A DNA stretch of 64,000 nucleotides, taken from assembly GCF_963921235.1 (NCBI RefSeq), contig NC_086097.1, positions 125,552,001-125,616,000 of the forward strand. The letters run 5' to 3'. A model generated the notes under the pieces. The model searched no databases. It was not told the origin of the DNA and worked only from the letters and a program-made list of their open reading frames with translations. A program made the position numbers and the translations under genes. Source of the stretch: Mobula hypostoma. Taxonomy: Eukaryota. This document shows positions 1 to 64,000 of the stretch, piece after piece (position 1 is the first letter of the stretch; each line of letters opens with the position of its first letter).

Positions 1-1700
1 AGATCGATGGTGCTGAGGAAAGGGAAGGTGGAGAACAAGTTCCGGTTCAGCATCGCAGGCACAGCCATCCCAACCATCACAGAAAAGCCAGTCAAGAGCT
101 TAGGCAAAGTTTTTGACAGCTCTTTAAGGGCCACAACATCCTTTCAGGCAACCTGCACCGAGTTGGATGGCTGGCTGAAATCTGTGGACAAGTCTGGCCT
201 ACCTGGGAAGTTTAAAGCCTGGGTGTATCAGCATGGCATTCTTCCCAGAATCCTGTGGCCCCTCCTCATCTATGCAGTCCCGATCTCGACAGTCGAAACC
301 TTAGAGAGGAGGGTTAGCAACCACCTCAGGAGATGGCTGGGGCTGCCAAAGAGCCTGAGCAGCATCGCACTCCATGGACACCACAACAAACTGCAACTGC
401 CCTTCAAATCCCTGGAGGAAGAATTCAAGGTAACAAGAGCCAGAGAGGTGCTACAGTATAGGGACTCAAGTGACCCGAAGGTGGTTAGAACAGGGATCCA
501 AGTAAGTATTGGCAGGAAGTGGAGGGCAGAGGAAGCTGTTCAGGAGGCAGAGGCGAGGCTGCATCACAGGAGGCTGGTGGGAGTGGTCACACGAGGCCGA
601 GCTGGGCTAGGATCCTTTCCAACTCCCCAAATGGACACCAGAGGGAAGGAAAGGCGTCATCTAATTCAGGAGGAGGTGAGAGCAGTACTGGAGGAGATGA
701 GAGCCTGCAAGGCGGTGGGAATGAAGCAGCAGGGAGCTTGGACAAGATGGGAGAATGCGCTTGAGAGGAAAGTGACCTGGGCTGATCTTTGGAAAGCTGA
801 GCCACACTGCATTAAATTTCTCATCCAGGCGGTGCACGATGTGCTTCCAAGCCCATCAAACCTGCACACATGGGGCAAGGCAGAGTCATCTGCGTGCCCA
901 CTGTGCTCCAAGCGAGGAACCCTGGAGCACATCCTCAGCGGCTGCGCAAGGGCACTTGGTGAGGGACGGTACAGGTGGAGGCATGATCAGGTCCTAAAGA
1001 CCATCGCTGAAGCCGTCAGTGCAGGAGTTGAGTGGGCGAAGCGGTCCCGACCCTCCAAGCAGACCATTGCCTTTGTCAGAGCTGGGGAGCAGCCAATACC
1101 TGCCAAAAGAACATCTGCAGGCATTCTGACCTCTGCAAGGGACTGGCAGCTGTTGGTGAACCCCGAAGGGCAGCTGATGTTTCCCAACCATATCGCAGCC
1201 ACCACTCTGCGACCAGACATTGTCCTAGTGCCTGAGTCGACTAAGCAAGTGGTGCTGCTGGAGCTGACAGTCCCATGGGAAGATAGCTTGGATGAGACCT
1301 TTGAAAGGAAGCTCTCCAAGTACGCAGGACTGGTTAGCAACTGTCAGCAGGCTGGATGGAGAGCGAGGTGTCTCCCAGTGGAGGTTGGTTGTAGGGGATT
1401 CGTAGCCTGTTCTTTAGTTAGAGCCTTCAGCATTTTGGGCATTGAGGGAGAGAGGAAGAGGAGAGCCATCTGCAGCACCACCGATACAGCAGAGAGGGCC
1501 TCAAGATGGTTGTGGTTCAAAAGAGGGGAGCCATGGAGTCATAAGTAGCTAGCCATCTGGACACAAGCTGGGGTTTGATCAGCCCCGGCTGGGTCACCTG
1601 GAGGAGGTTGTATGATGTTGAAAGACCCGAAACACCCGATGATTCCAGGAACATCACTGAAGATGTGTTCAGAAGTACCAATAGATGTATGTACACAGCG
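1..1700 (+). mobile_element. 3' half of a HERO-clade (R2-superfamily, restriction-like endonuclease) non-LTR retrotransposon incl. 3' UTR; continues upstream of window
   Basis: 513-aa open frame from the window edge with CCHC knuckle, RHD motif and PD-(D/E)xK core, followed by ~150 bp of 3' UTR. Clade assignment from recalled HERO C-terminal motifs (LELTVPWE, VEVGCRGF, ASRWLW). Confidence 0.85.
7..1548 (+). CDS. C-terminal part of RT-RLE polyprotein (RT thumb, CCHC zinc knuckle, restriction-like endonuclease); 5'-partial
   Basis: CPLCSKRGTLEHILSGC, RHDQVL, RPDIVL...LELTVPWE...KLSKY; no stops or frameshifts over 513 codons. Confidence 0.9.
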   Translation: MVLRKGKVENKFRFSIAGTAIPTITEKPVKSLGKVFDSSLRATTSFQATCTELDGWLKSVDKSGLPGKFKAWVYQHGILPRILWPLLIYAVPISTVETLERRVSNHLRRWLGLPKSLSSIALHGHHNKLQLPFKSLEEEFKVTRAREVLQYRDSSDPKVVRTGIQVSIGRKWRAEEAVQEAEARLHHRRLVGVVTRGRAGLGSFPTPQMDTRGKERRHLIQEEVRAVLEEMRACKAVGMKQQGAWTRWENALERKVTWADLWKAEPHCIKFLIQAVHDVLPSPSNLHTWGKAESSACPLCSKRGTLEHILSGCARALGEGRYRWRHDQVLKTIAEAVSAGVEWAKRSRPSKQTIAFVRAGEQPIPAKRTSAGILTSARDWQLLVNPEGQLMFPNHIAATTLRPDIVLVPESTKQVVLLELTVPWEDSLDETFERKLSKYAGLVSNCQQAGWRARCLPVEVGCRGFVACSLVRAFSILGIEGERKRRAICSTTDTAERASRWLWFKRGEPWSHK

Positions 1701-2161
1701 GCACTAAGGGTGTGCACAACAGTGACTTAGCTAATGTTGCTACTGTATGTTTCATTTACACAAATCGGAATTACTGTGTTTATTTTGTGTTGATCCATTT
1801 TCACACTCTGGGCAGCTGTTGTGATGATCAACAACAAAGGGAAAGGAGAGCGAGTGCATGTGAACACGAACTTTCCCTCAACCTCACTGGCCTTGCAACT
1901 GGATGTGCTGTTCACTGGTTACATGTTAATGTTCTCCCCAAAATAGTATCTGGCTGGACACAGCAGCGACAGCCAAGGGTACAGCAGATCAAGGATCCAG
2001 GATCAAATATTTGCCATATACTCTGTATTTACATGTACGTATTAGGAATTTGTTGTGGTGTGTTGATCAGGGTGCAACATGCAATAAAAAACAACATTCA
2101 TCAATTCAAAGTGCAAAGTACATATATGTCACCATATACAATCCTTAGATTTATTTTCTTA

Positions 2162-2369
2162 CATCATTGTTGTCCCTTCTCACGCCTTATGGCACATCCG
2201 GCAGATATCTTGCCGTTTCTTTAGCATTTTGTCTGTTTTTCATGAGGCCGAGTTGCTAGCTCAACACTCAACCCAGCCCAGATGGAAGGAGAGCAAGGAG
2301 CTGGTCGGATTCAAACCCGGGACCATTCGTCTCGGGTCCGGTTCAGACGCCACTATGCCATCGGCTGGC
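2162..2369 (-). mobile_element. tRNA-derived SINE inserted into an older LINE tail
   Basis: Minus strand has A box TGGCATAGTGG and B box GGTTTGAATCC; imperfect ~11-bp flanking duplication (TATTTTCTTAC / TATCTTCTTGC). Confidence 0.65.
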
Positions 2370-2529
2370 TATCTTCTTGCCAGCATACTCAATAAATCCA
2401 ATAACCATAAACGAATCAATGAAGCATCGCACCTACAGGGTGGACAACCATTGTGCAAAAGACAACATACTGTACAAATACAAAAAGAAATAATAATATT
2501 AAATAAATAAGTAATAAATATCAAGAACA

Positions 2530-3850
2530 TGAGAAGAAGAGTCCTTGAAAGTGAGCCTATAGGTTGTGGGAACAGTTCAGTGATGTTATACCCTCTGGTA
2601 CAAGAGCCTGATGGTTGAGGAGTAATAACTATTCCTGAACATGATGGTGAAAGTCCTGAGGCTCCTGTACCTTCTTCTCAATGGCAGCAGTGAGAAGAGA
2701 GCATGATCACAAGAAAATCTGCCTATGCTGGAAATCCAAAGCAACACATACAAAATGCTGGAGGAACTCAGCAGGTCAAGCAGCATCTATGGAAAAAAGT
2801 ACACAGTCGACGTTTAGTCTAAAACAGACCATGATCTGGGCGCTGGGGGTCCCTAATGATGGATGTGGCTTTTCTGCAGCAATGCTCCATGTAGATGTGT
2901 TCAAAGGTAGGGAGGGTTTTACCCATGATAGCTTGGACGGTATCCACTACTTTTTGTCGGATTTTCTGTTCAAGGGTCGTGGTGTTTCCATACCAGGCTG
3001 TGATGCAACCAGTCAATATAGTCTACACCACACATCGACAGAAGCTTATCAAAGTTTTAGACGTCATGCCAAATCTTTGCAGATCTCTGAGTATTATAGT
3101 GTGTAAGTAGTTATTAAGAATTATATAAAATATAATGTTAGACATCAAAGTATAGATGTGGGATAAAATGCTAACAAATACATAAATATCAGCACATACT
3201 TACAATGTAAACAGCATTATAAAAATAGTTTGAAAATGCTTACAGTGCATTTCACTGATTGAGGTAATAGATAGAGGGGGTGGAGGGTGCTAAAGTTGAT
3301 CAGATTAACTGCCTGGAGGAAGAAGCTTTTAAGATGGTGTGAAGATAATGTTTTAATAGCCCTATAGCACTTTCCAGAAGGGAACTTTTGAAAAAGGAAG
3401 TTCGTTGATTGGGTAAGTATCACAATAATTTTTCCTACCCACTTCTTTTTCCTGGACACATACTGTACAAATCCTGCAGTGATGGTAGACCACAGTTAAT
3501 GACCTTTTCTGCTGACCTGCCAGTTCACTGTAGTTTCCATACATTGTAAGAGGATGCTGCACCAAACCAGACAGTAATGTCTGATGTGACGATTCACTCT
3601 ATGATGACAGTGTAGAATTGCACTAATACGTTTTGGGGAAGATGGAAATTTACTAACTAACACAAGAAGTACATCCTCTGCCGAATCTTTTTGTTAATGA
3701 AGGAGATATGATTCTCCCAGATGAGATCCTGCAAGAGAATGATGCCCAGGAACCTGAACGTTGAAATGGTGCTAACTACAGAGTTGTTGATGATGAGAGT
3801 GGGTTCAAAGGAGTCTCAATTCTCCTGGTCAATTTGCATTTCCACTGTTT
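2530..3850 (-). mobile_element. Cluster of decayed Rex1/Babar-type LINE 3' fragments
   Basis: Minus ORF remnants GCITAWYGN...IIRDPQRPDHGLF and FPSGKCYRAIK...LKSFF, typical of the Rex1 RT C-terminus. Confidence 0.7.
2709..2829 (-). mobile_element. Short Penelope terminal fragment with 7-bp TSD
   Basis: Matches the shared PLE terminal sequence (tgctggaggaactcagcagg...cagtcgacg); flanked by CATGATC at 2702-2708 and 2830-2836. Confidence 0.7.
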
Positions 3851-4319
3851 TGAGGGCATCCAAAATTGCAAGTGGATAGGTTGTTCATTGATATCAAGGG
3901 TCAGCTGCATACATGTTAATGTTCTCCCCACAATAATATCCAGTATGACTCACAACAGCACTAGTCAAGGGTACAACAGATGTCAACCAGAGCTAATTCA
4001 GCATTTTTGTGGTCCAAAACATGGATTACAATTGAAGAATTTCGTAGCCACTGTGTGTCCACTGTGCGTGTGTCATACTCCAGACGGCACAGTTCATAGT
4101 TTATTTTCAACAGTTCACTAGTTCCATTTAAAGTCAGAGAAATGTATACAATATACATCCTGATATTCTTGTTTTTTATTGTGAACGCAAACAGATCTTC
4201 CCCATTTTCTTATGTAGGGCTCCTCCATATAGACAAAAAGGGTTAGTTATGTAAAATACCAAAATCCGAACAGCGTGAGCATCAAAATTCAAGTCACTAA
4301 AACTTTCAAGTTTCAAGTT

Positions 4320-4830
4320 TGGAGATAGTGAGGGAAGTTAGTGGTCAGGCTAGTGTGTAGGGACAGGGATGTGGAGGGAATTAGAGGTCAAGCCAGAGTC
4401 TAAGCCTCCATTCCGTATTCGAAGGCCAGCGCCGTGGACATGGGACATCTATGGCCAGAGACTGAGTCTGCAAACCTCTGCAAGCCCACTGGGGAAGTCG
4501 AGGGCCTAGTATCTGGATTCTAAGCCCAAGTCCACTGGAGGCTGAAGACAGCCTGTCCTAGGTTTAGAGGCCTGTTTATGTGCATGGATGGGAAGGAGGA
4601 AAGGGACTTGTTTTGCTGTTGTTGTTTTGTTATTTGTTGTGTAACTGTTTTGTTGTTTTCTGTGTTGTCCTACTGAGCACTGTGAGCACGCTATGTTGGT
4701 GCTGGAAAATATGTTAACACTTGCAGGCTGCTTCCAGTACACCCTCGAGTGTGTTAGTTGTTAACACAAACGATGCATTTCACTGTATGGTTCCAAGAAC
4801 ATGTGACAAATAAATTTGAATCTTGAATCT
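4320..4830 (+). mobile_element. Non-autonomous retroelement with GAATCT-type tail; same family as 21520-22350
   Basis: Shared blocks gaggtca(a/g)gccagag..taagcctc and ...catttcactgtatg..catgtgacaaataaa..gaatcttgaatct. Confidence 0.6.
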
Positions 4831-5737
4831 TATGGTTCCAAGGAATAAGCCCATCAAACAGCACATGGTACCACTGCTTAATACTCTGAGGCACAAGTGG
4901 AAACTCAAGAGCACATACTGCACTGTGGATACACAAGAGAAGGCAGATGCTGGAATCTGGAGCAACACACAAAACACTGGAGGGACTCAGTGAGTCAGGC
5001 AACACTTACTGTGGGAAATGGACAGTTGCCATTTCGGATCATCTGGTCTGCTGAGCTCCTCCAGCGATTTGGGTGTTGCCCATGTATTACCCATTTGCTT
5101 TTGGCAGGTTCGGGAAATGACAATATTGGTGAGAAACAGCAAAGAAACCAAATCATGATTATTTCTGCATAATTCCAATGCAAAGACGGTTGTAGACTCC
5201 ACCACAGTGGGAGTCATAAAATCACACAGCACAGACACAGGCCCTTCAGCCGAACTGGTCACAAAGCTGACCAAGATACCCACTTAAGCTAGTCCTATTT
5301 GCCCATCTTCGATCCCTATCCCTTTAAACCTTTTCTAGCCATGTACTTCTCCAAGTATCTTATAAATAGAGCTAACTAAACGCCTCGACCACTTTCTCTG
5401 GTACTTCATTCCATATACTAAAACATAAAATATTACAGCACAGTACAGGCCCTTTGGCCCACAATGTTGTGCTGACCTTTTAACCCACTCTAAAATCAAT
5501 CTTCCCTCTTACATAGCCCTCTATTTTTCTATCATCCATGTGCCTATCTAAGAATTTCTTAAATGCCCCTAACGTACCTGTCTCTACCATCACCATGCAC
5601 CTACCACTCACTGTATAAAAATATACCTCTGACATCCTCCCTATACTTTCTTTCAATCACCTTAATACTATAGTGCCTTGTATTAGCTATTTTCGCCCTG
5701 GGAAAATGTCTCTGGTAGTCAACTCAATCTATACATC

Positions 5738-8000
5738 TAACAACACGCATAAAAATTGCTGGTGAACGCAGCAGGCCAGGCAGCATCTATAGGAAGAGGT
5801 ACAGTCGACGTTTTGGGCCGAGACCCTTCGTCAGGACTAACTGAAAGAAGAAATAGTAAGAGATTTGAAAGTGGGAGGGGGAGGGGGAAGATCCAAAATG
5901 ATAGGAGAAGATGGGGGGGGGGGGAGAGGGATGCAGCTAAGAGCTGGAAAGTTGATTGGCAAAAGGGATATGAGAGGATCATGGGACGGGAGGCCTAAGG
6001 AGAAAGAAAGGGGGAGGGGGGGAAACCCAGAGGATGGGCAAGGAGTATGGTGAAAGGGACAGAGGGAGAAAAAGAGAGAAAAAAATATATATATAATAAT
6101 AAATAAGTAACGGATGGGGTATGAAGGGGAGGTGGGGCATTAATGGAAGTTAGAGAAGTCAATGTTCATGCCATCAGGTTGGAGGCTACCCAGACGGAAT
6201 ATAAGGTGGTGTTCCTCCAACCTGAGTGTGGCTTCATCTTTACAGTAGAGGAGGCCATGGATAGACATATCAGAATGGGAATGGGACGTGGAATTAAAAT
6301 GTGTGGCCACAGGGAGATCCTGCTTTCTCTGGCGGACAGAGCATAGGTGTTCAGCAAAACGATCACCCAGCCTGCGTCGGGTCTCGCCAATATATAGAAG
6401 GCCACATCGGGAGCACCGGACACAGTATATCACACCAGCCGACTCACAGGTGAAGTGTCGCCTCACCTGGAAGGACTGTCTGGGGCCCTGAATGGTGGTG
6501 AAGGAGGAAGTGTAAGGGCATGTGTAGCACTTGTTCTGCCTATAAGGATAAGTGCTGTGAGGGAGATCGGTGGGAAGGGATAGGGAGGACGAATGGACAA
6601 GGAAGTCGCTTAGGGAGCGATCCCTGGGGAAAGCAGAGTGGGGGGGGAAGGAAAGATGTGCTTAGTGGTGGGATCCCGTTGAAGGTGGCGGAAGTTACGG
6701 AGGATTATATGTTGGTTCGGGAGGCTGGTGGGGTGGTAGGTGAGGATCAGAGGAACCCTACTCCTAGTGAGGTGGCAAGAGGATGGGGTGAGAGCAGATG
6801 TGCGTGAAATGGGAGAGATGCGTTTGAGAGCAGAGTTGATAGTGGAAAAAGGAGAACACCTCCTTCGTCCTGGAATGAAAAGCCTCATCCTGAGAGCAGA
6901 TGCGGCGGAGATGGAGGAATTGCGAGAAGGGGATGGCATTTTTGCAAGAGACAGGGTGAGAAGAGGAATACTCCAGGTAGCTGTGAGAGTCCGTAGGCTT
7001 ATAGTAGACATCAGTAGATAAGCTGTCTCCAGAGATAGAGACAGAAAGATCCAGAAATGGGAGGGAGGTGTCGGAAATGGACCAGGTAAACTTGAGGGCA
7101 GGGTGAAAGTTGGAGGCAAAGTTAATAAAGTCAACGAGCTCAGCATGCGTGCAGGAAGCAGCGCCAATGCAGTCGTCCATGTAGCGAAGGAAAAGTGGGG
7201 TACAGATACCAGTAAAGGCTTGGAACATGGATTGTTCCACAAAGCCAACAAAAAGGCAGGCACAGCTGGGACCCATACGGGTGCCAATGGCTACACCTTT
7301 AGTTTGGAGGAAGTGGGAGGAGCCAAAGAAGAAATTATTAAGAGTAAGGACTAATTCCGCTAGACGGAGCAGAGTGGTGGTAGAGGGGTACTGGTTAGGT
7401 CTGGAATCCAAAAAGAAGCGGAGAGCTTTGAGACTTCCTGATGGGGGATGGAAGCATATAGGGACTGGACATCCATGGTGAAAATAAAGCGGTGGGGGCC
7501 AGGGAACTTAAAATCATCAAAAAATTTCAGAGCGTGAGAAGTGTCGTACATAGGTAGGAAGGATTGAACAAAGGAGGATAAAACAGTGTCGAGCTATGCA
7601 GAAATGAGTTCGGTAGGGCAGGAGCAAGCTAAGACAATAGGTCTACCTGGACAGGCAGGTTTGTGGATCTTGGGCAGGAGGTAGAAACGGGAAGTGCGGG
7701 GTGTGGGAACTATAAGGTTGGTAGCAGTGGATGGGAGATCCCCTGAGTGGATAAAATTGGTGATGGTGTGGGAGACAATGGCCTGGTGCTCCAAAGTGGG
7801 GTCATGATCGAGGGGTAAATAAGTGGAGGTATCCGCGAGTTGACGCTGTGCCTCGGCAAGGTAGAGTTCAGTACGCCAGACTACAACAGCACCCCCTTAT
7901 CAGCGGGTTTTATAGTAAGGTTAGGATTAGTGCTGAGGGAGTGAAGAGCAGAGCATTCGGAAGGAGTGAGGTTGGAATTGGAACAAGGTGTGGTGAAGTC
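5738..8000 (-). mobile_element. Penelope-like element (Neptune type: RT + Zn motif + GIY-YIG), frameshifted, 5'-truncated, inserted in a CR1 fragment
   Basis: RT motifs FYLLPKIHK..PGRPIV, GVAIGTRMGPSCA, FLRYMDDC, LPFLDL, YYKPTDSHSYL; GIY-YIG VIYCVRCSRCGLLYIGET...FAEH (6140-6466). CR1 host sequence resumes after 8000. Confidence 0.92.
5803..5838 (-). ncRNA. Minimal type I hammerhead ribozyme motif in PLE terminal repeat (GAAA mutated to AAAA)
   Basis: Minus strand AGTC-CTGACGA-AGGGTCTCGGCCC-AAAA-CGTC-GACT: stem I AGUC/GACU, CUGANGA core, stem II GGG/CCC, GUC cleavage triplet. Confidence 0.75.
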
Positions 8001-8191
8001 ATTTTGTACACCTCTATAAAGACTTCTCTCATCCTCCTTCGCTGCAAAGAGAAAGCCTTAGCTCGCTCGACCTATGCTCATAACACATGCTCTCCAATCC
8101 AGGAAAGTCCTGGTAAATCTTCTCTGCATCCTCTCTAAAGCTTCCATATTCTTCCTATAATGAGGCAAACAAAACTGAAAACAATATTCCA

Positions 8192-8291
8192 AGTCATCCT
8201 GCCAAAGGGTCTCAGCCCAAAACGTCGACTGTACTTTCTTCCACAGATGCTGCCGGGCCTGCTGAGTTCCTCCAGCATTTTCTGTGTTGTT
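8192..8291 (+). mobile_element. 100-bp PLE terminal fragment with degraded hammerhead and 11-bp TSD, inside a CR1 fragment
   Basis: ACAATATTCCA at 8181-8191 and 8292-8302; insert contains ...aagggtctcagcccaaaacgtcgact. Confidence 0.75.
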
Positions 8292-8419
8292 ACAATATTC
8301 CATGTGGTCTAACCAGAGTTTTATTAAGCTGCAACATTACCTGGTGAAAACATTGACCAACCTCAGGGTGAAAAAGTTACACCTTTAATCTCTCCCCTCT
8401 CACCGTAAATCTACGCCTT

Positions 8420-9390
8420 CTACAAAGTACATTTATTATCAAAGTATGTATAGAGTAGACAACCTTGATATTCATCTTTTTGCTGCCAGCCACTTGGCAC
8501 ACAATTAAAGAAAAACACATTTAAAGAAAAACCCCACACAAGACCATCAAGCACCCAATGTGTGAAAAAAGTGCAAGTCGTGCAAACAATAAAAAGTAAA
8601 CAAATAGCATTAGAGTTCCCGAAAGCGTGCCCACAGCCAAGGAGCCACTGAGGCAAATGAAGTCGGTCCAGGATCCTGATGTTCACAGGCCACGGCCACA
8701 GAGTCAATTCAGAGCCGAAACACCTTCATCTAGTAATTTCTAAGGTAAGAACATGTTCGGCACAACTTTGTGGGCCAAAGGGCCTGTATTGTGCTGTAGG
8801 TTTTCTATGTTTCTATGTTCTGTCAAATTGAGCAAATAGTTTAAAAAGAAGCAACCAAAAACACAACGAACATGAACTGCAGAATCCCCAAAAGTGAGTC
8901 CACAACTGCGGAGCGCGTTCAGCGCTGAGGTGAAAGGAGCATGTCCAGAGCCCAATGGCTGCCAGGGTAACAGCTGCCCCCACTTCTGGCAGCAATGGGA
9001 CCCAAGCTTCCTGCACCTCCTGCACACTGGCAGCAGCAGGAAGAGACCGGTCCCATGCAGGCAGATGGTGCTGAACACCTGGTCGTTTTCCACTCTCCCC
9101 TTGATAATTTTAATCTTGCTCGATGCTTTAATCGGCATGGAGAAATGGAAGATTAGAAATCGACACAGCGTACACCCCCCAGTAATGGCCATAGCTGCAG
9201 TCTCCACGCTGAATCCCCCATGAGATCGCAGAAGCACCAGATTGCTTAGTCAGCTCAGAAATACATCATTAGAAGGGAAATTACAGACTGCAATTGATCA
9301 CAGTTCGGAAGAAATATGTTTAGAAGAAGAAGAGTGTCTAGAAGTTTTTGAGCTGTCTGCAGGATGTCGCTGTTGGTTGCTGGTGTTATC
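8420..9390 (-). mobile_element. Non-autonomous Rex-type retroelement carrying a nested CR1 3' tail (~8740-8822)
   Basis: Tail gataataaatgtactttg shared with many Rex-type ends in the window; the nested piece ends in ttctatgtttctatgttct like the CR1 at 32133-35954. Confidence 0.5.
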
Positions 9391-10029
9391 TTGCCAGAGT
9401 CTTAGCGGAATCTAGTTGTTGATTCTCCAACCCTGGAAGAAAGATGGGTGAGTTGGGCCCATTTATGTCCCTCATGATCTTATGCATCCCTATAAGATCA
9501 CTCTTCATTCTCTTCCTCTCCAATGAATAAACTCCCAAAATGTACAACCTCTCCCCGAAACTCTATTCCTCAAGGCCCAGCAACATTCTCCAAATACCTT
9601 CCAGCTGAATGGCATCTTCCTTATTTAAAGATTAAAGATTAGCTTTATTTGTGCATGTGAACATGCACATTAAGACATACAGTGAAATGCGTCATTTTCA
9701 TCAAATCAAATCAAGGGGGATTGTGCTGGGTAGTCCATAAGGATCGCCACACTTCCAGCACCAATTTAGCATGCCCACAACTTATTAACCCTAATTCATA
9801 CGTGTTTGGAATGAGGGAGGAAACCAGACCACCTGGAAGAAACCATGAGGAGAACGTACAGGTAGTAGTGGGAACTGAACCTGGATCAGTAACTGCCGGC
9901 ATAGAAAACTATTGCGCGAAGCATAATACTACCATGTCGCCTAGTTTCCTGCCAGAAAGCCTCATGCCTCCAACAAACCTTACCTTGGACTCTTAAGAGA
10001 TCTATATTTTTCCTGCCTACTGCCACAAT

Positions 10030-10225
10030 CACTGTTCCCTCTAAGCTGCGCGGGTGTGTGGCCGCGCAGTAACTGAAATGCTCCTGCACACATAGCCTTT
10101 GTTGCCACTCAGCCGGAATTTTCTTTTATATAATGTTATCATAAAGTGCCACACAGTTTTCAGGCCATGTAAATATTTCCTGCTCAGAGCAATGGCTGAT
10201 GTAAAAAACGGTAGAAGGAACGTTG
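10030..10225. mobile_element. hAT-superfamily MITE (196 bp) with 8-bp TSD
   Basis: Imperfect TIRs CACTGTTCCCTCTA / TAGAAGGAACGTTG; perfect TSD GCCACAAT at 10022-10029 and 10226-10233. Confidence 0.8.
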
Positions 10226-11514
10226 GCCACAATGATCACTGCCCATGGACTTTCCATGGAGAATGAGGTGTTCAGAAGCAAGTGTGATTGCTGTTTTAGG
10301 ATACTCAAGCTGCATGTAAGGTGTTATCTGCCCACCTTTAACACCTACTGGAGATTACAAGAAACTTAGCTCTTAGATAACTAAAATACTTGTATAAGCC
10401 TATTCCAATGGACCATAGGACCATAAGACATTGGAGCAGAATTAAGCCACTTGGCTCATCAAGTCTGCTGCGCCATTCCATTCTGGCTGATTTTACTATA
10501 CCTTTCAACCCCATTCCACTGCTTTCTCCCTGTAACCTTTGATGCCTTTTTAAATCAAGAACCTATCAACCTCTGCTTTAAATATGCCCAATGACAAAAA
10601 CTGACAAACAACCAATGTGCAAAAGAAGACAATCTATGCAAACAAACAAACAAACAAGTAAATAAATAAAGCGATCAATCAATAAATTGGTCATTCAGTA
10701 AATCAATAACTCAATCATACTGAGAACATGAGCTGCAGAGTCCTTAAAAATGAGTCCAGAGGTTGTGGAACCAGTTCAGTAAGTTCAGGAGCCTGATGGC
10801 TGGATGGTAACAACTGCTCCTGAAAATGGTAGTAAGGTTCCTGTATCTCCTTCCTAATTATCTTGAGCGTGCATCTTTTGTTGAGATTGGCACTGACTCA
10901 GCTGTGCATCCGGTCAGAACCATGAGCCAGATTTTCCAGCAAATTTTTCGTCCCTTCCTAATTCTCACTACTAGTTGACTCTTTGCTACATTGCTTCATA
11001 ACATAATGTCACCTTCCATATGACAACTTCCAGCACTCTCTCTCTTAACAGCACTCCTGTTTCACAGTCTGTTCAGCAACGTAAGAGATAAAGAGAATTT
11101 CCTCCAGTTTAGGAGAAGGGAACCAGGAGTCTTTTTTTTAATTCAAGAAAGGGAGTAGGGATAACCTTGGGAATTACAGACCAGTGAGTCTTACTTAAGT
11201 GGTGAGCAAGTTATTGAAGAAGTTTCTTAGAGAGAGGATATGTGAGCATTTGGAGAAACAGTCTTATTAGACATAGTCAGCATGGTTTTGTGAGGGGCCT
11301 GACTGAATTCTTTGAGGATATGGCAGAGCAGTGGATGTGGTGTATATGTACTTTAGTAAGGCATTTGATAAGGTTCCACATGGCAGGCTCATTTAAGTTT
11401 GTTTAACCTCACTTCCAGTTCACAAGTGTAAAGAAGAACAAAATGATTGTTACTGTGGATCAGATGCAGCACAGAAAGAAACATAATAAGATAAAGAACA
11501 CAATAAATATAAAA

Positions 11515-12155
11515 AACACACACACAAAAAGCTGGAACTCAGCATGTCAGGCAGCATCCATGGAAGTCAGCAGTCGAGATTTGGGGCCGAGACCCTTCTT
11601 CAGGATGGGAAAGGAAGGGGAAAGACGCTAGAATAAAAAGGTGGGGGGAGAAGAACAACCAGTCCTCCTCTAGTGCCACGATGAGGTCATCCTTAGGGTG
11701 GAGGAACAAAACCCTACACTCTTTCTCGGTGGCTTCCAACCTAATGGCATAAATATCGATCTCCCCTCCCAGTAAAATAAAATTTCCCATCCCCTCTTCT
11801 TCTATTCGCCATTCTGGCCTCTTACCTCTTCTCACTTGTCTATCACTTCCCCTGGGTCCTCCTCCTTCCCTTTCTCCTATGGCCCACTCTCCTCTCCTGT
11901 CACATTTCTTCATCTCCAGCCTTTACCTTTCCCAACCACCTGGCTTCACCGATCACTCTCCAGCTAGCTTCCTTCCCCTACCCCTCCTTTTTATTCTGGG
12001 ATCTTCCCCCCTCGTTTCCAGTCCTGAAGAAGGGTCTTGGCACAAAACACTGACTGTTTATTCATTTCCATAGATGCTGCCTAACCTGCTGAATTCCTCC
12101 AGTATTTTGTGTGTGTGTTGCTTTGGATTTCCAGCATCTGCAGAATTTCTTGTGT
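11515..12155. mobile_element. Inverted pair of Penelope terminal repeats with two hammerhead motifs (11572-11607 minus, 12020-12055 plus)
   Basis: The left arm is the reverse complement of the right arm's 3' part; a GIY-YIG C-terminal remnant lies in the right arm. Confidence 0.75.
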
Positions 12156-12299
12156 TTATAAATTTAAATACATAAGATAGCTTATGTACATAGATTGATT
12201 ATATGTCCATAAAATGATGCTAGGCATAGGTGTATCAGTATAGAAGGTGACTCAGACAAGAAATGATGACATACTCGTGACATGAAAGTCAGGAGACAT

Positions 12300-13550
12300 G
12301 GAATGCAGGGAAAGCTAGTTGTGTGGATATAGAATTGGCTTGCTCATAGAAGGCAGAGGATGATAGCAGATGGAGTGTATTCTGCCTGGAGGTTGGTGAC
12401 CAGTGGTGTTCCACACGGTTCCGTTCAGGGACCCCTGCTCTTTGAAACTTTTGTAAATGACTTGGATAAGGAAGTGGAAAGGTGGGTTAATAAGTTTGCA
12501 GATGACATGAAGGTTGATGGTGTTTTGGATAGTGTATAAAGTTGTCATGGGTTACAACGGGACATTGACTGAGCTGAGAAGTGACAGATGGTGTACAACC
12601 GGAAAACTGTGAGGTGATTCACTTTGGAAGGTCGAACTTAAAGGCAGAATATAGGGTTAATGGCAGGATTCTTAGCAGCGTGGAGGAACAGGGGGATCCT
12701 GGTGTCCACATCCATAGATCCGTCAAAGTTGCAGTGCTAATTGATAAGGCTTTTAAGAAGATGTATGGTATGTTGGCCTTCATTAATCAAAGGATTGAGC
12801 TCAAGAGTCACAAGGTAATGTTACAGCTCTATAAAACTCTGGTTAGACCACACTTGGAATATTGCGTTCAGTTCTGGTTGCCTCAACAAAAAGGATGTAC
12901 AAACTTTAGAGAGTGTGCAGAGGAGATTTACCAGGATGATTAGGGTGCGTGGTATCATAGCGGTTAGTCAAGTGTGACACTATTACTGCCTGGGGCATTC
13001 TGGAATTTGAAGTATTGTGTGCACTTCTCATCACCTATCTGCAGGAAATATATCAATAAGATTGACAGGGGACAGAGAAAATTTGCAAGGATGTTGCCAG
13101 GACTTAAGGCCCTGAGTTATAGAGAAAGACTGAACAGCTTGGGACTTCATTCCCTGAAGTTCAGCAGAATAAGGAGAGACTTGATAGAGGCATACAAAAT
13201 TATGAGGGGTATAGAAAGGGTAAACACAAGCAGGCTTTTTCCACTGAGATTGGGTGGAACAATAACCAGATATCATGGGTTTATGGTGAAATGTGAGCTA
13301 TCTAAGGGGATCCTGGAGGGATCTTCTTCACTCAGAAAGTGGAGAGAGTGTGGAACAAGCTGCCAGCAAAAGTGGTAGATGAGTGTTTGATTGCAACATT
13401 TAAGAGATGTTTGGATAAGTACATAGATAGGTGTGGTGTGGAGGGCTGTGGTCCAGGCGCAGATCAATGGGACTAGGCAGAACAATCGTTCAGCATGGAC
13501 TCGATGAACCAAGGGCTTGTTTCTGTGCTGTAGTGCTCTGACTCCATGGT
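12300..13550 (+). mobile_element. Two decayed CR1 ORF2/3'-end fragments
   Basis: LYKTLVRPHLEYCVQFW, ERLNSLGLHSL..RRIRRDLIEAYKIMRG; CR1 tail gggcttgtttctgtgctgt. Confidence 0.85.
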
Positions 13551-13702
13551 TCTCTTGCCTCATAACTTGAAACAAAACACATGAATTATCTTGTACTTGG
13601 TGGTACTTTACCACATGGTCTAGAGGCCTCCAAACATTTTACACAGTCTTCTGTGATGCATTCGACACAAGCAGACACAATTTTGTCACCAAACATTCAA
13701 AA

Positions 13703-13784
13703 CAGGGGTTCCCAACCTGGTGTCCACGGATCCCTTGTTTAATGGTATTGGTCCATAGCATTAAAAAAAAGTTGTGAACCCCTG
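13703..13784. mobile_element. 82-bp hAT (Charlie-like) MITE
   Basis: TIRs CAGGGGTTCCCAAC / GTTGTGAACCCCTG; TSD ATTCAAAA / ATTCAAAG. Confidence 0.75.
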
Positions 13785-15261
13785 ATTCAAAGGAACTAGA
13801 TCAACAAGCCAGGTAACAAGCGCAGAAACGCAAAAAATGAACACTGAGTTTATGAAATGTTTTAAGGGCTTCTGCAACCAAGAGATAAGTCATTCTTTCA
13901 AACTTCAAAGTAAATTTATTATCAAAATATGATTATGTCACCATTTACTACCCTGAGATTCATTTTCTTGCAGGCATTCACAGTAGAACAAATTCAATAA
14001 AAAATAAATTACAAAAAAAAAGAAAAACCACACACAAAGACTGACAAGTAACCAGTGTGCAAAAGAAGCCAAAACTATGAAAAAAGAAATAAATAAATCA
14101 ATAGGTAGATAAATAAAGAAATAACACTGAGTACCTGAGTTAGTCATAAAGTTATAGAAAAGTACAGCACAGAAACAGGCCTTTCAGCCCATCTAGTATG
14201 TGCTGAACTATTTAAACCACCTACTCCAATCAACCTGCAACGGGACCATAGCACTCCATGCCTCTACCATCTATGTACCTATCCAAACTTCTCTTAAACA
14301 TTGAAATTGAGCTCCCACGTACTCCTTGCGCTGGCAGCTTGTTCCGCACTCTTACGGCCCTCTGAGTGAAGATGATTCCCTTAAATTTTACATCTTTCAC
14401 CCTTAACCTGTGACCTCTGGTTGTAGTCCCACCCTACCTCAGTGGAAAAAGCCTGCTTGCACCTACCCTCTCTATACCCCTCATAATTTTGTATACCTCT
14501 GTCAAATCTCCCCTCCATCTTCTATGTTCCAAGGAATAAATTCCTAAACTATTCAATCTTTTCTTATAACTCAGGTCTTCCAGACCCAGCAGTTGTGAGT
14601 TCTTTTGATATAAAACAGTGACTTCCACTGGAAACCGGAAACCTTACAGTCTGCTGAAGTAATTTACCTCTCACATTAAGTTGTCTTTACATCCGAAGTG
14701 ATTCCAATACATTTGACTCCAGCTACCTGTTCAAACCAGTGGCTGGACTGTTAATTATATCACGGCCCTTAAATTCACCATTGCACCTGCTGATTGACAA
14801 AGAGCAGCTCAACAATACTGCATTTTGTTTGCCTTTTCTCGAAATTTAAAGATCAGAGATTAATCCAGGTCCGTAGTTTACCTGCTGAATTACAACATAC
14901 CAAGGACAATAACAGCACTCACCATGGGTGTTCACACACAATGCAGGTATTTTGGAGAGTTGCCAAGGGCAGATTTACCATTGTTTTCTCTAAAATGAAA
15001 CTTCAGTCCAATTAACTTTGACTTCACCACAATGTACACTGAGTACCAAACACAGCACAAAATGTCTGCTCCACCATCTCTGCACTACAACTGTTTTATG
15101 ACACAAAGTGAGAATCCAAACAGCGATAAGACAAGACATACTTTTCATAATTATAGAGAGCAGACATTATGGTCCTAATATTCTGCTGTTGAAGACCTAC
15201 TTATTGTTCCATCAGCCCTCTCCCACTGTATAAACATAAAAATAATATCGGATGTATTGAA

Positions 15262-15672
15262 AGTAACACACACTAAGTGTTGCAAGTACTCAGCAAGCCA
15301 GGCAGGATCTTTGGAGGAGAATAAACAGTCAACATTTTGGGCTGAGACCCTTCATCCGGACTGGAAAGGAAGGGGGAAGAAGCCAGAATAAGAAGGTGGG
15401 GTTAGGAGGAGGAGGACAAATGGGCGGGTGATAGGTGAAATGAGGTAAGGCAGAAGATAGGTGGGTGGGAGAAGGAGATATGGTGAGAACTGAGAAAGGT
15501 AAAGGGCTGCAGAAGAAATCTGATAGTGGAGGAGAGTGGACCATGGGAGTAAGGGAAGGAGGGGCAAACCAGTGTGGAGTAACATGCAGATGAGAAGAGA
15601 AGGGGTAAAAGGGAAGCCAGAATGGGAAATGGAAATAAAGAGAATGAGGAAGGGGAGAAATTACCAGAAGTT
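15262..15672 (-). mobile_element. Penelope 3' terminal fragment with degraded hammerhead (15327-15362)
   Basis: Polypurine body and terminal motif shared with 5738-6140. Confidence 0.7.
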
Positions 15673-16713
15673 GTGTTAGTATACTTAACCATTTATTGAA
15701 CCTTTCTTTGTACATAGAATATTACAGACCCCTTGGCCCACAATTTTCACAGACAACAGATTTTGCAAAGAATGGTGTGAAAAGCAAAAATCATCCAGTG
15801 AGCAGCAGTTCTGTTGGTGAAAATGCCCTGTTAATGAGAGAGGTCAGAGGAGAATGGTCAGACTGGTTCAAACTGACAGGAAGGCAACTAACTCAAATAA
15901 TCACAAGGAGAGAAGAGCACAGTACAGGCTCTTCACCCATGATTTTGTGCCACCCTTTTAACCTACTCCAAGATCAATCTAATCCTTCCCTCCTGTATAA
16001 CAGCCCATTTTTTATTTATCCATCTGCTTTTCTAAGTTTCTTAAATGTCCCTAATGTTCTGTCTCTACCACCACTCCTGTAAGAGTGTTCCACATACCCT
16101 CCTCTCTTTGTATAAAAAACTTCCCTCTAACATCCCCCTTATACTTTCCTCCAATCACCTTAAAATTATACCCCCTTGCATTAGCCATTTCTGCTTTAGG
16201 AAAAAGTCTCTGGCTGTGCACTCGATCTATGCCTCTTATCATCTTGTAAACTCTATCAAGTCACCTCTCACTGCCCCCAACTCCAAAGAGCACAGCCCTA
16301 ACTCACTCAACCTATCCTCACAAAACATGCTCTCTAATCCATCCTGGTAAATCCTGAAAGATCAGACATGTGCTGATTTCCTTCACAAAGACGAAACTAA
16401 TGGGTCTTTATGATTGTTCTTCCACTGAGCAATGCGGTAGGCTACGTTGGCGCTGAAATGTGTGGCAACACCTGCGAGCTGCCCCCCAGCACACCCTCAG
16501 GTGTTTTGATTGTTAATGCAAAAAATGTATTTCCCTGTATGTGTCAATGTACATGTGATAAATAAACTCAAATCTGGGTTCTTAATGATTTGGTGCTTTC
16601 CCAGGCATTGAAACTAGTCTTTATTTAATTCCAGACTTATTTGATTAATGTTTTTTTAAATTTGCTATGAAAGGATTTGGATTCATTTCTTTGGATTATG
16701 ATCTCCGTGATAC

Positions 16714-17660
16714 CATCATTCAAAGAAGTATCAGAGAAAAAAACTTGGGACAATTTTCTTCAGCATCCGGGGGTGAATTTTTTTTCTTCTCCGTTTTGAT
16801 CCATCTAAACCAAACGGTTAACTTTTGTTTATCTTCTATTGATCCTTAAGTCAATAAATTTTTGCCTTTCAAAGTCGAAGTACAATTTATTGTCAAAGTA
16901 TCCATATACCTTGAGATTCATTTTCTTGTAGGCATTTGCAGGGAAAAAAAACAACAGAATTCGCGAGAAATTATACAAAAACAAATACTGACAAACAACC
17001 AATGTGCAAAAGACGACAAATTGTGCAAATAGAAACAATATTGAGAACATGAGTTGTAGAGTCTAAATTCAGATTCATTAGCCTATTGCCCCAACCTCAG
17101 AGATCCCAGAAGACAGCTACTAAGCTGCACAATAATTCTTTTGTGTAAAGGGAGAAAACGTTATCTGCATCTTATATAATCTTCTTCCTGAATCAGATCA
17201 TTTACCTCATCAAGCTCACAAATTAATATCTTTGGTACTATTGATGCTCTACATATTTTTATGGACATTTAATGTTTGTTACATGATTAACTTTTCAATA
17301 ACACAATTGGAAATTATTACTCTTTTCTGCCATCTTTCAACCAAGGTTAAAGAAAATCACTGGAGCAGTTTGACTGTAAGTTCAAACTACACCATCAGGG
17401 CAACAATCAAAGCACCTCGCAAAGAAAACATAGTTTATCCGACATAATTCTGTTTTCATTAAACACAGACTTGTCTGTGGATCAGTGTCAGCTGCAGATT
17501 CAGGAACATTATGCGGTAACGAGTCAGAGATGAGTTGATTATAAAGCAAGTGTTTAACACTGTCCGACAGAAAAAAGTTAGGCACAGCAACAAGGGAATA
17601 GAAGTATTGCTCAAGATCCATGACTGTGTGGGACAAATAGAAGTTACTCCTGAAATCTAT
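16714..17660 (-). pseudogene. Decayed segments resembling the SNX13 PX C-terminus and PXC domain
   Basis: 17470-17660 encodes DLEQYFYSLVAVPNFFLSDSVKHLLYNQL, ungapped against recalled SNX13 DLNAYLQLLLAPEMMKASPALAHYVYDFL. 17160-17247 encodes LDEVNDLIQEEDYIR vs MDEVFDLKERNQWLR, then a stop. A weaker segment lies at 16714-16805. Confidence 0.55.
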
Positions 17661-18339
17661 GTGAATCTTTGGTTTATTGCACATTGCACTTTGGCTGTTG
17701 TGTTTTTTTTAACTTAAGCAAGTATCTGTTTCATAATTTACACCAAACATAGAACACAGAACACTACAGCATGGTACAGGCTCTTCAGCCCACAATGTTG
17801 TGCAGACACTTTAACCTACTCTAGGATCAATCTAACTCTTCCTTCATACATAGCCCTCCATTTTTCTATCATCCATGTGCCTATCTAAGAGTTTCCTAAG
17901 TGCCCCTAATATATCTGCTTCTACCACTATCACTATCATGGCAGGGTGTTTTATGCACTCACCACTCTCAGAGTAAAGAGCTTACTTTTGACATCTCCCC
18001 TATCCTCATTAGATGTTCAAGATTCAAGAATGTTTATGAGTGTAAAGGAGATTTATGATTGTTACTCTGTATCCGATGCAGCAGAAGAAACATCACAATA
18101 AGCATAAAGAACAAAATAAATTCAATAAATGTAAATATATAAGCAATCCTATAAAACACAATGTTCATGCTCTCTAGTTCAGGCAGCATCCTGGTAAATC
18201 TCTGTACCCACTCTAAAGCTTTCACATCCTTCTGATAATAAGATGACCAGAACTGAACACAATATTCCAACTGTGGTCTAACCAAGGTACAGGAGCCTTA
18301 GGCCCCACAAAACCAGGTTCAGAAACAGTTAATACCTTT

Positions 18340-18830
18340 ATGAAGAACGCATGGCAGCATCTTTACTTTCTCAGAAGTTTGCAAAGATTTGGCATGTCGT
18401 CTAAAACAGTGACACACTTTTGGATATGTCAGTATGTGGTGGAGAGCATATTGCTGGTTGCATCATGAAATGGGATGGAAACACCAATACCTTTGAATAG
18501 AAAATCCTACAATACAGCCCAGTCCATCAGGGGTACAACCATTTAGCACATCTACAACGAGTGCTGTCACAGGAAAGCAGTATTGATCATCAAGGATCCC
18601 CACCGTCCAGGACATGCTCTCATCTCACTGCTGCCATCATAAGAAGGTACAGACAGCTCAAGACCCACATCACCAGAATCAGAAACAGTTATTATCCCTC
18701 AATCATCAGGCTCCTGAACCAAAGGGGATAACTTCACTTGCCCCATGATGATCTGTTCCCAGCACCTATAGACTCACTTTAAAGGACTCTTCATCTCATG
18801 TTCTTGATAATTATTGCTTATTCATGTACG
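18340..18830 (+). mobile_element. Rex1/Babar 3' fragment
   Basis: Degenerate ...GCI..W.GN...RKAV.IIKDPHRPGHAL.SLLPS coding remnant; same family as 20850-21330. Confidence 0.65.
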
Positions 18831-19039
18831 TTTGTATTTATTTATTTATTATTATGTAGCCTCAAGGCACCAATGTATTTTTATCTGTATTAAATTGTCA
18901 ATTTAAATTTCTAAACACTAGTAATTACACTCAAATAACCTATGAGCACATTAGAAAAAGCCTTTTGATTCTATGTATCTACATCTAAAGGCTATTTTAC
19001 TAGGTAACTTGTACAGTGGCTTGTTCATTCAAACGTCTA

Positions 19040-19235
19040 ATCAACCAATCATGTGGCAGCAACACAATGCACAAAAGCAAGCAGACATGATGAAGAGGTT
19101 CAATTGTTGTTAAGATCAAACATCAGAATGGAGAAGAAATATGATCTAAGTGACTTCGACCATGAAATAACTGTTGGTGCCAGATGGGGTGGTTTGAGTA
19201 TCTCAAAAACTGCTGATCTGGGAATTTCACACACG
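19040..19235 (+). mobile_element. Tc1-like fragment (transposase N-terminus)
   Basis: MEKKYDLSDFDHEITVGARWGGLSISKTADL; homologous to 37736-38307. Confidence 0.7.
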
Positions 19236-19529
19236 GGCAGTGGGAATTGAACACTTATAGGTGATCACTAGTGCTGAAAATTTCTTGCGTGAACTCCTAC
19301 CATGCTATTGCCTTTGGTGCATATTTTGTGATTGACAGCAAAGTTTGAAAATGCTAACATTTTGAAACTAAAATAGAAAGTTCAAGAAAACACTGGTCAG
19401 GTTGATGGAGGGAAAAGGCAAATTTTGGTCTTTGAGAGGACCCATCATCAGAATATGGTGGGTTTATAAATTCACTGCTTTGCCCTGAATTTGCCAAGTA
19501 AATGGATATTGATGATACATTCAAGAGAA

Positions 19530-19714
19530 GCATTTTGACCTGGACACTGTACACACTTATTGACTCTTTTTCAAACACTGAGTGATTTTCATCCAGGGGG
19601 CAGTCTGGATCACAGTTTAAGTCTTGTTGGATTCTGATACTTTTGCATCCAAAAATTCTTCAGAAGTCAAGAACGAGGCATAAAACTTATTGCTTACAAT
19701 AACTTTAGTGAATG
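19530..19714 (-). pseudogene. Frameshifted exon-like segment: RGS C-terminal helix then PX N-terminal strand (SNX13-like)
   Basis: Very long polypyrimidine tract + TAG acceptor at 19715; encodes FTKVIVSNKFYASFLTSEEF (cf. RGS ...FYPSF), then after a 1-nt shift ...EKESISVYSVQ. Confidence 0.45.
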
Positions 19715-20225
19715 CTACAAGAGGAAAGCAGAACAAGAAAAAGAAGTGTTGAGAAAACAAAGAGAAGACAAGACTAAAAAGTAGTCATGCTCCTCTCTTA
19801 CTCAGAAAATAGGTAACAAAATTCCATTGATAACAATTAACCAATAAAACAACCAGATTCAAGTAGCGTGACACCTGCTCTTGAAAACTAAGAAGGTTTT
19901 AGAAAAATAAAGAAACAGCTGTACCTTAATTACTGGAAAATTCACTGAACGATTACATGTTTATAGGTGATTATATAAAAACACAAGCAAGTGTAGGCAA
20001 GTTAAACTACAAGAAAATTCTACACCGCAATCCAACAGGTTTCATAAGAAAGATGGGACTTCCAGCAGTATAGTGACACAACCATATTCCTTACATTCAC
20101 TTCTGTCGCATAAAACTTTGCAAGAGAAATACGGCTGTGGAATATTCAAGATGCTGTCACTAAGTACAAACATAGTCTTGCAGGCACAAGCCAATAAATT
20201 AGGCTTTAATTTTAGTTTTTCCTAC

Positions 20226-20338
20226 CTGGATTTATCTTTAATTATTTCTTCTTCAGAGCTGGAGTCTGGGATTTCTCTTCACTGTAGGAGACAGAAAGAG
20301 CAATTCTTTGATGAGGCTGAATTTGGAGCGTAGTGTGC
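20226..20338 (-). pseudogene. Exon-like segment, RGS domain middle (SNX13-like), with stop/frameshift
   Basis: Acceptor ttcctgcag|G and donor CCAG|gtagga; encodes (G)TLRSKFSLIKELLFLSPTVKRNPRL vs recalled SNX13 GLLRAAAVGIYEQYLSEKASPRV. Confidence 0.5.
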
Positions 20339-20394
20339 CTGCAGGAAAGATAAGCTTGAATGAATACAGAGAATATTTACAAGTTTAGTCCAAC

Positions 20395-20650
20395 TGGTGT
20401 TCAATTCCCACTGCTGTCTGTAAGGAGTTTGTATGTTCTGTCTATGAACACGTGGCTTTCCTCTGGACCCTCTGGTTTCCTCCGACATTCCAAAAACATA
20501 GGGTTCGGGTTAGTGAGTTGTGGGCATGCAATGTTGTCCCCCAAAGTGTGATGACACTTGTGGACAGTCCAACACAATCCTCGCTGATTTGATTTGATGC
20601 TAAACGTCACATTTCACTGAATGTTTCGATGTACATATGATAAATCTAAT
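20395..20650 (+). mobile_element. V-SINE (HE1-like) copy; others at ~9640-9940(-), 27040-27300(-), 31793-32040(+), 36625-36910(+), 38785-39085(-), 42865-43405(-, two), 48368-48655(-), 59890-60040(-)
   Basis: tRNA B-box gttcaattccc followed by V-core-like gtggctttcctctgg...ggtttcctcc.acattccaaa.ac. Confidence 0.75.
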
Positions 20651-21519
20651 CTTAAAAAGACCTTATCCTCTATATAGAGCTCCCAGTGACCTCACAAGTT
20701 TCCTTCCACAACTGAAAGACACGTAGTTTGGCAGGCTTTATAAATTACCCACTAGTGCGTAGATGAGTGATCAAATCTCCGGCTGATGAAGAGAATCCTA
20801 TTCTCCAGACAATGAGATTAACATCATTTTAATATAGATAGAGACAGCCTGAAAATGTTGGGCCCCATCACTGAGTACATCTACAAAGAAAGCTGGCACA
20901 AGAAAGCAGCATCTATCATTGAGGACCCCCGCCATCCATGCCATGCTTTCTTCTTGCTACTCTCATTGGGAAGGAAGTACAGGAGCCTTAATCCCACATC
21001 ACCAGGTTCAGGAACGGTTGTTACCCTTCAACCATCAGGCTCCTGAACGAGCATGGATAACTTCACTCACCTCAACTCTGAACTGATTCTTCAGCCTATT
21101 AACTCACTTTCAAGAACTCTACAACTCATGCTCTCAGCATTCGTTCTTTCTTTCTTTCTTTCTTTATTTGCACAGTTTGTTTTCGTTTGCACATTGGTTG
21201 TCAGACTTTGAGTGTAGTTTTTCACTGATTCTATTATCTCTCTGTTCTACTGTGAATGCCTGCAAGAAAATGAATCGCAGAGTAGTATATGTTGACAAAA
21301 ACGTACATACTTTAATAATAAATTCATTTTGAACATTTCTGATGATGTTGCAAGACCAGCAGCAGGAGATGCTACATTACAATACAGCTACGTTACAAAA
21401 TTGCTGGATGTAGGGACAAACATGAGCTACAAGGATTCAAGTTTAGCAAAGTTTGGATGGCGCCGAACTACAGCCTTTATTGAGGTCATGGCTCAGACTT
21501 TATTTTTTGTTGTTTTTAG

Positions 21520-22350
21520 GTTCATAGGGATAGCTTTGGGAACAGAGGGAGGAGTCAGATTAGGGTTTAGCGACAGAGATGTGGAGGAGTTTGAGGTCAG
21601 GCCAGAGGCTAAGCCTCTACTTCGCATTCAAAGACCAGCAATGCAGATGTGAGACATCCATAGTGGGATATTGGGCCGGAAAGTCAGTGTGAATGAGGAT
21701 TGGTGGCCCCCTCCCCCAACCCCCAGGATCAGTAACTTACCAGTGGGTTTCAGAATTGGAGTTCTGTGCAGGCAGGAGGAATGAGGGCCAGTGCCCCCCA
21801 GGGTACTCAAATTGGCAAGAGCAGAGTTCAAGGCCTAGTGTTCAGGTCTGGAGCGTTTGAGGCCTGGAGTTTGGCGTCTTCATCCAGGGTTCTCATTTAC
21901 CAACAGCAGTTAGTCAGCTAGTCCAGGGGTCAAGACTAAAGATCAAAGCCCGAATGTCAATTGGAAATAAGGATGTTGAAGCCCAATCCCAGAGTCTGTA
22001 AATCTCTGTGAGTTCACTGGGAAAGTTAAAAACTGAATGTCTGCAAGTTCAAGTCCACTGAAGGCTGAAGGTCGAAGGTGGCTTCTCCTGGGGCTGGACG
22101 ACTATGTACGTGTGTGAGTGGGAGAAATTGGGGCTTGTTTTGCTGCTATTATTTTGTTCCTTGTTGTGTTCTGTGTTGTTCTGCCGAGCACTGTGGGCAT
22201 GCCATTTTGGCGCCAGAATATGCAGTGATACTTGCAGACTGCCCCTACACGCATCCTTGAGTATGTTGGTTGTTAATGCAAGCAACACATTTTACACTAT
22301 GTTTCCACATACACGTGATTAGTAACTGAATTGTGAATCTTGAATCTTGA
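21520..22350 (+). mobile_element. Non-autonomous retroelement, longer copy of the 4320-4830 family
   Basis: Collinear similarity to 4320-4830 and the same gaatcttgaatct tail. Confidence 0.6.
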
Positions 22351-22752
22351 GCTGCTCAATGGCCAACGCACAAGGTGTATCACAGAGAGAAATTTTAAAC
22401 ATAGAAGCAGACAAATTCACGCCACACTAGTATCAGGGAGTTCACCTCTGAATGATTTTATTCAATCTTGCAGGTTAGTGGACAAAATATTTCAGCTGTT
22501 CACTCAAAAGATGTGAATAAAATGAAGGATATGCTGTAACACAGTGTCTATTATTTTTGTGAATTTATTCTCGTTCATTTAAATAATTTATTATGGGTAA
22601 TCTGTAAAAATAAGGGAATTGCATACATCATAACTCTATCCCATGATATGTGCATGCCTCGCTTGAAGTAAAGACTAAGTTAGACTGGCATTCTGAACTT
22701 CCTGTCCTTTCCTTCCAATTAGGTTTATCTTCTGGAGTTACAGAACATAACA

Positions 22753-22764
22753 GTGGCAACGAGG
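22753..22764 (+). promoter_or_regulatory. Primer-binding site, tRNA-Ser(GCT)-like (consensus TGGCGACGAGG, one mismatch)
   Basis: Lies directly after the LTR 3' CA; complementary to the recalled tRNA-Ser(GCT) 3' end CCTCGTCGCCA. Confidence 0.6.
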
Positions 22765-24143
22765 AAGTATTAAATGAACCTGGAGATGACTACCCACCAG
22801 TTGAAGTGCAGCGAGAAGTTTGAGTTTAAAGAAAAGCACCATGAGAAATGGTCAAGTAAATAAAAGCACAGCATGTGCTTCTTTTGAAGGGACAGACATG
22901 GTTGGGTTTCAACATAAAGGCAGAAAATGGACAAATTCATGTGTTTATAAACAGTAAGTACCAGGCAATAACAATTATAAGTATAAAAAGAAGAAATGGC
23001 TAGTTACATCAGAAAGATTGATGCACTCAATTGCATGAGTGATAACTGGGTATTAAACATTAAGCAAACTAAACAGTATTTTGAAGCAAATCAAATAGCC
23101 AATGAGAAGTGTGTGCCAATTTTGCTGGGTGCATTGGATTTAAAGATGTACAGTTTAACTGCTTTAACCAAACCAGTAGAAATGAGCTTTGCTGATATCA
23201 TAAGAGTAATGCAGGAACATTTAGAACCAAAACCACTGTTAACTGTAAAACGCATTAAGTTTCATAAGTGGAATCAAAAGGAAGGGGAATCCATTTCAGC
23301 ATACGTGGCTGAATTGAAGAAGTTGTCTGAGCATTGTCAGTTCAGTGATGGGCTTAATAATGCACTGAAGAGATCAGTTAGTTTGTGGAATCTTACAAGA
23401 AAGCATTCAAAAACATCTCCTAACTGAAGCACAACTTACATTTTAAAAAGCAGTTGAAATTGCTGTATCAATAGAAACAGCAGACAGAGATTCAATTGAG
23501 TTGCAGTCAAGAATGAAAGTGAGCATAAACAAAATTGCAATGTCCAAAACAGAAATTGGCCTGGCCGAACAAATTATGTTACCATTGTGGCAGGCACTCA
23601 TATACACTACACCAATGCAGATTTAAAGGTGAAACTTGCAGCAAAGTATGACACATACAAATATCATATCAGACACAAAAATAAATGGAATTCTCAGGGA
23701 AGGGCTAAAGATAAAAAGTTGAAGTTTCAAAAAGAGTACTAATCTGCATGCTGTTGATGAAAAGTCTGATAATGATAAGAGTGATGGAGGACTAAGTAGC
23801 CTTAAGAGTTTCATGTGAAAACTAACCAGAGACAAAAGCATTATGACTTACACCAGAAGTCAATGACAAATTAATTAAATGGAATTGGACACAGGTTCAG
23901 CTGTTTCAGTCATTCCACAATATGAAGTTGAACAGCATTTCAAAGATATTAAATTGAAGCCTGCAAATATCCAACTAAGAATTTATGTTGAAGAAAACTC
24001 CTGTGGGAATGACATTTATAACAGTGGAATACAACAACCAACAATCTTCATTGGGCTTGTATGTGGTAAAAACAGGAGGACCAGCATTGGGGGGTGGGGG
24101 GTGGGGGGCGGGGGGCATGATCAGCTGAGACGACTACAACTTG

Positions 24144-24568
24144 ACTTGGGTCTTTATTCTTTGGAACGTAGAAGGTTGAGGGGGGACTTGATAGAGGTGT
24201 TTAAAATTATGAGGGGGATAGATAGAGTTGACGTGGATAGACTTTTTCCATTGAGAGTGGGGGAGATTCAAACAAGAGGACATAAGTTGAGAGTTAAAGG
24301 GCAAAAGTTTAGGGGTAACATGAGGGGGAACTTCTTTACTCAGAGAGTGGTAGCTGTGTGGAACGAGCTTCCAGCAGAAGTGGTTGAGGCAGGTTTGATG
24401 TTGGCATTTAAAGTTAAATTGGACAGCTATATGGACAGGAAAGGAATGGAGGGTTATGGGTTGAGTACAGGTCGGTGGGACTAGGTGAGAGTAAGAGTTC
24501 GGCACGGACTAGAAGGGCCAAGATGGCCTGTTTCCGTGCTGTAATTGTTATATGGTTATATTATATGG
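24144..24568 (+). mobile_element. Young CR1 3' fragment inserted in Gypsy pol
   Basis: LGLYSLERRRLRGDLIEVFKIMRG...; tail repeat ATATGGTT; Gypsy sequence (LQLDW) resumes after it, with TTGA on both sides. Confidence 0.85.
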
Positions 24569-27500
24569 TTGATTGGAGATGCATCCACCATTTGCATACC
24601 ACACCCTCTGCAAGAGTCAATGGAAAGCAAATTAAGGAAGGTACTAGATGATGTCACAGCAGTGTTCAAGGATGGCATGGACAACTCAAACATATCAAGG
24701 GTAAAACAGTGCTAAATGAAAATGCCACACTCAAGTTTTACACAGCCCATCCAGTTCCTTATAACATCCGTGATAAAACAGCCAGTGAGTTAGAGTGCAT
24801 GGAGGCTGAAGGAGTTCTTTCCAAGGCTGAGTGGAGCCCATGGGCAATGCCAGTGGTCCCAGTAGCCGAGAAGAATGGGTTTATCAGGATCTGGGATGAT
24901 TTTAAGGTCAACATCAGTACTGAAAGTAGATCAATACCCTCTGCCCAAGATAGGGGATATCCTTGCAAACCTCTCAGGGGGAAAACAATTTAGGAAAATG
25001 GACTTATCTGAGGCATACCCACAGATGGAAATGGAAGAAGACTCCAAGAAGAGTCGAAAAGAAGTGTCATAAACACTCACAAAGGGTTTTATCGCTACAA
25101 TAGGCTTATTTCTGGAGTAGCATCTACACCTGCACTCTGGCAGAAAGCTATTTACCAGGCACAGTATTACCTGGATGACATCATTGTTGCTGGTAAGGAT
25201 GTCAAGGAACTTCTCCAAAATCTCAAGACAGTGTTAAAAAAGATTAGAAGATTACGGGCTCAGAGCACAACACAACAAAAGTGAATTCCTTAAACCAAGT
25301 ATCACTTGCTGTGATCAAACTATTGATGCACAAGGATTACACAAGAGTGGTGAGAACATTCAAGCAGTGGTGGATGCTCCAAGGCCAAAGGATTTGTCGA
25401 TTTACTATGACAGATTCCTGCCATACCTAGCTACTGTGCTCCACCCCTTGAACTCATTACTACAAATTGGGAAGAAATGGCACTGGACAAATCAGTGTGA
25501 GGTGGCTTTCCAAAAGGTAAAAGAAAGTAGCCGAGTTAAACATTATACTCACACATCATGATCCTCATCATCTAGTGAAGCTTGCCATGCACTGATTGGG
25601 CTGCCAACACATTCAGAAGAAAGGTATCCTGAGCTGTCAGAGCCACATCCTGCAGTCCCAGAGACAATTCCTACAACCACCACAAAGGAGACCCCAACCT
25701 GAGATTGTTTCACATCCACAAGTCTCACCTGCCAAGCAGAGTGACCCACCCCCCCAACTAGTCAGGAAAGACATTATCCCACCAGAGTAAGATATCCTCC
25801 ACAGCGATTAAAACTTCAGGCCTGAATGGGTCAAGTTAAAATTTACTATGCTGTCGATGTCTATCAACATGGGGTGCTGATCTGGGGATTCAGAGGGGTG
25901 GAGCAGAAGGGGGAAATTTGACTGTGGAAGATGCCAGTGGAGGTAGTGGATGATGGGTCCCATTTCAACATCTGACAGAAGCTTGGATAAGTACACAGAT
26001 GGAAGGAGTATGAAAGGGTTATGATCCAGGTGTGAGTCGGTTGGATGAAGTAAAATAATAGTTTGGCATGGATTAGACAGGCCAAAGGGCCTGTTTCTGT
26101 GCTGTTGTGTCTGAATCTAAGTATGGAATCTGGGACCTCATCTACCTTCTCCAATAGGTAATGGATCTATCACTTTACGTCTCATTGACTCTGGGGAGAA
26201 GTGCAAGGAAGAAATAGTTTCCCAGTTACAACCATTTTAAGGTTTTCCAGTATGTCAGCAAAGCCCCCTAGACACCCTAGTCATCCTCTCTTCTCCTCTC
26301 TGCCGTCAGATAGAAGATACAAAAGCCTGAGAGAATGAACCACCAGACTCAAGGACAGTTTCTATACCACTCTTCTCAGAATCTTAAACAAATCTGTCAT
26401 ACACTAAAAGATGAACTCTTGAGCTCCCAAGCAACACACACAAAATGCTGGAGGAGCTCAGCAGGACAGGCAGCATCAATGGAAAAGAGTATAGTCAGTG
26501 TTTCGGAATGAGACTCTTCAGCAGGACTGGAGAAAAAAAGATTTAAAAGGTGGGGGAGGGGAGAGAGAAACACAAGGTGATAGGTGAAACCGGGAGGTGG
26601 GGGGGATAAAGTAAAGAGCTGGGAAGGTGATTGGTGAAAGAGACAGAAGGCCATGGAAGAAAGAAAAGGGGGAAGGAGCGCCAGAGGGAGGTGATGGGCA
26701 GGCAAGATAAGGTGAGAGAGGGAAAAGAGGATGGGATATGGTGAAGGAGAGGGGACGGGGGGGAGGGTGGGGAGCATTACTGGAAGTTTGAGAAATCAGT
26801 GTTCATGCCATCAGGTTGGAGGCTACCCAAATGGAATATAAGATGTTGTTCCTCCAACCTAAGTGTGGCCTCATCATGACAGTGGAGGAGGCCATGGACA
26901 GACATAGCAGAGTAGGAATGGGAAGTGAAATTAAAATGGGTGGCCACTGGGAGATCCCGCTTTTTCTGGCAGACGGAGCGTAGGTGCTCAGTGAAGCACT
27001 GACTGATTGATTTAGATAGATAGACAGACAGACAGATAGATATACAGTGCAGGATAGGCCCTTCTGGCTCTTTGCGCCACAGCACCCAGCGACCCCCAAT
27101 TGAACCCTAGCCTATCCACAGGACAATTGACAATAACCAATGAACCTACCAACCAGAAGGTTTTTGAAATCTGAGAGGAACCCAGAGCACCCAGAAGAAA
27201 CCCATGCTGTCATGGAGAGAACATACTAACTCCTTACGGACAGCGGCAGGAATTGAACCTGGGTTGCAGGTACTATGCTAACCACTACGCCACTATGCCG
27301 TAGTGGGAGAAACAGTTAATACTTCATCATTAAGAGAGTTTGTCTCTCTCTACAGACACTGGCTGTCTGCTGGGCATTTCTAGCATTCTCCATTTGGGTT
27401 TCTGGTTTCACAAGTTTGATCTGAATTTCACTGCTTTAACATGAAAGGACTGTTTAGGGCCTGAATGGTAGCGAGGGAGGAGGTGTAGGGACAGGTGTAG

Positions 27501-27800
27501 CACTTGTTCTGTTTGCAAGAATAAGTGCCAGGAGGGAGATCAGTGGGGAGGGACAAATGGACAAGGGAGTCACGTAGGGAGCAATCCCTGCGGAAAGCAG
27601 AAAGTGGGGTGGGGGGGGAGGGAAAGATGGGATAGTGGTGGGATCCCGCTGGAGATGGCAGAGGTTCTGGAGAATTATGTACTGGATGCAGAGGCTGGTG
27701 GGGTGGTAGGTGAGGACAAGGTGAACCCTATCCTTGTTAGGGTGGCGAGAGGATGGGGTAAGCGCAGACATGCATGAAATGGAAGAAATGCGGTTGAGGG

Positions 27801-27874
27801 CAGTGTTGATGGTGGAGGAAGCTTTGAAAAAGGAGGACAGTGTTGATGGTGGAGGAAGCTTTGAAAAAGGAGGA
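27801..27874 (+). repeat. Perfect 37-bp tandem duplication inside the PLE
   Basis: cagtgttgatggtggaggaagctttgaaaaaggagga x2. Confidence 0.95.
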
Positions 27875-28084
27875 CATCTCCATTGTGCTAGAATGAAAAG
27901 CCTCATCCTGACAGCAGATGGGGTGGAGACACAGCATTTGAGAGAAGAGGGGTGGGAAGAGGTATAGTTCGGGTAACTGTGAGAGTCCGTGGGTTTATAA
28001 TAGACATCAGTGGATAAGCTATCTCCAAAGATAGAGACAGTGAGATTGAGAAAGGGGAAGGAAATCAGAAATGGACCAGGTAAA

Positions 28085-28775
28085 GGACAAGGCAGGAGGA
28101 GAAGATGGCGGCGCGACACAGCTTGCAGCGGCCTCTCTGGTGGTGATGTCTGTTATTTGTCAAGTAGGGTGCCGTACACAATCCTGGTTTGATGGAGACG
28201 GACGTGAGAGCACGGAGGAACATCTGGTGAAGCTTCTGAAATGCCCGCTTCGCTGCTGCTGCTACTGTGTGGTCCAGAATCTCCGGAGGAGAAGGCCCCG
28301 AGTCCTGAGCTTTGCTTGTTGCTCGGCGACCGGGGCAGGGTCGAAGCACTCGGCAGAGGATGGTGCTCGGAGAGGCTGTGTCGGAGGGGCTGGTGGAAAG
28401 CTCGAAGTTTTCAGACGGACTCAGAGTCTGCTGCGGTTGGGTGCTTCCAATGGTGCTGCATCAGCGAGTTGGCGGCGCTAGAGGTTCATGACAGGGACAG
28501 TTTCTCCCTTCTGCTGCCTGCGTGAGAAGATGAGTCTATCGGGACTTTGAGACTTTTTTTTGCCGTGCCGATGGTCTGCTCTTTATCAAATTACGGTATT
28601 GTTTTGCACTGTCATAACTATATGTTATAATTATGTGGTTTTGTCAGTTTTAGTCTTGGTTTGTCCTGTGTTTTCTTGTGATATCATTCTGGAGGAACAT
28701 TGTATCATTTTTTAATGCATGCATTTCTAAATGACAATAAACGAGGACTGAGTGTCCTCATAATCTAATCTAATC
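28085..28775 (+). mobile_element. Young CpG-rich ~690-bp non-autonomous retroelement with (TAATC)n tail
   Basis: Interrupts PLE sequence ggtaaa|(c/t)ttgagggc with TAAA on both sides; 5' AAGATGGCGGC; 3' AATAAA, hairpin GAGGAC-TGAGT-GTCCTC, (TAATC)3. Confidence 0.75.
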
Positions 28776-30464
28776 TAAATTTGAGGGCAGGGTGGAAGTT
28801 GGAGGCAAAGTGGACGAAGTTGACGAGTTCAGCATGGATGCAGGAAGAAGCACCAATGCAGTCGTCGATGTAGTGTAGGAAAAGTGTGGAACGGTCACCA
28901 GTGTAGGCTTGAAAGACAGACTGTTACACGTAGCCGACAAACAGGCAGGCATAGCTGGGACCCATGCAAGTGCCCATTGCTACACCTTTTGTTTGAAGGA
29001 AGTGGGGAGGAGCCAAAGGAGAAATTATTTAGAATGAGGACAAGTCCCTCTAGGCAGAGGAGAGTGGCAGTGGAGAACTGGTTAGGTCTGGTGTCCAGTG
29101 AGAAACAGAGAGTTATGAGGCCTTCCTGGTGGGGATGGAACTCTCAATCTAATTTATGGTTGCTAATTTCTCAATCTCATTACATCTCTCTGCAACTTCA
29201 ACACAATATTCTGTGTTCTGTTTAATTTTTATTACCTCAATGTACTTACTATATGTATGGCATTATCTATCTGGATGGCATATGGTACAAAAGCCTTAAA
29301 CTATATCTCAGCACATGTGACAACAGTAAACCAAAACCAATAAATATTAAAAATAACTGGTAGGTTGGATGGATTTAAGGACTGAACGACTCATGTTCTT
29401 AATATTTTCTATTTATTTATTTATTTGCTTTTATCTATCTACCATTTTTAAATGTGTGCAATTAGTCCTCTTTTACACATTGGCTGTTTGTCTATGTATA
29501 GTTTTCATAAATTCCATTGTATTTCTTTAATTTCCTGTAAATGCCCGCAAGGAAATGAATCTCAGGGTAGCATATGGTGACATATACAAACTTTGATAAT
29601 AAATTTACCTTAACTTTGTCTTTGAGTGACCGGTGGAAGAACTGAGAGGAACCAAAAATTCAAACAGCAGCAGTGAAAACCAAATCCAGAAACTATTTCT
29701 TCATACAAATAGGTTTGGAATGTGGAATGCACTGGAGCCGCAGGCCAAAGATGCAGGGTTGTCTGAACAACTTAAAAAAGGTACGCACTCTGTTGAGAAT
29801 TAAGGGTTTGAAGACAATCTGAACTGTGAGTGAGGATCTGGGATTAGACAGATAGAGGAACTCAGCAGGTCAAGCAGCAGCTGCTGTGAATGCCTGCAAG
29901 AAAATGAATCTCAAAGCAGTATATGGTAGCTTATACATACTTTGATAATAAATGTACTTTCAACTTTGAACTTTGAACAGTTTGTGTGTGAAGTCTCTGA
30001 ATTTCCAGCATCTGCAGAATCTCATGCTCAAACAGATAGTGTACCCTCCTTGATGAACCGGCAGTAGACTTGATGTGTCAAAGGGTCCCACCCTCTTGCT
30101 AAACTCCTAGAGGCTAATGCAATGCAGATGTTACTGTCTTCATAAAAGCTAAACAGTGACTTCTGTGCCAATGAATTCATTGGAAAGAATGACCCTCCAT
30201 CCCCCATATTTTGTCATCTGTTATTTTTCTGCTGCCTTGATGCAGCTGTTGCTAATTCCGAAGACTGCACTCAAATGGAACACTGCTACTGATCCGTAAA
30301 GTCATTGGAAGTTTCTGTACAGCCATGTCATCTTAACCCTTCATAGCCCTGTGCATGGGCTTGTCAGAGAGGACAGAAGCAATGGCCATATACTCTATGT
30401 ATAAATGGACACATTCGAATAGTGCATTTTGTTTTACTGGATTGCCTTTCCATTTACACTGTCA

Positions 30465-31500
30465 TAGCCGTGGAGGGGGTGATAGTAGGGATGAGCTCCT
30501 ACTACCCATTAAATGCTCCCAATGGTTTGCATCTCAGATAGGCTCTGGAACCCAGCCAGGCTCCTGGCCTTCACGTGTAGCTTAACTACTAAGCCCAGCA
30601 GAACCACTTCTACTGACAGGAGAAGGGGCAAAGCGGGGTTATTGGCGCCTGTCACTTCGGGCAGATGGGGCTCGTCAGCCATGGTTGGCAGCACATCTGG
30701 GAGAAGGAAAACTCTGATTTCAAGCCTCCACTGCCTTGTGGCTATACCCACTCATGGGGAAGGCTTCGTGAGTAAACCTGAGGAAAAATCCAACGTTGGA
30801 GTCCCTAAGACAGTCCTACATTGAGTTCAAAGCTGACTCACAACTCTTGCAACGCCACTGTTCCAAACGGTATCGGTCACTGCCATTCCTTTCAATTCCT
30901 CAGCTGTGTGGACAGGGGAATCTTACTGTATTGGCAACAGCTTCTTTCCATATCATACTGCACTGGCTTGCACATTGATGTAGACAGCTAAGACACAACA
31001 TTTATGGTCGATCCTGATTAATGGAGGGCCTCCATATATTGATTCTGTGTATTTGTTATTTTTTATTGTGTTCTTTACGCCTATGGTGTTTTTTATGCTG
31101 CATTGGATCTGGAATAACAATCATTCTGTTCTTTCTACTTCTCAGAGGATCAGAGATCCCAGCGCAATGCCATCTGGAGGTTAGCCATCTGGCGCTTAGG
31201 TGCTGGTAGAGTGACCCACGGACGTAAGATCAAAAGGGAGGTTCCAGACAGACAGCGATCCAATCAAGACCTCAACAGTGGAGCTGGCAGAAGATGATGA
31301 CCCATCACAATGAGATGGTGGAGGAAACTGCAGCAGTGAAGGGTCCCAAGTCATCTGTCATACCATGCCATTGAACCCTGACCCCGATCTGTCATGGACC
31401 GTGTGGTGGCTGCTCATGCATCAGTCTCCCTACATTTAACAAAGTCATGCACAGGCGCTCTCCATTAAAGGAATAGCCACATTGGAAAATATCATACTAA
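30465..31500 (+). mobile_element. Probable RTE-clade 5'-UTR-derived non-autonomous fragments (two pieces, ~30465-31030 and ~31140-31500)
   Basis: Contains GGAGAAGGAAAACTCTGATTTCAA and gtagagtgaccca...ggaggttccagaca motifs recalled from RTE/Expander 5' regions. Confidence 0.45.
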
Positions 31501-32132
31501 GCTCGTGTACCGAAGGATAACAATAAACAATCATGAGTCTTGACTCTCGAACTGACATGCTAACTTGCTTGCTCCTTAATTGCTGCTTACTCACTGTGCA
31601 TACAAGTCATGAATTAAAAGCGTTCTTAATTACTCACACAAAATCCGTTTACAATTAATCACTCTAAGCTGGAGAGCAGGGAGCAGTAACACTGCAGACG
31701 AGGCGAATACTCCAGAGGTCACTGACACAGTGTTTAAATGTGATTTTGTCAAAGCTTGTTTCTCCAGATGGTCTATTTAGACCATAAGACTTCACGGTAA
31801 CGTAGCTGTTAGCACAACGCTATTATATCTTAGGGCGCCGGAGTTCAGAGTTCAATCCCAGCGTCCTCTGTAAGGAGTCTGTATGCCCTCCGCATGGCCG
31901 CGTGGCTTTCCTCAAAGTGCTTCAGCTTCCTCCCACAGTCTGAAAATGTACTAATTGGTAGGTTAATTGGTCAGTGTAAATTGTCCGGTGATAAGGGTGG
32001 TGCAGCTCGAAGGGCCAGAAAAGCTGTATCTCTAAATAAAGTACATTTTTTTAAAAGACCAGAAGGCATAGGAGCAGAATTAAGCCATTCGGCCCATCAA
32101 ATCAGCACTGCCATTCCATCATGGCTGACTTG

Positions 32133-32969
32133 ACGTGTAAGGAATCTGGAGCAGCAGCTGGATGACCTTCGACTCGTAAGGGAGAATGAGGCAGTCATAG
32201 ATGAGAGCTACAGGGAGGTAGTCACACCTAGGCTGCCGGAAGCAAGTTGTTGGGTGACAGTCAGAGGGGGGAAAACGAAGGTGAGCAGACAGGTAGTGCA
32301 GAGCACCCCTGTAGCCATTCCCCTGAATAATAGTAAGTTTACCGTCCTGGATACTGTTGGCGGGGACGACCGACCAGGTGTGAGCCACGGTGGCAGGGCC
32401 TTTGGCACTGAGTCTGACCCTGTGGTGCAGAAGGGTGGGACGGAGAAGAGGAGAGCTGTCGTCATTGGAGATTCTATAGTCAGGGGAACAGACAGGAGAT
32501 TTTGTGGACGTGAGAAGGACACCCGCAGGGTTTGTTGCCTCCTGGGTGCCAGGGTCCGGGATGTCTCTGACCGGGTGCACGACATCCTGGTACGAGAGGG
32601 AAAGCAACCAGAAGTTGTGATACATGTTGGTGCCAATGACATAGGCAGGAAGGCAGGAAGAGGGCTGAGGTCCTGAAGTGTGAGTTTCAGGAACTAGGCA
32701 GAAGGCTGAAGAACAGGACCTCAAGGGTGGCGTTCTCAGGACTGCTGCCAGTGCTACGTGATAGTGATGGTAAGAATTGGAGGAGATGGCAGTTGAATCC
32801 GTGGCTGAGGAGTTGCTGCAGGAGACAGGGTTTTAGATTTTTGGATCATTGGGATCTCTTCTAGGGAAGATGGGACTTGTACAGACTGGATGGATTCCAC
32901 CTGAACTCGAGGGGAAGCAATATCCTCGCAGGTAGGTTTGCTAGCATGGTTCGGGAGGGTTTAAACTAA
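32133..32969 (+). pseudogene. CR1 ORF1 (coiled coil + SGNH/GDSL esterase), frameshift and stop
   Basis: VVIGDSIVRG, CCLLGARV, VIHVGANDI; frame break ~32655, TAG ~32862. Confidence 0.85.
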
Positions 32970-33107
32970 TTTGCAAGGGGGATGGGACCCGGAGCGTTAG
33001 AGCAGTGGAAGAAGTGCATGGAGTAAAGCCAGATCTAATATATAGAGAGGCTTTGAGGAAAGAGAAGCAGAATAAAGGATGTAAAGGTAGCAAGGTAGAA
33101 GGGCTAA

Positions 33108-34188
33108 AGTACGTGTACTTCAATACAAGAAGCATCAGGAACAAAGGTGATGAACTGAGAGCTTGGATACATACATGGAATTATGATGTAGTGGCCATTA
33201 CAGAGACTTGGCTGGCACCAGGGCAGGAATGGATTCTCAATATTCCTGGATTTCAGTGCTTTATAAGGGATAGAGAGAGGGGGGGAGGGGAGGAGGGGTG
33301 GCATTACTGGTCAGGAATACTATTACTGCTACAGAAAGGGTGGGTAATGAAGCAGGATCCTCTTCTGAGTCAGTATGGGTGGAAGTCAGGAACAGGAAGG
33401 GAGCAGTTACTCTATTGGGAGTATTCTATAGGCCCCCGGTGGCAGCAGAGATACCGAGGAGCAGATTGGGAGGCAGATTTTGGAAAGGTGCAAAAATAAC
33501 AGGGTTGTTATCATGGGTGACTTTAACTTCCCTAATATTGATTGGCACCTGATTAGTTCCAATGGTTTAGACGAGGCAGAGTTTGTTAAGTGTGTCCAGG
33601 ACGGATTCCTGTCACAGTATGTGGACAGGCCGACTAGGGGGAATGCCATACTAGATCTAGTATTAGGTAATGAACCAAGTCAGGTCACAGATCTCTCAGT
33701 GGGTGAGCATCTGGGGGACAGTGACCACCGCTCCCTGGCCTTTAATATTATCATGGAAAAGGATAGAATCAGAGAGGACAGGAAAATTTTTAATTGGGGA
33801 AGGGCAAATTATGAGGCTATAAGGCTAGAACTTGCAGGTGCGAATTGGGATGAAGTTTTTGCAGGGAAATGTACTATGGACATGTGGTCGATGTTTAGGG
33901 ATCTCTTGCAGGATATTAGGGATAAATTTGTCCCAATGAGGAAGATAAAGAATGGTAGGGTGAAGGAACCATGGGTGACAAGTGAGGTGGAAAATCTAGT
34001 CAGGTGGAAGAAGGCAGCATACATGAGGTTTAGGAAGCAAGGATCAGAGGGGTCTATTGAGGAATATAGGGTAGTAAGAGAGGAGCTTAAGAAGGGGCTG
34101 AGGAGAGCAAGAAGGGGGCATGACAAGGCCTTGGCGAGTAGGGTAAAGGAAAACCTCAAGGCATTCTTCAACAAAGAAGAACAAAAGG
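33108..34188 (+). pseudogene. CR1 ORF2 apurinic endonuclease domain, frameshifted
   Basis: YFNTRSI, VAITETW, MGDFNFP, LDLVL, GDSDH spread over three frames. Confidence 0.9.
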
Positions 34189-35892
34189 ATGACAGGAGTA
34201 AAGGTACAACTGATTAGAGATAAAGGTGGGAAGATGTGCCTGGAAGTTGTGGAAGTGAGCGAGGTGCTCAATGAATACTTCTCTTCGGTATTCACCAATG
34301 AGAGGGAACTTGATGATGGTGAGGACAATATGAGTGAGCTTGATGTTCTGGAGCATGTTGATATTAAGGGAGAGGAGGTGTTGGAGTTGTTAAAATACAT
34401 TAGGACGGATAAGTCCACGAGGCCTGATGGAATATTCCCCAGGTTGTTCCATGAGGTGAGAGAAGAGATTGCTGAGCCTCTGGCTAGGATATTTATGTCC
34501 TTGTTGTCCACGGGAATGGTATCGGAGGATTGGAGGGAGGCGAATGTTGTCCCCTTGTTCAAAAAAGGTAGTAGGGATAGTCTGGGTAATTGTAGACCAG
34601 TGAGCCTTACGTCTGTGGTGGGAAAGCTGTTGGAAAAGATTCTTAGAGATAGGGTCTATGGGCATTTAGAGAATCATGGTCTGGTCAGGGACAGTCAGCA
34701 TGGCTTTGTGAAGGGCAGATCATGTCTAACAAGCCTGATAGAGCTCTTTGAGGAGGTGTCAAGGCATATAGATGGGGGTAGTGCAGTGGATGTGATCTAC
34801 ATGGATCTTAGTAAGGCATTTGACAAGGTTCCACACAGTAGGCTTATTCAGGAAGTCAGAAGGCATGGGATCCAGGGAAGTTTGGCCAGGTGGATTCAGA
34901 ATTGGCTTGCCTGCAGAAAGCAGAGGGTAGTGATGGAGGGAGTACATTCAGATTGGAGGGTTGTGACTAGTGGTGTCCCACAAGGATCGGTTCTGGGACC
35001 TCTATTTTTCATGATTTTTATTAACGGCCTGGATGTTGGGGTAGAAGGGTGGGTTGGCAAGTTTGCAGACGACACAAAGGTTGGTGGTGTTGTGGATAGT
35101 GTAGAGGATTGTCGAAGGTTGCACAAAGACATTGATAGGATGCAGAAGTGGGCTGGGAAGTGGCAGATGGAGTTCAACCCGGAGAAGTGTGATGTGGTAC
35201 ACTTTGGAAGGACAAACTCCAAGGCAGAGTACAAAGTAAATGGCAGGATACTTAACAGTGTGGAGGAGCAGAGGGATCTGGGGGTACATGTCCACAGATC
35301 CCTGAAAGTTGCCTCACAGGTAGATAGGGTAGTTAAGAAAGCTTATGGGGTGTTAGCTTTCATAAGTCGAGGGATAGAGTTTAAGAGTCATGAGATAATG
35401 ATGCAGCTCTATAAAACTTTGGTTAGGCCACACTTGGGGTACTGTGTCCAGTTCTGGTTGTCTCACTATAAGAAGGATGTGGAAGCATTGGAAAGGGTAC
35501 AGAAGAGATTTACCAGGATGCTGCCTGGTTTAGAGATTATAAATTATGATCAGAGATTAAGGGAGCTAGGTCTTTACTCTTTGGAGAGAAGGAGGATGAG
35601 AGGAGACATGATAGAGGTATACAAGATATTAAGAGGAATAGATAGAGTGGACAGCCAGCGCCTCTTCCCCAGGGCACCACTGCTCAATACCAGAGGACGT
35701 GGCTCTAAGGTAAGGGGTGGGAAGTTCAAGGGGGATATTAGAGGAAGGTTTTTTACTCAGAAAGTGGTTGGTGCATGGAATGTACTGCCTGAGACAATGG
35801 TGGAGGCAGATACACTAGTGAAATTTAAGAGACTGCTGGACAGGAATATGGAGGAATTTAAGGTGGGGGGTTATATGGGAGGCAAGGTTTAA
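34189..35892 (+). CDS. CR1 ORF2 reverse transcriptase domain (567-aa open frame, disconnected from APE by frameshift)
   Basis: RPVSLTS, QHGF, DLSKAFDKV, GVPQGSVLGP, FADD, YKTLVRPHL. Confidence 0.9.
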   Translation: MTGVKVQLIRDKGGKMCLEVVEVSEVLNEYFSSVFTNERELDDGEDNMSELDVLEHVDIKGEEVLELLKYIRTDKSTRPDGIFPRLFHEVREEIAEPLARIFMSLLSTGMVSEDWREANVVPLFKKGSRDSLGNCRPVSLTSVVGKLLEKILRDRVYGHLENHGLVRDSQHGFVKGRSCLTSLIELFEEVSRHIDGGSAVDVIYMDLSKAFDKVPHSRLIQEVRRHGIQGSLARWIQNWLACRKQRVVMEGVHSDWRVVTSGVPQGSVLGPLFFMIFINGLDVGVEGWVGKFADDTKVGGVVDSVEDCRRLHKDIDRMQKWAGKWQMEFNPEKCDVVHFGRTNSKAEYKVNGRILNSVEEQRDLGVHVHRSLKVASQVDRVVKKAYGVLAFISRGIEFKSHEIMMQLYKTLVRPHLGYCVQFWLSHYKKDVEALERVQKRFTRMLPGLEIINYDQRLRELGLYSLERRRMRGDMIEVYKILRGIDRVDSQRLFPRAPLLNTRGRGSKVRGGKFKGDIRGRFFTQKVVGAWNVLPETMVEADTLVKFKRLLDRNMEEFKVGGYMGGKV

Positions 35893-37735
35893 GGGTTGGC
35901 ACAACATTGTGGGCCAAAGGGCCTGTACTGTGCTGTACTATTCTATGTTCTATGTACCTATTCTCCCTCTCAACCCCATTCTCCTGCCTACCCCCGTAAC
36001 CTTTAATCAAGAACCTATCAACCTCCACTTTCAATATACCCAATGACTTGGCCTCCAGGGCCATCTGTGGAACTGAATTCCTCGGCATCTCTGTTCTAAA
36101 GGAACATCCTTGTATTTTGAGGCTGTGCCTTCTGGTCCTATCCTCTCCATCTATCTAAGCCTTTCAATATTCAATAGGTTTCAATGAGATGTACTCCAGT
36201 GAGTACAGGGCCATGGCCTTCAAATGCTCCTCTTACTTTAACCTTTCAATCCTAGGATCAATCTCGTGAACCTCCCCTCGACCTTTCACTTAGTATACTC
36301 TTCTCTTCAAATATTTTTAATAAGGACGTCAGACTTAATATTCATCATTTTATTAAAAAAAAGGCTGCCTGCAGCTGATCAGCCTCATTCAAGGAACATC
36401 TTCATGGTAATTAGTATGCCTTAGCCTAATGCTCTGTGCACTGTTTTCTGGAGAGGATGACTATTAAACGAACAAATGAGCTTAATTTAACTCCTCTTTA
36501 TTGATGAATACATTGGACATTATTATCTTTCTTGGAAGTACCTACTTAAAAATTAATGATTTCCTCATCAATATCACCTTTTGAAAAAGTGCTTGTAATG
36601 ACAGAAATACTTTGATTCCCAAGGGTAGCCTGATAGTGTAGCGGTTATCACAAACGCTTTACATTGCCAACTGCATGATCGGAGTTCAGTTCCCTGTGCT
36701 GTCTCTCCGTGAGCGTGCGCATGTGGTTTTCCAGCTTCCTCCCACATTCCAAAGATGTGTGGTTAGGGTTAGTGATTTGTGGGCATGCTGTGCTGACGTC
36801 AGAAGCGTGGCAACACTTGCAGGATGCTCAGCACAAACCTCACTAATTTGATTTGACACAAACAATGCATTTCACTGTAAGTTTCAATGCACCTGTGACA
36901 AATAAAGCTAACCTTTAACATTTAACCTTAATGCTCTCTAGTTTTGGACTTTCCAACCTGGGGAAAAGACTTTGACTATTCATCTTATGTTGATAAAATG
37001 AACTTTTGCAAATAACTCCTTTGAGTTCTCTGGCTTTTTTAAAATTGTACATGGATGTGAATGCTACCGGCCCAAAACATCGACAGTTTATTTCCCTTCT
37101 GTACGCTGCTGAATTCTTCCAGAACTTTGTGAGTGTTGATCAAATTAATGCCAGGTCAGTTTGATGCAAAGCAACTCATTTCACTGGATGTTTCGATGTA
37201 CATGTGACAAATAGAGCTAACCTTTCTCTTGAGAGAACTTGCGGAAAGGGATTATCATTGGTTAATAAAGTTTAAACATTATGTTTTGCTAAGGGACATA
37301 AAGAGATTCGGCCCTACTTGTTAAAATAGAATTTTAATGAGGTTAAAGAGTAATGATAGCTGGGAGTACAAATACACATGTTACTAAAACTAATAAAGAG
37401 GGATAATGATATCTTCAAAAATCAATTCATAAGAGCTTATTTTTAGAGGGATCAATTAAAAATTTGGATGTTATGCTCATTTTTATGAATCCTCCTTCAG
37501 GTCACATTTTGGAGTAGTTTATGCTGTCAGTTAATCAGATCACATTTAGGGGCATGGAGGCACTGAAAAGGCCTTCTAAATGAAGGGCACCACAATTATT
37601 CCAGTAATCAGCAAGAAGTGAACAGCCTGGGACAGAGGGAAGATAACCTACCAGGCTATTTTAAAGTTACTGACGGTTTTAACAGCAAGAACAAAGACAA
37701 TGCAGAGAAAAGCGAAACTAAGAGTCTTCAACATG

Positions 37736-38307
37736 CAATCAGCGGCCAGTCTGTTAGGTACCTCCTGTATCTAATAAAGTGGCTCTGGGTTTATATTTGC
37801 AATATTCTGCTACAATAGCCCATTCACTTCAAGGTTCTATGTGTTGTGCTTTCAGAGATGCACTTTTGCACGGCACTGTTATAATGCATGGTTATCTGAG
37901 TTACTGTCGCCTTCATGTCACCTTGAACCAGTCTGACCATTCTCCTCTGACTTCTCTCATTAACAAGTATTTTCACCCACATACTACCACTCCCTGGATT
38001 TTTGTTTTTTTGTCTTTTGCACCATTCTCTGAAAACATTAGAGACCGTTGTATGTGAAAACCTCAGGAGAATAGCAGTTTCTGAGATACTCAAAGCATCC
38101 CGTCTGGCACCAACAATCATTCCACGATTAAAGTCACTTAGATCATATTTCTTCCCTCAATTTGATGTTTTGTCTGGACAACAACTGAACCTCTTGATCG
38201 TGTTTGCATGTCTTTATGCATTGTGTTGCTGCAATATCACTGACAGATTAGATATTTGCTTTAACAAGCAGGTGTACAGGTGTACCTAATAAAGTGGCCA
38301 CTGAGTG
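37736..38307 (-). mobile_element. Tc1-like internal-deletion derivative (DNA-binding domain remnant only)
   Basis: Right TIR gtgtacctaataaagtggccactgagtg+TA, degenerate left TIR; ORF remnant MIVGARR..LSISETA.LL.FSHTTVS.VFREW...QRRM.RLV. Confidence 0.85.
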
Positions 38308-39224
38308 TACATTAAATGGTGGTACTTCATGCAGTTAGCTCCTGTTTCAACCTTGCTTTATCTGTGACCAAGTTGCAGTAGGGATCTGTGTGTCCTCAGG
38401 CATAAGACTGTCTATGCCAATAGCTACACAGTCTAACATTTGCAGAATATCTTGAGCCCCTCCACTTTAGGAAAGCCTACACTATAGGGAGACTCTGTGC
38501 CTACCGGTCCCTGTGGATGACATCTCTCTACTTAACTATGAAGCAACGGGGAGTTTGGGGTCAGGATAGAATTTCAGGACAGGGATGTGAGGGAGTTAGA
38601 GGTCAGGCTTCCGCTCCACACTCCACTTTTGAATAAATGCCATAGTATTCACATCCCATGATCAATAAAAGAAAAGCCAGAATAATCAAAATGGTTGTTT
38701 GCAAAAGTTAATTTTACCAACATAAGATGAATAGCCAAAGTCTTTACCCCTGGTTGGAGAGTCCAAAACTAGAGGGCATACAGATTAAAAATTTGCTTTA
38801 TTTGTCACATGTACGTCGAAACATACAGTGAAAAGCGTCGTTTGCATCAGATCAAACCCATGAGGATTGTGCTGAGCAGTTTGCAAGTGTCACCACATTT
38901 CCAGTGCCAACATAGCATGCCCACAGGTTACTAATCCCATCCGATCAGCTTTGGAATGTGGGAGTAAACCAGACCACCAGGAGGAAACTCACACGTCACA
39001 CTCCTCATAGGTAGCGGCAGGATTTGAACCCCAGTCTTACAGCTGGTGCTGAAAAACTTTACCCGAATGGCTATGCTACAGTGCATACCGTACTGCAAAG
39101 GTTTAAAGTGAGAGGGGAGAAATTTAAAAGAGACTTGGGGGGGAAACTTGTTCACACAGTATTCTGTATGAAACGAACTACCAGAGGAAGTGGTGGAGGT
39201 GGGTACAATTACATTTAGAAGGCA

Positions 39225-41085
39225 CAAACACAGACGCAAGTGAAGACCATGAAGGTATGGTCAAGGGAGGTGCAAGAGTGCTTACAGGACTGTTTTGAAT
39301 TGGTGGACTGGACAATATTCAGGATTCAACTTCAAATCTGAATGAATATGCCACCGTTGTGACCAACTTCATAGAGACCCATTTAAATGAGTGTGTGACT
39401 TTGAAAACATACGGGACATGCCCAAACCAAAAGCCGTGGATGAACCAGGAGATTCGTAGTCTATTGAGGTCTAACTTTATGACATTCAATTCCAGTGATC
39501 AAGAACTATACCAGAAATCTAGGTACAACCTACAGAAGGCTAGTTTAAGAGTGGAAAAAAACTGTTTTGATTGAAGTCAGAGATGGAATTGGATGCAGTT
39601 CAGCTCTGGCAGGGTTTGCAGGTCATTACTTCCTACAAGGCAAAACCTGACATGATGAGTGGCTGAGATACCTCACTCCCAGACAAGCTCCACACCTTTT
39701 ATGTTCGCCTTGAAAGGGAGAATAGAACTACATCTATGTAAATCCTTGCAGCGTCTGGGGACCCTGTGATCTCTGACTTGTAGGCTGACATCAGAGTATC
39801 TTTCAAAAGGGTAAACCCTCGCAAGGTGTCAAGCTACAACTGCGTACCTGGTAGGGTACTGAAAACCCATGCCAACCAACTGGCGGGAGTATTCAAGGAC
39901 ATCTTCAATCTCTCACTACCGTGGAGGTTCCCACCTGCTTCAGAAGGGCGGCAATCATACCACTGCCTAAGAAGAGAAGGGTGAGCTGTCTCAACCATTA
40001 TCATCCAGTTGCACTCACGTCTTTTGTGATGAAATGCTTTGAGAGGTTGGTCATGGCTAGAATCAACTCTTGCCTAAGCAAGGACCTGAACCTGTTGCAA
40101 TTAACCTACAATCACAATACGCCTACAGCAGATGCAATCTCTCACTGGCTCTCCAGTCGGCCTTGGACCAACTGGACGACAGCAATATCTACACCAGGCT
40201 GCTGTTTCCTGATTACAGCTCTGTGTTCTACACTATCATTCCTTCAGTACTCATCAACAGACATGAGAAGGACTCTGCAGAGAGTCAACCCCCATAAGGC
40301 AGCCAGGCCAGACAACATTCCAGGTCAAGTACTCAGGGATTGTGCACACCAGCTCACTGATATCTTCATGGACATCTTCAACACTTCGCTCATCCAGGCT
40401 GCTGTCCCCACATGCTTCAATTCAGCCACCATCATCCCTGCACCAAAGAACTAAACGACACTGAAGCCAATCATCACAAAGTGCTTCGAATGGCTGGTAA
40501 TGGCACATATCAAAATCTCCATTCCTACCACACTGGGCACGCACCAATATGCTTACCAACAGAACCACTCTACAACTGATGCCATAGCATCTGTCATGTC
40601 TTTGGCCCTGACTCACCTGGAAAACAAGGACACATGTCAGAATGCTGCTTCTGGATTTCAGTTCGGCATTCAAAACTATTGTCCCACAGACCTTGGCGAA
40701 CAAACTTCTACCCCTCGGTCTAACTACAGCACTGTGAAACTGGGTGTGGACTTCCTAACCTACTGACCTCAGACAGCCAGGATACACAACTGCTCCTCCC
40801 TCATCATCATCCTCAACACGGTGACCCCACCCCCAGAGGATGTGTACGAAGCCCACTGCTGTACACGCTGCTCACACACGACTGCACATCCAAACACCCC
40901 AGTGATCACATTGTCAAGTTCACCAATGACACGACAGTGGTGGGGCTCATCACCATCAACAACAAGATGGCCAACAGAGAGGAGGCGGAAGAGCTCAAGG
41001 CCTAGTGTCAGAGAAATAGCCTCTTCCTCAATGTCAACAAGACAAAGGAGATGGTTATCGACTTTAGAAAAACTTGCACCATAGA
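39225..41085 (+). mobile_element. Two tandem decayed Rex1/Babar RT fragments (~39225-40255, ~40260-41085)
   Basis: NQKPWMN, VPTCF..A.IIP.PK, YHPVALTS.VMKCFERLV; the VNP.KA/VPTCF block occurs twice. Confidence 0.85.
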
Positions 41086-42272
41086 CTCCTCATCTATGAA
41101 GTAACAGTCATAGAGTTATGGAGCTCTACATCAGACAGACAGGCCCTCAGCCCAACTAATCCATGCTAACCAAGTTGTCTAACTGAACTAGTCCCAGCTG
41201 TCTGAGTTTGGCCCATATCCCTCTCAGCCTTTAACTTTCAGCAGAGAACTTAATTACCATTTCTAATACAAATAGTGAGATTCCTTAACTTTGACTGAGA
41301 AATGAAGTCAAACTGCAATACTTCTGGGAATTAAGTCCTTCTGCAGTTCACAGCCGTTTTACAGCTCACAGAGTTACGTGACTTTTCCCCAGTGACGTTG
41401 ACAGGCCATGAACTCGGTTACACTTTATACAGAAAATCGTAGTCTGAAAAGATGTTTCAAATAGATCTAGACAAATACATTGAGTTCAATGGAAACGAAC
41501 GTGCAGAGGCCCACACAATTAGCAGCCAACATACTTGTAAGTATGCAGCACAGAGCGCCAAGTGAAATTTCTTCCCTGTTATCCTTTGGCTCTAACATTT
41601 TCAAAGTACAAAGTTCAAACAAACTTAATATCAAAATACGTACATGTCATCTTGCCAGCCTTCACAGTCGAACAAAGAAATACAATAGCACTAAAAAAAT
41701 TACACAAAAGGACTGACAAATAAACAATGTTTAAAAGAAGAGTAATGGTGCAATACAATAAAAACAAATAATAAATACATAGGTAGTCGATTAATTAATG
41801 AATTAATTAGTACCAAGAGCAAGAGTCCTTGGAAGTGAATGGGTAAGTTATGGAATCATTTCTGTACTGAAATGAGTAAAGTTATCCACACAGGCTCAGG
41901 AGTCCGATGGCTGTAGGATAGTCATTGTTCCTGAACATAATGGTGTGGGACGTATGGTTCCTGTACCACCTTCCTGATGGCAGCAGCAAGAAAAGAGTAA
42001 GGGCTGTGTGTGGTAGATCTTTAGATGCAGGAATGCAGATGTAAGCAATTTTTTTTAAGAGAGGACACAAATACAGTGTTTCAGGTATTATTTTCAGTAT
42101 TTACAAGTTTGTTAGGTCTTGCACCTTGAGATGTTGCTCACACAGGGGAATGCCTGCAAATACTCCCCCGAAGGCATCACTATTCCTTGGAGGAAGACAT
42201 GGGCTAGTGAGCAAGGGGTCCTGGCCTATTCTGCACTCTCCAGCACTGGACCCAAATGAGCACGTTCCTTAC

Positions 42273-42405
42273 CTTGTGCAGAGTGAGTTCTCCAACCCTT
42301 GTCAACATAGCGAAGCCATCAAGTCCATTTTGGTGCTGATGAAAGCACCAAATTGTAGGCAAATATTGTCATTCAAAACTATGGCACAGGTACATGTCTT
42401 TTGTG
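42273..42405 (-). pseudogene. Frameshifted exon-like segment, RGS domain start (SNX13-like)
   Basis: Donor CAAG|gtaagg at 42273; encodes KTCT/VP*..VLNDNICLQFGAF then (1-nt shift) QHQNGLDGFAMLTRV vs recalled SNX13 KLCTVPLDSILVDNVALQFFMDYMQQTGGQAHLFFWMTV. Confidence 0.55.
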
Positions 42406-42462
42406 AAAGCAACAACAAACAAATCTTTGCTCTAAATACTGTGAAGGTTTTCAAAATTATGT

Positions 42463-42765
42463 TGGTGTGTGGCCAAGTGGTTAAGGCGTCGGTCTAGTGA
42501 TCTGAAGGTCGCCAGTTTGAGCCTCAGCTGAGGCAGCGTGTTGTGTCCTTGAGTAAGGCACTTAACCACACATTGCTCTGTGACGACACCGGTGCCAAGC
42601 TGTATCGGCCCTAGTGCCCTTCCCTTCGACAACATCGGTGGCGTGGTGAGGGGAGACTTGCAGCATGGGCAACTGCCGGTCTTCCATACAACCTTGCCCA
42701 GGTCTGCACCCTAGGAACCTTCCAAGGCGGAAATCCATGGTCTCACGAGACTAACGGATGCCTAT
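42463..42765 (+). mobile_element. tRNA-derived SINE with Meta-like core
   Basis: A box TGGCCAAGTGG, B box GTTTGAGCC, core TGTTGTGTCCTTGAGTAAGGCACTTAACC; many CpGs retained. Confidence 0.75.
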
Positions 42766-43605
42766 TTATTTTTCAAAATCATAGTTCTTTTGAACTTTTT
42801 ATCAACCCAGCACTATGAGGGGAATACTTCACTCCAAAATAAATACATTATTTTCAATTTCAGAGATGGCAGATACAGCAAGGTTCTCGGCCCTTATTGC
42901 CCCAATGGGCTGATGTCACACAATGAAAGTCATGTGACCAATTAACCTACTAACCCATACATCTTTTGAAATGTGGGAGGAAACCCACACAGTAACTGGG
43001 AGAACGAACAGACTCCTTACAGACAGCAGTGGAACTGAGCCCGGGTCACTAATGTTGTAAAGCGTGATGCTAACAGCTGCGGTACCACGCCACCCCCAGA
43101 AGATTTGTTTTATTTGTTACACGTACATTGCAACATACAGTGAAACGCATCGTTTCACATCAACAACCAACACAGTCCAAGGACATGCTGGGGGCAGCCT
43201 GCAAAAGTCAGCATGCTCCCAGCACCAACATAGCATGCTGACAATTTACTCATCCTCGCCCGTATGTCTTTGGAATGTGGGAGGAAACCTGAGTACCTGG
43301 AGGAAACCCACACAGTAATGGGAGAACGTAGAAACTCCCTTCAGACAGCAGCGGGAATGAAACCCTGATGCTGGAATGCGTCACACTAACCGTCACACTA
43401 CCTTGCCAGTTTGCAACAAATAGAAAGTCAAACTAGCAAATATAACCATTTTTAAGTACATAATTTGTCTTCTCAAAAGTATAAGTGTGGTAACTGTAAA
43501 TATTAAACATACCAGCAAGATATAGTGGCAACATAACATAAACAAAAGACAAAAAATCTGTCTTGTTTAGAATATGACGATACTCCCTACTGGCACTGTG
43601 CATCA

Positions 43606-43700
43606 TCTGATTGGATCACTTACCCTAGCAACCTGCAGTCTGATTGGATCACTTCACTCAAACAACCCACAGTCTGATTGGATCACTCCACAGCAACCCA
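43606..43700. repeat. Three 33-34-bp units each starting TCTGATTGGATCACT (inverted CCAAT boxes)
   Basis: 15-mer at 43606, 43639 and 43673. Confidence 0.9.
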
Positions 43701-45939
43701 AGTCCACCACAGATGGAAAACACACATTTCTGAACTATCAATGAATCATAGCTTTGTAAACAGAGCGAGTTGAATTAGTCCTCCCTAACATCCTTAGTTA
43801 AATGTAAGGGAACCGCAACTGGAGCTGCTCCTTTTCCATTACCCTGTACATTTTTGTTTTATGAAGTTGACCGCTCAAGTTAGGGGGTCCACTTTCTTTA
43901 AAGATATTCAGTCTCCAGGCACAAGAAAGGTGACAGCTGCCTCTCAGTTAGTTGCATTGCTGTCTTCCATAAGACATACATATAGGATCAGAATTAGTCC
44001 ATTCAACCCATTGGGTCTACTCCACCATTCCATCCTAGCTAATTTATTATCCCCCGCAGTCCCAATCTCCCGATCTAAAGGGACTTCCCATTATTCTGAA
44101 GCTGTGTGCTCTGGTCCAAGACTTCCTCACTACAGGAAACATCCACGCCATATTTCAGTATTCGATGGTCAGAGTTTTAAAAAAGTTCAAAGTTCAAAGT
44201 AAAATTTATTATCAGAGTACATACATGTCACCACATACAACCCTGAGATTCTTCTTCTGCGAGCATACTTAGCAAATCTATAGAAGGTTAACGGTAAACA
44301 GGATCAATGGACAACAAGCTGTAGAAATGCAGGTATAAATAAATAGCAATAAGTAACGAGCATGAAATAACAATATAACAGAGTCCTTAAATGAGTGTAG
44401 TTATCCCCTTCATTGAAGTTTCAATGGGATCCCCCTCATTCTTCTAAACTCCAGAGAGTACAGGCCCAGAGCCATCCAACTTGCCTCTTACATTAACCCT
44501 TTCATTCCCAGAATCATTCGCATGAGCCTCCACTAGACTGTCTCCAATAGCAACACATCCTTTCTCAGATAAAGCCCACCCTCCCAACCTCACTTCCACC
44601 CTTCACTCATTGAAACTTTTAGCCCTCGAATTAACTGATACATTCGGGCAAATTGTGAAATGCTGTTGTTCTAAATGCAAAGGCACCAGTGAACAGAGAA
44701 AAAAGAAGTGGGGGAGGGGGTAATCCCAGCCTCTTCTACAGGATGACTGCTATCACTTCAATCATTTACATAAACTAACTGTATCAGAGGGAAGTCTCTG
44801 GATGAGTTTACAACAGCAACAGTTCTGAATGGGCTGAAAGCAGGGGAAGTGGGTGATTCTTTCAATCATTCCATTCTCATTCAGTCAGGACACTATGGGA
44901 TTCTTGGCAGATCGCAAAAATATGGATGCCCCATTTGCCGAGGAGTTCCATCACTGTGACCACAAGCCATTCTGAAAACAGCAATATATGGGCACCAAAC
45001 TTCCCCAAGCCCTTCGCTACAAACTTATCAAACTATGTTTGACAGTGCACCTCACTGGAGGATATGGGGAGGTGATTAAAACACGGTCAAGTTGTAAAGA
45101 GAGCTGCAAGAGATAGAGAGCAGCAATTTTGTTCAGGGAGGAAGAGCTTACTGCCTAGGCAGCTGAAAGCACAGTCTCTGTTTTATTTTGCTTCTGTTGA
45201 AAGAACTATCTTCTCATCGCTACCATCAACGATATGGTACAGGAGCCTGAAGACACACACTCAATGTTTCAGGAACAGCTTCTTCCCCTCCACCATCAAA
45301 TTTCTGAATGAACAATGAACATGAACACGACCTCAGTAATTTCCCCCTCTCTTTCTGCACTACTTAATTAATTTATTTTAATATACTCATTTTATACTTA
45401 TATAATTTATTTTATATTCACACTGTAATTTATAGTTTTCATTATTATGTCTTGCACTGCACTGCTGCCGCAAAACAACAAACTTCATGACATATGCCAG
45501 TACTATTAAGCCTGATTCTGATTCAGTTAGTCCCACTCTCTTGTCCTTTCCCCAAAGTTGCAACGTTTTCCTTTTAAGTGTAGAGTTTATTCAATTCCCA
45601 AGCAATGCAACCGACATCACAATTCATTCCATCCAGAAAAAGCAATTTCCTGCCCTTTCCCCACCAATGACTTTTCCATCAATTATTACCGATAACTACA
45701 GCGTGGATTTGAGACTCAGAACAAGAATGAGCAGAAATACATAGGCTGACACCGACGGAAAAGCCCACAACTATTTGAATGATGTGTTAAGATCATAAGG
45801 CATACGAGCAGAATTAGGCCATTCGGCCTATCGAATCTGCTCTGCCATTCTATCATGGCTGAGTTAATATCCCTTTCAACCCCATTCTCCTACCTTCTCA
45901 CTGTAACCCTGGACACCCTTACTAATCAAGAACCTACCA

Positions 45940-46195
45940 TACCCCAGGCCGCGTCTGTGCTCAACTGAACATAAAAGCACCATTTGCCCCGTTTCGAAGA
46001 TCAGCAAGTCGTTTGTCCCTTGATGCCCTGGCCAGTAATTGCCTCTTGTTTAATATTACAGGGAAAAATACAGTATCTTCTTATTGTCATATTGATGTTT
46101 GTGGGATCTTGTTCTGCTCAGATCACCTCAACAAGAACAACTATATTTCAGAATTATTCCTCTAGCTCTTAAGTGATTTGGGATGTCCTGCAAAG
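45940..46195 (+). mobile_element. Ancient DeuSINE (SacSINE1-like) remnant
   Basis: Degenerate Deu-domain blocks ttcgaaga..agca, ccctggcca.taatt, tgtttgtgggatcttg, tttgggatgtcctg (from memory of the family). Confidence 0.55.
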
Positions 46196-49100
46196 AACAT
46201 TTCAGTATTTAAGAAAAGTTTGAATAAGTAGACAGATGGAGGAAGTTATGGAGGGCTATGGTCCAGGTGCAGGTCGATGGAACTAGGCAGAATATTAGTT
46301 CAGCATGGACTGGATAGGCCAAAGGTCCTGTGTCTGTGGTTTAGTGCTCTATATTTCTAGGGAATGAAGGACAGAGAGAACTTTGGGAGGGAGAAGGAAA
46401 AAAAGGAAAGATTAAGGGTGAAAGGTAAAATGTTTAAGAGGAACATGAGAATGGAACTTCGTCACTCAGAGGTGGTGAGAGCCTGTTACGAGCTACCTGC
46501 AGAAGTAATAGGTGCAGGTTCCATTTCAGCAGTTAAGAGAAGTTAGGATAAGTACATGTATGGGAGGGAATGGAGGGCTATGGACCATGAGTGGGTTGAG
46601 GGCCCTAGGCAGAATAATAGTTTGGTACAGACTAGATGGGCTGAAGGGCCTGTTTCTGTGCTGTGGTGTTTCATAACTCTTTGAATAAGTTCAGTGCTAT
46701 ATAACTGGAAAATCACCTCATAAGAGAAACATGTGAATGCTTACAAAGCTCATATATGGACTAATCAAGCAACCATCTTCCACACAGTCCTCTGTTGAAT
46801 CCGGTTTAGATGGGAATCTGATTTGAACCGTACACTTCCTACAGGTGGAGGGATGCTAGAATGATCAATTCCAAATTGGACTGAGCTGAGTATGTAGCAC
46901 TTCTTGTTTTGACAGCTACTTAATGCAATTTCTTTTTAATGGTAATCTTGGCTAAGGATACAATGGATAACATGACACAGATATAACAATGATAAATTTG
47001 ATATTCAGTGGACTTAAAATAACCTCTCTGAAGAGAATGAAACAGGAGTAAAAATATATATATATTTGGGACATGAAACGCTTCAATCCAGTACCCCTGG
47101 GACCTGACTGGTGCTAACCACAAAAAAATCCAAATAACAGAGATTGTCCACAATCAATATCCTCTGAACAGAAGAATTGTTCTTTTTAAGTAAAAACACT
47201 CTCCAGGTCATGTAAGAGGTTCAAGATTTGTTCATAACCCCAAGTCAGAAATGCTGTTGACTGAGATTGCAAAGGTTACCTTGGTAGGCAAATTGAGTAC
47301 AGATATTTGCTAATTTAAGATCTTAGCTAGATTTGTACAGTGGACTTAAAACATGCCAAACCACAGGAGTTCTGCAGTTCAAACCACTTCTCAGCCCGGC
47401 TCTGAATCCTGACAATGTTCCACTGTAACCCTCAACAACCTTCTGCGCTCTCCACAACCTCACCAACCTTCATATCATTCCAACATCCCAACTCCTGCAT
47501 TCGGTACTGACTGATGAAGGCCAGAGCATCAAAAGCATTCGTCTCTTCCCTGATTACCTGCAGCACCATCTTGCTTCACCCAGTCCCTGTCTTGATCTCA
47601 CAAAGTTGTGCAGTACCACTCCTCACTTTATTTATTTTATTTACTTTACACTGTATTGTCGCCAAACAATTGATACTAGAGCGTACAATCATCACAGCGA
47701 TATTTGATTCTGCACTTTGCGCTCCCTGGATTACAAATCGATAGTAAATATTAAAAATTTAAATTATGAATCATAAATAGAAAAATAGAAAAGGGAAAGT
47801 AAGGCACTGCAAAAAAAACCGAGAGGAAGGTCAGGATATTTGGAGGGTACGGCCCAGATTCGGGTCATGGTCCTTTCAGCAGTCTTATCACAGTTGGAAA
47901 GAAGCTGTTCCCAAATCTGGCCGTACGAGTCTTCAAGCTCCTGAGCTTTCTCCCAGAGGGAAGAAGGACGAAAAGTGTGTACTAGTACTAGTTTGAAGAT
48001 TAACATCTTTAAGTTGAAGTGAACACTCTACAACTGTTGTGCCTTTCCATAAAACGTTGCAAAAACCTAATGATAGGGTGTATCAGGTGTTGAGTGCTCA
48101 TACTAGTCGCCCACTAATCCTGGGGCATCACCACCTATTCCCATTAAAATCCAGGCTGACTGAGTGATTAAGGACTAGCTACCGGAAGAGGGAGAGGGGA
48201 AGAAGAGCCCTCAGCAACCAATCATTCCCTACAATATTAATCTTTTGTCTCTTGACAGTCACCAAGTAATCTGCTGGATTTTCACCACTGGCTCTTTAAG
48301 TTCTTAGATCACAGCTGATAAATATTTATTGCTGTAAAATTTATTGGAAATTACTCAGAAAATAGTAAAGATTTATTTGTCACATGTACATCGAAACTTA
48401 CAGTGAGATGTGTTGTTTGCATCAAATCGAAACAGTGAGGATTGTGTTGGGGCAGCCCGCAAGTGTCACCACACTTCAGCACCAACATTGCATGCCCACA
48501 GCTCAAAGCCCTAACCCGTACATCTTTGGAATGTGGGAGCAGTCGGAGGAATCTCACACAGGCATGAGGGGAATGCTCAAACAGTGGTAGGAATAAACCC
48601 CCTAATCTTACAGCTGGCACTGTAACAGCATTACGCTCACTGCTATGCTACCATACCACTTCATCAAGTACACCTCTCTGATAAAAGACAAAACTGCCAA
48701 CAGTTAGGCTTGCTAAGATCATTAAAACCATTAAGTATACATTCATTCAGTCCTTTTTTCCCTCTTATCAGTAGAAGTAACGTAGGTTTACCATATGTAG
48801 ATACCAGTTCATTACACTAAGCTTAAGCCTATATGTTTAATCTTCATTAGTAGCAACATTTATTATAAGTGCAAGTGTAATTTCACAACTCAGCACAGAT
48901 TATTCAGGATGTTTCATTTCCAAATTTGTTCCAACCACAGACCGTAAGAGCAAAAGACAATGGAGCAGAATTAGGCCATTTGGCCCATTGAGTCTGCTCT
49001 GCCATTCCACCATGGCTGATTTACTTTCCCTCTCAATCCCATTCTCCTGCTTTCTCCCTGTAACCTTGGACACCCTAACTAATCACAAACCTATCAACCT

Positions 49101-49418
49101 CCACTTTAAATATAACCAATGACTTGGCTTCCTCAGCCATCTGTGGAAATGAATTCCACAGAATCACCATGATCTGGCTAAAGAAATTCCTCCTCATCTC
49201 TGTTCTAAAGGGACAGTGCTCTCTGCTCCTATATTACCCCACTACAGGAAGCAGTCTCTCCACGTCCACTCTATTTTGGCCTTTCTAGGTTACCTATCAC
49301 CACAATAAATGATTAAATTACCCCCAATATATAAACCTACCAACCACATGTTGCATTTTCTGCATAAAAGTTACTATAGTGGCAAAACTAAACCAAAACC
49401 AAAACAAACCAATTGTCA

Positions 49419-49490
49419 AGCAACACACATAGAAGTTGCTGGTGAACGCAGCAGGCCAGGCAGCATCTATTGGAAGAGGTGCAGTCGACG
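49419..49490 (-). mobile_element. 72-bp PLE terminal fragment with 5-bp TSD inside BEL 3' LTR
   Basis: Nearly identical to 5741-5810; TGTCA at 49414-49418 and 49491-49495. Confidence 0.8.
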
Positions 49491-49735
49491 TGTCACTAGC
49501 CCGCCACCACTATGGATTTGTTATACTCGCATGGCGTACCTCCAGCTCCAATGATTGCTCCAAAAGATGAATCCTTTATTAGCAATTAGCAAACATACAA
49601 TCTTGCAGCGATGAACTTAATTGCGCCCGAGTGTAAGATAAACAATATTCAGTGATATTCAGCATTATCTCAGCAGTCAGCAAAAGATACAACCTACACC
49701 AGTCCTAAGCTACAAAATGCCATGCAATAAGCAAG

Positions 49736-50477
49736 ACTCCCTCCTGGCTTTTATCCTTGCAAGTGGAACAAGTGCTACACCTGCCCCTACACCACCTCCC
49801 GCACTACTATTCAGGGCCCCAAACAGCCCTTCCAGGTGAGGCAACACTTCGTGAGACTGTTGGGGTCATCTACAGTATCCAGTGCTCCCGGCGTGGCCTC
49901 CTGTTGTTCCTATTCCAACATGTCCATCCATGGCCTCCTTTACTGCCATGTAAGTGAGGCCACACTCAGGTTGGAGGAGCAACATCTTATATTCCATCTG
50001 GGTGGCCTCCAACCTGATGGCATGAACACTGATTTCTCAAACCTCCGGTAATTGCACCCCCCTCTCCTTCACCATTCCCCATTCCCATTTCCCTCGCTCA
50101 TCTTATCTCCTTACCTGCCCATCACCTCCCTCAGGTGCTCCTCTCCCTTCTTTTTCTTCCATGGCCTTCTGTCCTCTCCCATCAGATTCCCCTTCTCCAG
50201 CCCTTTATCTCCTTCACCAAACAACTTCCCAGCTCGTTACTTTCCTTCTCCCAGTTTCACCTATTACCTACTACTTTGTATTTCTTCCTCCCCTTGCCCC
50301 ACCTTCTTAGTCTGAATCTTCATCTTTTTTCTCCAGTCCTGATGAAGGACCTTGGCCGGAAACGTTGACTATACTCTTTTCCGTAGATGCTGCCTGGCCT
50401 GCTGAGTTCCTCCAGCAATATGTGTGTGTGTGTTGCTTGGATTTCCAGCATCTGCAGACTTTTTCTTGCTTGTGATT
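49736..50477 (+). mobile_element. Penelope 3' fragment (Zn motif, GIY-YIG remnant, terminal repeat) inside BEL 3' LTR
   Basis: CK..KCYTC, RLEEQHLIFHLGGLQPDGMN; LTR sequence resumes at ~50478. Confidence 0.88.
50335..50370 (+). ncRNA. Minimal hammerhead ribozyme motif with intact core
   Basis: AGTC-CTGATGA-AGGACCTTGGCCG-GAAA-CGTT-GACT; both core boxes intact, stem II weakened. Confidence 0.7.
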
Positions 50478-50844
50478 AGAACACGTAACTTACTCCCTTT
50501 GCTTTTACCATGCCCCCATTCGTGTGGCTAGTTACCATAATAAGCATTATAAATCCTGCAGCACAGAATACAAAACAGATACAGAATAGATACATGGCTC
50601 CTACATTCTAGCCCCCGATTAAATAATAGTATAATAACAACTATATGTTACTAAGACACAGGAGACATAAAATTGCAACATTTACACAAATGTCCTCTTT
50701 CGGTAAGCAGTCTATACTGGATTGTGATCTTCTCCTGACAAACCAGGTTGTTCCTCTTGTCTGCATTCAGGAAAATCTGTCTTGAACCGCTGTTGTCAAA
50801 GCTCATCCAGGCACAAAGCTGAAGTCCCATTAACTGTCTCTTTA

Positions 50845-52661
50845 CATAGAACATAGATCACAGAATAGTACAGCACAGTACAGGCCCTTCGGCCCACGAT
50901 ATTATGCCGACCCTTAAACCCTGCCTCCCATATAACCCCCCACCTTAAATTCCTCCATATACCTGTTTAGTAGTCTCTTAAATTTCACTAATGTATCTGC
51001 CTCCACCATTGACTCAGGCAGTGCATTCCACGCACCAACCACTCTCTGAGTAAAAAACCTTCCTCGAATACCCCCTTGAACTTCCCACCCCTTACCTTAA
51101 AGCCATGTTCTCTTGTATTGAGCAGTGGTGCCCTGGGGAAGAAGCGCTGGCTGTCCACTCTATCTGTTCCTCTTAATATCTTGCATACTTCTACCATGTC
51201 TCCTCTCATCCTCCTTCTCTCCAAAGAGTAAAGCCCTACCTCCCTTAATCTCTGATCATAATGCATAATCTCTAAACCAGGTAGCATCCTGGTAAATCTC
51301 CTCTGTACCCTTTCCTTCCTATAGTGAGGTGACCAGAACTGACACAGTACTCCAAGTGTGGTCTAACCAGAGTTTTATAGAGCTGCATCATTACCTCGCG
51401 ATTCTTAAACTCTATCCCTCAACTTATGAAAGCTAACACCCCATAAGCTTTCTTAACTACCCTATCTACCTGTGAGGCAACTTTCAGGGATCTGTGGACA
51501 TGTACCCCGAGATCCCTCTGCTCCTCCACACTACCAAGTATCCTGCCATTTACTTTGTACTCTGCCTTGGAGTTTGTCCTTCCAAAGTGTACCACCTCAC
51601 ACTTCTCCGGGTTGAACTCCATCTGCCACTTCTCAGCCCACTTCTGCATCCTATCAATATCTCTCTGCAATCTTCAACAATCCTCTACACTCTCCACAAC
51701 ACCACCAACCTTTGTGTCGTCTGCAAACTTGTCAACCCACCCTTCTACCCCTACATCCAGGTCGTTAATAAAAATCACGAAAAGGTCTCAGAACCGACCC
51801 TTGTGGGACACCACTAGTCACAATCCTCCAATCCGAATGTACTCCCTCCATCACGACCCTCTGCCTTCTGCAGTCAAGCCAATTCTGAATCCACCTGGCC
51901 AAACTTCCCTGGATACCATGCCTTTTGACGTTCTGAATAAGCCTACCGTATGGAACCTTGTCAAATGCCTTACTAAAACCCATGTAGATCACATCCACTG
52001 CACTACCCTCATCTATGTGCCTGGTCACCTCCTCAAAGAACTCTGTCAGGTTTGTTAGACACGATCTGCCCTTCACAAAGCCATGCTGACTGTCCCTGAT
52101 CAGACCACGATTTTCTAAATGCCCATAGATCCTATCTCTAAGAATCTTTTCCAACAGCTTTCCCACCACAGACGTAAGGCTCACTGGTCTATAATTACCC
52201 GGTCTATCCCTACTACCTTTTTTGAACAAGGGGACAACATTCGCCTCCCTCCAATCCTTGGGTACCATTCCTGTGGACAACAAGGACGTGAAAATCCTAG
52301 CCAGAGGCTCAGCAATCTCTTCCCTCACCTCGTGGAGCAGCCTGGGGAATATTCCGTCAGACCCCGGGGACTTATCTGTCCTAATGTATTTTAACAACTC
52401 CAACATTTCCTCTCCCTTAATATCAACATGCTCCAGAACATCAACCTCACTCATATTGTCCTCACCATCATCAAGTTCCCTCTCATTGGTGAATACTGAA
52501 GAGAAGTATTCATTCAGGACCTCGCTCACTTCCACAGCCTCCAGGCACATCTTTCCACCTTTATCTCTAATTAATCCTATCTTCACTCCTGTCATTCTTT
52601 TATTCTTCACATAATTGAAGAATGCCTTGGGGTTTTCCTTTACCCTACTCGCCAAGGCCTT
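50845..52661 (-). mobile_element. Young 5'-truncated CR1 (sister of 32133-35954) nested in BEL element
   Basis: RT peptide almost identical to the 34189-35892 ORF; same 3' tail. Confidence 0.95.
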
Positions 52662-53984
52662 ACAATGGTCCACTAACGTTGTTCTGGTTGCACAGGGGCC
52701 ACCAATAACACTGCACGTCATTTGCAGCAGCTCCCATGCCTTAGACACATTCACCCCTATCAACAGCTCAATATCTGAATTACTTTCTGACCAATGAATT
52801 ATGCTTCAGGTGAGACCATACCTGAAGATTTCTCTAACAAGGAATGATCCCATAGACAGGCACACTTTCCTAAGTATAGATGTTAGCCAGTTGACAATGG
52901 TTTCAGTAGGTAAACCAGCCACTTCTAAACCTGAAATGGCGTAGCTACACATGAGTTTCTCTTGACCCCCTGGTGCGTAAAAGAACGTGTACTCTTTTTC
53001 CTGCCAGGTTGAGCTTGTTCGTGAAGCTCTCTGTGCAGAACACTGTGGTACTTCCTTGATCTAGGAAAGCATAAGTAACCATTGTCTTGTTACTGTCCTT
53101 GGACTTCACCTGACTTGAATTATAGGAAATTTACAATCATGATCACCAGCTCCATAAGGCTATTAGATACCAGGACGGTACTCAATCCTGTGTTTGTCTC
53201 ATTCATGGCTTGTTTCGAATCTGCACCCTTTTCATCAGTTCTGGGCTCAGTTTCAGCTTCAGTTTGAACAGTAGCCACGGTAGTGGCAAAGCTGCTTCCT
53301 TGAGCTTTAGAAAAAATTTGTGATCCAGTTTTGCTCACACCTTATTTACTGCTGGCGATGTAGCATTGTACTTCTTCCCAAACACTGGATGTGTAGCAAT
53401 CTTTACTTGTCTTTCAATAAAATCAACAATATCAGTGAAACTGATCTTATAATTGTGCTTTTCTTGCAGCTTACAGACTACCGGTCTCCATTTTTCCCTA
53501 AATTTATCGGGCAATTTATTTATGACAATCCTCATATGAGCAACCACGTCCAACCCAGCATGTCCTGCCTGTGTTCCACGGGGTTGCAATAGCTTCTAAG
53601 AAAAAGACTGTAGTCTTGAAGAGCTTTCATGTCTTCTGATTTCTTCTGTGACCAAGAAAGAGCCTTTTCCATGTAGGCTACAGCAATTTTGTGCTCATCA
53701 TCAAAATGATCTTGGGGTAAAACCTGGGCTTTTAGATATCCTTACTTCAAGCCTGCCTGCTGGCAACTTTTGACAAGTTCTCTAGGGCAACTTCCAGTAA
53801 ACTGTTCAAGAAAACAGAGACAGTGACTATAATCATCAGTCTTGCCTTCAATGTGTTCTTGAAAGGCTTCATAAATAAATTATACTGCAGTGGATCACCA
53901 CTGCAGATTTGAATCTCTCTTTTAGGCAGAGATGCAATGCCTTGTTCTTATATCACTATGCTTGCTATTTCCTTTCACATCCTT

Positions 53985-54380
53985 ATTAGATTAGATTAGA
54001 TTCAACTTTATTGTTATTGCGCTGAGTACAGATACAAAGCCAATGAAATGCAATTAGCATCTGACCAGAAATGCAAAAAGAATAGTATTATTTACAAAAT
54101 AACTGCGAATAAAAAGTAAGTGCTACAGCATACAAGTATAAAAGTACTGAGACAGTCCAATATGGGTGCAATACTGCTTGGCGCTGTGATGTGAGGTTCA
54201 GCAGGGTCACAGCCTCAGGGAAGAAGCTCTTCCTGTGCCTGCTGGTGTGGGAGCGGAGGCTCCTGTAGTGCCTACCGGATGGGAGGAGAGTAAAAATCCA
54301 CGGTTAGGGTGAGATGCATCCCTGATAATGCTTTTCGCCCTGCCCAGGCAGCGTTTACGGTTGATGTTCACAATGGTGGG
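53985..54380 (-). mobile_element. Rex1-like 3' fragment with (AATCT)n tail nested in BEL gag
   Basis: attagattagattagattc tail; remnant HPNRG..LLPSGRHYRS..SFFPEAV. Confidence 0.7.
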
Positions 54381-55995
54381 TCTTCAGCACAGCATTTAGA
54401 CCTTTATTATCTGAAACACGAGTGTCATCATTCCATAAATCAATGTTCTCAAAAGCACCTTGTGCTATTGGATATGGTATAGGTTCAGGTGTAGGCTGAG
54501 CGCGAACACCCTTGGGTAGTTCATTTAGTGGCTCATAGACATTTGTTCCTCAATTGTATCGCATTGACATTGAGTATGTTGGATTTTCTCTGTTCCGTGT
54601 CAACATAGGAACCCTCAACATAGAAGTGCCTGGCCGGAGCATGTTTAGCACTCACAGCACTTGAAGCTCTTAGCATTTTAACTCTGGCCATCTTGGCTGC
54701 AATTTCTTCCTGCAACTTAAGCTTCTCCATCTTCCTCCTAAGTTGCTCTTCCATCTGTTATGGGTTTCTCCGAAGCTGTTCTGCCTATTCTTCTAAGGCC
54801 TGTTTATCCCTCAATATTTGTTGTCTTGTGTATAACTCACCTAAATCAATCTTCATTCTAATGCGTGCCGATGAGGTATCAGATGCACGGGTCACTCTGC
54901 TAGTGGCTGCAGAAAGTGCTGCATGCATGTTAGACATGCTGTCTCCAGCATGAACCTCATCTTGTAACTCATCACCTTTATACAGAGTCACATCCTCTTC
55001 TTTGGCTTTGTAAATATTTGCATTTCCTCCAACTAACTGGCCTTCTACATTGTATGTTTGTTTAATTTCTCTCTTAGTCTTCGTTCAAGGTCACTGCTTC
55101 CAGCTGGACTCATGTTGTTTCCCAAGCACGGAAACACGGCAAAACAACGGCAAATTCATTTCAGCTTTTCAGCAATGGAAGCAATGTAACTGAACCAAGT
55201 GAGCAAACTCTTCAGGCAAGCACACAATGCAGCTTTTCAGTCCAACCTAGTTGGGCATGGCTGACCATTCAAAACCCAAACCTAAACACACAGCATGAAT
55301 CAACAAAAGGTCACTACTTGCCACAGGCTGCTCCTGGAGGCGGTGTTCCTAATTTCTCAAACACGTCCGATTACTGAGTGCTTGTTTGGTATGATTATCA
55401 AAAACTTCTGCTGACAGAATTTCAGCAAATCTAAACCAAAACCAAAACCAAAACAAAACAGTTGCTGCTAGCCTGCAACCGCTGCACAATTGCTATATCT
55501 GCATGATGTGCCCCCAGCTCCAATGAAATGATTGATCCCAGAGTTATTCGATCCTTTATTAGCAATTAGCAAACATACAATCTTGAAGCAACGAAATTTA
55601 AACATAACCAAATGTCAGATAAACAATATTCAGTGATACTAAGCGTCATCTCAACGGTCAGCAAAAGATACGACCTCTGCCAGTTTCAAGCTACAAACTG
55701 CCATAAAATAAGCAAGAACACATAACTTATTCCTTTTGCTTTTACTACACTCTCCCCCACTCATGTGATTAGTTACCATAAACCCCCTAACACGGAATAC
55801 AAAGCAGATGGAGAACAGGTACATGGCTCCTATAGTTACTTTCTCAGCATTTAATGAATGCACTAGCTTTCAAAGAATTCACAGTAAGCATGTAATGCTA
55901 AGCATTCATATATAACATCAGAGTAATTTTTAAGTAATAGATGTCAATTTTGTTTTATAAACATAAGAGATTCTGCAGCTGCTAGAAGTCCAGAA

Positions 55996-55997
<2 letters not shown>

Positions 55998-56026
<29 letters not shown>
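55998..56026. repeat. (CA)n microsatellite expanded within a PLE terminal fragment
   Basis: ~14 CA units where other copies have caacacacacaaaa. Confidence 0.95.
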
Positions 56027-56032
<6 letters not shown>

Positions 56033-56194
56033 CTGGAGGAACTCAACTGGTCAGGCAGCATCTATGGAGAGGAATAAAGAGTCGATATTCCAGCCCGACT
56101 GTTTATTCCCCTCCTTAGATGGTAAACTAATTTTGCAATGGTTTGTGAAGGAACCAAACGCATTGCATACACTGTTTCATTTGGTCAAAAGCAC

Positions 56195-56400
56195 TTTAGA
56201 AAACCGCTTCATGCTTTAGATCATCAAAAATGATGGGTAGGATGCAATTTAACTTCCACCTGCTGGTAAGAGAAGAGCATGTTTATCAAACACACCCTCT
56301 CAAGACATCCCTAGACATTTCAATGAAGAATTTCTATAGTCAGTTCACTGTTGTAAGCTAATGTCTTAATCATTTGCTTCTCAGAAAAGTTAATTAAGAC
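56195..56400 (-). pseudogene. Frameshifted segment resembling the SNX13 PXA domain N-terminal half
   Basis: Pieces LINFSEKQ, KFFIEMSRDVL, IIFDDLKHEAVF vs recalled SNX13 VIQFSLRD, SFLLEIRQTL, RIVDDFGTHLRVF; first-to-last motif span 196 nt vs ~65 aa expected. Confidence 0.45.
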
Positions 56401-57329
56401 CAAGATTGCTTATTCTCCTTCTTCAGTACACGAGTGTAAACGAGAACAAAATGATCGTTACTCTAGATCCAATGCAGCATTAAAAATACAAATAAGATAA
56501 AGAAGACAATAAAAGCACCATATAAATAAAAGTAATCCTATAAAGCACGATTTACAAGTAACCATTATTTACAGAGACTGATAGAATGTGCATTAAGTGA
56601 GGCAGGTGATGTGTATGTAGTGTTGGGCATTATGGTGTGGTGGATTAAAGACTGGAGGTGTTGATCAGCCTGATAGCTTGTGGGTCTGAGTCTAGTACTC
56701 CTAGCCTGGATTCTGTGCAACCTCTTCCCTGATGGGTGGATGAGCAGGGTGTGTGGGACTTCTCATGATATTGTTGGCATTCTTCCAGCACCTTTCTGTA
56801 CATACATCGTAAACAAACTGTTATCCATTATGGACAGTCAGGCACACCCTCTCCATGACCTACTGAACAGCTCCACTGTCACAAGGATCATCACAGAAAA
56901 TCTTTCCTACCAAATGCAACAGTTCATCTCTGTGCGACAGGAGAGCACACATCACAGTACAATAGTCTCTGTTTTATTATTTCCTACTTTATTATTGCAC
57001 AGTATTGCACAATAGTAAATTATTATTGTGGTCAGTATTATTCTGTACTTAATTATTAGTTATTAGTACTATATTATTATTGCTAAGTGTGTTTTTAAAT
57101 GTTGCTGCTGTAATGAAATAATTTCCCACTCAGGATTAATGTAGTACTTATTATTATTATCATTATGGGTAAGCTGGTGCTGGTGATGCATTGGGCAGTT
57201 TTAACTACCCACGGTGGAACTCTCCTGCCTGCCACAGTGCAGCTTACATACCCACACAGTGATGCAGCATGTTAGGATGGTCTCAACTACTCATCTGTAG
57301 AAAGGATCAGCATTAGCCATGAAACCAGG

Positions 57330-57545
57330 CTTTGCGCACTTGCTCTTCTTGACTATATGCAGTGGAATTATTTATGTCCACTTGAGAGAACAGGTCTGAC
57401 CTCAGGTTATCAGTTTCCTGCAATGTGGCACATCTTCAATAGTGTACCAGAATGCCACTATTCTCGGATTTTTGTACTTGAGAAGCTGGAGAGGGACACG
57501 AACCCACAGCATAACTGAGAGGCAAGTGCTACAGCCGTCGAAGGA
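57330..57545 (-). mobile_element. Ancient DeuSINE (SacSINE1-like) remnant, 5' part
   Basis: Minus strand: gcacttgcctctcagt..gggttcgtgtccc.ctccag...tctcaagtggacataa...aagaagagca. Confidence 0.5.
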
Positions 57546-58265
57546 GTACAGTGCGCAGCAGTGCCAAAATATCAAAGTCTGAAGGGCAAATGGAAAAACA
57601 GGGCTATGCTGGGATTCAGGCATAAATTAATACAAATTTGTTTATGATGGAGTTCTGGCTTCTTTCCAGTCCTAATGAAGGGTCTCATCCTGTAGCGTTG
57701 ACTCTCCTTTCCATAGATACTGCCTGACCCGCTGACCCCTTCAGCATTTTGCGTGTGTGTTGCTCCCGATTTCCAACATCTGCATATACTCTTGTTTTTC
57801 AAAAAAAAACATCTTTAATTTAAAAATCACTCTGATGTTAAATATGAATGCTTAGCATCACATAATTACTTTGTCTGGTCTTTGGAAGAAGTTAAGAGCA
57901 TTTGTTAAATATGGGGACAGCAACTTCGATGCAGAAGTTACAACACATGCCCTTGCGTTTAAAGTTAACAGGACGTTCGGCTTGGTAAATGCTGCACAGG
58001 TGACGACTATAAAGTGTAGGAACCTGGAAAACACATTACTATTTGCATCAATTCTAAAAGGAAATGATCAGATTGTATTTGGAGTATAACGTATAACATT
58101 GGCATCGTTATCTCAAATGAAAGATACATTTGACTTGGAAAGCAAACAGGAAGTGACTATATGATTGATTCCTGGGCGTCCTACATGGAGAGAAGGAGGG
58201 GCTTCTATTTCCTGGTATTAAAAAAATGAGCGGTGAATTAATTTTAACATATATAAAAACATCTA

Positions 58266-58782
58266 CAATCAGTGGCCACAGGAGTGGAACCTGGATGTGG
58301 TCTTCTACTGCTGTGGCCCATCCACCTCAAGGTTCGCCATGGTGTGTATTCAGTGATCGTCTTCTGCACAACACTGTTGAAACATATGGTTACTTGAGTT
58401 ACTATCGCCTTCCCGTCAGCTTGAACCAACTTAGCCATTTTCCACTGACCCCTCTCATTAACAGGGCATTTTCACTAACAGAACTGCTGCCCACTGGATG
58501 TTTCTTGTTATTCAATTTTGTTCTTTTTTTGTTTTTGTTTGTCTCTGTAAATTCCAGGTAAATATCCCTGGAGATCAGTAAGTGTCTGGAAAAACTCAAA
58601 CCACCCAGTCTGGCACCAATAATCATTCCATGGTTAAAGTCACTTAAATCTCCTTTCTTCCCCATTCTGGTGTTTGGTCTGAACATTAACCACGTCTGCA
58701 TGCTTTTATGCATTTGGTTGCTGCCACATGGTTGGCTGGTTTAGTAATGTGCAGGTGTACCTAATAAAGTGGCCACTGAGTG
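58266..58782 (-). mobile_element. Second Tc1-like deletion derivative with TA TSD
   Basis: TA|CAATCAGTGGCCAC...GTGGCCACTGAGTG|TA; MGKKGDLSDFNHGMIIGAR. Confidence 0.85.
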
Positions 58783-60170
58783 TAGAGGTCTTCAGTAAAT
58801 ACTAACAGCCGGCTTCACCTGATTGGCATGTCAGAAATCAGGGAGTGAGGTGGGCTGGACAAGTGTCTATACACTTTCCAAAAACAGCAGCTACTAAAGG
58901 AATATAGACCCAGCCATGTTTATTGAGAACACAAGAGATTCTGCAGATGCTGGAAATCCAGAGCAACACACGCAAAATGCTGGAAGAACTCAACAGATCA
59001 GGTAGCATCTACGGAGGGGAATAAACAGTCAATGCTTCGTGCAGAGACCATTCATCAGCATGTAGATTGTGTACAGTTTCAACACAGCTCACTCCCAACT
59101 TCAGGAATTCCACTGGTAATCAGGAATTCTCCCTAGGAAAAGAGAAATTTCCGCCTATGCTAATGCACCAACCAGACGTCAGCTCCCTGACCCACTTGTG
59201 AAAGAGCAGGCACAGACTCGAAGGCTGCACCGTGAGGAAAGTTGGGGCTGGGAATGTGTCCTAAAATGAATGACACAATTAAAGAAACAACAAGGAAACT
59301 GACAGCTCCCAGGACCACTTAGATGTCCATTTAAACAAAACCTTTCATCAGCACAGGGCATCTCAAATTGCATTAGACAGAAAGCCATCCATTTTTAAGA
59401 CCATAAGATATAGGAGGAGAATTAGGCCATTCAACCCATCTAGTCTGCTCCACCATTCCATCATGGCTGATTTATGTTCCCTCTAAACCCTATTCATCTG
59501 TCTTTCTCCTGTAACTTTTGATACCCTTACTAAACAAGAAGTTATCAGACTCTCTTTAAATATACCCAGTTACTTGGCCTTCACAGCTGTCTGAGGCAAT
59601 GAATTCCACAGATTCACCACCCTCTGGCTAACGACCAGATTCTGTGGCACAGTGCTGAGGGGACAAGAACCATTGTGGGTAGCACAGTGAGGCAGTTATC
59701 AAACTGCTACCTCATAGCCCCAGCGACCCAAGCCCTATCCTGATCTCGTGTGTTGTGTCCTCAGAGACCCCCCCCCACCCCACCCCCATTCTCGGTGTGA
59801 GTTTTCCTCGAGCTGCTCTGGTCCCCACCCCCACGCAGGGCCGGTGAATTGCTGCTAGTGTATAGACCAGTGGGGTAATCTGTCCATTGAAATAGACAGT
59901 GAAATGTGCCACAGTCCAAGCATTGCTCTGGGGACAGCCCACAATTAATGTCTTACTCCCAGCACTAACAGAGCATTTCCACAATTTACTAACCCTAACC
60001 CGCATGTCCTTGGAATGTGAGAGAAAGCCCACACAGTCATGGTGATTGGAGGAAAGTACGGGGGGTGGTGTCCGAGGCAAGTTGTTTTTTGTTTCTCTTT
60101 ACAGAGAGAGCAGTGGGTGCGTGGATCATTCTGCCAGCGGTGGAGGTACAGACACACCAGACACGTTTAG

Positions 60171-61290
60171 ACATGATAGGCCTACTCAGAAAGTCAGAAG
60201 GCATGGGATCCAGGGAAGTTTGGCCAGGTGGATTCAGAACTGGCTTGCCTGCAGAAGGCAGAGGGTTGTGGTGGAGGGAGTACATTCAGATTGGAGGACT
60301 GTGACTAGTGGTGTCCCACAAGGATCGGTTCTGGGACCTCTACTTTTCGTGATTTTTATTAACGACCTGGTTGTGGGGGTAGAAGGGTGGGTTGGCAAGT
60401 TCGCAGGTGACACAAAGGTTGGTGGTGTTGTAGATAGTGTAGAAGATTGTCAAAGATTGCAGAGAGACATTGATAGGATGCAGAAGTGGGCTGAGAAGTG
60501 GCAGATGGAGTTCAACCCGGAGAAGTGTGAGGTGGTACACTTTGGAAGGACAAACTCCAAGGCAGAGTACAAAGTAAATGGCAGGATACTTGGTAGTGTG
60601 GAGGAGCAGAGGGATCTCGGGGTACATGTCCACAGATCCCTGAAAGTTGCATCACAGGTAGATAGGGTAGTTAAGAAAGCTTATGGGGTGTTAGCTTTCA
60701 TAAGTTGAGGGATATAGTTTAAGAATCGCGAGGTAATGATGCAGCTCTATAAAACTCTGGTTAGGCCACACTTGGAGTACTGTGTCCAGTTCTGGTCACC
60801 TCACTATAGGAAGGATGTGGAAGCATTGGAAAGGGTACAGAGGAGATTTACCAGGATGCTGCCTGGTTTAGAGAATATGCATTATGATCAGAGATTAAGG
60901 GAGCTAGGGCTTTACTCTTTGGAGAGGAGGAGGATGAGAGGAGACATGATAGAGGTGTACAAGATAATAAGAGGAATAGATAGAGTGGATAGCCAGCGCC
61001 TCTTCCCCAGGGCACCACTGCTCAATACAAGAGAACATGGCTTTAAGGTAAGGGGTGGGAAGTTCAAGGGGGATATTAGAGGAAGGTTTTTTACTCAGAG
61101 AGTGATTGGTGTGTGGAATGCACTGCCTGAGTCAGTGGTGGAGGCAGATACACTAGTGAAGTTTAAGAGACTACTAGACAGGTATATGGAGGAATTTAAG
61201 GTGAGGGCTTGTATGGGAGGCAGGGTTTGAGGGTCAGCACAACATTGTGGGCCGAAGGGCCTGTACTGTGCTGTACTGTTCTATGTTCTA
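60171..61290 (+). mobile_element. Young 5'-truncated CR1 (third sister copy)
   Basis: Near identical to 34845-35950 and to the reverse complement of 50845-51950. Confidence 0.95.
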
Positions 61291-61852
61291 CATTTAAGAG
61301 ACTTTTAGATGATAGAAAAATGGAGGGCTATTGGAAGGGACGGGTTAGATTAAACTCCTGACAGGCAGCGCCATGAATTGAATCTGGGTCACTGGCACAG
61401 CAAAGCTTTACACTAACCACTACACTACTGTGCTGCCCAACCTGATGGGAATGTGGACAGAATAAGATGGGTTTGAGTAGGATTAGGGTTAGTGGGCTGT
61501 CGATGGTCAGTATGGACTCAATGGGCCAAAGGGCCTGCTACAGTGCCACAACTCTGCCTTCATGACCAGCCAGAACCCTGAAGTCAACATAAACCTCAGT
61601 GTAAAGACAGTTCTGCATTGGCACAGTGCTGGACACTGGGGTGTCCACTGCTCAGGTTCCCAGGACTTGAACTTACAGCCTTTGGACAAAATATTCTGGA
61701 CACACACCATAGCTAACACGATCAAAGACAACAATGATACGAGAGGACGTTCAAAGTAAATTTATGATCAAAGTACATATATCATCACATACTACCCAGA
61801 GATTAATTTTCCTGCAGGCATTCACAGTAAGACGAAGAAATATAATAGAATA

Positions 61853-63615
61853 AGACCATAAGATATAGGGGTAGAAGTAGGCCATTCGGCCCATTGAGTC
61901 TGCTCCGCCATTCAATCATGGGCTGATCCAATTCTTCCAGGCATCCCCACTCCCCTGTCCTCTCCCAATACCCTTTGATGTCCTGGCTAATCAAGAACCC
62001 ATCTATCTCTACCTTAAATGCACCCGATGACTTGGCTTCCACAGCCACTCATGGCAACAAATTCCATAGATTTACCACTCTCTGACTAAAGTAATTTCTC
62101 TGCATTTCTGTTCTAAATGGACATTCTTCAATCCTGGAGCTGTGCTCGCTTGTCCTAGACTCCCCTACCATGGGAAATAACTTTGCCATATCTAATCTGT
62201 TCAAGCCTTTTAACATTTGGAATCTTTCTATGAGATCCCCCCTCATTCTCCTGAACTCCAGGGAATACAAGCCAAGAGCTGCCAGACGTTTCTCATACGG
62301 TAACCCATTCATTCCTGGAATCATTCTCGTGAATCTTCTCTGAATCCTCTCCAATATCAGTATATCCTTTCTGAAATAAGGAGCCCAAAAGTGCACACAA
62401 TACTCCAAGTGTGGTTTCACAAATGCCTTATAGAGACTCAACATCACATCCCTGCTCTTATATTCTATACCTCTAGAAATGAATGCCAACATTGCATTTG
62501 CCTTCTTCACAACTGACTCAACCTGGAGGTTAACCTTTAGGGTATCCTGCACAAGGACTCCAAAGTCCCTTTGCACCTCTGCATTTTGAATTCCCTCCCC
62601 ATCTAAATAATAGTCTTCCGTTTATTTCTTCCACCAAAGTGCATGACCATACACTTTCCAATATTGTATTTCATTTGCCATTTCTTTGCTCATTTCCCTA
62701 AACTATCTAAATCTTTCTGCAGGCTTTCTGTTTCCGCAACACCATCCGCTCTTCCATCTATCTTTGTATCGTTGGCAAATTTAGCCACAAATCCATTAAT
62801 CCCACAGTCCACATCATTGACATACATCATAAAAAGCAGTGGTCCCAACGCCCACCCCTGTGGAACTCCACTGGTAGCCAGCAGCCAGCCAGAATAGGAT
62901 CCCTTTATTCCCACTCTCTGTTTTCTGCCGATCAGCCAATGCTCCACCCATGTTAGTAACTCCCCTGTAATTCCATGGGATCTTATCTTGCTAAGCCGCC
63001 TCATGTGCGCAACCTTGTCAAAGGCCTTCTGAAAATCCAAGTACATCACATCTACTACATCTCCTTTGTCTACCCTGCTTGTAATTTCCTCAAAAATTGC
63101 AGTAGGTTAGTCAGGCAGGATTTTCCTTTCAGGAAACCATGCTGGCTTTTGCCTATCTTGTCATGTACCTCCAGGTACTCCATAATCTCATTCCCAACAA
63201 TCGATTCCAACAACTTCCCAACCACTGATATCAGGCTAACAGGTCTATGATTTCCTTTATGCTGCCTCCCACCCTTCTTAAATAGTGGAGAAACATTTGC
63301 AATTTTCCTGTCATTCAGTACAATGCCAGAATCTATCAATTTTTGAAGGATCATTGTTAATGCTTCTGCAATCTCTCCAGCTACTTCCTTCAGAATCCAA
63401 GGGTGCATTCCATCAGGTTCAGATTTATCCACCCTCAGATCATTAAGCTTCCTGAGCACCTTCTCAGTCGTAATTTTCACTGCACATACTTCACTTCCCT
63501 GACACTCTTGAATGTCTGGCATACTGCAGATGTCTCTTCCACTGTGAGGACTGATGCAAAATACACATTCTGTTCCTCTGCCATTACTGCGTCTCTCATT
63601 ACAATATCTCCAGCT
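61853..63615 (-). mobile_element. CR1 RT fragment of a different, older subfamily
   Basis: HRPVSL, QHGF, DFQKAFDKV, GVPQG, KFAND, YKAFVKPHLEYC in broken frames. Confidence 0.9.
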
Positions 63616-64000
63616 TCCAGAATCAATGAAAACTTCACACAAAGACTAACTTGCATCTAAACTGGTAATGAATTCCACAGATTCACCACCTCTGGCTAAA
63701 GAAATTCTTCTTCATCTCTGTTGTAAAGGGACATCCTTCTATACTGAAGCTGTGCCCTCTGGTCCTAAACTCACCCAGCACAGGAAACATCCTTTTCCAT
63801 ATCAACTATCTAGGTCTTTCAATATTCAATAGGTTTCAATGGGTTTTCCCCCCTCCCATTTTTCTAAACTCCAGAGAGTTCAGGCCCAGAGCCATCAAAT
63901 GCTCCTCATATGTTAACCCTTTTCATTCTTCTGGACCCTCTCCAACTCCAGCACATCCTTTCTTAGATGAAGGGCCCAAAACTGCTTACTATATTCCAAT

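Follow-up and report, generated by a model that had tools for sequence, protein, structure and literature searches.

The minus strand of the window (the whole 64,000-nt stretch analysed) probably holds, as far as its sequence can tell, a long-dead and divergent SNX-RGS paralogue whose remains now belong to a spliced, non-coding RNA. The sequence-only reading had proposed a pseudogenised SNX13-like paralogue at positions 9984–58023: its RGS followed by PXC, its status as a non-orthologue, the true nature of its breaks and one apparently spliced exon held up, while its PXA, its PX end and the whole-gene signal did not. All peptides and splice dinucleotides quoted there were present at their coordinates, and the gene was indeed invisible in the ORF track, with its pieces lying outside every minus-strand ORF of at least 110 aa. 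The likeness to SNX13 at the protein level is borderline; among a query set consisting of SNX13 only, the locus is likely closest to SNX13. It has the marks of a pseudogene, with real disabling changes and no sign of coding constraint, and is likely no longer able to encode a protein.

A profile of 952 positions was made from 123 real SNX13 proteins, the chondrichthyan ones being P0054, P0064, P0066, P0091, P0092 and P0096, and used with an aligner written for the study that tolerates frameshifts and introns. Self-similar repeats (44% of the window) were masked in every aligner run on the window, and seven single-copy transposon stretches were masked as well in the chain, RGS/PXC, four-domain, piece-ranking, ungapped-segment and simulation runs. 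An intron cost of -14 proved too lenient in this aligner, the plus strand outscoring the minus; across nine settings, the minus strand was above all three controls in five. Single pieces, from pre-selected regions, were placed by free choice among the 952 profile positions against 150 decoys, and splice sites were ranked with an approximate splice matrix. The window is without a neighbouring gene, and the unique parts of the locus are single-copy in organisms B, C and H.

RGS was the only domain to exceed the decoys alone (equalled by 0/40 and 1/40, and by 5/1043). An unguided RGS-only spliced alignment joined the donor at 42272 with 20282–20228 and 19715–19650 at 22.7 bits, a score that 5/1043 decoy profiles and 9/776 shuffled DNAs equalled. 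This path meets three strong splice sites, of which one has RNA support. The RGS start and end proposed earlier were both placed in order. The candidate RGS exon 1 (42273–42385, minus), with a strong donor after 42273 and a frameshift near 42350, was placed unguided at profile positions 382–391 (4/150 decoys equal) and has 5/12 identities to Hypanus SNX13, dropping to -9 bits beyond the frameshift. The candidate RGS end (19650–19714, minus) begins at the 19714 acceptor and meets an in-frame stop about 30 nt on; it was placed unguided at 496–514 (1/150 decoys equal), ranked fourth among the ungapped segments of the two strands and gave an hhalign P of 0.0076. Short repeat-like matches share a 115-nt bin with this piece. 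The RGS-middle exon alone was placed outside RGS (146/150 decoys equal), and its part 20282–20228 took profile positions 457–474 only in the spliced alignment. The RGS domain is weakly recognisable, with about 19 residues absent between its middle and end and Pfam blank.

With 21.8 bits, the candidate PXC start (17170–17247, minus; an in-frame stop follows) outscored every other ungapped segment of the window, whichever the strand, and was placed at profile positions 771–791, with 1/150 decoys equal, an hhalign P of 0.028 and 7/26 identities to Hypanus SNX13. The PXC domain consists of this one 26-residue piece, which alone and window-wide was equalled by 4/40 and 9/40 decoys; the PXC signal is significant only jointly with RGS. 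RGS followed by downstream PXC reached 43.8 bits, equalled by 0, 0 and 2 of 1043 decoys (within 5 kb, within 20 kb and at any distance) and by 1/776 and 2/776 shuffles, and on the minus strand was the best of 48 combinations of domain pair, strand and orientation. This statistic was picked post hoc after about ten others, with a rough correction giving p of about 0.03–0.05. A decayed gene for some other RGS-type protein, with PX and PXC likeness arising by chance, would also leave RGS beating the decoys alone, PXC equalled as often as it was, and PX and PXA at background; it is improbable, given that the window's best segment is the PXC piece, found 2.4 kb downstream as the domain order requires, and that a PX strand-like piece was placed right after the RGS end. 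A possible PXC continuation (13611–13696, minus; profile 805–814, 10.3 bits, rank 3/44716), weak and new, was included in the computed domain chain.

Three pieces (42.4, 19.7 and 17.2 kb) were placed unguided in the correct order, and all four domains scored higher on the minus than on the plus strand. Among the four-domain chains, the real profile and the minus strand together accounted for all of the top 12 of 96, the correct order PXA-RGS-PX-PXC ranking only seventh of 96. In whole-profile alignments the score was equalled by decoys in 8, 1, 1 and 3 of 30 cases and by block permutations in 11, 17, 17 and 8 of 30, and the reversed profile scored above the real one in all four; decoys equalled the core model in 7, 7, 19 and 9 of 40, and controls equalled the chains in 4, 6, 1 and 3 of 30 and in 15, 66 and 255 of 431. 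Collinearity of the whole set, earlier taken as the strong signal, was therefore not clearly above chance: in the comparison with decoys and shuffles that was to decide on the gene, RGS plus PXC exceeded the controls, while whole-gene collinearity mostly did not. When genes were simulated to decay to at most 14% identity, they obtained 18–28 bits in the whole-gene test, comparable to the 22.7 of the real locus, and so the whole-gene and collinearity tests are short of power at this level of decay.

These results bear directly on a chance mosaic, in which the real splice sites belong to a non-coding spliced RNA and the likeness is made of short matches picked from 35 kb of unique AT-rich DNA. 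Such a mosaic would explain the blank library searches, the mostly non-significant whole-gene tests, the dense background segments of 16–20 bits on both strands, the out-of-order pieces equally convincing by eye (22560, 21492, 48295) and RNA junction letters at odds with the exon chain that was proposed. It is nonetheless rather unlikely in view of RGS then PXC being equalled by at most 2/1043 decoys and at most 2/776 shuffles, of an RGS path found unguided on strong splice sites and of the minus-strand excess in all four domains.

The PXA pieces at 56195–56400 and 47130–47330 were placed elsewhere at background scores (68/150 and 13/150 decoys equal), the 56.3 kb piece falling out of order at PXC positions. 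The proposed 5' and PXA pieces at 56195–58023 (minus) are unsupported (59/150 and 68/150 decoys equal): the exon at 58023 reached PXA over 7 residues only and was not placed at the profile N-terminus (TM anchor); hydrophobic background matches are common. Two alternative PXA-like pieces within 46079–48703 (minus), 48703–48653 for the PXA start and 46108–46079 for its end, scored at background level (17.2 and 13.5 bits), each ranking first for its own window; they are correctly ordered and lie 5' of the RGS start, and the out-of-order rivals at 22560, 21492 and 48295 are as good. The best PXA score was at background (22/40 and 26/40 decoys equal), with conflicting candidates at 48.7, 46.1 and 22.6 kb. 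The PXA look-alike at 22560 and a strong PX-core look-alike at 21492 were dropped as out of order. A 29-nt candidate exon at 9984–10012 (minus) has a top-ranked donor and unsupported homology (35/150 decoys equal).

PX motif-like pieces occurred in order at 19572, 19398 and 17624. A possible PX N-terminal half (19381–19572, minus), absent from the earlier proposal, is weak and contains two frameshifts: the 19572 piece was placed unguided at 582–594, just past the RGS end (116/150 decoys equal), and the 19398 piece ranked 3/46156 for its window, the middle piece between them ranking 1136. This region is single-copy DNA in organisms B, C and H, and was blank in Pfam, PDB, the atlas and hhalign. 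The candidate PX end (17520–17623, minus), downstream of an acceptor at 17623, is likewise weak (3.9 bits, rank 41/40814, 4/29 identities to Hypanus SNX13) and, in unguided placement, went elsewhere at a background score (65/150 decoys equal). Organisms C and H carry 2 extra bases at 17560, so the long open frame of the window there is not common to them. From the PX end to the PXC start there are 410 nt against about 128 profile positions, and the two lie in one frame once the two indels listed for organism H are counted. The PX domain, assessed with an SNX13-specific profile, was equalled by 13/40 and 10/40 decoys.

The 113-nt exon with the candidate RGS middle (20226–20338, minus) has stops in all three frames and strong splice sites, its acceptor 20338 ranking 3/2317 among unmasked AGs and the donor after 20226 ranking 10/2158 among GTs. 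Rank 2/2158 is shared by the donors after 42273 and 9984, and the acceptors 19714 and 58023 stand at the 98th and 96th percentile of unmasked AGs. In X20, a dataset guessed to be of RNA type, record 16 (573 nt) covers 20225–20339 only, with 0 differences and foreign letters on either side, so that this predicted exon appears as a discrete, apparently spliced block. The contig extends one intron base past the exon on each side, which does not agree with its being joined directly to the exon at 42273 or at 19714. This contig, exactly on 20338–20226, and the weak PX-like motifs after the RGS end are new relative to the sequence-only reading. X20 depth was zero at 17115–17689, 19300–19529 and 20105–20219, which does not speak for silence. 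In the bin of 19617–19714 it was 1.32, as 28 nt at depth 5.4 would give, so that the contig may also cover part of this stretch, though the junction letter misfits. A 417-nt exon from 20033 was ruled out, the AG being absent. The introns lie near, and are not identical to, the invertebrate SNX13 ones at profile positions 458 and 493.

The pieces carry stops and frameshifts, and the breaks checked are common to related species. They are not assembly errors: the 113-nt exon is gapless in the RNA-type contig and in organisms B and C, and the stop after the PXC piece is kept in organisms C and H. Frame-shifting indels separate the species, and in the PXC piece all five of the differences listed for organism H change the residue; among the differences listed, the three relatives gave no sign of coding constraint. 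True SNX13 shows 93% identity in the Hypanus–Leucoraja comparison and 86% against Callorhinchus, while the locus pieces have 14–42% identity to Hypanus SNX13. Because of this gap to the 93% between batoids, and with its open frame lost, the locus is no orthologue of SNX13. The domain order fits the family, as would also be the case for the native SNX13 (or SNX14/19/25) of the ray, lost not long ago or disrupted by errors of assembly; the low identity to SNX13, the shared breaks and the blank results of searches able to find a near-identical protein make this very hard to believe.

No single piece was recognised by any library search. Pfam searches with 22 + 16 + 5 pieces gave only three unrelated sub-threshold matches; for two pieces searched against PDB, one had no match and the other two unrelated ones; the atlas returned nothing usable (bacterial clusters at no more than 0.85). 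Of two protein searches, one used the PX-end frame (23 candidates) and the other a two-frame alignment of 19366–19715 (323 candidates); none of the candidates scored in either, and both are weak negatives. phmmer with 19545–20375 against 1.84 billion representatives and Rfam each gave 0 matches, and hmmsearch --max and tblastn stayed at background. A PX motif scan of viral contigs found 2 loci, which were not used. That this is an ancient paralogue we infer; the protein searches found no intact copy of the gene.

An old duplication may have given rise to the gene, which then would have drifted far from SNX13. Its function would have been lost before the split from organism H (6.5–8.6% DNA difference), with later retrotransposon insertions presumably pushing the exons apart. 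What the remnant still yields is likely only a spliced, non-coding RNA at low level, in which at least one of the old exons is reused. The ancestral protein may have served as a tether anchored in the ER and bearing a PXA/PXC lipid pocket, a role proposed for the family (PMC8864675). A more far-reaching version is doubtful: a fifth jawed-vertebrate SNX-RGS gene, a fast SNX13 paralogue with compact RGS-PX-PXC, dead in these rays and intact but unannotated in some shark, skate or chimaera. No fifth vertebrate member was found in the literature searched. If real, a fifth lineage would alter the vertebrate history of the family even in fossil form, as a lost duplicate missed by annotation, and an intact copy elsewhere would offer a natural divergent PXA/PXC lipid pocket. 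For now, the locus is a dead gene barely within reach of detection and offers a modest lead rather than a new mechanism.

Transcribed unitary pseudogenes of lost duplicates are disabled, intron-bearing and single-copy, with residual splicing. The locus shares these properties, the splicing apparently included, although no intact orthologue is known to anchor it. The SNX-RGS family has four human members of low mutual similarity (PMC8864675, PMC8280035). SNX14, SNX19, SNX25, Mdm1 and Snazarus, which entered the analysis only as fragments within PDB alignments, have the same expected domain order (PMC8864675, PMC8280035), while SNX19 is described as lacking the RGS, unlike the candidate locus (PMC8280035). 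Compared to SNX13, the locus has stops and frameshifts, an unsupported TM and PXA, an apparently much shorter RGS-PX linker and apparently fewer PX-PXC introns, the invertebrate and fish SNX13 having introns after profile positions 696 and 763. What it has in common with SNX13 is the correct succession, along a single strand, of the pieces placed at RGS start, RGS end and PXC start.

The locus on the minus strand consists of broken, single-copy, apparently part-spliced and unconstrained DNA with a borderline likeness to the RGS and PXC domains of SNX13 in the right order. The SNX13 queries came from a motif scan of metagenomes giving 97 loci, chiefly animal SNX13, one of which led to 670 relatives, the best 120 of these being SNX13-like wherever named. 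The query profile held 123 SNX13-type proteins; SNX14, SNX19 and SNX25 stood outside all profile tests, which limits each of them. Neither hmmsearch --max nor tblastn with this profile gave a match above background in the window, and a spliced, frameshift-tolerant aligner was therefore purpose-written; as a control, it recovered the SNX13 exons of 16 loci at 196–944 bits.

In whole-profile alignments the real score was equalled by decoys in 8/30, 1/30, 1/30 and 3/30 and by block permutations in 11/30, 17/30, 17/30 and 8/30, while the reversed profile scored above the real one in 4/4. Decoys were as good in the core-domain model (7/40, 7/40, 19/40, 9/40), as were controls for chains of ungapped segments (4/30, 6/30, 1/30, 3/30; in a second test 15/431, 66/431, 255/431). 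The correct four-domain order, PXA-RGS-PX-PXC, ranked only 7th of 96, and PXA alone and PX alone were both at background. Out-of-order look-alikes at 22560, 21492 and 48295 reached 15–20 bits, so such matches arise easily. A PXA-start look-alike at 22516–22601 (minus strand; 19.6 bits, 6/24 identities to Hypanus SNX13), located between RGS exons and 41 nt behind a strong acceptor, is either chance or a sign of a more compact or rearranged gene; a PX-core look-alike at 21433–21492 (minus strand; 15.9 bits), out of order and between repeats, is probably chance. Simulated decay to about 16% identity left at least 35 bits in 6 of 8 genes and decay to 14% or less left 18–28 bits, resembling the real 22.7; the negative whole-gene tests therefore rule out an SNX13 copy in moderate decay, whereas a paralogue in an advanced state of decay would be compatible with them.

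The RGS profile alone was matched by decoys in 0/40 and 1/40, the path of the first run taking in a stretch of transposon. Once transposon frames were masked, the unguided path ran through the 42272 donor, 20282–20228 and 19715–19650 at 22.7 bits, equalled by 5/1043 decoys and 9/776 shuffled DNAs. Adding the best downstream PXC match raised the score to 43.8 bits, equalled by 0/1043, 0/1043 and 2/1043 decoys and by 1/776 and 2/776 shuffles, and RGS then PXC ranked top among the 48 combinations of domain pair, strand and orientation. As this statistic was picked after about ten others, it should be read as p near 0.03–0.05. Among ungapped segments of the window the PXC piece (17170–17247) ranked 1st and the RGS end (19650–19714) 4th, and three of the pieces, mapped unguided, fell in the right profile order. 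Immediately after the RGS end come weak PX-like motifs at 19572, about 19480 and 19398; a weak possible PXC continuation lies at 13696.

The peptides and splice sites quoted in the sequence-only reading were all found in the window, as were the disabling changes, with stops or frameshifts within or beside every piece; its PXA pieces (56195–56400, 47130–47330) and PX end (17520–17623) found no support, being wrongly placed on the profile and scoring at background. By an approximate matrix over the unmasked minus strand, acceptor 20338 ranked 3rd of 2317; among 2158 GTs, the donors after 42273 and 9984 shared 2nd place and that after 20226 was 10th. Single pieces were not recognized in Pfam, PDB, a protein atlas, sequence representatives or word-indexed protein searches, which gave blank or unrelated sub-threshold matches. 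The same reading had suggested a possible ancient, pseudogenised paralogue; RGS then PXC and the non-orthologue status support it in part, and the whole-gene order tests were mostly not significant. Its doubt about a true SNX13 orthologue was well placed: Hypanus SNX13 shares 93% identity with that of Leucoraja, 86% with that of Callorhinchus and 80% with a bat protein, whereas the window pieces have 5/12, 3/12, 4/22, 2/13, 4/29 and 7/26 identities to it, which leaves orthology very improbable. Invertebrate introns after profile positions 458 and 493 lie close to two candidate acceptors, a few bases off, with no exact match, and intron number varies widely among invertebrate SNX13 loci (L005, L013, L055, L041, L058); introns recur after 696, 763, 811, 834 and 872, the last four of them in the fish-like locus L042.

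Relatives and RNA were compared over 17000–20420, using all contigs of 4 runs out of the 24 listed. Words of 13500–20400 were present at 65–69% in runs of organism A, 41–42% in B and 10–15% in other organisms. In B, C and H the unique DNA of 17000–20420 occurs as a single copy; it differs from the window by 11/745 in B, 23/594, 20/456 and 12/191 in C, and 50/766 and 67/779 in H. Neither B nor C (the latter from 20228) has a gap across the 113-nt exon, so an assembly error does not account for its broken frame. Two extra bases occur at 17560 in C and H and one base fewer at 17256 in H; the stop after the PXC piece persists in C and H once the listed differences are applied (36 difference rows, 213 more being left out). 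Among the listed differences, 5 fall in H's PXC piece of 26 codons and each of them replaces an amino acid; no coding constraint was seen in the compared stretch.

A 573-nt contig of run X20, presumed RNA, matches 20225–20339 with 0 differences and has different letters on either side; the match extends one base beyond the predicted 113-nt exon at both ends. This is a signature of splicing and no proof of homology, and a chance mosaic of a spliced non-coding RNA with accidental SNX13 likeness is a possible, less likely explanation, set against the RGS-PXC score. If the match is fully extended, its neighbours are neither the 42273 nor the 19714 exon, because the former would match two bases and the latter none. 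A 23-nt candidate exon at 21741–21763 (minus strand; donor 5th of 2158) could, judging by its last letters, be what precedes the 113-nt exon in the contig.

The window is animal DNA (G+C 43%, self-similar repeats 44%) with numerous reverse-transcriptase-like frames, which we take to be CR1, RTE and gypsy. A near-complete element at 32134–35955 (plus strand), presumably CR1-like, has two fragments 92–93% alike to it at 50851–52661 and 60177–61290 (minus strand). Two decayed LTR-retrotransposon-like stretches, 22987–25927 (plus) and 52662–55467 (minus), carry what we assume to be gag, protease and RT-like words; against the RGS profile, the latter gives spurious coiled-coil matches. An open frame at 1–1548 (plus; 515 codons), single-copy within the window and extending past its edge, presumably resembles the 3' portion of a non-LTR retrotransposon ORF. 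Two candidate RGS exons also have open frames on the opposite strand, at 19971–20333 (plus; 120 codons) and 42045–42497 (plus; 150 codons).

We lean, at slightly better than even, towards a long-dead, decayed SNX13-type paralogue with one exon reused by a non-coding transcript; a decayed gene with RGS only is improbable. An SNX13-type gene would have duplicated long ago and the copy diverged; its disabling would precede the divergence from organism H, and retrotransposons would have pulled it apart, one old exon still being used by a non-coding transcript. No fifth vertebrate SNX-RGS member was found in the literature searched, with most subscription papers outside its scope, and a paper on yeast phylogeny (PMC13400895) has no bearing on the locus. 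PMC8280035 and PMC8864675 give four human SNX-RGS members, SNX19 being without RGS, and PMC8864675 proposes from structure predictions a lipid pocket formed by PXA and PXC. The ancestral protein of the putative paralogue would likewise have been a tether anchored in the ER, with such a pocket formed by its PXA and PXC, and the locus is probably, if unproven, a fossil member of this known family.
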